Notes: generated from the sequence alone by a model not told the origin. 64,000 bases of DNA from Ruditapes philippinarum (GCF_026571515.1 NW_026852109.1:1-64000); one strand, 5' to 3'. Shown: positions 1 to 64,000, numbered from the stretch's first letter. Program-made: numbers and translations.

Positions 1-395
1 ACACCCGAAGATGACACGGGCCCTCCACACGTATGTTCATGGCTAAAGGGTGACGCATGCCCTTGTTCAGGATCCTATCAACTGTGCCAACACTGTAGGA
101 AGTACAGTTACGCTTGATAAGATTTTATACAAGACGCCCGCCATTGTGACGAATTTTGTTCAACAACGCCACCACTTTATTGATACATAATGACAGAGAC
201 TTTACGGGAGAAATAGACTGAGATACGTTGAAAGTGTTTGTTTGCGCAGTGACTTTTCATATATAATCATTTTTCATTTATAAATATTCATTTATTGTAA
301 ATAAATTTGTATATATTTTTCTGTTCTGAGTTGTTGGTTGTTTTAGATAGCAATTGTGGTCGGCCTGGTATCCCAGCGTAGTCCCTATTGTGACA
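1..395. mobile_element. Possible 3' part of an LTR
   Basis: Relatively GC-rich segment ending TGTGACA before AT-rich flank. The 5' end lies outside the window, so this cannot be confirmed. Confidence 0.25.
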
Positions 396-1938
396 AGCAA
401 TTAATGCACAATGTACTTCATTCGAAGTTCATTGGGTGTAATTTTCCCAGAGCTAAATCTGTAACATATTTGAAATCGGTGTTTAGCTAGGTTTACTCCA
501 CTTTCACACTTTGTTGCTGCCGTACACACAAAAATATCCGTTTCACTTTTCAGTCATTCACGTGATCGTTATTTTTCCTATCAGAAACATTTTTCAGTAA
601 ATCAGCCTAATTATATAAGAAAGCTAATATGTGAGAAGAAATTTTTTGTTATATTAGAATAATTATCAGTTAAAAACAAATATGAATAGCCAGCTGAAAG
701 CAGCACGCCTTCATGTTAATTTTCATGAAAAATTTGGAAATGAATTTTAAAGTAAAATATTGTGAGATGAACAAATTAAGTAATTTATATATTGCAATCG
801 GCACTTACAATCCATGGAAATTACCAAAGAGTGGTCAACATATGCAAAAACAGCCCTTACTGCGTTAGTAACGCAATAGAAATAGGGTGATAAAATACTG
901 AAAAATATTTCTAAAACCGCACATACATTCTTAATATAACTTGGATCTTCAGTTTGTACATTGCAAGAAATTACGTCACCAGGCAGTATTAATTGTGTTA
1001 TCGGAATATTAGAGCTCAGGTTTTTGGTGTGTTAGTTTTATTAATGCATGTTTATTATTAAAAAATAGACAATTAAAAAAACTCGAATTTTGTCCGGAAA
1101 CTGGTTCATGCCCAGTAAATTAGAAAAATATAATAAAGTTAATGTTATATGAAAAATGATTAACGAATTTTAATTGCTTAATTTCATACTTTTGTATAAT
1201 GAAGAAAGAAGTTAAATACACAAGTTTGTGTGTTAAGTTTGCTGTCAGAGATAATTGAGGTGTTTATTAATTCAGTACTCAAGAATCAAGGTGTTGATTA
1301 GATTTAAATTGCTATGGAAAGGTGTTGGTTTATGAATAAGTATTTTGTTTAGTTATTTGGTATTGCATGATGTGTATATTGGTTCATGTTAATGATACAT
1401 GTTCTTGAACCAATTTTGTATAAAACTAAACATGAAATGTGATTGCATGCCATTGATACCAGTTGTTGCTTATTTATTTTCTAGAACATACTTTATGTAT
1501 ACTATTTACCAAATGAATGAATATCACTAGACCTTAACATAATTTCAGGTGTATATCAATTAATGTCCAAAAATCTTTAACTAAGTCTTTCACAATGACA
1601 CTTTTCAGATAAACATAAAACATAAAAAGCACTTAATATCAAACACATTCATTGAATAATCTTTAATTAAGAAATATCTTTAGTTTAAGTCAAGCCTAAA
1701 ATAATAACTTATAAATAATGGGGGAGAACTGTCTGCATATTTCAAATTTGGGAGAGAACCGTCGGGGGTTGAAACAATTTGGGAGAGAACCATCAGGGGC
1801 AGGAACTGGTAAGGAAGAGAATAGTCTGTCATTCGTCGCATTGATTTGACACAAAATATTTTTAATCTTGTTATTCAAGAAGACTAATAATATAATATCA
1901 ATTTATTAAAAAAAAAAAAAAAAAAAAAAAAAACAGAA

Positions 1939-2723
1939 TTTTTTTGTGCCCCCACTTTATGGGCGGGCATTTAGATTTACCCTTGTCCGTCTGTCCTTCC
2001 GTCCGTCCTTCCGTCTGTCCGTCCGTCCGTTCACTTTTGTGTCGCACGTAACTCAAAATGTATTTGACCTAGAGTCATGAAAGTTTACAGGAATGTTGAT
2101 CAGCATCTGTAGTTGTGCACCTGGGTATTTTCGTCTGGATATTTTTAGTATTTTCAGAGTTATTGCCCTTCACTTAGTAAACATTTGCAATTTTCAACTT
2201 GTGTCGCATGTAACTCAAAAAGTATTTGACCTTGAGTCATGAAACTTTACAAGAATGTTGATCAGCATGTGTAGTTGTGTACCCGGGTATTTTCATGTGG
2301 ATATTTTTAGTTTTTTTCAGAGTTATTGCCCTTGACTTAGCAAAATTTTGCAATTTTCAACTTGTGTCGCACGTAACTCAAAAAGTATTTGACCTTGAGT
2401 CATGAAACTTTACAGGAATATTAATCAGCATGTGTAGTTGTGCACCTGGGTATTTTCGTCTGGATATTATTAGTATTTTCAGAGTTATTGCCCTTGACTT
2501 AGTAAAATTTGCCAATTTTCAACATGTGTCGCACGTAACTCAAAAAGTATTTGACATAGTCATTAAACCTTATGGGCAGGTTACTCAGCATATTTAGATT
2601 TGCACCTGGGGTTTCGCTTGTGGATTTATCCAGTATTTGTAGAGTTATTTCCCTTGACTTAAAAAGATTGACCGAACAGTGGCGCGGTGGGGGCACCCGT
2701 GTCCTATGGACACATTTCTAGTT
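1939..2723 (+). mobile_element. Helentron-associated non-autonomous element (HINE/pearl/DINE-like)
   Basis: T-run start, short 5' palindrome, (GTCC)n microsatellite, four ~162-bp tandem units (2041, 2203, 2366, 2528), 3' hairpin gtgtcc..ggacac then tctagttt. Confidence 0.8.
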
Positions 2724-3765
2724 TTATATTAGACTGTTTACATATATCAAATTAGATTTGTATATTGCATAACCTTTTTCTACTTACATTTATATTCTTT
2801 CCTGGGTAATTTATATATTTAGTGCTTTGTATGTATTTATATATACGCAAAAAAATACCGTTCTACGGTCACCACAGTTTATGTATGGAAAATTCCGATG
2901 GTAGGTGAAATGTGGAAAAATTCCGTTGATCTCCATAACAGAGTTCTCGCCCCTTAACAGTTCACAATCGCTAGATATTGTTTAAATTGTTTATACATAT
3001 TGAAAGATGATCAAACATAATCCACAAAGCATCAGACACCAAGCTTTATTTAGGTTAAACACTGAATAATGGAAATAAGCGAAAGCTAAAAGTAATCACG
3101 CCATTCGAGCGATAAATCATATTAAAGTATCAATCGTGTAATTTTAGGTGTACAAAGGAAGAAGGGAATAAAAATAGTCGATTTTAAATGACTTCTACAT
3201 CAAAGTAATACAAAAAAAAAACTAAACCGTAAATAGTTTGTATTCATGAAGATCATGAAGAAAGGTAGCTTATACACAAAGGTATATGACGTTAACATTT
3301 TTTATATTCCAAAACAGTATGGTAAATGGCTTGTGCAAGTTTAATAGTTATAGATAAATACAGAATCCCTAAAGAAAGCCCAACACGGCAAAATTGAAAA
3401 TGTTGCAGGCTCGGTTTGATTGAGCCTGTTCATGGACAGTACTGGAAAGTGCAAGTAACTGTCCACGCCCCCTAGCACCGGCTTAAGCAGAATTCAACAT
3501 TTAAACATGAAATAGTAAAATTTTGAATTTAGAAACATCCGCAGATGTGTTCATACGGCGGTTATCATGGAATCTTCAATGTGACACTTCTGTGCCATTC
3601 CATGAAAAGCGGCGTATGGTCCCCAAGTAATAAAAAGCATGTGCCCTAAACGAGAAAACAATGGGCGGAACTAAATAAAATGGAATTTTGAAAGGGGATC
3701 AGAGGTTCAATGAAAGAATGAGTCACTACGAAAGTTTGAATGAAATAATGAATGGAATGCAGCTT

Positions 3766-3880
3766 AATGCAAAGTTTAAATATCATAAAGCAAGATGGAA
3801 TCGAGCATAATGCAAGTTCAAATGTTATCAAGCAAGATGGAATCAAGCATAATGCAAGTTCAAATGTCATCAAGCAAGTT
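3766..3880. repeat. 42-bp minisatellite, ~2.7 copies
   Basis: aatgcaagttcaaatgttatcaagcaagatggaatcaagcat at ~3766, 3809, 3851. Confidence 0.85.
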
Positions 3881-5097
3881 AGAATAAATGCATTAATTCT
3901 GTTCCATATTTTCGTCACCGCAAAATTAACTTTTCGTCCACTCTTGGTTTTTGACAAATTTTATTGATATGCATGTTTTTTTATAAATATTTTCAAATCA
4001 AACGCTAACTAATCGACGGTCTCCCGTCTTGGAAGGTGCCTGGTCTTCAAAGACCAGCGAAGTAAAATCAATTATATGTTGATTTGTTTAATAACCTACT
4101 CGTGTCGATGGTTTTAACATAATGGCAGAGACTGTTATTGTGCAGAGACCGTCAATACTTAGGTCCCAGTTCAGTGTTTCTTTCCTCTGCTTTGGGAAGG
4201 ACAGATTGGGGAAAAAATCCATTTTTACATAATTTTACATAAGATGCAAGATATTCATTTGGAATTTCTTTTATCCAGGGAGACATGAAAGTTATGCATA
4301 ATATACACTTTGAAACCATGTATCATTAACTTTACGTAATGAACCTAAAAATATGATAAACAAGTATTGTGGTACTTATTGCACTTAAATATTGTAATAA
4401 ATATCAAAACTAATTTCTTTCTGCAATATGTATGAGCATTGCTCATAGTTACATTATATCTTATGTGTATTCTGTCTTTTGCTATTTACCTTAGAAATGT
4501 TTGTGTTATTTCAAGTCACAATGTAAATAAAGATTGTGTAGCACAAATTCAAATACCCCACCTACAGTTAAGATAACACCAAACTGTTAAAAAGGATGCA
4601 CAGAAATCACCTAAAGGAATGTGAATAATCCTTAGCTTTCTTTCTAAAAATAGCATAAAATCTTAGAATTAGATATTACATTTAAATCTTCGAAATACCA
4701 TATTATAATATATAAGTATTTCTGTTAAAATATTAAGACTCCGGCAAATCTTCACTAGCTTATTTCTAGAAATTTTCATCGAGGTTTTCATTTTGAATAT
4801 GCACAAATTTCAATACTTTTAAAATGTGCAATTAAATTTGAAATTTAAAAAAAGATTATACAGTCAAACATATTTAAAACATGCAAAGTTTACTTTATGT
4901 TTTATAATGTGCATGTAAATGCAAAATGTTGCATTCTTGAAAAATCCTCTATTTAGCAATTTTGTGGATTCAAAGAGAAGTTCGCTTAATTACGAACATT
5001 ATACAAAGTGATATCTTGTCGACCTGGGTGATTTTTAACTTTCACTCTATATCAAGGCAACTTGTGCGAAAATCTCGAGCTGTTAATTGTCAGCAGT

Positions 5098-5587
5098 GAT
5101 AGAATACTATATATTTTGATTTGATTTAATGCAATAATTGGTTGTTAGCATTGATATAATACTATATATTTTGATTTGATTTCATGCAATAATCGGTTGT
5201 TAGCATTGATATAATACTATATATTTTGATTTGATTTCATGCAATAATCGGTTGTTAGCATTGATAGAATACTATATATTTTGATTTGATTTCATGCAAT
5301 AATCAGTTGTTAGCATTGATAGAATACTATATATTTTGATTTGATTTCATGTAATAATCGGTTGTTAGCATTGATAGAATATTATATATTTTGATTTGAT
5401 TTCATGCAATAATCGGTTGTTAGCATTGATAGAATACTATATATTTTGATTTGATTTCATGCAATAATCGGTTGTTAGCATTGATGGAATACTATATATT
5501 TTGATTTGATTTCATGCAATAATCAGTTGTTAGCATTGATAGAATACTATATATTTTGATTTGATTTCATGCAATAATTGGTTGTTA
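5098..5587. repeat. 55-bp minisatellite, ~9 copies
   Basis: gatagaatactatatattttgatttgatttcatgcaataatcggttgttagcatt, head to tail with no spacers. Confidence 0.95.
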
Positions 5588-6186
5588 TAACTTGCCAAGG
5601 GAAATTTTTGACGCTTAAAAGAATGTACCCTTAATTTTCCTACTCTGATGTTGCAGACCTTGTCTTTAACAATGTATCAAAAAATCAAAAAAAAAAAAAA
5701 GATTAGTTTTTCTTTATTCTATAAATATTTTATTACATTATTAAACATATATAAGGCTGTTTTTTTCACATTGATGGCCTTCATTTTGCAGAAACATAAA
5801 CATTGTTGATATTATCACTGCTAATTTTTACTCTATGGATGTAACCATGAGTATGATAGTTCAGTCTCCTTTGTATCAGACATGTGTGATCTAGTAATAT
5901 TTAATTTAATTTAATTTAATTTAGATTTAATACCTTAAGTATTATATTTCAGTAACATTCGATAAAGAATCATATATATATTCAATCTTGTTTTCATTTA
6001 TACCGCCATTTTTAGACAAAAGCTTGGGATGATTAGTAACAGTAACTAAGTAGGGGGAGCTTGTACATTTACCACTGATCAGTGACGAAGCTCTTGTTTT
6101 ATAATTGTTAAACAGTAATTAAACATACATTGAGAATATATTTCGAATTTTAAACTGCAAGTGGATAAATGATAAATATTTTTTAG

Positions 6187-6261
6187 GACAATGAAGCCAA
6201 GACGACGAAAACCTAAGGTAGATATGAAGTCTGCAGAAGAAAGGGAAATTTATAAGAATAG
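6187..6261 (+). CDS. Tentative first coding exon, MKPRRRKPKVDMKSAEERE (basic, NLS-like)
   Basis: ttttag acceptor, ATG at 6191, GT at 6262. The phase does not join directly to 6589, so a further exon or a lesion is needed. Confidence 0.35.
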
Positions 6262-6588
6262 GTTTATTGATATATTAATTTGTAATTATTTGTCTCACAA
6301 ATAATATATCCTTATAAGGAACACCATGTAGGATTAACGTGAAAAATGCCTGACGGTAAACAATTTTGCTATGTGGTCGTTTTAAATAATTTATATTGAT
6401 GTAATGAAATATTTTAAATTTGAGGAATTTGAAGCATTTTCATTGGCTATAATAGATGACTAAGATAAAATCAATGTAGAAATCAGGTAGTGATGTGAAG
6501 TTACATACTTAATTCTCACAAAACTGCAAATGGAGCATATCTAGCTACTGGAATTATTATGATAAAAGCTAAGCAAATTTTCTTGTAG

Positions 6589-6749
6589 GTCATGGTGTCA
6601 TTGCTGATGACATAATAGAACATAACCAACTTCTTTGCTATTATAATGGAGAGTTGATATCGAATAAGGAGGGGGAGAAGAGGATGAATGACAACAGTGA
6701 TAAAGGCAGTTTCCTGTTTTTTTTTCAACCATAATAAAGAAAAACTTTG
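6589..6749 (+). CDS. SET domain exon 1 (GHGVIADDIIEHNQLLCYYNGELISNKEGEKRM...GSFLFFFNHNKEKLC)
   Basis: tcttgtag acceptor, gtaag donor. GxGV and YxGELI motifs of SET8/KMT5A-like domains. One extra T in the T9 run at 6717-6725 shifts the frame. Confidence 0.85.
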
Positions 6750-7079
6750 GTAAGATATATTTAAAATCATCACCAAAGTCTTTAAAAAAAACATATATTT
6801 TCCCTATTTTAGTAATGATACAATTGTATCCATACAATATTTATTTTATGATAATAACCATGTTTTAAGTGTGAGTTATACTGGGTTCATTGTAGTGCTA
6901 GCACTGCTGGGTGTATATAATCTTAAGTCAGCACAGTGTGCCTAATATTATACTTGTACTTTCAGTTTGATATGTTTAAGACCTTTGATCTTTTTCCACT
7001 TGAAAGTATTACTGCATTAATTATTGAAGTGTTCTTCTTTAGATTTAATTCAAAATCATATTAATGAATGAATTTACAG

Positions 7080-7262
7080 ACTGCCACCATTGTCTAGTGT
7101 TAGAGTGTCTGACTTCTGGGTTTAAATCCCAGGAAAAGCATTTGATAGTTTGGCACAGAGGAAAGGTGTTCAGTACTGGTGTAACTCTCCAGGAACGATG
7201 GTTAGGAAACTACCCGTCTTTATAACTGAAATACTGCTGAAAAGGGGTAAAAAAAAGAAAAA
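7080..7262 (+). mobile_element. Degenerate tRNA-derived SINE
   Basis: A-box-like tgtctagtgttagag, B-box-like gggtttaaatccc, 3' ataactgaaatactgctgaaaag plus A-rich tail. Confidence 0.5.
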
Positions 7263-7589
7263 AGAAAATGGATGGTTCAAGAATTGGTAATTGTTGAAAT
7301 TTTGAAATAAAGCAATATAACTTTTTTTTTTTTGATCTTATGAGGCTTTTTTGCTAAAATGCAATTTTCCTTTACAGAAAAGCATCTTAAACCGAGGAAA
7401 CATGTTATAATACGAATTCTTTTGAATGATTATTTTGACTTTCAAAATTCTTGCATGAGGCTTTTAAATCATGACCAGTTGAAGCCAGGATTTCCATGTT
7501 TAAAGCCATATTGCAAATACTATCCTCTTTTTGTCAGGAATATTTGTTTGAAATATTTACTGAATTCTGTATCATCTTTTAACCAACAG

Positions 7590-7776
7590 TATTGATGGTA
7601 CTAAGTCATCAGGATGTGGTCGGATGATTAACGACGATCATCGTGAACCAAATTGTAAAGTCCAATTACAAGTGGTGGACGGAGTTCCAAAATTAGCCTT
7701 TACAGCCATCAAAAAAATTGAACCTGGAACAGAACTCCGGTTTAATTATGGAGACAAGTCTGTTCATTGGAGGAAG
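7590..7776 (+). CDS. SET domain exon 2 (IDGTKSSGCGRMINDDHREPNCKVQLQVVDGVPKLAFTAIKKIEPGTELRFNYGDKSVHWRK)
   Basis: caacag acceptor, gtaagc donor. CIDxT, GRxIN, PNC, IxxGxELxxxYG and terminal W motifs of the SET C-terminal half. Confidence 0.92.
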
Positions 7777-7822
7777 GTAAGCTTATAAATATATTTTATG
7801 ATTTATAGTGAATTTGTTTTAA

Positions 7823-8339
7823 AGGGGCAGACAACCAGTTTGTTTGTGATTTATCTATTAAGATGTAAATACCCATTGCTTTGATGGAACAAAAGATAAA
7901 CATACAAGATACTATATGTATGTTATATTAAGACTTAATTGATCATTGTTCCTTTACCTTGATAAATACTTATTTTTCACTCTCTGAGGGGTTGTCTTAC
8001 CTACAAATAGTAAACACATCTTGGAGTGAAATAATGAAAAAATGGTGTTTACTGATTTTCCTTGCATTTTGGTCAAATGGGACAAAAAAAAGATCCTAAT
8101 AAACATTATAAGCGTGTTCACTGTAAAAATGTTAAAAGGGATAAAACTGGCCAAAATATTTTGTTCTAATATAACCATTATTCACTATAAAGGTGTTAGC
8201 TATGTGTGAAGTTAACTGTAATTCTATTTATTATGATAAGGTTACAAAATAATTCAGGTATTTTTAGCATTTGCCTATTTTTTTCTTATTTTTTTTGCAA
8301 CCTCACTGGCTTTTGCTAACACGCTGGTTGCCAGCCCCA
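7823..8339. mobile_element. MITE with short TIRs, Kolobok-like
   Basis: ttaa|aggggcagacaaccag ... ctggttgccagcccc: imperfect ~15-bp TIRs, with TTAA on the left flank. Confidence 0.45.
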
Positions 8340-10049
8340 GTAATGCTGTGAAAACTTAAATGTCTTGTTTCGTGTGTAGATAAATATCTGTTAAATATAC
8401 ACCTCATGGTCAACAGTTTTTACCTTACAATATCATGTGGCATTGTCTAACCCCTGTAAGTCAATATATTGTCCATGAAGTTATGTAGCTTACACTGACA
8501 TAAATGGATTTAGATACCTAGAATTAGACTATGATACCCTAACTCTTTGCTAGTACTAGTAGACTTCCTAGCTCTTTAATATGCACCGTGTAAAGCCCTT
8601 ATGTGAAGATAGTTTAGGAAAATCTGTAAAGCAAATTTGACCCTGGGTTGAACCTTGCCTGCATTTTGCCTTTAAACCATCGGTCCATACCACAACAGCA
8701 CAAACAATCGTGAATGTTAACATTTAAAAGATATTACAGACTTAATGCTCCTAATGTAGACATAGAGTTAATGTTGAAAACCACAATAAGTAATACCTTT
8801 TTATCATGGTATAGAAAAATCTAGAAAGGCTGGTGCTTTATGATGAACCAGGTGAATATTTATGGGTGAAAATAGAAAATAAATGAAGCCTGAGTACAAG
8901 TGTTTGTAGTTTTAGTAAAAAAGGTAACAAACTTAAAAGTTGTGGCCATACTTTGATGTTAAATTTGTGTATTAAAACTTGTATGAACAACATTTCATCA
9001 AAGAGCCAAAGTCAAATGTAAGTTTTTATTATACTCTTTTACAGCTCTGCACAGTGATTTATTGTACCTGTTCAAAAAGATTTATCTGAGGATGTTTAAT
9101 AGGATTTTAATCATGTTTATGTGATTTGATTGCTCATTTCCACAGGCTTTTTGATACCCAGAGGTTTGAACGGGTCTTATAAGCAATATCCCAAACCCTA
9201 TTGAGATTTAATAATATCTGTAAATTGCAATTATAGATTTGTTTCCAGGTGATTTTTTTTTTGCTGCATAATTATTAGACCTTCACTGGGTAGAAATGGC
9301 TTGTGTCAAATTTCATATTACAATCAACAAGGGTCAAACATAACTGACTAATTGGCAACATATTGTTGATGTTTTCTATCAACTTCGTATGTATTGGTTA
9401 AGCATATTATGTATTGGTAAAGCATCTCAAAGATATTGCAAGAAACATATCATTTGAAAATTTGGATAATAAATATCGAATTGTAGTTGTTTCCTCACAA
9501 ATAACAGTAAATTGGCTCATCCGAGGTCAAAATTTTTAACATATCTAACATGGAAATTATTAAAAGGCTTCATTTTATTTTTATTTTCACCCAAATAAAA
9601 AGTGAAATTGCTTCATATGATACAATATTTATTTGGTTTGACCTTTTCAGTCTTCTCTGTTAAGAATTTATCTGTTTTGTTTAGTTAAATAACAGAGGAG
9701 GAAACTTTAATATCAGTTAAGCAGTCATTTTGAAAATCAAATAGAATAAAAGCTTTATCATTGATCTCAACAATGAAAATAATGTATATCTTGTTACTGC
9801 ATCTCAACACTTAACATGAAAAATATATACATATAAATGTAAAAGCAATTGATAAAGAATGAAAAAAACTCCTCTATTTTAAGTAGTTATTAGTCACAAC
9901 ATACTGTTTGATTGTTACAGTTGTTAATCAGTTGTTACAGTTGATTACCTATGTCTGGAATTATATGCATTTGCTACCTTGTTGGAAAACATGCATGCTA
10001 AAATGTCATTATTTTATACATTGTAATGAATTGTTGATATTCAAAATTA

Positions 10050-10428
10050 CATAGAGAATATTTGTTTAGTGCAGTGTAAAATGGGAATATATTTCACAAT
10101 GTGAGCATCAAAAGGTATATTTCAAGAGTGGCGCAGCACTAAATTAAACAAATTTTCTTATTATTATATGCAAAGAAACGTTTGAAAAAGACATTAAACC
10201 TAATACTGAATGAAAAGCCGCTAAATAATAATACAACGTGACGTCATTTTCGACATCACGTCATTAAGTTGGTTCCCAGTACTGTGCACGCTTGTATTTC
10301 AACGTAAGGGGCTTAAATTCAAAACAGTGAAATTACCAAATTGATAATTTCACTGTTTAAAACAGTGAAATTACCAGTTTTATATCACTGATATATTTCT
10401 ATAAACTACTGAAAGGCATGTAATAAAA
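10050..10428. mobile_element. Non-autonomous Crypton-like repeat (tentative)
   Basis: atttcaagagtggcgcagc core, internal acagtgaaattacca duplication, ends catgtaataaa. Resembles mollusc non-autonomous Crypton-type repeats from memory; not searched. Confidence 0.35.
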
Positions 10429-10764
10429 TATTTCAAACATTGTTTCATTGCAATTATTTATTGAAGGAGATTTTTTTAGTGTAAGAAAATATAACTCCAG
10501 TTTTAAAAATTATACTGACGTGATTTTTCTACAGCATATTGGAACTGATGCATTTATCATTTGAGCATCTGCCATGCTTGCTGGGCTAGTTACCTAATAA
10601 TCATAATTTTGATTAAAAAATTAGATTTTCTATGTACATGTGCTTTGCATTTAAATTTTAATGTATTCTAGTGAAAGCTCACTATTAATGTCATTACTAT
10701 AACAATTGAGTTGTTCTTTCCAAGTGACATAGTAAAGAGTTTTTAGTGATTTTGTTTGTTGTAG

Positions 10765-13700
10765 AGTTTCTTCATCAAACTGCAGCAGTTCAAGTAGTAT
10801 GGAGGAATGGAGAGCGCCAAAATTCCCTTTGAAAAACCACTACTGTTTAATTGGAAGGTAAGAATATTTATTTTTTTCAGTGTTTGCCCTGAAAGAAATT
10901 CACAAATGGTTCAATGAGCTTGTATTGTGTCTGTCTTAGATGTTTGAGTCAGGCTAATGAAACTTAATAGGAATGTAGAACACTATTATACATCATATCC
11001 TGCTTTGTGACAAGGGCTGGAAGTGAGAGCAATTGTGCCCTGTAAACATATTTCTAGTTTAGTTCAAATTGTTCAAACATTGTTGCACATGAGAGTTTTT
11101 CTGAGTGAAAGTATAGATATATCCTAACAAGATATACTTTAGGTATGTCAAATTATTCAAGGCATCTTGTAAGACACTGGCTTATAAATACAAGACTGAC
11201 TTGAAAGTTGCCTAAAAAAAAGCATCACTTAAAAGGTATTCTAAAACCAGGTGTGGTAAAACGATTAAGAATTAATTCTTGCAAGTAAATAAAAAAAATC
11301 ATAACATGGTGTTGGTAAGGAATCGAACCAGAGACCTTCAGATCGGTAGTCCAACATCTTTACCAATACACCACATCTCACTGACGATTGAAGTTAGCAA
11401 ATACAAAGATATATTCGATAGATACTGGTCAGTGTTTATTCAAATGACCTTCACGAAAGATAATGAAGAGCCAGGTCAATATTGTTGAACAATACATGAA
11501 TACTAACTATTTAACAAAGCAAAGCAGAATAATGGTGTGTGTTTTTAAACTAGGTGTATATGAACATGATTAATTGAATATTTGCAAATTTCTTATTGGT
11601 ATAAGATTTGTAGATTATTGCTGTTTTCTTTGCACAAATGCAATAAAACATATACTTAATGCTCGTGTCTTCTGATCCTCATACCTAGATGCATCTGGCA
11701 CTCCCTTGATTTCCTGTTTGAATTTATATTCGCAAACTTTGCAGTGACAATATTGTAGTGGGAGTGAGAGATGAGCTTGGTGTTTTGTGACCTAGATTTG
11801 TACTTAACCATTATTGAAAAAAATATATGTCATGGCAGGTTTAGAATGAACACACAGTTTTCATCTGTGGTTTTCTAATTCTAGTCTGTGTTCTTAGTTC
11901 CAGATCATGTGACATTATTGTCTCGAAGGCCGAAGTACTGCCAGTACAAATCCAGATAGAAGTGGCAAGAGGAGAAGTATGTAATAATTATTTTGTAATT
12001 TTATAGGCATATCTATGAATATGAGGATAAGGCCTACTGGTTTCCTAGCACTTTCCGTCCCTAGCAGTTTTCCGGCCGTTTATCATTTTTGTCCAGAACA
12101 GTCAATTTTTACCAGTAAGGCATCCACATTACTTCATCAATCAGAGAGAAATTTGTTCTCTATGCTAAACAGCATTTGAAATAGTACAACAATTTATATG
12201 TTTTGAAGTTTTGCCTCTTATTAAAAGTTACGTAAGAGAACTTGCGACTTTCAAAAGTAAGCAACACCTGGGGAATTTTAGCTTGAATATCCATGCACAA
12301 TAACTCAGACCCCATTTTAGGTAAATCAATACTTCGGAAAATATTTTTGCAGACGACACGGAAAAGGTTGGGAATCTCTGTTTGTCTGATAAAACCATTT
12401 TAACATTGCTTCTTGGTACTGAATTATATTGAAAATAAAACAGGTCCAGAAAAATGTTATGAATTTTTGAAAAAGGTGAGAAAAAGGGTGTTACATTCCA
12501 GGCCTATATTCAAATTAAAAAATAAAATGAAAGTGCAACATAAACACATGGCAATGCTGGACAGGTACCTAACTTTGTCCTGTCAAAGTTTTGTATCCCT
12601 CCGTAGACTGTTTTTTATTTCATTTGTTAAAAAGTGCGATTTGTGGCCGGAAACTGCTAGGAAACCAGTATGTTACTTATTTTTCTATAAAGAAAACTTT
12701 ATGAATACAAATAACTATACCTTGGACCTTTTGAGACAAAAGAAAATAGTAATGCATCCAACTCTCCATTTGGAGAAATCAAATGTATGTTGTCACCTTC
12801 AGCTGTCAACATAGAAATCACTATATAAGTATATTGTCCATTTGAATTTCTTATTGGCTGGGTTGCATAGGTGCAAACCGGAGTTAAAATATGGTGAATG
12901 TCAGGTGGCGGGCCGTGAAAAAATGTTCAAAACGGTTTTTTTTCTCAGCAGCTACTTATTACAGCTTCTCTTGTTATTTGTATACAGCATTAACACATGG
13001 TCCCATACAGTGGGATTCGATTTAAGATCTGTAACTCATCCACTTCCTGTTTACCGACTTAGTTAAATTTTTTGACATTGATGGTCAATGGTAGGAATTT
13101 TTTGTAACATTTTTCTAAGCAACTACTTATTCTTGATATTTGGTATAGAGCATTAACACATGGTCCTATACTGTTGAATTCGATTTTAGGTTTTTCGCTC
13201 ATACATTTCCTGGTTACAAACTTAGTTGAATTTTTGACATTAATAAGGGTCAATGGTTGGAAATTTTCGTAACAGTTTTCTCAGTAACTACTTAACATTT
13301 GGTATACAGCATTAACACATGGTCCCATACTTAGGGATTCAATATAAGGTCTGTCGCTTATTCAGTAACTGTTTACCGACTTAGTTAAATTTTTGACATT
13401 AATGGTCAATGGTAAGAAATTTTCACAGCCTCATGATATTTGGTATACAAATGCACCCCGACAATTTCTGTCTTTGACCTTTTTTTAAAAATAAAATCTT
13501 GTAACCCACCCTGGCATGAAATTAAATGTTCTGAGGAAACAAGCACCAGTTTAGAATGTATTAACAATTCACTATTCTAGGTGTTTCTAACAAACTATCA
13601 CAATTCCAACCAAGAGAAACGTCTACAATGTGGAGATGAGTTTTCCATATTTGACAGATCATTTAAGATAGTGTGTTATAACATAAATGTAAGTTGAAAT

Positions 13701-14134
13701 TTTATTATGAGATTTTGATGAGGCAAAAACTAGTTTTAAGATTATATTTTTAACATGAGGCACATTGGCATGAACATTGATTCCTTCACAGTATGTAAAT
13801 ACTTATCAAACAGCAAGCATCAGAATTAAGTACCTTATAGTTTCTTGGAATTTGTCGGCATCACGGTTGCAGAGGTCTGATCAAATGTATTGTTAAACAT
13901 TATCACTTGATAACCAGTTTACACTTTCTGCTCAATATCTTCAAATAACTTTATAAATCCAAACAAGCTTGGTATGTAGCAAGCCTAGACTATAGCATAG
14001 CTTTTTAATTGTATTAGCAGAATGTTGGTTTAAATCCTATATGTATATTTTCATGCTGTTTATGTATATCCAGGACTTAAAAGCTGTGCCATTTACTAAT
14101 GAAGTGACTGTTGGTGGTGTTTCCTCAGAAGAAG
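10765..14134 (+). CDS. Three linker exons: 10765-10857 (VSSSNCSSSSSMEEWRAPKFPLKNHYCLIG), 11904-11976 (SCDIIVSKAEVLPVQIQIEVARGE), 14074-14134 (DLKAVPFTNEVTVGGVSSEE)
   Basis: Donors gtaaga, gtatgt, gtacgt. Phases 2-2, 2-0 and 0-1 chain without stops into the repeat exons. Confidence 0.6.
12037..12668. mobile_element. Tc1/mariner-type MITE
   Basis: TA|ctggtttcctagcactttccg ... cggaaactgctaggaaaccag|TA: 21-bp TIRs with 1 mismatch and a TA duplication. Confidence 0.85.
12900..13470 (+). mobile_element. HINE-like element with ~160-bp tandem units
   Basis: tatacagcattaacacatggtcccatac recurs at ~12981, 13144, 13303. Confidence 0.6.
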
Positions 14135-14319
14135 GTACGTCCTGTATGTTCTAAATAAGCGTTATTTTGGGCTGGTAAAATGAAGCAATCGCTAATTATT
14201 TAAAGTCTTGCAATTAACAACAATTGTGATTGTTCAATGCTTTAGTGTGACATACCAGTATTTTAATCCTGATACCCCCCTTATGATGATAAATGTTAAA
14301 AAAGTAGCTACCTTTACAA

Positions 14320-17300
14320 ATTTTGTCTCAGAAAATATATGCCTCTGCCCAGATTTGAGCTTGCTACATTCTTATCATCAGTCCTATAATCAACTGTGTC
14401 CACAACTGACATTCTTAATTCTTTGTGTGTCCTCAGTTGATAATGAGTGTGTCCTGATTTGAAGCTTTATTGTTCTCACCCTTGTGTATTTTCTATTTCA
14501 GAGGTTGATAGTGATTTTGTTCCTACCCAGAAGGAAAATTTGCAGTTTGGGGAAATAGGTGAGTAGTTCTAGAGAAGTATGTTACCTATGAAAAAAGAAG
14601 CCCTGATGTTGCCGAGTGTTAAACAATGGAGCTCCCTGTATAAATTATAAATGTATTGATATGACATGGCCAGGACTTGAACTTCAGACTGTATGCACTA
14701 ACTCACAGCTGACACTATGTCACTTAGCTGTATATGCTGTCCTCCATTAGAAGTGAGTATTGCTTCAATTGTGATTCAGAACATTTTTAGGGGTCCCTGT
14801 GGTTAAGTTTTTGCGTGCAAGCTGGTATCTCCATAACTACTGAAGGGAATGGATTGAAACTTCACACCTTGTTCTCTGTGATTATCTAATATGATTTGCT
14901 TAAATCCCATAACTTTGATTTGCATTTTTGCATAATTTTGCCCCTTTTTCGACTTAGAAATTCTTGGTTAAGATTTTGCGTGCAAGCTGGTATCTCCATA
15001 ACTACTGAAGGGAATGGATTGAAACTTCACACACTTGTTTTCTGTAATTATCTTATATGATTGACACAAGTCCAGTAACTCTGATTTGCTTTTTTACATA
15101 ATTATGCCCCTTTTTCGACTTAGAAATTCTTGGTTAAGTTTTTGCTTGCAAGCTGGTATCTTCATAACTACTGAAGGGAATGGCTTGAAACTTCACACTC
15201 TTGTTTTCTGTGATTATCTTACATGATTGGCACAAGTCCCATAACTCTGATTTGCATTTTTGCATAATTATGCCCCTTTTCTGACTTTGAATTTTTTGAT
15301 TAAGCAAACATCTCCATAACTACTGAAGGGTTTGTGCCTTTTTTTAACAATTTTATGCATTTTATAATAATAAAGCAGTGATTAACTCGATAAAGCATCT
15401 TAAATACAAGCCTTTGTACCTTTTTGGACAATTTTATGTTTTCATATAGGTAAGCATTATTATACTCAATGAAACACACTTGAGACAACTTTTCAAATAG
15501 TCAAACGTTACTGTTTTCCGACGTTCTTGTTTATTTGTTTGAATTTAGTTTCCCCCAATTTATAGTGGGTGTGTCCTCAGTTCGAGTTAACTATGCCAAG
15601 TTTTTACACATTTGGATTGATAATGCTGTTTTCCCAACTGGAAATGTGTGTTGTTTTCAATTTTAAGTTCTATTTGGGGAAGGCTATTTTCTTAAGCCAT
15701 TTCCTTGGTTTTTTTAGGCTCTAAGCAGAACAAAGCTTGATCATCTACTGGCTGCTGCTTAAATACTCAACTTGATTGCCACTTTTTGGTTGAGGACAAA
15801 TTTTGTCTCAGGGAATATATGCTTCTTTCCAGATTTGAACTAAGTTCATTCAAATCTTTAGTCCCATAATCAACTGTGTCCACAATAGACATTCATGATG
15901 CTGGGTGTGTCCTCAGTTGATAATGAGTGTGTCCTCATTTTGAACCTTTAATTAATGTTCTCATCCTTGTGTATTTTCTATTTCAGAGGTTGATAGTGAT
16001 TTTGTTCCTACCCAGAAGGAAAATTTGCAGTTTGAGGAAATAGGTGAGTAGTTCTAGAGAATTATGTTACCTATGAAAAAAGAAGCCCTGATGTTGCTGA
16101 GTGTTAAACACAGGAGCTCCCTGTATAAATTATAAATGTATTGATATGACATGGCCAGGACTTGAACTTAAGACTGTCTGCACTAACTCACAGCTGACAC
16201 TTTGTCACTTAGCTGTATAGGCTGTCCTCCATTAGAGGGGACTATTTCCTCCTCAATTGTGATTCAGTATGTTTTTGATTAGTTGAAATTAGGATGATTT
16301 AGTTTCCCCCAATTTATAGTGGGTGTGTCCTCAGTTGGAGTTGATTATGAAAAGTTTTTACACATTTGGATTTGATAAAATGCTGTTTCCCCACCTGGAA
16401 ATGTGTGTTGCCTCAATTTTCAGTTGTATTTGGGGAAGGCTATTTTCTTAAGCCATTTCCTTGGGTTTTTTTTGGCTCTAAGCAGAACAAACCTTCACCA
16501 TCTACTGGCTGCTGCCTAGCTACTCTACTTGATTCATTTCTTGGTGGAGGACCAATTTTGTCTCAGGGAATATATTCCTTTGCCCAGATGATTTGAGCTT
16601 GCTACATTATTGTCATCAGTTCCATAATCAACTGTGTCCACAATAGACATTCATTATGCTGAATGTGTCCTAAGTTGATAATGAGTGTGTCCTCATTTTG
16701 AACCTTTATTTCACTCACCCATGTGTTTTTTCTATTTCAGAAGTTGCTAGTGATTTTGTTCCTACCCAGAAGGAAAATTTGCAGTTTGAGGAAATAGGTG
16801 AGTAGTTCTAGAGAATTATGTTACCTATGAAAAAAGAAGCCCTGATGTTGCTGAGTGTTAAACAATGGAGCTCCCTGTATAAATTATAAATGTATTGATA
16901 TGACATGGCCAGGACTTGAACTTAAGACTGTCTGCACTCACTCACAGCTGACACTTTGTCACTTAGCTGTATAGGCTGTCCTCAATTAGAAGTGAGTATT
17001 TCCTCCTCATTTGTGATTCTGTATGTTTTTGATTAGTTGAAATTAGGATGATTTAGTTTCCCCCAAATTATAGTGGGTGTGTCCTCAGTTGGAGTTGATT
17101 ATGCCAAGTTTTTACACATTTGAATTGGTAAAATGTTGTTTTCCCCAACTGGAAATGTGTGTTGCCTCAATTTTCAGTTGTATTTGGGGAAGGCTATTTT
17201 CTTAAGCCATTTTCTTGGTTTATTTAGGCTCTAAGCAGAACAAAACTTGATCATCTACTGCTTGCTGCCTTGCTACTCTACTTGATTCATTTCTTGGTGG

Positions 17301-20300
17301 AGGACAAATTTTGTCTCAAGGAATATATTCCTCTGCCCAGATTTGAGCTTGCTACATTCTTCTCATCAGTCCTATAATCAATTGTGTCCACAATTGACAT
17401 TCATTATGCTGGGTGTGTCCTCATTTTGAACCTTTAATTAATGTTTCTCACCCTTGTGTATTTTCTATTTCAGAGGTTGAAAGTGATTTTGTTCCTACCC
17501 AGAAGGAAAATGTGCAGTTTGGGGAAATAGGTGAGTAGTTCTAGAGAAGTATGTTACCTATGAAAAAAGAAGCCCTGATGTTGCTGAGTGTTAAACAATG
17601 GAGCTCCCTGTATGAATTATAAATGTATTGATATGACATGGCCAGGACTTGAACTTAAGACTGTCTGCACTCACTCACAGCTGACACTTTGTCACTTAGC
17701 TGTATAGGCTGTCCTCAATTAGAAGTGAGTATTTCCTCCTCATTTGTGATTCTGTATGTTTTTGATTAGTTTAAATAAGGATGATTTAGTTTCCCCGAAT
17801 TTTATAGTGGGTGTGTCCTCAGTTGGAGTTGATTATGCCAAGTTTTTACACATTTGGATTGGTAAAATGCTGTTTCCACCCCTGGAAATGTGTGTTGCCT
17901 CAATTTTCAGTTGTATTTGGGGAAGGTTATTTTCTTAAGCCATTTTCTTGGTTGATTTAGGCTCTAAGCAGAACAAAACTTGATCATCTACTGCTTGCTG
18001 CCTTGCTACTCTACTTGATTCATTTCTTGGTGGAGGACAAATTTTGTCTCAGGGAATATATTCCTCTGCCCAGATTTGAGCTTGCTACATTCTTGTCATC
18101 AGTCCTATAATCAATTGTGTCCACAATTGACATTCATTATGCTGGGTGTGTCCTCATTTTGAACCTTTAATTAATGTTTCTCACCCTTGTGTATTTTCTA
18201 TTTCAGAGGTTGATAGTGATTTTGTTCCTACCCAGAAGGAAAATTTGCAGTTTGGGGAAATAGGTGAGTAGTTCTAGAGAAGTATGTTACCTATGAAAAA
18301 AGAAGCCCTGATGTTGCTGAGTGTTAAACACAGGAGCTCCCTGTATAAATTATAAATGTATTGATATGACATGGCCAGGACTTGAACTTCAGACTGTCTG
18401 CACTCACTCACAGCTGACACTTTGTCACTTAGCTGTATAGGCTGTCCTCAATTAGAAGTGAGTATTTCCTCCTCATTTGTGATTCTGTATGTTTTTGATT
18501 AGTTTAAATTAGGATGATTTAGTTTCCCCGAATTTTATAGTGGATGTGTCCTCAGTAAGAGTTGATTATTCCAGTACTTCTACACATTTGGATTGATAAT
18601 GCTTTTTCTCCAACTTGAAATGTGTGTTGTCTTCAATTTTAAGTTCTATTTGGGAAAGGCTATTTTCTTAAGCCATTTCCTTGGTTTTTTAGGCTCTAAG
18701 CAGACCAAACCTTGATCATCAACTGGCTGCTGCCTAGCTTCTCCACTTGATTGTCATTTTTTGGTTGAGGACAAATTTTGTCTCAAAGAATATATGCTTC
18801 TTTCCAGATTTGAACTTAGTTCATTCAAATCTTTAGTCCCATAATCAACTGTGTCCACAATAGACATTCATGATGCTGGGTGTGTCCTCAGTTGATAATG
18901 AGTGTGTCCTCATTTTGAACCTTTAATTAATGTTCTCATCCTTGTGTATTTTCTATTTCAGAGGTTGATAGTGATTTTGTTCCTATCCAGAAGGAAAATT
19001 TGCAGTTTGAGGAAATAGGTGAGTAGTTCTAGAGAAGTATGTTACCTATGAAAAAAGAAGCCCTGATGTTGCTGAGTGTTAAACACAGGAGCTCCCTGTA
19101 TAAATTATAAATGTATTGATATGACATGGCCAGGACTTGAACTTCAGACTGTATGCACTCACTCACAGCTGACACTTTGTCACTTAGCTGTATAGGCTGT
19201 CCTCAATTAGAGGGGAGTATTTCCTCCTCAGTTGTGATTCAGTATGTTTTTGATTAGTTGAAATTAGGATGATTTAGTTTCCCCAAAATTATAGTGGGTG
19301 TGTCCTCAGTTCGAGTTGATTATGCCAAGTTTTTACACATTCGGATTGGTAAATTGCTGTTTCCCAAACTGGAAATGTGTGTTGCCTCAATTTTCAGTTG
19401 TATTTGGGGAAGGCTATTTTCTTAAGCCATTTCCTTGGTTTATTTAGGCTCTAAGCAGAACAAAACTTGATCATCTACTGGCTGCTGCCTAGCTACTCTA
19501 CTTGATTGCCATTTCTTGGTGAAGGACAGATTTTGTCTCAGGGAATATATTTCTCTGCCCAAATTTGAGCTTGCTGCATTCTTGTCATCAGTCCCATAAT
19601 CAATTGTGTCCACAATAGACATTCATTATGCTGAATGTGTCCTAAGTTGATAATGAGTGTGTCCTCATTTTGAACCTTTATTTCACTCACCCTTGTGTAT
19701 TTTCTATTTCAGAGGTTGATAGTGATTTTGTTCCTACCCAGAAGGAAAATTTGCAGTTTGAGGAAATAGGTAAGTAGTTCTAGAGAATTATGTTACCTAT
19801 GAAAAAAGAAGCCCTGATGTTGCTGAGTGTTAAACAATGGAGCTCCCTGTATAAATTATAAATGTATTGATATGACATGGCCAGGAGTTGAACTTCAGAC
19901 TGTATGCACTATTCTCGTTTTTCTACACATTTGGATTGATAATGCTGTTTCCCAAACTGGAAATGTGTATTGTCTTCAATTTTCAGTTGTATTTGGGGAA
20001 GGCTATTTTCTTAAGCCATTTCCTTGGTTTTTTAGGCTCTAAGCAGAACAAACCTTGATCATCTACTGGCTGCTGCCTAGCTACTCCACTTGATTGCCAC
20101 TTTTTGGTTGAGGACAAATTTTGTCTCAAAGAATACATGCTTCTTTCCAGATTTGAACTAAGTTCATTCAAATCTTTAGTCCCATAATCAACTGTGTCCA
20201 CAATAGACATTCATGATGCTGGGTGTGTCCTCAGTTGATAATGAGTGTGTCCTCATTTTGAACCTTTAATTAATGTTCTCATCCTTGTGTATTTTCTATT

Positions 20301-21860
20301 TCAGAGGTTGATAGTGATTTTGTTCCTACCCAGAAGGAAAATTTGCAGTTTGAGGAAATAGGTGAGTAGTTCTAGAGAAGTATGTTACCTATGAAATTGG
20401 AAGCCCTGATTTTGCTGAGTGTTAAACACAGGAGCTCCCTGTATAAATTATAAATGTATTGATATGACATGGCCAGGACTTGAACTTCAGACTGTATGCA
20501 CTAACTCACAGCTGACACTATGTCACTTAGCTGTATAGGCTATCCTCCATTAGAGGGGAGTATTTCCTCCTCAATTGTGATTCAGTATGTTTTTGATTAG
20601 TTGAAATTAGGATGATTTAGTTGCCCCCAATTTATAGTGGGTGTGTCCTCAGTTCGAGTTGATTATGCCAAGTTTTTACACATTTGGATTGGTAAATTGC
20701 TGTTTTCCCCAACTGGAAATGTGTGTTGACTCAATCTTCAGTGTATTTGGGGAAGGCTATTTTCTTAAGCCATTTCCTTGGTTTATTTAGGCTCTAAGCA
20801 GAACAAAACTTGATCATCTACTGGCTGCTGCCTAGCTACTCTACTTGATTCATTTCTTGGTGAAGTACAAATTTTGTCTCAGGGCATATATTTCTCCCAG
20901 ATTTGAGCTTGCTACATTCTTGTCATCAGTCCCATTATCAATTGTGTCCACAATAGACATTCATTATGCTGAATTTGTCCTCAGTTGATAATTAGTGTGT
21001 CCTCATTTTGAACCTTTATTTCACTCACCCTTGTGTATTTTCTATTTCAGAGGTTGATAGTGATTTTGTTCCTACCCAGAAGGAAAATTTGCAGTTTGAG
21101 GAAATAGGTGAGTAGTTCTAGAGAAGTATGTTACCTATGAAATTGGAAGCCCTGATTTTGCTGAGTGTTAAACACAGGAGCTCTCTGTATAAATTATAAA
21201 TGTATTGATATGACATGGCCAGGACTTGAACTTCAGACTGTATGCACTAACTCACAGCTGACACTATGTCACTTAGCTGTATAGGCTGTCCTCCATTAGA
21301 GGGGAGTATTTCCTCCTCAATTGTGATTCAGTATGTTTTTGATTAGTTGAAATTAGGATGATTTAGTTTCCCCCAATTTATAGTGGGTGTGTCCTCAGTT
21401 GGAGTTGATTATGCCAAGTTTTTACACATTTGGATTTGATAAAATGCTGTTTCCCCACCTGGAAATGTGTGTTGCCTCAATTTTCAGTTGTATTTGGGGA
21501 AGGCTATTTTCTTAAGCCATTTCCTTGGTTTTTTTTTTTTTGGCTCTAAGCAGAACAAACCTTGATCATCTACTGGCTGCTGTTTAGCTACTCCACTTGA
21601 TTGACATTTCTTGGTGGAGGTCAAATTTTGTCTCAAAGAATATATGCCTCTGTCTAGATTTGAACTTAGTACATTGACATTCATTATGTTGAGTGTGTCC
21701 TCAGTTGATAATGAGTGTGTCCTCATTTTGAACCTTTATTTCACTCACCCTTGTGTATTTTCTATTTCAGAGGTTGATAGTGATTTTGTTCCTACCCAGA
21801 AGGAAAATTTGCAGTTTGAGGAAATAGGTAAGTAGTTCTAGAGAAATATATGTTACCTAT
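14320..21860 (+). repeat. Tandem array of ~720-755-bp exon+intron units (~10 units)
   Basis: Near-identical units. Exon-to-exon spacings are 1485 (HINE-like insertion), 754, 733, 733, 755, 751, 592 and 746, 720. Confidence 0.95.
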
Positions 21861-22312
21861 GGAAAAAGTAGCTGCATGTCTTGTAAATCACATATAAATT
21901 GCACAAGATAGCTGAGGCGATACAAAGGATTAAGAGAAAAATTTGAAAAAGTTAATGCGAGTACTTACTTTTTAAAAGCATTTTGTTAGAACTTTGCTTT
22001 TTCTTTACGGCTTAAGTTTGCAGTTGAAGAAGAAAGCAAATCACACACAGAATGTGATCATTATGTTTGTAGGGCTAAACAAGAATACAGTCAGGATACA
22101 TACATAGTGTTAAGTAATGTTCTCAGCCCAAATTTGGGATCCATCAACCTTGCCTACAATTGACATTCATTATGCTGGGTTTGTCCTCAGTTGTAAATGT
22201 GTGTGTCCTCATTATGATTAAATAATGTAACACCATTGTATATTTTCTATTTCAGAGGTTGACAGTGATTGTTTTTCTACTCAAAAGGAAAATTTGGTCT
22301 CCCAGGAAATAG
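14502..22312 (+). CDS. Eleven copies of a 57-nt phase-1/1 exon encoding EVDSDFVPTQKENLQF(G/E)EI
   Basis: Starts at 14502, 15987, 16741, 17474, 18207, 18962, 19713, 20305, 21051, 21771 and 22256 (diverged: EVDSDCFSTQKENLVSQEI). Each has a tttctatttcag acceptor, a gtgagt/gtaagt/gttagt donor and no stop. Confidence 0.85.
14785..15340 (+). mobile_element. HINE-like ~165-bp tandem repeat inserted in the first array unit
   Basis: gcaagctggtatctccataactactgaagggaatgg at ~14813, 14978, 15143, partial at 15305. Confidence 0.7.
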
Positions 22313-22691
22313 GTTAGTAGGCGAAAAGCCAAACATTGATAAAAAGTGGCTGCAGTTCTTGTTATGCTATGGGTTTTTAAAGTTCTGTATGTAATTTGCT
22401 CTGGACAGCTGAGCTGGTGTGTAAGATTAAGCAACTATAATTCAAAGAAAGAAATTTCTCACAATACAAATACATGTACTTTTTTTAGCATTGTATAAGA
22501 CTTTGGGTTCTTCCATATTGCATATGTGCTTAATTGCTGAGAGGGAAAACATCAGCTTGTAATTGTAATGTTTAAAGAGATAAACAAGAAAACATTGTGA
22601 CAGCATGCATTGTTTTTAGTAAAGTCCTCTCCCCAGATTCAAACTCACTACCTTCCGATCATCAGTCCCATGCTTTATTATCCTGTGTGCC

Positions 22692-23353
22692 TCTTTTTAT
22701 ATGCCTGAAAGAAATGTAGGGCATATTATTTATATTATACCCCTTTGGCTTTCGTCTGTCTAATAGCAATTTGGTTTCCGCAGCATAATTTAAGTTACAT
22801 TTGGCCCACAGTCTTTAAACTTCATAGGATGATTGATCTTATTGAGTAGAAGACCCCTATCGATTTTGGGGTTAAAAGGTAAGGAAACAATTACCTTAAG
22901 ACTGAAAATGGTTTATGCTTAATAACATAAGTTTTAATCAACCTACAGCTTTCTAACGTCGTAGGATACTTAGCCATATTCAATATATGACCCCTATTGA
23001 TTTTGAGGTCAAATGTCAGGGTCACAATGTCTCTTAGAATTTTGGTTTCCAGAGTATAACAGTACTATTTGTCCGACAGTCTTCAAAGGTCATAGGATGA
23101 TTGCCTATATTGAATAAAATAGTCGTATCTATTTTGGGGTAACTTCAGTCAAATGACCTTAACAGAAAACGGTTTCCGCTCAATAACTTCAGTATTATTC
23201 AACCTACAACTGTCAAACTTCATAGGATACGTTTTCCAAATGAGTTCATAATATGGTATTCATATGAGATATTCATATGTCACACAAATGCTTAAACCTT
23301 ACAAAGAAAAATTTTTTTGGGGGCATATAATGCTCCACCTAGCATTGCTCTTG
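22692..23353 (+). mobile_element. Degenerate HINE, same family as 26838-27957
   Basis: ttttttatatgcctgaa..gggcatatt start and gcatataatgctccacctagcattgctcttgtt end. Confidence 0.7.
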
Positions 23354-23402
23354 TTATCATTGTGTTAGATTTCGGAGTCTTCCTTATTGTTGATGTTTTC
23401 AG

Positions 23403-24703
23403 TTTCAGAGATAGGCAAAACCACGCAGAATGTGAACGTTATGTTTGTAGGGATGAACAAGAATACAGTAAGTATATATAGTTTTAATAATGTCTTAAAC
23501 AAATGTTACTTTGATGATGTCATGATTTTTTCCAAATTTTCTTACCACCAGACATTCTTAGGTAGTGGTCTACAAAAATGTGATTGTTAATGATTAGGAA
23601 AGGTTGACTGGTCATTGTGTGTTTTAATGGATATATTTTCTTGATAATTAACATTATTAGACTCCAAATATTTTGTTACAATTTCTGCCTTTTCTTCTGC
23701 AGGGATTTTTAAAGTTATTTCCAGACATGGTATTGACAAATGATGTGAAGGAAGCTCAAGTGATAATTGCACCATCAGGTATATATTGCATATTTGTTTT
23801 TTAAAAAGGTGACGTCAATAATTGGCGTCTTCCGGATTGCCATTTTCTAGGGGTGAAATAGATTCAATCGTTATTGTGTATCAACAATCTTTATAATTGA
23901 TTTGATATTTCAATATCGATTCCATTTTTTAAACATTGGGTGTCGAATGCCAACAGTTTTCAAACAATTTTTCCAAACGGAAATCAAATCCAAATTATCT
24001 CCCAGTGTATCTAACAAATGCTGCTCAATTTAGTTGTAATCTCGTAAGTCTACTAAGGGATTATTAAGACCATTGATAAAAGGGAAAATGCCAAGAAAAT
24101 TTTCCTCAGTGTTTCTTTGTAAAAATCATGATTACAAAATGATAACTTTAATAATTTAATTTGCCAATTAATTCCCTGCTTACTTGGAATGTTAAGGACG
24201 GCATATAGCCTAATTTTTTTACAAGGTATTAGCAACAAATACCAACTGGTCAGATATAAATTATATACATGTAATATGTTGCATACATAACGTATCGAAA
24301 AATTAGTATCTTGTTTTAGTAGGTTTAATGATGTTAAAACCATCACACAGAACAAAATTTGTCAACGAGTTTGTTTGTAAACTTAGACAATCTGATGTTG
24401 CATGGCCATCTTCTTCAATCGTAGAAGTGATCTGAATGAGACTATTACGTTTTTCACAAAGGGCGACTTCACTTGCTAAACCAGATCAGAACAGAGTGCT
24501 AGGAGTAACAACTCCAGTGACTTAATTTAACCTTTGACATCAAATCTTCTGCAGCCCAACATCAAGACAGGGTCACTGTACTTTTATATATGGGATTATT
24601 TTACTTACTGTGGAGTAGCTTCTCTGGTACCAAATGGAAGTCATTAATTTGTCCTAGTGGCTTGATATATGTAACAGTGATTCAGATCACTGATTGCTCA
24701 TAT

Positions 24704-24753
<50 letters not shown>

Positions 24754-26410
24754 AGAAAAGAAACTTTCGCAAAGTATGTGCCAGTTGTTCAAGGGTACCA
24801 CTTAGATGTACACACTAATATACATGTAGTAGCTTGTAAAACTCGTTTTGTTTGCAACATCGGTCAGCTTATCCCCGTATAAAAGCCCGATATGTTTATT
24901 CAACGTAAAAATCGAGTTAAAACTGTACTAACATGTCTACATTCAAACTTGGAGAGAGTTTCTTTTTTGTTTCAGTATATATATGAGAGTATTTCTGTTC
25001 ATTTTACAAGCTTCAAATTTCCATAAACTACAAATGTTTTCAGATGAACAATTGATGACATCTGTTCATCACAAGGGTGTTTATTTGGCACTTGTTGGTA
25101 GAACAAAAATGATAGTAAGCAGCAGATGGGTTCATGAATCAATTGAGAAAGGACTCTTGCAAAACAAGGTACATTTTACATACTGTAGCATTGATATATT
25201 TATGTGTGACAGTAAAACTTTATAAAGAATTATGTTTTATATTACATATTTCTTCCGTTTATATATTCATTCTATTCCTGTCTGTTCTATACCTTATGAA
25301 CTTGTCACCAAGACATTACATTGGTCTGCTGTATCAGAATAAAATTCATATGGATTATTTTCAGCCTTGATCTACCACTTTTGCTCTCATTCCTTTTTTT
25401 TATATTATGACTAGTTTTAAAGATGTTTTAAAAGTTTAATTAATAAATTGGAGTTAACAAGTGTTACAAATTGCATTGTTAATGAAATTTTGTTAGATAA
25501 GTGCACTGATCTTGATGTTGAGATAAACAGTTAAATTGAACTCTTGAGAAATAATGGAAATATTATAGTGGAGGTTGTTTTACAATTTATTATGGTTCCG
25601 TTTACCTTATTGGTAATTAGAAGTGTCCAGTAAAATATATTATTTATTTATTTGTAATGCTATTTGTCATAGTTAAATGATTTATTCTATAAGGCTAACT
25701 ACATCATCAGAGGCTCTAATCTTGGACAATGGAATAAGACAGAAAAATACAGACATTTTAAATATCAAATCGGTGATGGACTTTTCAAGGATATGACAAT
25801 TGGTGAGTATTACTAAGTCTTATCCAGATAAATATTCTGATATTTAGTTTCAGTTTATGTCATTCCCATAGGGACATTTTTTTGATTTTGATTAATAAAA
25901 AAACATAACTTGAAAGTTTACTTTTATGTGGCCTTGCTTTGAGCAAGTCTACGTTGGTGCTTTTGAATCTTTGCAAATATATTGAAAATACTTAAGCATG
26001 TAATTAAGTACACTTAATAGCTTTGAAGTTTTCCTTTAAAATACATATTGAAACTAGACCCTGCAATAAACAAAACATCAGTGCATTTTTTCTTGAAACA
26101 TTAAAACTTAAGGAGAAGTTGTTAGAGAAATTTAAAGTGCATTGGCCCTTTTTGCTTGACCTTGTATTTTCATTAAGAGGTCAGAGATAATTTCATTTGT
26201 TCTAAGAAATTATGCAAGGCTTTCAGGCAAGCAGTTAAATGCGTTTTTTCAGTGATGGCTCTAGTGATAACAGAATATTTTGAGTTTGTTTCTGTTTTTT
26301 TCTTTTTTTAGAAGAGGTTAGAGAGCTTCTAACAGCCATTGGTGGAGAGGAGAGTCTTTCAGGCTGTGATGCCATAAAAATTTGTGCTGACAATGAGGTT
26401 CTGAGTTCAG
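23403..26410 (+). CDS. Tandem BRCT exons: 23403-23467, 23703-23778, 25044-25168, 25694-25802, 26312-26410 (second BRCT completed at 28570-28640)
   Basis: Spliced: VSEIGKTTQNVNVMFVGMNKNT GFLKLFPDMVLTNDVKEAQVIIAPS DEQLMTSVHHKGVYLALVGRTKMIVSSRWVHESIEKGLLQNK ANYIIRG...GLFKDMTI EEVRELLTAIGGEE...CADNEVLSS GSCVHKEWIFQCITDGMILPTDF. Both repeats have the BRCT alpha3 W-x-x-x-(S/C) signature, and the second has the alpha1 LxxxGG turn. Phases 1-0, 0-1, 1-0, 0-1, 1-1. Confidence 0.75.
24698..24751. repeat. (TA)n microsatellite
   Basis: Direct reading. Confidence 0.95.
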
Positions 26411-26837
26411 GTAAATGTTTGTTTCACTGCATCTACTATGTCTTGTCGAGTGACTCATTTTTATAGAAAAGCATATAATAATCAGGAAATGCAAGCTTAA
26501 AACAGTAATAAGTGCTGAAAACTGTTGATTCTTGAAACACGGGCTTGATCAAAGAGTGCTCAAACAATACTTCATGAAGCATGGATCCATGAAGGAATCA
26601 AGAGATGTTATCTACATTAAGATAAACTTCTCTTTGCCTTTCATGGATGGATTATTTAATATCATACTAAAAATGAAGATATGTTAGATGTAATATCCAT
26701 GTCAAAAGATCAGGGTCATACTCAATGTTTCTTTGTCTCTGTTCCAGAAAACAAGCATTTGTTGTTTATAAATTCTTGATTGGGTCTTGGTTTTACAGTT
26801 TAAGTACACTATCAATTTAAACACATTTCACATTGCC

Positions 26838-27957
26838 TTTTTATATGCCCGAAAAATTTTCGGGCATATTATGTTCTACCCCCTGGTGTCCGTCTGTCTG
26901 TCCGTCCGTAGGCAATTTGGTTTCCGGAGCATAACTTAAGTTCCATTTGGCCCACAATATTCAAACTTCATAGGATGATTGTCCATATTGGGTAAAAGAC
27001 TCCTATTGATTTTGGGGTCACAAGGTCAAAGGTCAAGGTCGCTATGACCTTAAAACTGAAAACAGTTTCCGGAGCATAACTAATGTCCCGTTTGGCCCAC
27101 AGTGTTCAAACTTCATAGGATTATTGTCCATATTTGGTAGAAGATCCCTATTGATTTTGGGGTCACAAGGTCAAAGGTCAAGGTCACTATGACCTTAAAA
27201 CTGAAAACAGTTTCTGGAGTATATCTTGAGTCCCATTTGGTCCACAGTGTTCAAACTTCATAGGATGATTGTCCATATTGGGTAGAAGACCCCTATTAAT
27301 TTTGAGGTCAAAGGTCAAGGTCACTATTACTTTGAAATTGAAAACAGTTTCTTGAGCATAACTTAAGTTCCGTTTAGTCTACAATATTCAAACTTCATAG
27401 GATGATTGTCCATATTGGGTAGAAAACCCCTATTGATCTTGGGGTCACAAGGTCAAAGGTCCAGATCACTATAACCTAAAAACTGAAAAACAGTTTTCGG
27501 AACATAATTTAAGTTTAATTTGGCCCACTGTGTTCAAACTTCATAGGCTGAGTGTCCATAATGGTTAGAAGACCCCTATTGATTTTGGGGTCACAAGGTC
27601 AAAGGTCAAGGTCACTATTTCTTTAAAACTGAAACAGTTTCCGGGGCAAAACTTAAGTTCCATTTGGCCCACAATATTCAAACTTCATAGGATGATTGTC
27701 CATAAAAGGTAGAAGACTCCTATTGATTTTAGGGTCACAAGGTCAAAGGTTAAGGTCACTATTACCTTAAAACTGAAAACAGTTTCCGGGGCATAGCTTA
27801 AATTCCATTTGGACCACAATATCCAAAACTTCATTGCAGGATTGTTATTTGAAGGAGGTAATACTTTATTTAATTCCAATGTCTTACAAATGCTTCATCT
27901 TTACTAGAAAAAAATCACTTTCAGGCATATAATGCTCCACCTAGCGGTGCTCTTGTT
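26838..27957 (+). mobile_element. HINE/pearl-type element with about seven ~145-bp tandem units
   Basis: 5' palindrome atatgcccgaaaaattttcgggcatat, (GTCC/GTCT)n, repeated aaacttcatagga and ggtcaaaggtcaagg units, 3' hairpin. Confidence 0.85.
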
Positions 27958-28348
27958 TGTTACTTTTAAGTACTCTTATTATATATCACTAATAATGCTT
28001 TGTTCTTACTAGTTTAAAAAATGAACACGTCAGGTCGATTAAATTGAGCTATTGTCTCTATTCTTCTGAAAGAAAAGACTATTGACCTCTGAAATATATA
28101 CTGTTAACCGTTTATCTAGTGAAATCCAAATTGTTACAGATAAGTCAATAGTCTAAACTTGCACTTTACACATATGCACTTTTATGTTATGCCCACAAGC
28201 TACATGCAAACATTTTGTCAACAAAACTTAAACAAACGCTTACATAATAAGATAACATCAATCAGTTCAAATTTTGTTCTCTGTATTTTTCTACATTTGA
28301 TTTTATATAATATGACAAAACATCTATCTACTTCTTAAGAATAATAAG

Positions 28349-28474
28349 GATAAGAATTATTCAGCCTCGAAATATGATTATTGAACCTCTCAGTCAACTA
28401 TTGATGGCGACTTTGTCGTGACAATAGTTACCTGGCTCAGGTCAGTAGTCATATTCCTTGGCTGAGCAGTTCTA
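28349..28474. repeat. Short imperfect palindromic element
   Basis: aagaattattcagcctcgaaatatgattattgaacct ... aggtcagtagtcatattccttggctgagcagttct arms. Confidence 0.5.
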
Positions 28475-28569
28475 ACCATTGGGATCTCTAGTAGTGGGCA
28501 GTTATATAGTATTTCATATTGTATATCTTAATTTTTTTATTTTCTGATGAAGGTTTATTTCATTTACAG

Positions 28570-30409
28570 GTTCCTGTGTTCATAAAGAGTGGATTTTTCA
28601 GTGTATCACTGATGGTATGATTCTCCCAACAGACTTTTTCTATTTAAACAAAGAGGATAACTATGTGAGTGGAAGTGACACAGAATCATCGGTAGTCACA
28701 TTTAAAGAACTAACTGATAAACCTCAAATCACCGTTCAAAGGGTTAAGTCCAAATCTGGTAAATTTGTAGCGAAAAAGCTGTGTTGTGTGTACTGTGAAA
28801 ACTTGACTTCAAAACTATACCGCCATCTTGAAAACAAACATGGCAATGAAATTGATGTCGCTCGTGCTTTAAGTTATCCTTGCAAGTCCAACGAAAGAAG
28901 AAAAGCATGGGCAGCACTTGCTGCGCGAGGCATGGCTGTCCATAATGAAAAAGTGAAAATGAAAGGCTCTGGCATTATTATTCCCAAATATAGACCAAGG
29001 AAATCAAAGCAAAAGCAGGAATATTTGCCATGTGAATTCTGTAGAGCAGAATTTATATCAACGGTACTGTGGAAACATCACAAAGCCTGCCCTCTGGAAC
29101 CAGACTTTATGAAAAGTGATGCTCCTGTCAAAAACTCGCGCCTGCTTCTTCCCGTGACAGTGCAATGTTCAAATGAATTTAAAAGCAACATACTTAAAAA
29201 CATGAGAGATGACATAATTACATGCAAGGTCAAGGGTGATCCTCTCATCATTCAGTTTGGGGAGAGAAAATTTGAAAAAATCGGAAAACATCATCATACT
29301 CACCAATACATATCTGAAAATATGAGGTCATTTGGAAGGCTCATGATTGCAGTAGCAGAAACAGACATCCATGTTACAAAACTTCAGCAGTGTTTGATAT
29401 CTAGAAACTGGGAGCTCCTGTTAAAGGCAGTAAAAAAAGTAGCTGAGTATGACATATCAACTTCAACTTTCAGAAAACCAACTCTTGCTCAAAAGCTTGG
29501 CCATTATATTAAGAAATGTGCAAAAATAGTTCTCATAAATGCCAGAAAAAATGAGGACAGTGAAATGAAAGAAAGAATACAGGACTTCTTAGAAACATAC
29601 CAAGCAGACTGGACTGAAAGAATTGGCTGCAAAGCCTACGAGTCTAAATCGGAGGCGAAATATAACAAGGTGCAAATGATACCGTTAGCGGAAGATGTGA
29701 AGAAATTAACAGAATACATTTCAGAAGAAATACAAATGACGGCATTATCAAGAGAAGATGACAATTTTAAACACAACAAGTTAGCTCAACTCTGCTTAGC
29801 ACAAGTGATTCTTTACAATCGAAAACGGGCAGGTGAAGTGCAAAGACTGAAGACAAACACCTACAGAGAAAGCTTCTGTTGCAGATGCTCCAGTTGATGA
29901 AGATGTAAAACGATGCATGTCAAAATTTGAACAATTTCTGTGTAGAAACCATAGTAGAATAGAAACACGAGGGAAGAAGGGTAGGAAAGTTGCCATTCTG
30001 CTTACTAAGACCATGAAAGCCAACATTGACCAGTTGATTTCTCTAAAGAATGAAGAAACAGAATACCTCTTTCAACTACCAGGAGCTAAGTTTCCATTAC
30101 GTGGGGCAGATGTTCTCAGAAGATTTACCTCAGAAGCTGCTTTAAAACATCCAAAGTCAGTTACATCCACTTCTTTGAGAAAACAACTTGCCACCATGTC
30201 ACAAGTTTTGAACTTAGACAACAACGATCAGGACATTCTAGCCAGGTTCACGGGTCATGATCTAAATGTTCATAGGGATTTTGATAGACTTCCTCAAAGC
30301 ACCTTGGAAGTTGCTAAGGTATCCAAAGTTCTTCATGCGCTCAATATTGGGTCACTGGATTCTATTAAAGGAAAGAATTTTGATGATATTGATGCTGAAG
30401 GAGATCTGG
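28570..30409 (+). CDS. Large exon: Zn-finger motifs plus tyrosine recombinase (Crypton-like/phage-integrase fold), frameshift at ~29865
   Basis: Joins ORFs 28617-29897 and 29917-30498. CxxC...H...H (CVYC..LYRHLENKH) and CxxC...H...C (CEFC..WKHHKAC). YR motifs: R in YNRKRAGEV, K in RGKKGR, R in TSLRKQLAT, H in GHD, and the expected Y position in VHRDF[D]RLP. Acceptor tttacag at 28569, donor gtaatt at 30410. Confidence 0.88.
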
Positions 30410-30612
30410 GTAATTTGCTATTGTATTTTATATTATCTGAATTAAGAATTTATATCATTAGCTTACACCCTCATGTAATCCAAAGATTCAAATTATAGAA
30501 TTATAACAATGAATGAATTATATATAAATTAAATAACATATTTATCAGTGTTTGACTAAATTTAATCAACATACCCCTATTGAAATAATGGGCTATAAGT
30601 TCTTGGTGCAAG

Positions 30613-31152
30613 TTTTTGTGCCCCCTCTCTAAAGAAGGGGGTATATATATTTGCCCTTGTCTGTATGTCTGTCAGTCAGCACAACTGAAATCGTATAGGG
30701 GGCCATCTAAGTGTAAACAAAACAACAGGAAAAAACAGTTCATTCCGTAACAAAAAAGTAAGGGGCCATGGCCCTCTTTTAAAAAAATAACAAAAGAAAT
30801 TGTTCTGATTTTGCTGGGTGTCCGTTTTCTCCTCCATCCAAATAATCTTGTCAATCATCTTGTGTTGCATGTCTTTCAAAAATGATTTGAACCAGAGTTA
30901 TGAAACTTCATATGAATGTTAATCATCTTGTGATGTATTGCACCTTGTGTTATTTTTGTCACATAATTATTGCCCTTGAGAGTGTTTATTGAGTATGTAA
31001 TCTCGAAAACAATATTGAAACTTCATATGAATGTTAAGCTTGATTTGTAGAGCACCAACTTTGTTAGGATTGCATTATATGACTACTGTACTAAGCTCTT
31101 TTGACAATGGCCAGAAGAGGGGGTGCCTGTGTCCTTTGAACACATTTCTTGT
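30613..31152 (+). mobile_element. Degenerate HINE, family of 1939-2723
   Basis: tttttgtgccccc start, gcccttgtctgt microsatellite, ggggtgcctgtgtcctttgaacacatttcttgt end. Confidence 0.65.
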
Positions 31153-31178
31153 CTCACTTATATTACTTGGCAAGATCA

Positions 31179-31449
31179 GGGCCGTCCGTGGCCGAGTGGT
31201 TAAGGTCGTTGACTTCAAACCACTTGCCCCTCATCGCTGTGGGTTTGAATCCAGACAGGGATTCTTTCATGAGAGGAAGCTATCCAGCTAGCTTACTGAA
31301 CGTCAGTGGTTCTACTCAGGTGCCCGTTTGTGCCTGAAATAATGCACGGAAGGGCACCTGAGGTCTTCCTCCACCAGTAAAGCTGGAACGTCGCGATATG
31401 ACATATACTGTGTTGATGTGACGTAAAACCCAAACAAACAAACAAACAA
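31179..31449 (+). mobile_element. tRNA-derived SINE with (CAAA)n tail and target-site duplication
   Basis: A box tggccgagtggt, B box gggtttgaatcc, tail caaacaaacaaa, flanking cttggc(a/c)agatca on both sides. Confidence 0.9.
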
Positions 31450-32266
31450 GCTTGGCCAGATCAAAGTTTTCAACAATGGCTTGCAAATATGACAATGTTA
31501 TTTTAAGTAGTCAGTTTTTTAGATATATTATAGTGATTTGGACACAATTTAAACAATTTTTGATAAAGCATTCAACAATGCATTTTTTAAATCCATTTCT
31601 TTACATATTCCATTTGTAATTGATATGTGCAAGAAAAATAATCAGCCACTGGTAACGATGCAAATGTGAATGCAGAGCTTCGGGCTGGAAATTCCTGTCT
31701 GCACCAGTTACTAATGTAAAATTTTTATCTCTCAAACAAACAGGCTAAACTATCCACTAGCCTGACAGTTAATTTTAGTATGTTAAAATATTTAACCTGT
31801 CCAGTATGATTTTAGCTTGTCAGACACTCCCAGGCATTTGCTTATATCAAACAATGTTTTATTTTGCTTAGTAGTTCCCATTTTGTTTATTTAGATACAT
31901 TATTGTCGCTTATTGACTGTTGGAAAACTCCTAAATATAAATAATTTGTGAATTTATTTTCATGTACTTTCAAAAAGTCTGATTCTTCATCTTCATAAGG
32001 AAGAGTAACTTGGAAAAAAGAATAGGATTGAATCTTATGATTGTTTTGCAAGACTATTTTGATAAAAGCAAAAAATGTTTTTGGTTTTAAATTGCGTTGT
32101 ATTTTATTTGAATTTGGATGGAAGATATCATATTGTTTAATAACAAATATGAATACCTTAATACATGATCACAGAATTCCACTTGCAAAAAAAAAACCCC
32201 AGATGCTATACTTCAAGAAATAAATGATCATCTTGTACTTGAGATTGCAAATTTTCTTTCATGCAG

Positions 32267-32413
32267 AGTATGAACCAGCAAGTGATGAAGACGATGACAA
32301 TATTGTGGAGCCTACTGATGGTGTGGTGGAGAATGATAACAGTGACAGGGAAGACGTTTTTTCAGAATACTCTGATGATTCGGAGGCTGATGCTTCATGC
32401 AAGAAACCTATAG
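32267..32413 (+). CDS. Acidic exon (EYEPASDEDDDNIVEPTDG...SEADASCKKPI)
   Basis: atgcag acceptor, gtaaca donor, 147 nt, phase 1-1. Confidence 0.8.
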   Translation, partial: SMNQQVMKTMTILWSLLMVWWRMITVTGKTFFQNTLMIRRLMLHARNL

Positions 32414-33373
32414 GTAACAACTTATTTAACGATAAAATACTGAAAAGAAGCAACATATGACTGGACTAAGCTTGACTGCCATTATCTTAATGCCAAAAGA
32501 AGATAAAATGAAACACTTATTGTTGAGTCATTGGCATTGATTGATAAAAATATACACAAATTAAAGCTCTATGTATCTTTTTTTTAGCTATTAAAGCCTA
32601 GGAATGTGTTTGTGGTAGAAGAATTACACAAAGTAAAATATGTTAGCTAAAGATAATCAAACAAATGAAAATGAAGAAAACATTGTATTTCACCTATAAA
32701 TTCGCCAAATTTTTGGGGAATACCCAGGCATTCCCATAACGGTTACTAACCAGCAGGAAGGATAATTTTGCAAAATTACATGAAGCATGGAAAAGAACCA
32801 GACAATGAACAGGGCTTGTGAGTAAAGGAAGCATTTCAAAAACTAAATATTTTGTCATTTTTGTTCGGAGGTAAAGCCCTTTCGATAGAACAATTTTTAC
32901 AAATACGTTCAGAGGCTTTAAAGATATACTACTCTCAAATTTGATTTTTGAAAATACTAATAATTGCTACACAGTCTCTTTGTATTTATAAAATAAGCAT
33001 GTTTCGACTTCATTTAAAGTAGATATGTTATGTTTTGAACTCTACACACTATAGGTGGTCACAATATGAATATATAATGTCATTAAAAAACTTGCAGTTT
33101 TTTTAAGAAAAGACCAACTTTACTTGACCTGTAATATGGAATGCAGTTTCCCATACATAGTTTGTTCATTATTTTATTCAAATTAAATTCAGTAAGAATT
33201 TCATGGATTTCAATACATTTTTAAGATAAAAATATTTTACTCAAAGATGAGCATAGTATATCTTTAAAGTTTCAATGAGATGGTACTTAGTATTCATTAC
33301 TATTATTTATCAATATAAATTGTTTGGTTTAGACCATGCTATTTTCATATGTCAAAATTATTATATACTTCAG

Positions 33374-33600
33374 GAAAGAGGAGAAAAATATCACAGAAAA
33401 CACCTTGGTCCAAAGAGGAGCAGGACATTGTTTTTAGTGAATTTAAGAAGTGTTTCACACTAAATGTTCTCCCAAAGAAGCTGGAATGTGAGCAGCTAAT
33501 AAAAAAGCACCCAGTTCTTACAAGAAGGACTTGGACTATGGTCAAAGGATTTGTACGAACAAGGCAACTTGCTATGAAGAGACAAAAATCATGCAATTGA
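33374..33600 (+). CDS. Terminal exon, Myb/SANT-like helix-turn-helix (KTPWSKEEQDIV...PKKLECEQLIKKHPVLTRRTWTMVKGFVR)
   Basis: PWSxEE and RxWxxVK Myb-like signature, TGA at 33598-33600, AATAAA immediately after. Confidence 0.8.
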
Positions 33601-35735
33601 AATAAATAATAGTTAGGTTTCGTAATCGCAGAAACAATTGTACAATTTACTGTGCCAGTTTGTGAAAAAAGGCTGAGTTTTGAACAATCTTGTAGTATTG
33701 ATTCGAAGTGATAATGGCTTTTGGATGAATAGTGTTATTATAAGTAATATGTTCTATAAAACTAGACCCTTGTGTGAGTGCTCCATGATTGGCATGCATA
33801 CCACCATCAAACTTCAAGTACTTTACATTTTCATCTGAACGACTTTAAGTAGTCCATTACGAAAGTCAATGAGACTGTATTCTGGGTGATACCTTGTGAC
33901 CTACCATTATGTGGATATAGTTGCATTCGATACATTATTATGTTGGTGATTTGTAAGTTCAGAATCAAGCACCTGTGTTTATTTTTGGTTATGATGTCTA
34001 TTTTAAGATATATTGTCCGTCAGTGGGATTTTCCACCATAGTCGGAAAAATATTGGAAAAAAAATTATTTTGCTTGCTGTCGCAAATATCAAGTGGTTCT
34101 GTCTCCGATGAAAATGAAAAATTCATATGCTCATATATAGATATATTAGGCGCATATTTCAGATTTGTTCAAAACGATTGGGTTTTTGTTGTTGTTGTTT
34201 TTTTATTCCATTCTGCAAATCGACAAATTTAATACAACAGATTTGGTAATTTTTTACTTGAGACATGGTATACTCAATTATCATTATTTGCTTAGAATAT
34301 ACGACTAGTAACTGTGCTTTACATTTTCGGTGAGTTATGACCTCTTTATTCTTAAAAATTGTTTATATACTTTGATAAAATGTAAGTGTAGATACGCTAA
34401 GTCTTTGAAAAGTCATTTGAATGTTATACCGCTAAGCGATGCTTTTGTTAAAGTTTTTGGTATCACACTGCTAGGATTTGAACCCCAGACCTCAAGCATT
34501 CTAAGCTGGCTGTCACTTAACTCTATATAGGCAGTCTATTTTTGAATGTATATGTTTATGCGATTGTAAGTGTGAACAGGTCTGTTTGAATATCCTTATT
34601 TTACAGTGAGTGTGTTTGAATGGTCTTATTTTATAGTGAGTGTGTCTTCGATTGGAACCTATTATACTGAGAGTCATGAAGTGGAGTAGATTATGCCTAG
34701 TATGTACACATCTGAAATATGCCTTCAATTGGCATTCATTTTACAGTGTGTCCTCAATTGGAAGTGAAAGCTTGTTCTTTCACACATTTGAAGCTTCTTG
34801 TTCATCATATTACATGCAATATAAATTTATTGTGCTTCTTTCTGTTAGTCATTTATTATGAATGAAATTTTGGTGACTGTCAAGAATGAAATTTTGGTGA
34901 CTGTCAAGATAAATATTAAATAAACTTGGTATAAATATTTATTAGCTTAACATTAGTCTGTGCTCCATCCATTTATCTGTCTTACTCATAACAGTTTGGC
35001 AATAGCTTCTAAATTGGATTTATAATTTAGGGTATTTGTTACTTTAGTGATACTCATTGGTCCTATGAAAACCTACTTAGCAGGTTATGGAAAAGTGTCA
35101 AGGACACTGATGCTGAATATGCACCTTCTGTGGCACATGTCACATTTATTTACTGTCCTGGTTTCAGACTGAATATTCTTTACCTCATTAAGTTGTTATA
35201 GTGTCCTTGTATTATGAAACTGTCTGGAAGTCAAACTTGTTGAACTAAAAATAGTAGAAATATTAAGAGTTGAGAAGGGAAATCTCAACAATGAAATCAT
35301 TGAGAAATATTTCGTAGCTTCTGCACTGAATTAAAATTAAAGTTGTTTTATTTGAAGTTATTTAACTTCACAGATTCGTTTGTTAAATGATTAAAAGGAA
35401 TTTTCGTAATTATTTATTGTTGCACAAGCATATAAGTTTACACAGGAATTTTTTTATGAAATATTCAACTATGACTTCATTGTTAAAATTTCCCTAATGA
35501 AATTGCCTATTCTTTGTTACCGTATCATATGTTAAATTAAAAAATGGAACAGCAGAGTCTGGTGGTAAATAAGTGAAAAAGTTTTTGAATTAAATTCATG
35601 GAGTAAGTGTTGTTTGATCAGAATTATGTGTGAGTAGAAAATGAAATGTTATATGTGAAAGGAACTGACTATGAAATTGTCAAAATAAACTGTATATATA
35701 TTGAAGTTAAGTTTAGATAATACCTCCTATTATTG

Positions 35736-37230
35736 TTATGTCTCCCCCTACTTTGGGACGTTTTGGTTTTGCCCTGTATGTCTTGGCTCTAGAGAACTAT
35801 TTGTTTTGCTGCTTTCCTATTATCCCCCACGACAAAGCGGGAGGGGGATATAGAAATGCTGTAAGTCTTAGTCTATCAGTCAGTCTTTCCGGATTTTGCT
35901 TGTCTGGACGAAAACTTTAAAACCTTACAAGGGAATTCAGAGATACTTGGCTGTCAATGAGAGAGAGTGCAGTGCACAAAAACCATAACTCTATATATAC
36001 AATACTTTTGAATTATCTCCCTTTCGATACTTAAAAATTGTTTGTCAGCTCAATAACCAGGAAACTACTGAAGGGCAATTAAAGAAACTTAATTTTTCTT
36101 TTAGGTGGCAGTGAGAAGAAGTGCAGTGAACAAGAAGCATAACTCTTCATTTTTTAATTATCTCCCTTTTTATTAAAATTTGTTTATCTGCTCAATTACT
36201 TGAGTTTGGTTTGATCTACAGTCTTTCAAACTTCATATGATTGAAACACAAAAGGTCATTATCATGACTACCATTGTGAAGCTAAGTATTGCGCACATAA
36301 TCCAGGTCCATTAATATTTGCAAGGTCAAGGTCACTAGAGATGATAAAATATCCAGATATTGTCCGGATATTGCCCAGAGCATATCTGCTATATGCATAT
36401 CTATAATTCCCACATCTCTGACAAAAGCTTTTGTGACAAGCGTATTTTGCGACAATGTTGCCCTTGTTGTGAATTTAGTTTCTGCTCTACATCATACGGC
36501 TTTCATATTTTAATGATACATGAAAGCGTTGCTTCCATATGCAAGGAGATAGGGGGTTGGGGGGGGAGTGGAGACATGCTTTTTCTGCAACGCAATTTCT
36601 GTATTTTTAGCTCACCTGTCACAAAGATACAGGGTGAGCTTTTGTGATCGCTTTTCGTCCAGCGTCCGTCCGTCCGTAAACTTTTATTTTAAATGACATC
36701 TCCTCATAATCCACTAAGCCAATTTCATCCAAACTTCACAGGAATGTTCCTTTGGTGGTCACCTTTAAAAATTGTTCAAAGAATTTAATTCCATGCAGAA
36801 CTCTGGTTGCCATGGCAAGTGAAAGAAAAAACTTTAAATATCTTCTTTTAAAAATCCAAAGAGCTAGAGCTTAGATATTTAGCATGAAGCATCTTCTAGT
36901 GAGTGTCTACCAAGTTTGTTCAAATAAAAGCCCTGGGGTCAAAATTGGCCCCACCCCAGGGGGTCATTGATTTTCCCTATATGCATATAGTAAAAACTTA
37001 AAAAATCTTCTTTTAAAGCACCCAAAGAGCTAGAGCGAAGATATTTAACATGAAACATCTTCTAATGAGTGTCTACTAAGTGTTCAAATAAAAGCCCTGG
37101 GGTCAAAATTGGCCCTGCCCCAGGGGGTCATTGATTTTCCCTATATGCATATAGTAAAAACATAAAAAACTTCTTTTAAAGAACTCAAAGAGCTAAAGCT
37201 AAGATATTTAGCATGATACATCTTCTAGTG
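35736..37230 (+). mobile_element. Adjacent or nested HINE-like elements
   Basis: tatcccccacgac..gggggata start at ~35820. A second start tttttagctcacctg..gtgagct at 36604 is followed by (GTCC)n and tandem units (aagagctagagc..., ggtcaaaattggccc). Confidence 0.65.
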
Positions 37231-39322
37231 GGATAGTAATGAGTATTCAAATATCTTGGTGACTACTTTCGTACTCCAAAGAAATACTTTCATCTTCTCC
37301 AGTTAATATGTGTGGTAACTTTAGCTTGGAACTTTAAAGGCAGTATTGCTTGACAGTTATTAGTTATGGACTGTATAAAATGCATATTGTTTGACTAAAC
37401 AAGGACTGGCAAGTGCTCAAACTGTAATTTAGATACCCATTACTATCCATAGTACATGTCTGTTTTGCGTTTAAAGTGAAATATATTGATAGGCAGATGA
37501 TTTATAGTTATCGTATTCATATTAAAAGGGAAAAAAGAATAGCGTTCTTTTATTATTGTATAAGTTAGCTTATCCTTTTATGTGTAATGTGTATGCCTGT
37601 AGAAAAGGGGGGGAGGGGCAATAATTTCCCAGTCGCAATAAACTAGCGCCTTTAGCTTAGGGCCGGTTCGACTGTTATTCCTTCCACCCACCTTGGGTGG
37701 GGTGGGAGAGGATAACAAACATGATGCCCAGCAAAATAAGACAAACACACAGTGATGATTAATGAAAGCATAAATTGATGTCTTGAACTATTCCTAACGC
37801 AGACCTTACTTACCGCCGTCAGATAATTATATCACATAATTACAGAATATAGACATCTAGTTATATACCGAAGATACTGTAGGACATCGTACGCCAGAAT
37901 TACTGCTAGATAAAACTACACATAATGTGCCTTTTAAAAGATTTTATACGTTTTGTGAACATGAACAACAACCTTTACAGAGAAACATTTGCGTGCGTGC
38001 AGTTTACCACGAAAAAATAATAGAATTGCCATTTTGTGAATTATGTTGTTCATGAAAATATGAGCGTTTTCTAATTATTCATACATTGCATGTTGTAAAG
38101 ACTACTTTGTTCCTACACTTTCAATGCATATTTCGTTGCCACTGATTTATGTAATATATGTTTATTACATCGAACAACAGAGAAATCTTCGCTGTATTTG
38201 AATCGACTTCTCATTGCCATAATTGAGTATGTTTTCAAGAAATAGAAATATAATAAACGTTGTCCCTTATCAATAGGTCTACAAGAAATTGATTTCTTTG
38301 TTTTTCCTCGTTACATTTAATGACAAGGACAAAGTTATACCAATGCATCTTACTCTTTACACGAGAGTGACGTTTCTTCGATTGCCCAAACTCAATACTA
38401 GCAACAAATAAAAAAAATGCAGTCCCGTTGAATATCCCCCATTCCAGGCAAAATTGCAATTTAAGTTGATAACCATCAAATAATAAATACTCTTAATGCA
38501 CCAAATACCCATGTCCGTTTGTCACACTGGTTGAATGCATCCCACAGTTTATTGACGTTTTAAAGTAAGAACGATAATATTACGATGTAAAAACATGATC
38601 CCAAAGTGTGTTTGCGTGAGACCAGAGCCAATAAAGGACTGCCAGACAAGATGCATACACGCATTCACGAATCATTTAAGAATAATCAAACTTTAACCAC
38701 AGAAATGCAATAAAGCATTGTTTAAAGTCAATATGTAAACATGTAATGGATGAACTCTCTAAAGAAAGTCATAGAAGCGAACCAACGCTTGTCACACATG
38801 ATAAATCTTTATTTCTAATACATGTATCTTTAATGCCTTCTAGGAAATGTTTATCTTTTAATATTTCGGAAACATCTACGTAAAAGGCGTAAAATATGAA
38901 CAATAAACATATCAATGCTTTGAACAATGTCGTTTAGCTAGCCTATTATTTCGAGTGACTCGAGCAGACAATGCTGAGTGTGTCCAAATCTAGAATATGT
39001 CCTTAATTTGCATTCATTTTGTTGAGTGTGTCCTCAGTTGGAGACTTCTGTCACACATTTAAACTATTACTCGCAATAGAAATGTATTGTTCTACTTTCT
39101 ATTAAATTTAAGATGGATGAATATATTGACACCCAATTAACGGACAAATTGCATCTTTAATGATGAACCTTTGATGTAAAGTACATGTGTATTGTTAAGA
39201 GTAGGGAAATGAGTTATATGATTTTTGTATCGGTATTTGAGATTAAGAAATAATTTACTTGATTAGAATCATGTATTGCTTATTTGCTACTTTTTGTGTT
39301 TTACTTGTAGCTTAAACTTGGT

Positions 39323-40774
39323 TAAAGGCCTTTTTACAATACGATTGTCCATAGCAACGAATGTTGCATTTCGCGCATTCGCATTCTGCGTAGGACAAAA
39401 ACGCAATAATGATGTCTACAGTTTATCATACTTTAATAGATGCCATTTCATGTTATGTCCACTTCCGACTTCCCTTCGTGGCGTGCACGTCGCTCGGAAG
39501 GCATAGGTCACACCAGATGGGTGACCTAGTTAGGTCACTTAGCTGATGTGACCTAACCAACGACGAAGGGTGTGGCCCTAAAGAGAGCTGCTGCTCCCGG
39601 AAGAGGTGCCTTTCCTCTATTGTCATTTGTTCATGAAGCGAGGAATTTGGTCCTAGAGAAGGTCTACGACGATCGACAGCTTGAAAAGACCTCCGTCGCG
39701 GCTCTACGGCATCGACGACGTTGCAGGCGAATAAGTCCTCCGTTGCAGGCTCTACGTTACCAGCAATCGTAATAGAGGCCGACTAGTCTGGGACATATGG
39801 GAAACCGGCGCCCAGTATAAATAAAACTAAAAACACAAAAAATGTTATGTCACCCAAAAAATATTAATTTTGGGATGACTTAAGGCGGTAAGTACTGAAA
39901 ACGTGAGTTTATTTTTAACAGATCTACGAAAATGTGAGGGAATAATAATTCAATGGTCAAAGAGGGCACACACATTTCGTTTGTTTAAGGTATCATTGGA
40001 CAACTTTTCCATCAGTAATTTAAATTGAAACAGCAGGGTATTAAAGATAAAATTTAATTAGCCCTGTATTACATAATATTACACAATTTGTATTGTACAC
40101 TTCCTTTGAATAACTGGATTGGTCAGGCGGCAAGTGTCAAACAGATTGGCACGCGAACGGTTGTTCATTCAACCGGGACATTTAAATACCATGATATAGT
40201 TAATCAGTTACGCTTATTCAAATTCAAATGGTAATTTATTTAACTTTTGAATATACCGATCAATGTTTATGGATTTAAAATCTATTTATATGACTTAAAT
40301 TTTTCTGTTTGCATCACAGGCAAATCGGATAAAGGATATAATCAGGTATATTGAACACTAAAAATGCATTATCACCTGCTCTGATATTTTTTTTCAGAAT
40401 GATAATCTCGATTTAATGTTATAAAATTTCTTTTGTTTTTAAATGAACTATTTCAAAAGCAAATAAGTTGACTTTCCATTTGCTTATAGATTGAATTTCC
40501 ACATCTTCTTTAAAGAAGTGATCTCAGTGACAGATCCGTGATCGTAAATTCTTAAACAAGTATCTTTGTCATGCCTTTTTATGGCATTATTCGCCTCAAA
40601 GCTATAAAGACATCTTTTCTATATTTGTTAAAAGCTATTTTCAATAATTTTCAACTAACTATCTTTCTATGTTGGGCGGTGCATTTTTTGCCTTACGCAG
40701 ATTGCGCATGCGCGAGAAAATTCTTATTCCGGTCGATTTTTCATAGCAACGGACCGCGTCGTAAAAGGTCTTTA
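39323..40774. mobile_element. Non-autonomous element bounded by imperfect ~70-100-bp inverted repeats, with nested inserts
   Basis: Left taaaggcctttttacaatacg..tcgcgcattcgcattctgcgtagg matches the reverse complement of right ccttacgcagattgcgcatgcgcga..cgtcgtaaaaggtcttta. Confidence 0.5.
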
Positions 40775-41894
40775 TTCCAATTTCAAGGATTAGGAATTTA
40801 AGAGGACAACAGCTTATTAATACAAACAGGACTAACAAGACGAATCAAATAAAATGGTTGAAGGCTTTCTGAAGACATATTATGAACATGTGACTGACAA
40901 AATTAACTGCAAAGTGTATTAGTCTGAATCTGAAACAATACGTAACGAGTTACATGTTTGATGATATTTCACAGCCCAACTTTAGTGTCTAACTTTTCCT
41001 CTACACTTATGTGACAACAGGATGCAAAACAGTTTTTTCACTCAGAATATTAGTCCAGTCGAAGATACATACTTCTCCAGTTAGGGAATGATTCGTGCTT
41101 CAGTGATATTTTAGTACGTAGCGGTGTTGTTACATTCTTAGCTCGACTTCAAACGGGTAATTATCGCAGTAAGCACGTCGTCAAAGGTTTTCATTAGCGT
41201 CTTTTTCTAAAAAGCTGTTAAAGATACTACATGTACATGCTATTTGAAAACTGTAGCACATAATTTCCCTGCAATTCAATTTCAAGTTTTGCTCCTTACA
41301 CTTAATAAATTAGCTTCAAGTTTTGAGCGTAAGATGCTATAATGTTTACATCTCGGCGGAAAAGAATCGATTGAAATTTTACACAAGGGTTACATGCTAT
41401 TTGAGTAAAATGACTTTTTAAAGCGGATAACTTTTGTTAAATCTAGAATTTTATACACATTTTGCCATTTTGGACTTGTTTGTTAGGTTAAAGATTAGCT
41501 TGTAAGATGGTATAATGCTTATATCTCGGTAGAGGTTGTATGCATTTATTTGCAAATTCGCAAAAAGGTCCTTGGTCATGTAAGAAATTTTGTAAATATG
41601 GGCTCAAGAAAAAATAGGTTACCTTGAAATATATATCCTATAACGTCCCTTTATTTACTATCAAATATCTAGCTATGTCAAAGATGTTCACTGAAATTTG
41701 AAATTTTTCGATACTTTTGAAAGCAAACGCACTTGAGAAGGGTTTTTAATGAAATTCATATTTATTGATTTCCAAGCTCATTCCATTATATATTATCTAT
41801 CGGTCAGGCACCGAATATTGTTGAGCGTGCAGCTATATACATGTCTCGACTTGTGATATTTTTTCAACAAGATAATAGAATACCTTCTTCATGT

Positions 41895-41972
41895 ATAAAG
41901 GCCATTTTCCCCTACCGCTGATTCAAGTAGGCATTTTTCAGTTACTGGCGAGGGAATGTGCTAGTACTGGTA
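41895..41972 (+). mobile_element. SINE central-core fragment (Meta-SINE-like)
   Basis: cccctaccgctgattcaagtaggcatttttcagttactggcgagggaatgtgc resembles the mollusc Meta core, recalled rather than searched. Confidence 0.45.
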
Positions 41973-43694
41973 CACATCTTGGTACAGTTAAGGATGCGTT
42001 CATGATGAGTTTATCCACGTATTTGACGTATTTAGTTGTCTGTTTTGGGGGATTTGTTTTTTGTCGTAGTCGGTATTTGTGTTGAAAGAACAGGGAGGGC
42101 CAACCGTTTGATAGACACCGGTGCGAATCCTTCCAAAAGATTGAGAGACAAGATAGCTTAACTTAAACATATCCATTATTTCTCAAGATGTACACAAGAG
42201 GAGGCGTGGAAAAAAGTATTAGCTCCATGTATTAAACAGTGCATTTCAACATCGATGTAACCTTTCATACATTCCATTAATTATTGCAAACAAGATCATC
42301 GTTCACCAAACTTCAATTTAATTTTGATTATCTGTCATCTTCAATCACAAACTTATATAGTACAACCATAAGCTGAGGATGTCGGATTGAGATTTTGTTT
42401 TCACTGAAGAAATTTGTATATAATTTTGGTTCTTCTCCTAGAATTGAACTGTAAAAAAGAAGTTGTCCAACTTTGAAAAATCATCAATTTAAATATGCGT
42501 TTATTTAATTTCAATGTTTAAATAATCGGAATTCTTTAAGATACAAGAAACTATTATTATTGATATGCGAGCACGGCTAACATTTCTTTTTGCATTGAAA
42601 ACATAGAAATAGCATAATTTTGCATGCTTACGAGTTTACTTCGGCCGAGAAGCTTTCTTTAAAGATACTTCTTCCTTCTCAGATGTCCTTTTAAATAAAA
42701 AGATTTCTTGAAATTGAATATCTTGCATTAATTTGTTATTCTTGTCCTTTGACTAACTAATCTTGCACGCTTAAGGTTCGGTGTTCGATGTCAATGTATA
42801 AAGCCGGTGCAATCTTTCAAACAGGGTTTATAACGATCTGTAATAATTACCTCATGTGGGTTCACTAATACTTGTAACCTGGAAATGCCTCGCAATTGTC
42901 GACCCACGGAAAATGATACAGGAACTAATTATGCGCGCTGGCTAACGACGTAAACTCCTATGTGCAAGTTGACATTTTAGTTTTTAGCAAAAATGAGACT
43001 ACGGAAAAGCGTTCGTAGCAAACAGATGATTTAAGTTGGATATTTACATGCTTAAACTGCATGTAATATATATATTTTATAAAAAATGTAACATTTAGGT
43101 AGTTTTCAGTGTAAAAATGTAAACTTCATGAGTAGGCTCTATGATTTTATGTTGTTAAACTGCATTTACATATTTACAATCTGTATGCATCAATATTTTA
43201 TAGTTATAATAATTATGAGATATCAGGGAAAATGTTTGATGTAAAATTTAAGATTGTCCGCAGTTGGATGTGGTACAGTGTGTCAATGTCTTCATTTGAA
43301 GGTGCTTTAATAATTTTAACTCCCAATCAGGTTTTAATACAAAATCCGTCATAATATCATTCTGGTTTTCTTCAAATATGAATATTTTATAAAATCAATT
43401 AACATAAATATTCATTATCTTGGTATGTTTGGACAAATGTAAGCGTGGTGAAAGATGTCCTCAGTTGGATGTTATTTTTCGGAAATACTCCATTTGGGGG
43501 TGGTATGTGACAGTGTGGGAAGTCCTCATTTGGTGGTGTTTTCATTATTTTTAATTTGACTCATGTCTTGAAAATAAAATGCACAAATAGACAAATACTG
43601 TCCTTTTATATGATAATCCGTTATTTTTTCTCCAAAACATACATAAATAAAAGTGTACCCATTTGGCAGTATAAAATCAAGTTTCCTCATTTGA

Positions 43695-43858
43695 NNNNNN
43701 NNNNNNNNNNNNNNNNNNNNNNNNNNNNNNNNNNNNNNNNNNNNNNNNNNNNNNNNNNNNNNNNNNNNNNNNNNNNNNNNNNNNNNNNNNNNNNNNNNNN
43801 NNNNNNNNNNNNNNNNNNNNNNNNNNNNNNNNNNNNNNNNNNNNNNNNNNNNNNNNNN
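43695..43858. other. Assembly gap (164 N)
   Basis: N run. Confidence 1.
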
Positions 43859-44211
43859 ATATTATGAAACAATCACTGACAAGTGCGCCATAGGATATGA
43901 TGTAATTTTCATCGGAAAAATATCATATTTAACGAGTACAATGCTTAAATGCAAAATTGCATGGTTGAGCAGGTTGACGACTGACAAAAATAGAAAGTCG
44001 GCAATCTTAACCATGCGTTTCATATGCAAATATACTAAACTGTTTGATTTTTCAACTGCTCAAAAATAAAAATACAAAAAATTCATTCGAAATAAAATGC
44101 AAAAAATTATGTCATATTTTTCATAAGAAATTTTATAAACGAGGAATTTTTATTAAGGATTCAATACCGAATTAACTCATGTAAACATAAAATGAAACAT
44201 AAAAATGTATG

Positions 44212-45992
44212 TACTACTTGACTGCTACTGTTACAAAACTGATAATGCTACTGTTGCTAAAATGCTTCTGCTCCTCCTAATACGCCTGCCACTGCTACTT
44301 AACTGTTATTGCTACTAAAGTTCTACTGCTATTGGTCCTGCTACTGCTGCTACTGATACTGGTCCTAAATCTTAAATACAATATAACTTCTGCTCCTGCT
44401 AATACTACTGCTAGTCCTCCTGCTGTTTCTACTTCTTTTTTTTGGATACTGCTCCTGCTACTTAAGTGCTACTACTCCTGATACTGCTAATACTTAACTG
44501 CAACTGCTGCTACCCCTGCTGTGTGCTTCTAAATTGCTACTGCAACTGCTTCTAAACAGCTACTGTTACAAAACAAGTAATGCTACTGCTGCTTTACTGC
44601 TACTGCTCCTGGTACTGCTCCTGTGTCATTGCTCCTACTACTGCTCATGTTTGTCGATTGTTACTGCTAGTGCTCCTGCTAGTGCTGCTGTTTCTGATCC
44701 CACAACTGCTACTTTTACTGCTTATGTCACTTCTTCTACTTCTTTAACGGCTACTGCTCCTGATACTGCAACTAAATTGCTTCTGTTCTACTGCTACTCC
44801 TGCTACCATACAGCTACTGCTACAGCGACTGTTTTTGATAATTCTACTACAACTTATATTGCTGATTCTACTTTACTGCATCTTGCTTTTCAACAAACTG
44901 CTACTGCTACTGCTCGAACCACTGAAGTAGCAACAATGATGGTATAAGTAGCCGTAGTATTTTTGTTGTAGTTTGGATGTAATTTTGCTATTGCTACTGC
45001 CAATTGTAAGATTAAAGTTTAACTACTGCTACTACTGTGCTTCTGCTACTGCAAATTTCATGTTTTATAATTTTGCTACCGCTTCTGCTGTTCTACTGCC
45101 AACTTCATGCTAATGCCGTGCTATTGCTACTGCCAATTTCAGGTTTTATAATGTTGCTATTGCTACTGCCAATTGTAAGATTAAAGTTTTACTACTGCTA
45201 CTTCTGCTACTGCCAATTCCATGTTTTATAATTTTACTACTGCTTCTGCTGTGCTACTGCCAACTTCATGTATTATCATTTTGCAACTACTGTGCTACTG
45301 CTACTTCCAATTTCACTTTTTTTATAATTTTGCTAATGCTGTGCTACTGCTTCTGCCAATTTCACATTTTATGATTTTGTTACAAGTACTACTGTTCTCC
45401 TGCTACTGCCAACTTCATGTTTTATAATTTTGCTTCAGCTGTGCTACTGTTACTGCCCACTTATGTTTAATAATTTTGCAACTGCTACTGTTGTGCTACT
45501 GCTACTGCCAATTTAAGGTTTAATAATTTGGCTACTGCCACTGCTGTGCTATTAATACTACCAACTACACGTTTTATAATTTTGCTACTTCTACTGCTAA
45601 GCTACTACTGCTCTCAATTTCACGTTTATAGCTTTGCTATTCCTACTGCTGTTCTATTGCTACTGTCAATTTCAAATTTTATAATTTTGCTACTATTACT
45701 GCTTTGTCACTACTAATGTCAACTTCACTGTGCTAACGCTTGTGCCAAGTTCTCGTTTTACAATTTTGCTACTGCTACTGCTTTGCTACCGCTTCTGCAA
45801 AAGTCACTTTTACAATTTTGTTACTGCTACTGCTTTGCTATTGCTATGCCAATTTCAAGTTTTATTATTTTCCTACTGCTTCTTTACAATTTCGCTTTTG
45901 TTGTAGACTGCTACTGCAAATTTCACGTTTTATATTTTCTACTGCTACTGTTGTGCTAATGCTATTGCCAACTTAGCGTTTTATAATTTTCC
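44212..45992. repeat. Low-complexity (CTG/CTA)-rich degenerate satellite
   Basis: Repeated tgctactgc. From ~44985 it is interleaved with caatttca..ttttataattttgc units. This explains the Leu/Cys/Tyr/Thr-rich ORFs here. Confidence 0.9.
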
Positions 45993-48458
45993 TACCGGTG
46001 AAAGTATAAGAAACACTGAAAATATTTTACCACAGTGATTCCCAAGTCCAGTGAGGAGATCGTAAAATAATTTCTGGTGTGCTTTAAGTGAGGCCAAAAT
46101 TTGCTGGTGTTATAAATGGCGGATTCGTTACATTTTTTACAATTTTGATGAGAAATTTTGTTCAGTAAGTAATTATTTTCATTTTCTATAAACATCTCTA
46201 TTCCCGGTTACTATTAGTAATTTACCAAAATGTTATTGCCATATTTTTAGGAAAATTTTAGTATCAACAGTGACATTGGCTTTGAATTTTGACAAATTTT
46301 GCAGGGTTTACCAAAAATATAATTATGGCACATAGATCATAATACAATGCAATTATATCATTTCTTTAAATTAATGTCTGGCGTACGTACTTCAAGAGAA
46401 GTTTGTGTAACGATAAAAAAAAACTACATGTACTTTTAGCACACTTTCAGTGCCTGGTGTTGACTTTAAGTAGCTGTGCTGGTGTTCGGCGATTTCTATA
46501 GCGTAAACCTTACAGAAACGTGTCTTTTCACATTTTCATTTAACTGTTTATTTCATCTAAAGAGTTCATTATTTTATTAAAGATTGTCCAAATTACTTCG
46601 AACAATTTATGATAATATTTACTGAATATTATACTTCTTCTTAAGGTAGTACGCCTCTAATGCACTGTCTCCACTTTGAAGAGTATTAAAATAGGCTAGA
46701 ATCACTGTCAACAGAATTGAAACTGAAGGGCGTGGGTTCAAACCCCAAAAGAAGCAACTTTTTTTCTTTCATTTTTTTTCTTTTTAACATTTTTTATGAA
46801 TCTCAAAGATCCCTAATGGAAGAAAAAAGTGGTTCATTTTAATTATTATATAAATACTGTGAGTATTTATTTGCTAAATAATGGTAAATTTAATAGCAAA
46901 TATGATACCAGATATGTTTAATTAAATAAAAAGTACACGGTAAAAGTATATTTTGCAAGACCAACCAATATACATTAACGAAAATTTAGCCAACCTTTGA
47001 AAACAGCCCTTCATTGTGGAAAATTTTAGGGATATTTCAAATAAGGCTTTTTACATAGGGAAATGGTCAAATATGTATTTAAAGTGGGTGGGATAGGGTT
47101 ACATTTTATACATATTTAAAGCATGTCATATAGAAATAAATTGTTGTGTAATTTGTTACTTGAATGTTATCATTTGTTTCTTAACAATAAGCAATAGATA
47201 AACATTTTTCATAATGATGCTATTATAGATTATTTGGAGTTTCCTCATTTCTGAAAAAAAAACTGTTTTAGTTCAGAAAAATGTCGAAAACTCATAATCC
47301 ACACGGTAAATTTTGTTTAGAGTTTCCATACAGGTGACATTTAAGGCATTTAACTGTCCCCTATGTGGTTTATTTTAAGTTCCTCAAAGTGTCCATTAGG
47401 GATGTTCTACCTTTAGTATTTCAGTGACAAGTTATCTACATTTACTTTTCGTAAATAGACAACCTCAAATGAATGAAAATTTGATACTGAATTTATTGAA
47501 CAGGTTAGATGAAAGTATTTGTTCAATGTTAACCACTGTTTTTTATCAGTGAAATGAAAGCCATATCATCTACAGTATAATACTTACACAGTGACGGATT
47601 ATAGCTTTGGTGAACTGTACCCGAGAAATGGATATTCCATTCCGAGCCCCAAACACATGTCAGATAGCCTTTCCTGCATATTCGTCCATGTTTTCAATGT
47701 TTTCTAGACCTCAATGAATCAGTTTTTCATACAAATATTTGTTATCTCACCCTTTATCATTCGTTGTTGTATCGATTAATCACGTACTATTTTGATGATG
47801 TCATTTTGGAGCACTTGGCTCATCTGGTAACCACCATAACCTTTCATGCCAGATGACTTCTTTTAGAATGCTCAAAATTTACGGAAACACCAGTCTCATA
47901 TGCATGATATATAATCTCAAGTGTTGCACTTCATTTATTTCATGGCCATAGCATTGTATTCCTTCAACATATATCGTGGAAAAAACGGTTCTCAAACCTC
48001 ATAGCATTCAAGAAGGCTTTTCTAACCAATGAGATTATTTTTATCAAACTTTTTGAATTATGTATATTTTAATCTTTATTGTATGTCGTACTAAAATAAA
48101 TAATGAATAAGTGACATTTTTAAGATACACAAAGGAGAAAAAAGGGGAATAAATAGGCGATGTTAAAGTTCTTGTAGTATGAAAATAGATATTTCGCGAC
48201 GTGTGAAATATCAGCATTGTCATGCCACAATTGGAAAATCAATTTCTGTATTTATAGAAAATAGACTTGAATTTTCTGTTGATCATTTAAATTTTCTTTT
48301 GTTCGACATTAAAATTTGAAAGACTTTCCCTTTAATTTTGTAATTTGACTAAGTTTAGAAGAATATAGTCCGAATAGACGCCAGTGAAAAAACAGAAATA
48401 TGTTTCACTGCAGTCTTTAAATAAAAAAAGAAAAATAAACTCAATATTTCTCAATAAA

Positions 48459-49110
48459 GGGGAGCGGTGGCCTAGTGGTTAAGGTGTCTGCCTCTCAACC
48501 CAGAGATCATGGGTTCGAGCCCTACTCGAGTCACGACCATGTTTCATCATATGACACCAGTACTGGTTGGTTCCAGGAAGCGGACTCGAAAGTGATTAAT
48601 ATAAGATGCAAGAACTTGTTTTGCAATCGAGCATAAATAAATATGTTTAAACTAAATATTTCTCAATATCTCAGAAGTTTTAGGAATATAATGAAAAGGG
48701 ATACCGGTACCAAGATTTTTTTTGTCTTTTTTAATGTAATTACGTGATTTATTTCAACGAGTGACATGAAAATAAATATTTCACCAGCTCTCTTTTTAAT
48801 TATCTTTGATATGCATATTGCCGACAGTAGTTACGACACCAGTGAAATACGAAACATACACTGCAGTCTTTAAATAAAAAAAAGGAAAATAAACTCAATA
48901 TTTCTCAATAAAGGGGAGCGGTGGCCTAGTGGTTAAGGTGTCTGCCTCTCAACCCAGAGATCATGGGTTCGAGCCCTACTCGGGTCACGACCATGTTTCT
49001 TCATATGACACCAGTACTGGTTGGTTCCAGGAAGCGGACTCGAAAGTGATTAATATAAGTTGCAAGAACTTGTTTTGCAATCGAGCATAAATAAATATGT
49101 TTAAACTAAA
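48459..49110 (+). mobile_element. Two tRNA-derived SINE copies (48459-48656, 48913-49110) in a 454-bp tandem duplication
   Basis: ggggagcggtggcctagtggttaag (A box), gggttcgagccc (B box). Each copy is flanked by the duplication tatttctcaata. Confidence 0.9.
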
Positions 49111-50673
49111 TATTTCTCAATATTTCAGAATTTTTAGGAATATAATGAAAAGGGATACCGGTATCAAGATTTTTTTGTCTTTTTTAATGTAATTACGTGA
49201 TTTATTACATCGAGTGACATGAAAATAAATATTTCACCAGCTCTCTTTTTATTTATCTTTGATATGCATATTGCCGACAGTAGATACGACACCAGTGAAA
49301 TACGAAACATACACTGCAGTAAAAGAAAACTTATACGGATACAAATTTATTTATAAGTGTACAATGAATAAAACAGTTTTCTATTTAACTTAAAGAATCA
49401 AACGTGTATGCTTATTTGATAAACATATTTATGTTCTTATGAATACGATGAAAATATTAATAGATAAATATCATCAGTTTTATATAGCCAATATTATATT
49501 ATTTATACGTACGATAATTAATATTTGATGTATTTTTGCACGTCTATATATTCTCGAACAAAAGTATGAAAACATGTGACGGAAAAAATTCAGATGTTTG
49601 CGTTAATTTTTAACCCTTCTATTTCATACTTAAAAGATATTGACAGACTGCTATTCATTTAAAAGGCTTTTTTAATCCGCATAAATGACAGTAATATTGA
49701 CCCATTAAAAGTTAAAAAGTAAGAGAAATATTCTTCTATGTATATTCATCAAATTACTCCGAACAACAATTCCTAGCATTGTCCTTAGAAAATAAACTCA
49801 TATAAAAAGACATTGGAACATTATCCGCAGAACGGACAGGTACAATGCGTTTTGTCTCAGGTTTAAAAGATAGGGGAATTATTCCCCTATCTCTCTAGTC
49901 TCACTATGTCTTTCTCTCTCTCTCTCTGCATGTAAACTTGTTACTGAAAAAGTGCCTTTAGGTCGACCCCCGGAAAAAGGACATCTGGAATTTCCTTTTT
50001 TATTCTGGAACGCATTACAGGTAGTGATTCCGCCGCATCAATAACATATGTACCGCGTATTGGCCTACTTCACGAATGAGTAAAATACCGATTGTGACGT
50101 CGTTAACGTCACTTTTAAAGTTATATCGTGCTCCGCTTTGCTTTACTAGTACATGTCAATAACAGCATAACTTTTTTCTTTGTAAATATATCTTATATTG
50201 CTGTCTTTTGTATCATTCAGGGGATAGGTTCCAATTTATTTGTGTTTTTTTTTATGTAAATTCATTCAACAGGTAAAGAAACATTTACAAAGTCCAGGTA
50301 ATTTTTGATCATCCCTTGTATATTTAATATCGTTGTTTTTTTTAAATGTCTTTATTACACTCCTGTTCCGCGGTTTATGTGATCAATTAAATCATATTAC
50401 GTCACACTGTCACTTTGCGTACGTTAATAAAACACACATTTCTAACGTCGTTTCGACGTTTTGAGTTGATGTTATCATCGTTGACGGTAGTAACGTTATC
50501 ATACGTTACCTTAAAGCGTTTTCGTGCAAATGTGAGTCGTTTAAATATAGAAAAGTATACATTACAAGAAAATTAAAAAATGCATTAAAGCATGATGGAA
50601 AAAGCTGAAAATATCCAAAATATATGATACCGGCTGTTTTATGCTTGCGCGGCTCAAATATTGTTGTTTAACC

Positions 50674-51211
50674 ACTTTGCTGTAGTATTCTGCTGTAATG
50701 AACAGATACAAGACATTTACATACAACATCTATGATCTGATCAAAGGGATCAAACGCTAGCTGAATATTCAATTAATGATAATCGTTCCAGTTTACATAC
50801 TGCTCTTCAATATGTACAGGTGCCTGTTTTGTTATGTGTGCCATCAATTACACCTTCAACTTTGGCAATGCCTGTTGATTTTAATCAGTTCCTCTCTGGT
50901 GCATAGGAATTTAATGAATTGTCAAACATTGTCTGGCCAGCTTAAAGCCATGGACAGCTTAAATCCGAGACTACTTCAGTCACAACTCTGCTAACTGTAG
51001 GCTGACTCACACCGTGAATGTCAGCATCATTCAGCTGAATGTACCTCAGTGTTACCAGAATCTTGTCTCATACTATTATTTTCCTGGCCAGCGCGGTAAT
51101 CTTGTTATACATTAACTGCCTTAAATAGCTAATTCCTCTTTTATCAAGCCTGTACCTATTTATAACCTCTAAGTTAGGCATCGTGTCTATCAAAGTTAGG
51201 CGGTTTGTCAT
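50674..51211 (-). pseudogene. Decayed PIF/Harbinger (HARBI1-like) transposase fragment, left arm
   Basis: Mirror of 59475-60012. Confidence 0.8.
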
Positions 51212-53970
51212 TTCTGTTCAAGGTTAAAAAATAAATGTAATTTTAAGTTCAGTAAGCACAGTGTTTGATTAAAATGTAACAGTTACATCAACTATTAAAT
51301 TCTAATAAGAGATCTAGGGTTGGGTTTAGGGTCGGGTTAGGGTAAGGGGTAAATGCAAATTGCAACAACGTTTTATGAAACACTTTTTTCTGATTGATCG
51401 GAATAGTCACGTGTTTATTTCAATATGTATGCGCGCTTCTGAATACAAACTGAATTTGACAAGGTCTTTTTTGAAGTTGCTTTGTTTGAGGGAGGCTAAA
51501 CAGATTTTGTGTGTGTGTTATTTAAATGGTAGATTAAATTATTTATAAAACGTGCAAAATGTGAATTGAAATTTTTATTTTTATTTGGATACTAATAAAT
51601 GATAAATGTGCATTAAGGCAATTTATATATGGTATTCATAAAAAGGTATATAATGTGGATAGGAACTATTTGCTTGTGTAAGATTTGTGTTATTCAGTGC
51701 AGTTGCTGGTTGGTGTTCGATGACAGCGATGGATGATGATGATGATTGATTTGTGGTTGACTGATTCATTGAAAAAGACATTTGACTATGTGTAATGAAA
51801 TATGAACCATTGGTACTGCCTTTAATATTGCCTTGGTTTATGACTACGTACGGTCTTTAGCAAAATGGATATCTTCCTTCAACTCCCGCTATCTGTCAAA
51901 CTTGACATTTCATGGTAATATCGGCAAAACACTTACTACTGTTGAACTTTTGACGATTAAATTGATAATTCGTCATTTTGCCATTCGAACATGACGGCTG
52001 CCCAATGTCGTTCGCTAGTAATATACAATCAATTGCAGAAATATTAGCGTTCCGAAAATCTTAAGATGTATATTGAAGGATGTAACATATACTTTGTGAT
52101 ACCGTCGGAGAGTTCCAACAATAACTATGCGAATAACTAATTATGACGGTCGAAATGTGTTTTGTTATTCATTTAAAGACCACTGTTGCAGGATACCAAA
52201 CATTTGTTTCTAGCATTAAACGTATATGAAATATTATAGAATCTTTAAAAGCATTTTAAACAAAACAATTGTTCTTTTTCTATTGTGTCAGAAAACAACG
52301 AATTGAAAAAAAGGTTTACGTAAAAGATGCAGCATCTATTTAATCTTGTCCACTAACTCATATTATTAATTTTTCTTTAACATAAGGTATTGTGTCAAAT
52401 GACCTAAAAGATGTACGTGTTGACCTTTAGTATAAGACAAAATGATAAAACAAAAGTAAGAAAATAAAGACCTTCTTAATTTCATGTACAGATTCAAAAA
52501 TAGTTGCAATAATTGTAAAAGACCAACTTAAAAATTATTAAAGAAAGAAGGGAAAAAACAACATGTTTTTATGATTTTCAATCTTGTTTTATTCATTAAT
52601 CTGATTATATAAGGTTTAATTATGTTTGTATTGTTCTGTTACATTTGCTGATTGCTATTGTTACTGTTGACAGTTTTAGACAAATGAAAAATGTTGTGTT
52701 TGGGTCAAAATGCTTTCTGAAGGTTATAATCACATTTATCAGGTCCTCTGTTTGTTTATGTATTAGTTGTATTGATAAGCACTTAATTATTGAGCTTGAG
52801 TTATTGTTTATTTAACCTAATCTGCTGATGGAAAGCCATCGGTTATTGAAAATGCAGACTTGCGACACTCTTGCTTTAGCTGATAAACCATAAATCCATA
52901 ATTGATCAACACCATAGCAAAAAGCGCCTGAAAATAGATGAAAGCCAAGTGTAAAATTTTTCGTATACTTATTCTGAGAAATTTTAAAATATTCATGTTT
53001 TGTTTTCTGGTATAACGGTGACAAAAATTGTGTCCGATTATTTACGCAAAATTAAGTTTACCTTGTAAATTTTGCAGCTATGTTTTCACCTTGATAACTG
53101 ATCGTAAAAGAAATTTTCTGGAAACTTCAAACTGTGTTGGTGTATGGACTTTGATGATATCTTGATCAAATCTCATTTTCACATCTATTTCTATCGCTAT
53201 TTTATAAGTAATTAAGGGATGTTTTATAAAAAAAAAACAGAAAAAACTCCCAGAAAAAGTCACTTTATCTTTGAATGTTACCCTGTCATACTCCTTTTGG
53301 GTTACAATGAAATTTTAAATGTTTAAAAATTATTTTCTGTTTATGTTATGACTTCATATTTTTTTAAATGTTAAATATTGATGCATTGCATCCCTTATTT
53401 TCCTTTTAAAAGTAATACTTTGACTTTAAAAACTTATTTATTTAAGAAAGAATGAAAATGAATCAGTTATGTTTTGAATTTTGATTGAAATGAAGTCATG
53501 ATAATAATTTCTTGTCATGAGTCCGCCAAGTATAAATGAAATATTGGAATATTGTCATTGAAATGAAATTAACTCCATTTTCAACACTTAAAATGCTGGA
53601 ATTATAATTATCCCGAAGGACCAGCAAATAATACAACAATGACGTGAAGTATAGGGCAACCATTTACGGTTGTCACGAGACACTATAAATTTGCATGCAT
53701 AAATATCTGGAAATATGATCCCTCGGAAGTACCAACATCAGCAAAAGTACATTAAGTTTGATTACAACTGTACGTAATAAATTACCCTAACATGATTATC
53801 CGATTAAAGTTAAATAAAATTATTTCAAACCATGTCTTTGTAGCAAATCTTTAAAAGAAACCAGACAATTTAGAGGATCTAATTGCATAATCACATGTCT
53901 TCCACTAAACTCAATATGTAGCCTAAATAGTGATGGCAATTTGATTACTTCTATGTGTAACATCTACTTA

Positions 53971-56900
53971 ACAATGATAAGGGATGTCACGGTGATCCAA
54001 AACCTTGTCCATTTAAACAGTAACATTATACCTCTGTTAACATTGAACAGACTATACTAATAAAATTCTTAGAATAATATTAGTATAATGTATCACAATG
54101 TTTTCGTATTTCCTTGTAGTCTTAATGATCTTAATACATATAAATTATGGAATAAATATTTTTAGTTTGTTCCGTACCATGCATGGTCAGGCAGTATGCT
54201 CCAGGCAAAAATACGTTATTAAGAACAACTTAAATACTTATAAAATGTCCCACTTTGTTTAAAAAATAAGGTAAAGAATCAACTCAAAACTTGTTTCGGA
54301 CCTTTGTCTTATATAAACCTTGGTAACTTGATAATGAATATGCCACTCAATTAAATTAAGAAAAAGCAGTATCCATTTTAACACCAACACATGACCCTTA
54401 CCCGAACCCTTACCGTAATATTTATTATGTGTTATATTGTTATTTGTCTTACCAAAGTTAATATCCTCATTTTGTAATTCATTTTTAAACTTTAAAGTCA
54501 ATGACGTTGTGCCAGTTAGTATAACATCCGTTAACAGATCGCAATATGGGAAATTTATTTATAATTTTCAATTTTAATCACTGTTTGGTCATGGTTTACT
54601 TAGCGTTTCGTTTATGATATTATACACATCGGGTAAACGTAATTAAAGCAAATTTTCGTTTGTAAGAGCCATCCCTAAGAAAAGTCATTATATTATACAT
54701 CGTAAAAATCACTTAAAAATATGCCAAAAAAAGAAAGAAATAATTTAATAATGTAAAAGAAGATCTTAAACTTCAATTGGTAAAATAATATAAATAAAAG
54801 CAATATTTTTGACACAACAAAACCTAGTGTTGACACTTTGTTGCCGAATCGTTCCGATTAATATAGACAACAAATTAATGACACATTATATTCCTTTGTT
54901 TGGAAAAGTGAAGAAGAATAGAAATTTTTATTTAAGAATTAGACATTATTATCAAAAATGAATGGATATTGGATAAGAATAATAACACAACGTATTGATG
55001 TAACGTTTGACAAACATAATGTCATGAAAATGTCAAGATCTATCATTAATGAATTTTGGATACATACTTTAAATTTCTTTTCTTCGTTTTTTAGCATTAG
55101 CAATTCGATAAAGAATATACTTGTAACTAACCTTTTTTTACAATTATAACATAAATACACGTAAAAAGTTGTTATCTTTTTCTTACAAGATTTACAATAT
55201 AAAAACTAACCATCCTTTCTGTAAACGCATTTTTAAAAAGCATTTTGTTTTAACCCCTTATATTTTGAGAGAGAATGATTCCCAAATTTTTGCAATATTG
55301 TCCAGCCAATTCGTAACAAAATTTGCCAAACTATTTCAGAAAATGGGACAATCATCAAACTTGGAACAGTATATAAACCTTGACCTTATATATACACAAA
55401 ACAACGCACTTTCGACTCCACCCCCCTCTTTTAGGCCTCAAATGATTTCGTTTGAGAAATGTTGATAAAATGTGAGCATTTTGTCGGCACCGCTCCATGC
55501 AAAAGGTACATAAGGGGGTTGCCAAAAGGGGGATGTGCCCCCTCTGTTTGGGGGGGGGGGTTAACGGGGACGGCAGTCACCTTCATCACTAAGAAAAAAT
55601 TGGACTTTTGATAGGCTAAAATGACCCCATGTCGATCATAAGGTAACGTGTAACCAACGCTGAAACGCCTTTGACTCTATCTGTATCCATTGAGAAGTTC
55701 CAGCACTTTGAAATCAATTTTGATGGAAAAAATCAATGTAAAATAGTGATTTTTGGCAGTTTGAGATGTCCCCTAGTTGCCATGGTAACAGGAAATTTAA
55801 GACTGAGCATGTTGTTACAAAGGCAAATTTCCAGAAAGCATTCATGCCAAATTTGATTAGTATTGACGAAGTTTTTATAGTTTATATAGCAATTTGAACT
55901 TGTAACGGGATACTTCTCAATGAAAACAGCCATTTTTTACAAAATGCTCATTCAGTAATGGGTTAATATATAAAAATATACTTGACAATGATAAGGGATG
56001 TCACGGTGATCCAAAACCTTGTCCATTTAAACAGTAACGTTATACCTCTGTTAACATTGAACAGACTATACTAATAAAATTCTTAGAATAATATTAGTAT
56101 AATGTTTCTCAATGTTTTCGTATTTTCTTGTAGTCTTAAATGATCTTAATACATATAAATTATGGAATAAATATTTTTAGTTTGTTCCGTACCATGCATG
56201 GTCAGGCAGCATGCTCCAGGCAAAAATACGTTATCAAGAACAACTTAAATACTTATAAAATGTCCTACTTTGTTTAAAAAATAAGGTAAAGAATCATCTC
56301 AAAACTTGTTTCGGACCTTTGTCTTATATAAACCTTGGTAACTTGATAATGAATATGCCACTCAATTAAATTAAGAAAAAGCAGTACCCGTTTTAACACC
56401 AACACATGACCCTTACCCGAACCCCTACCGTAATATTTATTATGTGTTATATTGTTATTTGTCTTACCAAAGTTAATATCCTCATTGTGTAATTCATTTT
56501 TAAACTTTAAAGTCAATGACGTTGTGCCAGTTAGTATAACATCCGTTAACAGATCGCAATATGGGAAATTTATTTATAATTTTCAATTTTAATCACTGTT
56601 TGGTCATGGTTTACTTAGCGTTTCGTTTATGATATTATACACATCGGGTGAACGTAATTAAAGCAAATTTTCGTCTGTAAGAGCCATCCATAAGAAAAGT
56701 CATTATATTATACATCGTAAAAATCACTCAAAAATATGCCAAAAAAAGAAAGAAATAATTTAATAATGTAAAAGAAGATCTTAAACTTCAATTGGTAAAA
56801 TAATATAAATAAAAGCAATACTTATGACACAACAAAACTTAGTGTTGACACTTTGTTGCCGAATCGTTCCGATTAATATAGACAACAAATTAATGACACA

Positions 56901-57996
56901 TTATATTCCTTTGTTTGGAAAAGTGAAGAAGAATAGAAATTTTTATTTAAGAATTAGACATTATTATCAAAAATGAATGGATATTGGATAAGAATAATAA
57001 CACAACGTATTGATGTAACGTTTGACAAACATAATGTCATGAAAATGTCAAGATCTATCATTAATGAATTTTGGATACATACTTTAAATTTCTTTTCTTC
57101 GTTTTTTAGCATAAGCAATTCGATAAAGAATATACTTGTAACTAACCTTTTTTTACAATTATAACATAAATACACGTAAAAAGTTGTTATCTTTTTTTTA
57201 CAAGATTTACAATATAAAAACTAACCATCTTTTCTGTAAACGCATTTTTAAAAGCATTTTGTTTTAACCCCTTATATTTTGAGAGAGAATGATTCCCAAA
57301 TTTTTGCAATATTGTCCAGCCAATTCGTAACAAAATTTGCCAAACTATTTCAGAAAATGGGACAATCATCAAACTTGGAACAGTCTATAAACCTTGACCT
57401 TATATATACACAAAACAACGCACTTTCGACTCCACCCCCCCCCCCTCTCTTAGGCCTCAAATGTTTTCGTTTGAGAAATGTTGATAAAATGTGAGCATTT
57501 TGTCGGCGCCGCCCTATGCAAAAGGTCGTTAGGGGGTAGCCAAAAGGGGGATGTGCCCCTTCTGTTTGGGAGGGGGGGTTAAGGGGGACGGCAGTCACCT
57601 TCATCGCTAAGAAAAATTTGGACTTTTGATAGGCTAAAATGACCCCATGTCGATCATAAGGTAACGTGTTACCAACGCTGAAACGCCTTTGACTCTATCT
57701 GTATCCATTGAGAAGTTGCAGCACTTTGAAATCAAATTTGATGGGAAAAAATCAATGTAAAATAGTGATTTTTGGCAGTTTGAGATGTCCCCTAGTTGCC
57801 ATGGTAACAGGAAATTTAGGACTGAGCATGTTGTTACAAAGGCAAATTTCCAATAAGCATTCATGCCAAATTTGATTAATATTGACGAAGTTTGTATAGT
57901 TTATATAGCAATTTGAACTTGTAACGGGATACCTTTCAATGAAAACAGCCATTTTTTACAAAATGCTCATTCAGTAATGGGTTAATATATAAAAAT
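53971..57996. repeat. Direct tandem duplication, 2 x ~2.01 kb (53971-55977, 55985-57996)
   Basis: Both units start acaatgataagggatgtcacggtgatcc. Duplicated ORFs at 54939/56954 and 54259/56274. Confidence 0.95.
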
Positions 57997-59474
57997 CTAC
58001 AGAACAGCAAACTGTCAACAGTAACAATAGCAATCAGCAAATGTAACAGAACAATACAAACAAAATTAAACCTTATATAATCAGATTAATGAATCAAACA
58101 AGATTGAAAATCATAAAAACATGTTGTTTTTCCCTTCTTTCTTTAATAATTTTTAAGTTGGTCTTTTACAATTATTGCAACTATTTTTGAATCTGTACAT
58201 GAAATTAAGAAGGTCTTTATTTTCTTACTTTTGTTTTATCATTTTGTCTTATACTAAAGGTCAACACGTACATCTTTTAGGTCATTTGACACAATACCTT
58301 ATGTTAAAGAAAAATTAATAATATGAGTTAGTGGACAAGATTAAATAGATGCTGCATCTTTTACTAAAACCTCTTTTTCAATTCGTTGTTTTCTGACACA
58401 ATAGAAAAAGAACAATTGTTTTGTTTAAAATGCTTTTAAAGATTCTATAATATTTCATATACGTTTAATGCTAGAAACAAATGTTTGGTATCCTGCAACA
58501 ATGGTCTTTAAATGAATAACAAAACACATTTCGACCATCATAATTAGTTATTCGCATAGTTATTGTTGGAACTCTCCGACGGTATCACAAAGTGTATGTT
58601 AAATCCTTCAATATACATCTTAAGATTTTCGGAACGCTAATATTTCTGCAATTGATTGTATATTACTAGCGAACGACATTGGGCAGCCGTCATGTTCGAA
58701 TGACAAAATGACGAATTATCAATTTAATCGTCAAAAGTTCAACAGTAGTAAGTGTTTTGCCGATATTACCATGAAATGTCAAGTTTGACAGATAGCGGGA
58801 GTTGAAGGAAGATATCCATTTTGCTAAAGACCGTACGTAGTCATAAACCAAGGCAATATTAAACGCAGTGTCAATGGTTCATATTTCATTACACATAGTC
58901 AAATGTCTTTTTCAATGAATCAGTCAACCACAAATCAATCATCATCATCATCCATCGCTGTCATCGAACACCAACCAGCAACTGCACCGAATAACACATA
59001 TCTTACACAAGCAAATAGTTCCTATCCACATTATATACCTTTTTTATGAATACCATATATAAATTGCCTTAATGCACATTTATCATTTATTAGTATCCAA
59101 ATAAAAATAAAAATTTCAATTCACATTTTGCACGTTTTATAAATAATTTAATCTACCATTTAAATAACACACACACAAAATCTGTTTAGCCTCCCTCAAA
59201 CAAAGCAACTTCAAAAAAGACCTTGTCAAATTCAGTTTGTATTCAGAAGCGCGCATACATATTGAAATAAACACGTGACTATTCCGATCAATCAGAAAAA
59301 AGTGTTTCATAAATCGTTGTTGCAATTTGCATTTACCCCTTACCCTAACCCGAACCCTAAACCTAACCCTAGATCTCTTATTAGAATTAAATAGTTTATG
59401 TAACTGTTACATTTTAATCAAACACTGTGCTTACTGAACTTAAAATTACATTTATTTTTTAACCTTGAACAGAA

Positions 59475-60012
59475 ATGACAAACCGCCTAAATTTGATAGA
59501 CACGATGCCTAACTTAGAGGTTATAAATAGGTTCAGGCTTGATAAAAGAGGAATTAGCTATTTAAGGCAGTTAATGTATAACAAGATTACCGTGCTGGCC
59601 AGGAAAATAATAGTATGAGACAAGATTCTGGTAACACTGAGGTACATTCAGCTGAATGATGCTGACATTCACGGTGTGAGTCAGCCTACAGTTAGCAGAG
59701 TTGTGACTGAAGTAGTCTCGGATTTAAGCTGTCCATGGCTTTAAGCTGGCCAGACAATGTTTGACAATTCATTAAATTCCTATGCACCAGAGAGGAACTG
59801 ATTAAAATCAACAGGCATTGCCAAAGTTGAAGGTGTAATTGATGGCACACATAACAAAACAGGCACCTGTAGATATTGAAGAGCAGTATGTAAACTGGAA
59901 CGATTATCATTAATTGAATATTCAGCTAGCGTTTGATCCCTTTGATCAGATCATAGATGTTGTATGTAAATGTCTTGTATCTGTTCATTACAGCAGAATA
60001 CTACAGCAAAGT
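59475..60012 (+). pseudogene. Decayed PIF/Harbinger (HARBI1-like) transposase fragment, right arm
   Basis: LIDTMPNLEVINRFRLDKRGI..KILVTLRY..ADIHGVSQPTVSRVV (HTH), VEGVIDGTH (first catalytic D), EQYVN..LNIQLAFD..SVHYSRIL (HD motif decayed). Contains stops and frameshifts. Confidence 0.85.
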
Positions 60013-61582
60013 GGTTAAACAACAATATTTGAGCCGCGCAAGCATAAACAGCCGGTATCATATATTTTGGATATTTTCAGCTTTTTCCATCATGCTTTAA
60101 TGCATTTTTTAATTTTCTTGTAATGTATACTTTTCTATACTTTAAACGACTCACATTTGCACGAAAACGCTTTAAGGTAACGTATAGTAACGTCACTACC
60201 GTCAACGATGATAACATCAACTCAAAACGTCGAAACGACGTTAGAAATGTGTGTTTTATTAACGTACGCAAAGTGACAGTGTGACGTAATATGATTTAAT
60301 TGATCACATAAACCGCGGAACAGGAGTGTAATAAAGACATTTAAAAAAAAACAACGATATTAAATATACGAGGGATGATCAAAAATTACCTGGACTTTGT
60401 AAATGTTTCTTTACCTGTTGAATGAATTTACATAAAAAAACACGGAAAATAAATTGGAACCTATCCCCTGAATGATACAAAAGACAGCAATAAGATATAT
60501 TAACAAAGAAAAAAGTTATGCTGTTATTGACATGTACTAGTAAAGCAATGCGGAGCACGATATAACTTTAAAAGTGACGTTAACGACGTCACAATCGGTA
60601 TTTTACTCATTCGTGAAGTAGGCCAATACGCGGTACATATGTTATTGATGCGGCGGAATCACTACCTGTAATGCGTTCCAGAATAAAAAAGGAAATTCCA
60701 GATGTCCTTTTTCCGGGGGTCGACCTAAAAGCACTTTTTCAGCAACAAATTTACATGCAGTGAGACTAGAGAGATAGGGGAATAATTCCCCTATCTTTTA
60801 AACCTCAGACGAAACGCATTGTACCTGTCCGTTCTGCGGATAATGTACCACTGTCTTTTTATATGAGTTTATTTTCTAAGGACAATGCTAGAAATTGTTG
60901 TTCGGAGTAATTTGATGAATACACAAATACACATAGAAGAATATTTCTCTTACTTTTTAACTTTTAATGGGTCAATATTACTGTCATTTATGCGGATTAA
61001 AAAAGCCTTTTAAATGAATAGCAGTCGGTCAATATCTTTTAAGTATGAAATAGAAGGGTTAAAAATTAACGCAAACATTTGAATTTTTTTCGTTACATGT
61101 TTTCATACTTTTGTTCGAGAATATATAGAAGTGCAAAAATACATTAAATATTAATTATCGTACGTATAAAAAATAATATAATAATGGCTATATAAAACTG
61201 ATGATATTTATCTATTAATATTTTCATCGTATTCATAAGAACATAAATATGTTTATCAAATAAGCATACACGGTTGATTCTTCAAGTTAAATAGAAAACT
61301 GTTTTATTCATTGTACATTTATAAATAAATTTTTATCCGTTTAAGTTTTCTTTTACTGCAGTGTAACATATGTTTCGTATTTCACTGGTGTCGCAACTAC
61401 TGTCGTCAATATGCATATCAAAGATAAATAAAAAGAGAGCTGGTGAAATATTTATTTTCATGTCACTCGATGAAATAAATCACGTAATTACATTAAAAAA
61501 GACAAAAAAATCTTGGTACCGGTATCCCTTTTCATTATATTCCTAAATATCCTTGATATAAATTCTGAAATATTGAGAAATA

Positions 61583-62235
61583 TGTAGTTTAAACATATTT
61601 ATTTATGCTCGATTGCAAAACAAGTTCTTGCAACTTATATTAATCACTTTCGAGTCCGCTTCCTGGATCCAACCAGTACTGGTGTCATATGAAGAAACAT
61701 GGTCGTGACCTGAGTAGGGCTCGAACCCATGATCTCTGGGTTGAGAGGCAGACACCTTAACCACTAGGCCACCGCTCCCCTTTATTGAGAAATATTGAGT
61801 TTATTTTCCTTTTTTTTATTTAAAGACTGCAGTGTATGTTTCGTATTTCACTGGTGTCGTAACTACTGTCGGCAATATGCATATCAAAGATAATTAAAAA
61901 GAGAGCTGGTGAAATATTTATTTTCATGTCACTCGTTGAAATAAATCACGTAATTACATTAAAAAAGACAAAAAAAAATCTTGGTACCGGTATCCCTTTT
62001 CATTTTATTCCTAAAAATTCTGAGATATTGAGAAATATTTAGTTTAAACATATTTATGTATGCTCGATTGCAAAACAAGTTCTTGCATCTTATATTAATC
62101 ACTTTCGAGTCCGCTTCCTGGAACCAACCAGTACTGGTGTCATATGAAGAAACATGGTCGTGACACGAGTAGGGCTCGAACCCATGATCTCTGGGTTGAG
62201 AGGCAGACACTTTAACAACAAGGCCACCGCTCCCC
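61583..62235 (-). mobile_element. Mirror copies of the two SINEs (61583-61780, 62038-62235)
   Basis: Reverse complement of 48459-49110. Confidence 0.9.
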
Positions 62236-63010
62236 TTTATTGAGAAATATTGAGTTTATTTTCCTTTTTTTATTTAAAGACTACAGTGAAACATATTTCT
62301 GTTTTTTCACTGGCGTCTATTCGGACTACATTCTTCTAAACTTAGTCAAATTACAAAATTAAAGGGAAAGTATTTCAAATTTTAATGTCGAACAAAAGAA
62401 AATTTTAATGATCAACAGAAAATTCAAGTCTATTTTCTATAAATACAGAAATTGATTTTCAAATTGTGGCATGAAAATGCTGATATTTCACACGTCGCGA
62501 AATATCTATTCTCATACTACAAGAACTTTAACATCGCCTATTAATTCCCCTTTTTTCTCCTTTGTGTATCTTAAAAATGTCACTAATTCATTATTTATTT
62601 TAGTACGATACATGTGTAATCTATTGTTCAATATATGTAGGTTAATTGCTACAAATAAAACAACAAAAAATAAATAAGCAAAACACGATGACATGAAGTG
62701 TGTCAGGCAATCAATAGCATTATCGTTCACATCAAATAATCTAGGTATAGTGTGATATCTTGTTGATTTCTTCTATAAGTCTCTTTCTTCACATTAAAGA
62801 TCCTTTATCTGAAAAAACATATTGAAACAACATTAAAATTGTTTTATAATAACTTGGTATTACCTTCATCATTTTCATTTGTTTTAGTTGTCACAAGTAT
62901 TAAAATGAAATAAAAGAAGCGTGAAATTTGATCAATAAGAAAATAACTCTCATAAGATGATTTCAAAGCTCATATCTTTCATTCATATTATATATAAGGA
63001 TTGTATAATA

Positions 63011-63705
63011 CAGTAGAACTTCGGTAAGTCGAAGTTGAAGGGACTTGCGTAAAAACTTCGACACATCGGGACTTCGACTCATGAATCGCTCTCATATCCA
63101 TGACAAAATTTCTACCCGTGACTAGTCCTAATTATAAGCTCTATAACGAAACATATTTCATGTTTTTCCATCATTAATCTTATCTTTAAATTTTACAATG
63201 ATAAATATAGCATGTCAAATTACGTTTTTCACGACTACCCAAAGAGTTACAAAAGGCGTATGATTACGAAAGGGCGATAACTAAACCAGCTTATAGTAAA
63301 TATTTCGCGTGTTATTCTCACGCGACAGCGGGTCAAGGATGTTTTCAAATGAAAGTAGTGAAGTAGTTCTTACTGTTTACTTTCAAATACCACTACGGCA
63401 ATTAAAAAAGTTACGATTAAAGCATTTTATCACATATTTTATCGCAAACAAAGGCTGTTTGAACACACGGCTTTGTTATTAACACCTATCACACAAGTTG
63501 ATTGGAAATCGTCTTCGCAGCCAGATAAGGTGTCAAAAATGTCTCGAGGTCAAAGGTGTCAAAACAATCCAACGACTTCAACTTATTTGTGGTAAATTGC
63601 TCTAGATTTACTTTATACGGACCACGAAAAAACCTCGACACATCGAAAAATTCGACACATAAAATTTCGACTCATAAATAGGTTTTTATAAGGAATATAT
63701 AGGGG
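63011..63705. mobile_element. pogo/Tigger-like MITE, right end interrupted
   Basis: TA|cagtagaacttcggtaagtcgaag terminus and subterminal ttcgacacat/ttcgactcat repeats at both ends. Confidence 0.65.
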
Positions 63706-63727
63706 GGAGAGTAGTCTACTTACTAGT

Positions 63728-64000
63728 CGTAAGCTTTTTGATAGAGAAGTTCAAAAAGCTAAACGTTTTTATTGGTATTCACTCCAGAATGACCTGTTGA
63801 ATGATTGTAAGGTAGATAGCACTTCATTTTGGAAAACTATTGGTAAAATCGGTGTAGGTTTTTCAAAAACCAAACCAATTCCAATGGAAGTTATTCTACC
63901 AAATGGAGAACTATCTACTAATGTTGACGATGTGTTGTTTAAATGGAAACACGACTTTAGTTCATTGTTCCAAAATGTGAATTTATCAAATATCCCATTT
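63728..64000 (+). mobile_element. 5'-truncated LINE ORF2 fragment (endonuclease-RT linker), running off the window
   Basis: 91 open codons: RKLFDREVQKAKRFYW...SFWKTIGKIG...GELSTNVDDVLFKWKHDFSSLF, with the FWKxI and VLxxWxxxFxxLF pattern of non-LTR ORF2. Confidence 0.75.

Follow-up and report, generated by a model that had tools for sequence, protein, structure and literature searches.

The window analysed is a stretch of 64,000 nt from Ruditapes philippinarum (GCF_026571515.1 NW_026852109.1:1-64000). Between 6191 and 33600 it carries SET exons, linker exons, 57-nt repeat exons, BRCT exons, an exon of zinc fingers and a tyrosine recombinase (YR), an acidic exon and a three-helix tail, all on the plus strand (Table 1). 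All of the modules listed in the initial annotation (SET, tandem BRCT, zinc fingers, YR and a Myb-like tail) were found here in one orientation, and it is probable (roughly 0.6) that a single locus, rich in introns, spans the region and belongs to a very large family of metazoan genes, the copy itself being chimeric and decayed and the mechanism Crypton-like.

Table 1. Features of the locus, with the evidence for each
Feature	Position	Strand	Evidence
SET ORF, first coding exon	6191..6264	+	ATG 6191, basic N-terminus, donor site; translation
SET exon 1	6589..6749	+	Pfam SET N-terminal half, E 0.038; joint 6749/7590 in 3 runs
SET exon 2, KMT5A-like, ends in phase 0	7590..7776	+	Pfam SET, PDB KMT5A, RNA joints on both sides
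Linker exon A	10765..10857	+	joints 7776/10765 and 10857/11898; 1 base shorter than in C2039
Linker exon B	11898..11978	+	joint 10857/11898 in 3 runs; sequence
Satellite, ~735-755 nt per unit, one phase-symmetric 57-nt exon per unit	14320..22312	+	blastn periodicity
Tandem BRCT exons	23703-23768, 25079-25177, 25724-25807, 26314 to ~26410 (alignment to 26433)	+	collinear tblastn, P0002
Zinc-finger/YR single exon: BRCT2 end, two zinc fingers, tyrosine recombinase	28570..30409	+	open frames, paralog alignment
Acidic exon	32267..32457	+	phase fits donor 30409; 3' limit approximate
Three-helix homeodomain/Myb-like tail and stop codon	33349..33600	+	paralog, fish and oyster tail alignment; 5' limit approximate

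The 1.9-kb recombinase exon is made up of two open frames, 28551-29894 and 29851-30495, its acceptor agrees with the NCBI model P0002 and its donor follows 30409. The motifs on which the YR was originally recognised (YNRKRAGEV, RGKKGR, TSLRKQ and GHD) are all present within 28551-30495. In the family consensus the catalytic residues are an R (NRKRSGE), a K (RGKxGRKV), a GH and a Y (FYRLP), with S/T-x-L-R replacing HxxR. The window copy does not have the full catalytic set of R, K, HxxR, H/W and Y, it has a frameshift near 29866-29877 and reads FDRLP where the family has FYRLP, an Asp codon (30283-30285) standing at the nucleophile Tyr. The fold comes from a paralog, L002, whose AlphaFold model (418 aa, pLDDT 78) has XerH as its top Foldseek match (E 5e-4, probability 1.0) and also matches XerA, Cre, Tn1549 Int, lambda Int and topoisomerase IB, with nearly all of the listed PDB matches being tyrosine recombinases or type IB topoisomerases. 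The modelled paralog confirms a predicted two-domain recombinase fold, core-binding and catalytic, and with it, for the family, the integrase fold anticipated for this exon. Pfam Phage_integrase (PF00589) had no match at E<=1 in the ORFs of the window or in P0001, P0002, P0005 and P0007, P0191 (24.7 bits) and P0022 (20.2 bits), both family members, stay below the cut-off of 27.1, and searching PDB sequences with a profile of the recombinase region gave nothing beyond weak zinc-finger matches.

At the other end of the locus, a contig piece spanning 6191-6272 is joined to the SET exons in RNA run X5. SET exon 2 (open frame 7564-7785) matches Pfam SET at 3.8e-10 (40.6 bits, cut-off 22.4) and its closest solved structure is KMT5A/SET8 (5teg, E 6.6e-8), the H4K20 monomethyltransferase, with which it shares a similar domain end, HWRK against HPWLKH. 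The two differ in that the NHS of KMT5A is NDDH in the cofactor motif of SET exon 2 and NDDH/NDEH across the family, and in that Phe aligns with the first Tyr of YDYGD in the clam copy. The SET reading frame is intact in C2039, an expressed paralog, and broken in the window, where a run of T near 6709-6717 has 9 T against 8 T in C2039 and leads to a stop at 6732; the extra T might be an assembly error. A small exon had been thought to be missing between 7776 and 10765, the join is however direct, and the SET frame then runs into a TAG at 10795-10797 in exon A.

RNA contigs were compared over 6191-12190 of the window. The joints 6749/7590, 7776/10765 and 10857/11898, all GT..AG, are found in contigs of 3 runs from 3 studies, with the introns without depth, and the raw poly(A) run X20 has zero depth on the SET exons. 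The proposed junction of 7776 to 10765 is therefore seen in RNA, but the contigs derive from C2039, as every variant letter is that of this near-identical paralog and not of the window, and no transcript assignable to the window copy was found among the contigs recovered over this range. A single SET-BRCT-YR polypeptide in the clam, as first envisaged, is not supported by these C2039 transcripts, in which the SET frame stops at a TAG 10 codons past the SET/linker joint, and an in-frame acceptor at 10767, 2 nt downstream, is absent from the RNA contigs. In one contig the donor of SET exon 2 continues into a 30-mer unique to C2039:14514-14543, which is the acceptor of the C2039 equivalent of the acidic exon, past the C2039 YR ORF. 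As the SET donor is spliced to an exon beyond the recombinase, SET and YR share one transcription unit; this isoform is out of the usual frame of the acidic exon. Exon B, the 57-nt exons and the exons after them agree in phase, in keeping with the phase-consistent exon chain described earlier, and RNA support for the chain reaches as far as exon B (11978). The SET frame meets the TAG in exon A.

The 57-nt exon leaves the reading phase unchanged because of its length. An exact-pattern scan, with AG before and GT after the exon, finds 8 copies within the satellite, eleven being the count of the initial annotation, and C2039 has ~2 copies of the unit. The 145-nt arrays that flank the BRCT block (22694-23356 and 26840-27960) were considered as element-specific sites and rejected, as they belong to a genome-wide satellite with 4181 first-look candidates.

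The four BRCT exons align collinearly by tblastn with residues 112-261 of the annotated paralog protein P0002, in short alignments with E of 6e-4 to 1.8. Residues 95-285 of P0002, in an ESM Atlas model, superpose on the tandem BRCT of BRCA1, BARD1 and MCPH1 (TM 0.68-0.73), and Pfam BRCT_2 matches P0002 at E 0.0018 only. By way of this modelled paralog the window exons are probably BRCT and may encode a head-to-tail pair of folds. Collinearity and modelled likeness speak for the BRCT pair of the initial annotation; Pfam, with exons queried singly and reading frames derived by arithmetic, gave no BRCT, tail or recombinase match for single window exons. A search for homologs of the P0002 BRCT region returned P0002 alone, and BLASTP detected no significant similarity when the BRCT regions of clam, oyster and crinoid were compared. 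Within the tail, 33379-33585 can be aligned to the C-terminal ends of homologs from fish and oyster, and the AlphaFold model is a three-helix bundle (pLDDT 86). A Myb-like character is compatible with this fold and its two conserved Trp residues, but Pfam Myb/SANT gave no match to the tail and in Foldseek homeodomains rank best, with SANT and Myb lower (TM 0.55-0.65, E 0.5-3).

From sequence comparison the window copy is a broken chimera of a C2039-type SET half and a unique BRCT-YR half. The SET/linker half is 95-98% identical to C2039, a recent duplicate, and the BRCT-recombinase-tail half is without a close relative, its best paralog being 44-49% alike in amino acids; no DNA-level copy of the BRCT-YR half was found elsewhere in the R. 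philippinarum genome, making it single-copy at the DNA level. The chimera junction lies within or just 3' of the 57-nt-exon satellite, at which C2039 homology stops. Instead of the two frameshifts reported at first there are at least 4 defects, namely the extra T of SET exon 1, the base lost from exon A, the YR frameshift and the Tyr to Asp change at the nucleophile. The window copy matters only as a pointer to the family. A shared 5' terminus of the DNA-level copies was also considered and rejected, with C2039 homology running from window position 4586 and that of C9230 beginning at or before 4311; no common 5' limit was found among three DNA-level copies of the SET half.

The R. philippinarum genome has at least 93 YR matches. 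On 12 contigs a SET exon precedes the YR in the same orientation (by 9.5-33 kb on 11 of them and by 67 kb on one), the tail lies downstream on at least 7 contigs, and at least 12 co-oriented loci show the order SET-YR-tail, with BRCT (an exon or BRCT-end residues) between SET and YR at C4715, C7776 and C6820 as well. Protein databases hold 6377 cluster representatives of the family at E<=1e-3. SET is combined with YR in protein models from Misgurnus, Alosa, Brienomyrus, Syngnathoides, Anguilla and Tegillarca, BRCT with YR in Magallana (oyster) and Anneissia (crinoid), and PHD with YR in Pinctada (pearl oyster), whilst the fish protein P0064 has SET, repeats, zinc fingers, YR, acidic region and tail in one ORF. 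The architecture of SET, linker, (BRCT), zinc fingers, YR and helix-turn-helix tail is real and recurrent. The SET-BRCT-YR-Myb fusion that had been put forward as novel is therefore not unique, having many unnamed counterparts in the databases, but a literature search on SET or BRCT with a tyrosine recombinase, or on KMT5A-like domains, found no relevant paper and none describing a SET/BRCT-tyrosine recombinase family.

The core of the family is the one exon that encodes two zinc fingers and the recombinase, followed by the acidic exon and then the homeodomain/Myb-like three-helix tail. The same transcription unit begins with the KMT5A-like SET module and the repeat-linker exons, to which some lineages add a tandem BRCT ahead of the core. 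These chromatin modules (the putative H4K20-type methyltransferase together with BRCT, PHD or FHA readers) may tether the recombinase to chromatin states or mark such states, and they may serve the family in target choice or in resistance to silencing. As the main clam transcript ends the SET frame just past the SET domain, SET and recombinase may be separate products of one unit, alternatively they could be joined in a minor isoform through the acceptor 2 nt downstream. As the active-site residues of the recombinase are kept, the family most likely consists of Crypton-like mobile elements, or else of genes that arose from such an element recently. It is a tentative and rather doubtful extension of this that we are dealing with an undescribed superfamily of spliced animal YR mobile elements that carry their own SET writer and BRCT/PHD/FHA readers, switch products by choice of splice site and move horizontally between bivalves.

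With Cryptons (CryptonA/CryptonI) the family shares a eukaryotic YR with no reverse transcriptase nearby, a low to moderate copy number with no terminal repeats seen, and catalytic boxes in the same order, the hhalign register lining up R, xSLR and GH. It differs from them in its two N-terminal zinc fingers, its C-terminal helix-turn-helix tail, its SET/BRCT/PHD modules and its long spliced units, animal Cryptons having been described without a C-terminal domain (Kojima & Jurka 2011, PMC3212892). Identity with CryptonA/DUF3504 was rejected; animal Cryptons match DUF3504 at E<=8e-12 (PMC3212892), whereas PF12012 has no match at E<=1 in the window ORFs or in P0001, P0002, P0005 and P0007, hhalign of the family against clam Cryptons gives E 0.1, and the true DUF3504 loci of the clam genome, at least 149, are all elsewhere. 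The family is set apart from CryptonA/DUF3504 alone, as the Repbase group CryptonV is named without description in the literature found.

The family could instead be a host multigene family of chromatin or DNA-repair factors, anciently domesticated and immobile, of which the window is a pseudogenised duplicate. The family resembles the DUF3504 genes (ZMYM2-4, QRICH1, KCTD1 and KIAA1958), domesticated Crypton recombinases that also combine a recombinase-derived domain with chromatin-related modules in a host-like intron-rich gene. The loci are intron-rich and 25-45 kb long, likeness among clam paralogs is as low as 24-54% although intact ORFs of 600-840 aa are common in them, and neither element ends and target-site marks nor near-identical full copies were found. 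Comparison of the window with C2039 also shows higher conservation in exons than in introns (97.9% vs 95.0%, p 6e-4), and some intact ORFs, such as L012, are without the nucleophile. However, little of the catalytic tetrad survives in domesticated DUF3504 genes (PMC3212892), and here the motifs are kept in most copies, the Tyr lost from the window copy notwithstanding. Stop-riddled and fragmentary copies are numerous in the clam genome, including fragments of C2039-type YR at 84-89% aa, the family runs to thousands of clusters, some with more than 100 near-identical members, and the N-terminal modules vary among SET, BRCT, PHD and FHA. Ancient domestication is possible although less likely than the Crypton-like reading.

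It is less probable again that two neighbouring genes are involved, a short SET8-like gene that ends in exon A and a downstream BRCT-recombinase-tail gene, in which case the fish fusions would be read-through models and the clam splice links noise. The in-frame TAG 10 codons past 7776/10765 is found in the window and C2039 alike, the NCBI models P0002 (clam paralog) and P0178 (Mya) begin without SET, and the YR exon of C2039 has its own ATG directly after the acceptor. Yet SET is upstream and co-oriented at 12 loci, SET exon 2 is not a last exon but is spliced to further ones, with its donor joined in one contig exactly to the acceptor of the exon beyond YR, and models from at least 5 fish species are uninterrupted ORFs whose SET is likewise of the NDEH/NDDH subtype. 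That a duplicated SET fragment landed by chance, in this window only, upstream of an unrelated BRCT-recombinase gene would suit the very different histories of the two halves and the homology that stops at the satellite, but is very improbable given the BRCT between SET and YR at the diverged C4715, C7776 and C6820 and the matching phases from exon B through the 57-nt exons to the exons that follow.

A further comparison is SETMAR, the primate fusion of a SET domain with a mariner transposase, where a SET methyltransferase and a transposition enzyme likewise occupy one transcription unit. SETMAR arose once and recently, when a SET gene that was already there captured a DDE transposase, whereas the present family has a YR and a KMT5A-like SET, is multicopy and is common to fish and bivalves. 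Nowhere is the choice of a landing site by mobile DNA clearer than in recombinases and integrases that read chromatin, chromodomain integrases among them. From fish to clams a YR is here repeatedly linked with a putative H4K20-type methyltransferase, and some lineages add readers of phosphopeptides or histones. Should the enzyme be active, the family would be a natural system for chromatin-state-directed site-specific recombination and a new class for the repeat annotation of mollusc and fish genomes; if domesticated, it would be a large unknown family of chromatin factors. One clam paralog, at C7555, shares 88% identity with a protein of Mya arenaria; strong constraint could explain this, as would suit a host family, and it is also a lead to horizontal transfer.

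All the parts that the initial annotation placed between 6191 and 33600, from the SET domain through the putative BRCT pair and the tyrosine recombinase (YR) to the tail, are present, and all are on the plus strand. Pfam SET matches SET exon 2 above its cut-off (E 3.8e-10), and the nearest solved relative of this exon is KMT5A/SET8 (E 6.6e-8). In the window SET the cofactor motif NHS is replaced by NDDH, and fish relatives deviate likewise at this motif, having NDEH. Just 5' of the SET start codon is a tandem array of a 55-nt unit (9 copies, 96% alike), which is also present in C2039, a near-identical paralog of the SET half on another contig.

Features of the window and of related loci (window positions unless another locus is named)
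Feature	Position
Unit of about 365 nt	3350-3715
55-nt array	5087-5587
SET ORF start (ATG)	6191
SET exon 1	6589-6749
SET exon 2	7590-7776
Intron stretches of high RNA word depth	6991-7390; 9991-10590
Loose ends in these stretches	7172; 10300
Exon A	10765-10857
Stop (TAG) in exon A	10795-10797
Exon B	11898-11978
RNA variants matching C2039	6701; missing T near 6717; 7629; 7641; 7738; extra G behind 10813; 10815
145-nt repeat arrays	22694-23356; 26920-27845
Segments aligned to P0002 residues 112-261	23703-23768; 25079-25177; 25724-25807; 26314-26433
Recombinase open frames	28551-29894; 29851-30495
Recombinase frameshift	near 29866-29877
Donor of recombinase exon	after 30409
Start of acidic exon	32267
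Run of 164 N	43695-43858
Acceptor of C2039 acidic exon	C2039:14514-14543
Paralog ORF L012	G000:C12259:108626-110056
Paralog ORF L008	G000:C7555:44364-46061
C2039-type recombinase fragments	C5674:211690-212193; C1610:18094-18543; C14412:98479-98889

The recombinase is carried by two open frames that jointly align to the intact ORFs of paralogs (600-840 aa), and its frameshift lies outside any long homopolymer. The motifs LFNRKRSGE, RGKxGRKV, TSTSLRKQLAT and GHDIRIHRxFYRLP are kept in the family, with the nucleophile Tyr of the family being Asp in the window copy. The integrase-type fold that had been expected is found in an AlphaFold model of the recombinase part of the paralog L002 (pLDDT 78), which matches XerH, XerA, Cre, Tn1549 integrase, lambda integrase and type IB topoisomerases; Pfam Phage_integrase gives sub-threshold matches in two family members. 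The acidic exon follows the donor of the recombinase exon in matching phase, and the last exon aligns to paralog, fish and oyster proteins at their C-terminal ends. The tail had been described as Myb-like, and its model (pLDDT 86) is indeed a three-helix bundle, although it is homeodomains that resemble it first, followed by SANT and Myb (TM 0.55-0.65), with weak E-values. A further paralog, L012, is an intact family ORF of 723 aa without the FYRLP nucleophile motif and with a short zinc-finger-linker segment duplicated internally, which may be a catalytically dead yet maintained copy.

Upstream of the recombinase, exon B ends in phase 1 and a predicted 57-nt exon with AG and GT borders matches that phase at both of its ends. 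This small exon does occur once per satellite unit; an exact-pattern scan finds 8 copies, 11 having been counted initially, and the C2039 counterpart of the satellite has about two units. The annotated NCBI paralog protein P0002 aligns in order to four window segments, the candidate BRCT exons, with the alignment resuming in the recombinase exon from CVHKEW onward. In its ESM Atlas model, P0002 overlays with residues 95-285 the tandem BRCT structures of BRCA1, BARD1 and microcephalin (TM 0.68-0.73), and Pfam BRCT_2 gives P0002 a sub-threshold match only. The splice from the second BRCT to the recombinase exon in the P0002 model sits where it was predicted in the window, and the paralog L003 is identical to P0002 from the exon border on. 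A 145-nt repeat forms arrays on both sides of the BRCT exons; it is not specific to the gene, being a genome-wide satellite with more than 4000 first-look candidates and copies that are 85-94% alike.

The same association recurs through the genome, in which there are at least 93 recombinase matches with 24-49% identity to the window copy. A co-stranded SET exon lies upstream on 12 contigs (at 9.5-33 kb in 11 of them), the tail lies downstream of the recombinase on at least seven, and between SET and recombinase there is an oyster-type BRCT exon on C4715 and C7776 and a BRCT-end type on C6820. Both deep halves of the recombinase tree contain SET-linked loci. A full phmmer scan yielded 6377 cluster representatives. 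In database models, SET and recombinase share a single ORF in Misgurnus, Alosa, Brienomyrus, Syngnathoides and Anguilla and occur together in a partial model of the clam Tegillarca; BRCT accompanies the recombinase in Magallana gigas and in Anneissia, a crinoid, and PHD does so in a Pinctada model. The Misgurnus protein runs from SET through serine-rich repeats, zinc fingers, recombinase and an acidic stretch to the tail, which is the window order minus the BRCT pair. At least 8 clusters of such SET proteins are found in the protein atlas, with FHA in one fifth of the members of one. Among the papers searched, none connects a eukaryotic tyrosine recombinase with either SET or BRCT, and they name the Repbase group CryptonV without describing it.

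RNA was compared over 6191-12190 in three contig runs, from three studies, and one raw poly(A) run. The GT..AG joints from SET exon 1 to exon 2, from exon 2 to exon A and from exon A to exon B occur in all three contig runs, with the introns without depth. The predicted link from 7776 to 10765 is thus real, but the small exon supposed to lie within it does not exist, the two being joined directly. All variant letters of the RNA contigs equal the C2039 sequence, and from these letters the source of the RNA is C2039 rather than the window copy. The SET frame leaves exon 2 in phase 0 and meets a stop ten codons into exon A in both copies. Splicing 2 nt farther downstream, after the AG at 10765-10766, is not seen in the RNA contigs over this region; in C2039 it would leave the frame open across both exon A and exon B. 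In one contig run, X5, a contig that leaves SET exon 2 at the 7776 donor continues into a 30-mer unique in the genome, at the acceptor of the acidic exon that follows the recombinase ORF of C2039. The SET donor and an acceptor past the recombinase thus lie on one primary transcript, so that SET is co-transcribed at C2039 with exons beyond the recombinase. The recombinase is skipped in this isoform, which does not keep the usual frame of the acidic exon. In two stretches of the SET-gene introns the RNA word depth reaches the thousands in each of the four runs, and loose ends recur at fixed positions; the stretches are probably fragments of strongly expressed repeats.

The window copy is, by sequence comparison, a chimera. 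From 4586 to about 22300 it is collinear with C2039, with many indels, at 97.9% identity in exons and 95.0% in the remainder, and a third copy of the SET half is on C9230. The C2039 homology ends at the satellite. Farther downstream, the recombinase of C2039 comes without BRCT and is only 39% identical to that of the window; the BRCT-recombinase half of the window has no DNA-level relative in the genome. Since it carries four defects and no RNA can be assigned to it, the window copy most probably represents a duplicate in decay. Elsewhere in the window, the unit of about 365 nt recurs at 97-98% identity in numerous tandem arrays of other contigs (e.g. C13446, C4945), resembling a young satellite or an array inside a mobile element, and the run of N is an assembly gap or masked.

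The domains, their order, the co-transcription at C2039 and the decayed state of the window copy are observed, and beyond them a mechanism can be proposed. The zinc fingers and tail would bind DNA, which the recombinase would cut and then rejoin, with the SET, BRCT, PHD or FHA modules either recruiting it to particular chromatin or marking such chromatin. The choice of splice site would determine whether SET is produced by itself or as part of a fusion.

Stop-riddled fragments, clusters of more than 100 near-identical members, kept catalytic motifs and variable N-terminal modules together argue for an element that is mobile or was so until recently; no element ends were found. The intron-rich structure and deep paralogy would also fit a host gene family. 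CryptonA is rejected, as the family has no DUF3504 match. True Cryptons are plentiful elsewhere in the R. philippinarum genome, and animal Cryptons are said to be without terminal domains (PMC3212892), whereas this family possesses them. Paralogs of the putatively mobile family are 24-54% alike within the genome, and one ORF, L008, shares 88% identity across 587 aa with Mya arenaria LOC128240867 isoform X2; very strong constraint could account for this, or a horizontal transfer from one bivalve to another, distant one. Three fragments of the C2039-type recombinase (84-89% aa identity) all stop at query residue 426, which hints at a breakpoint in common or at a short element derived from it.
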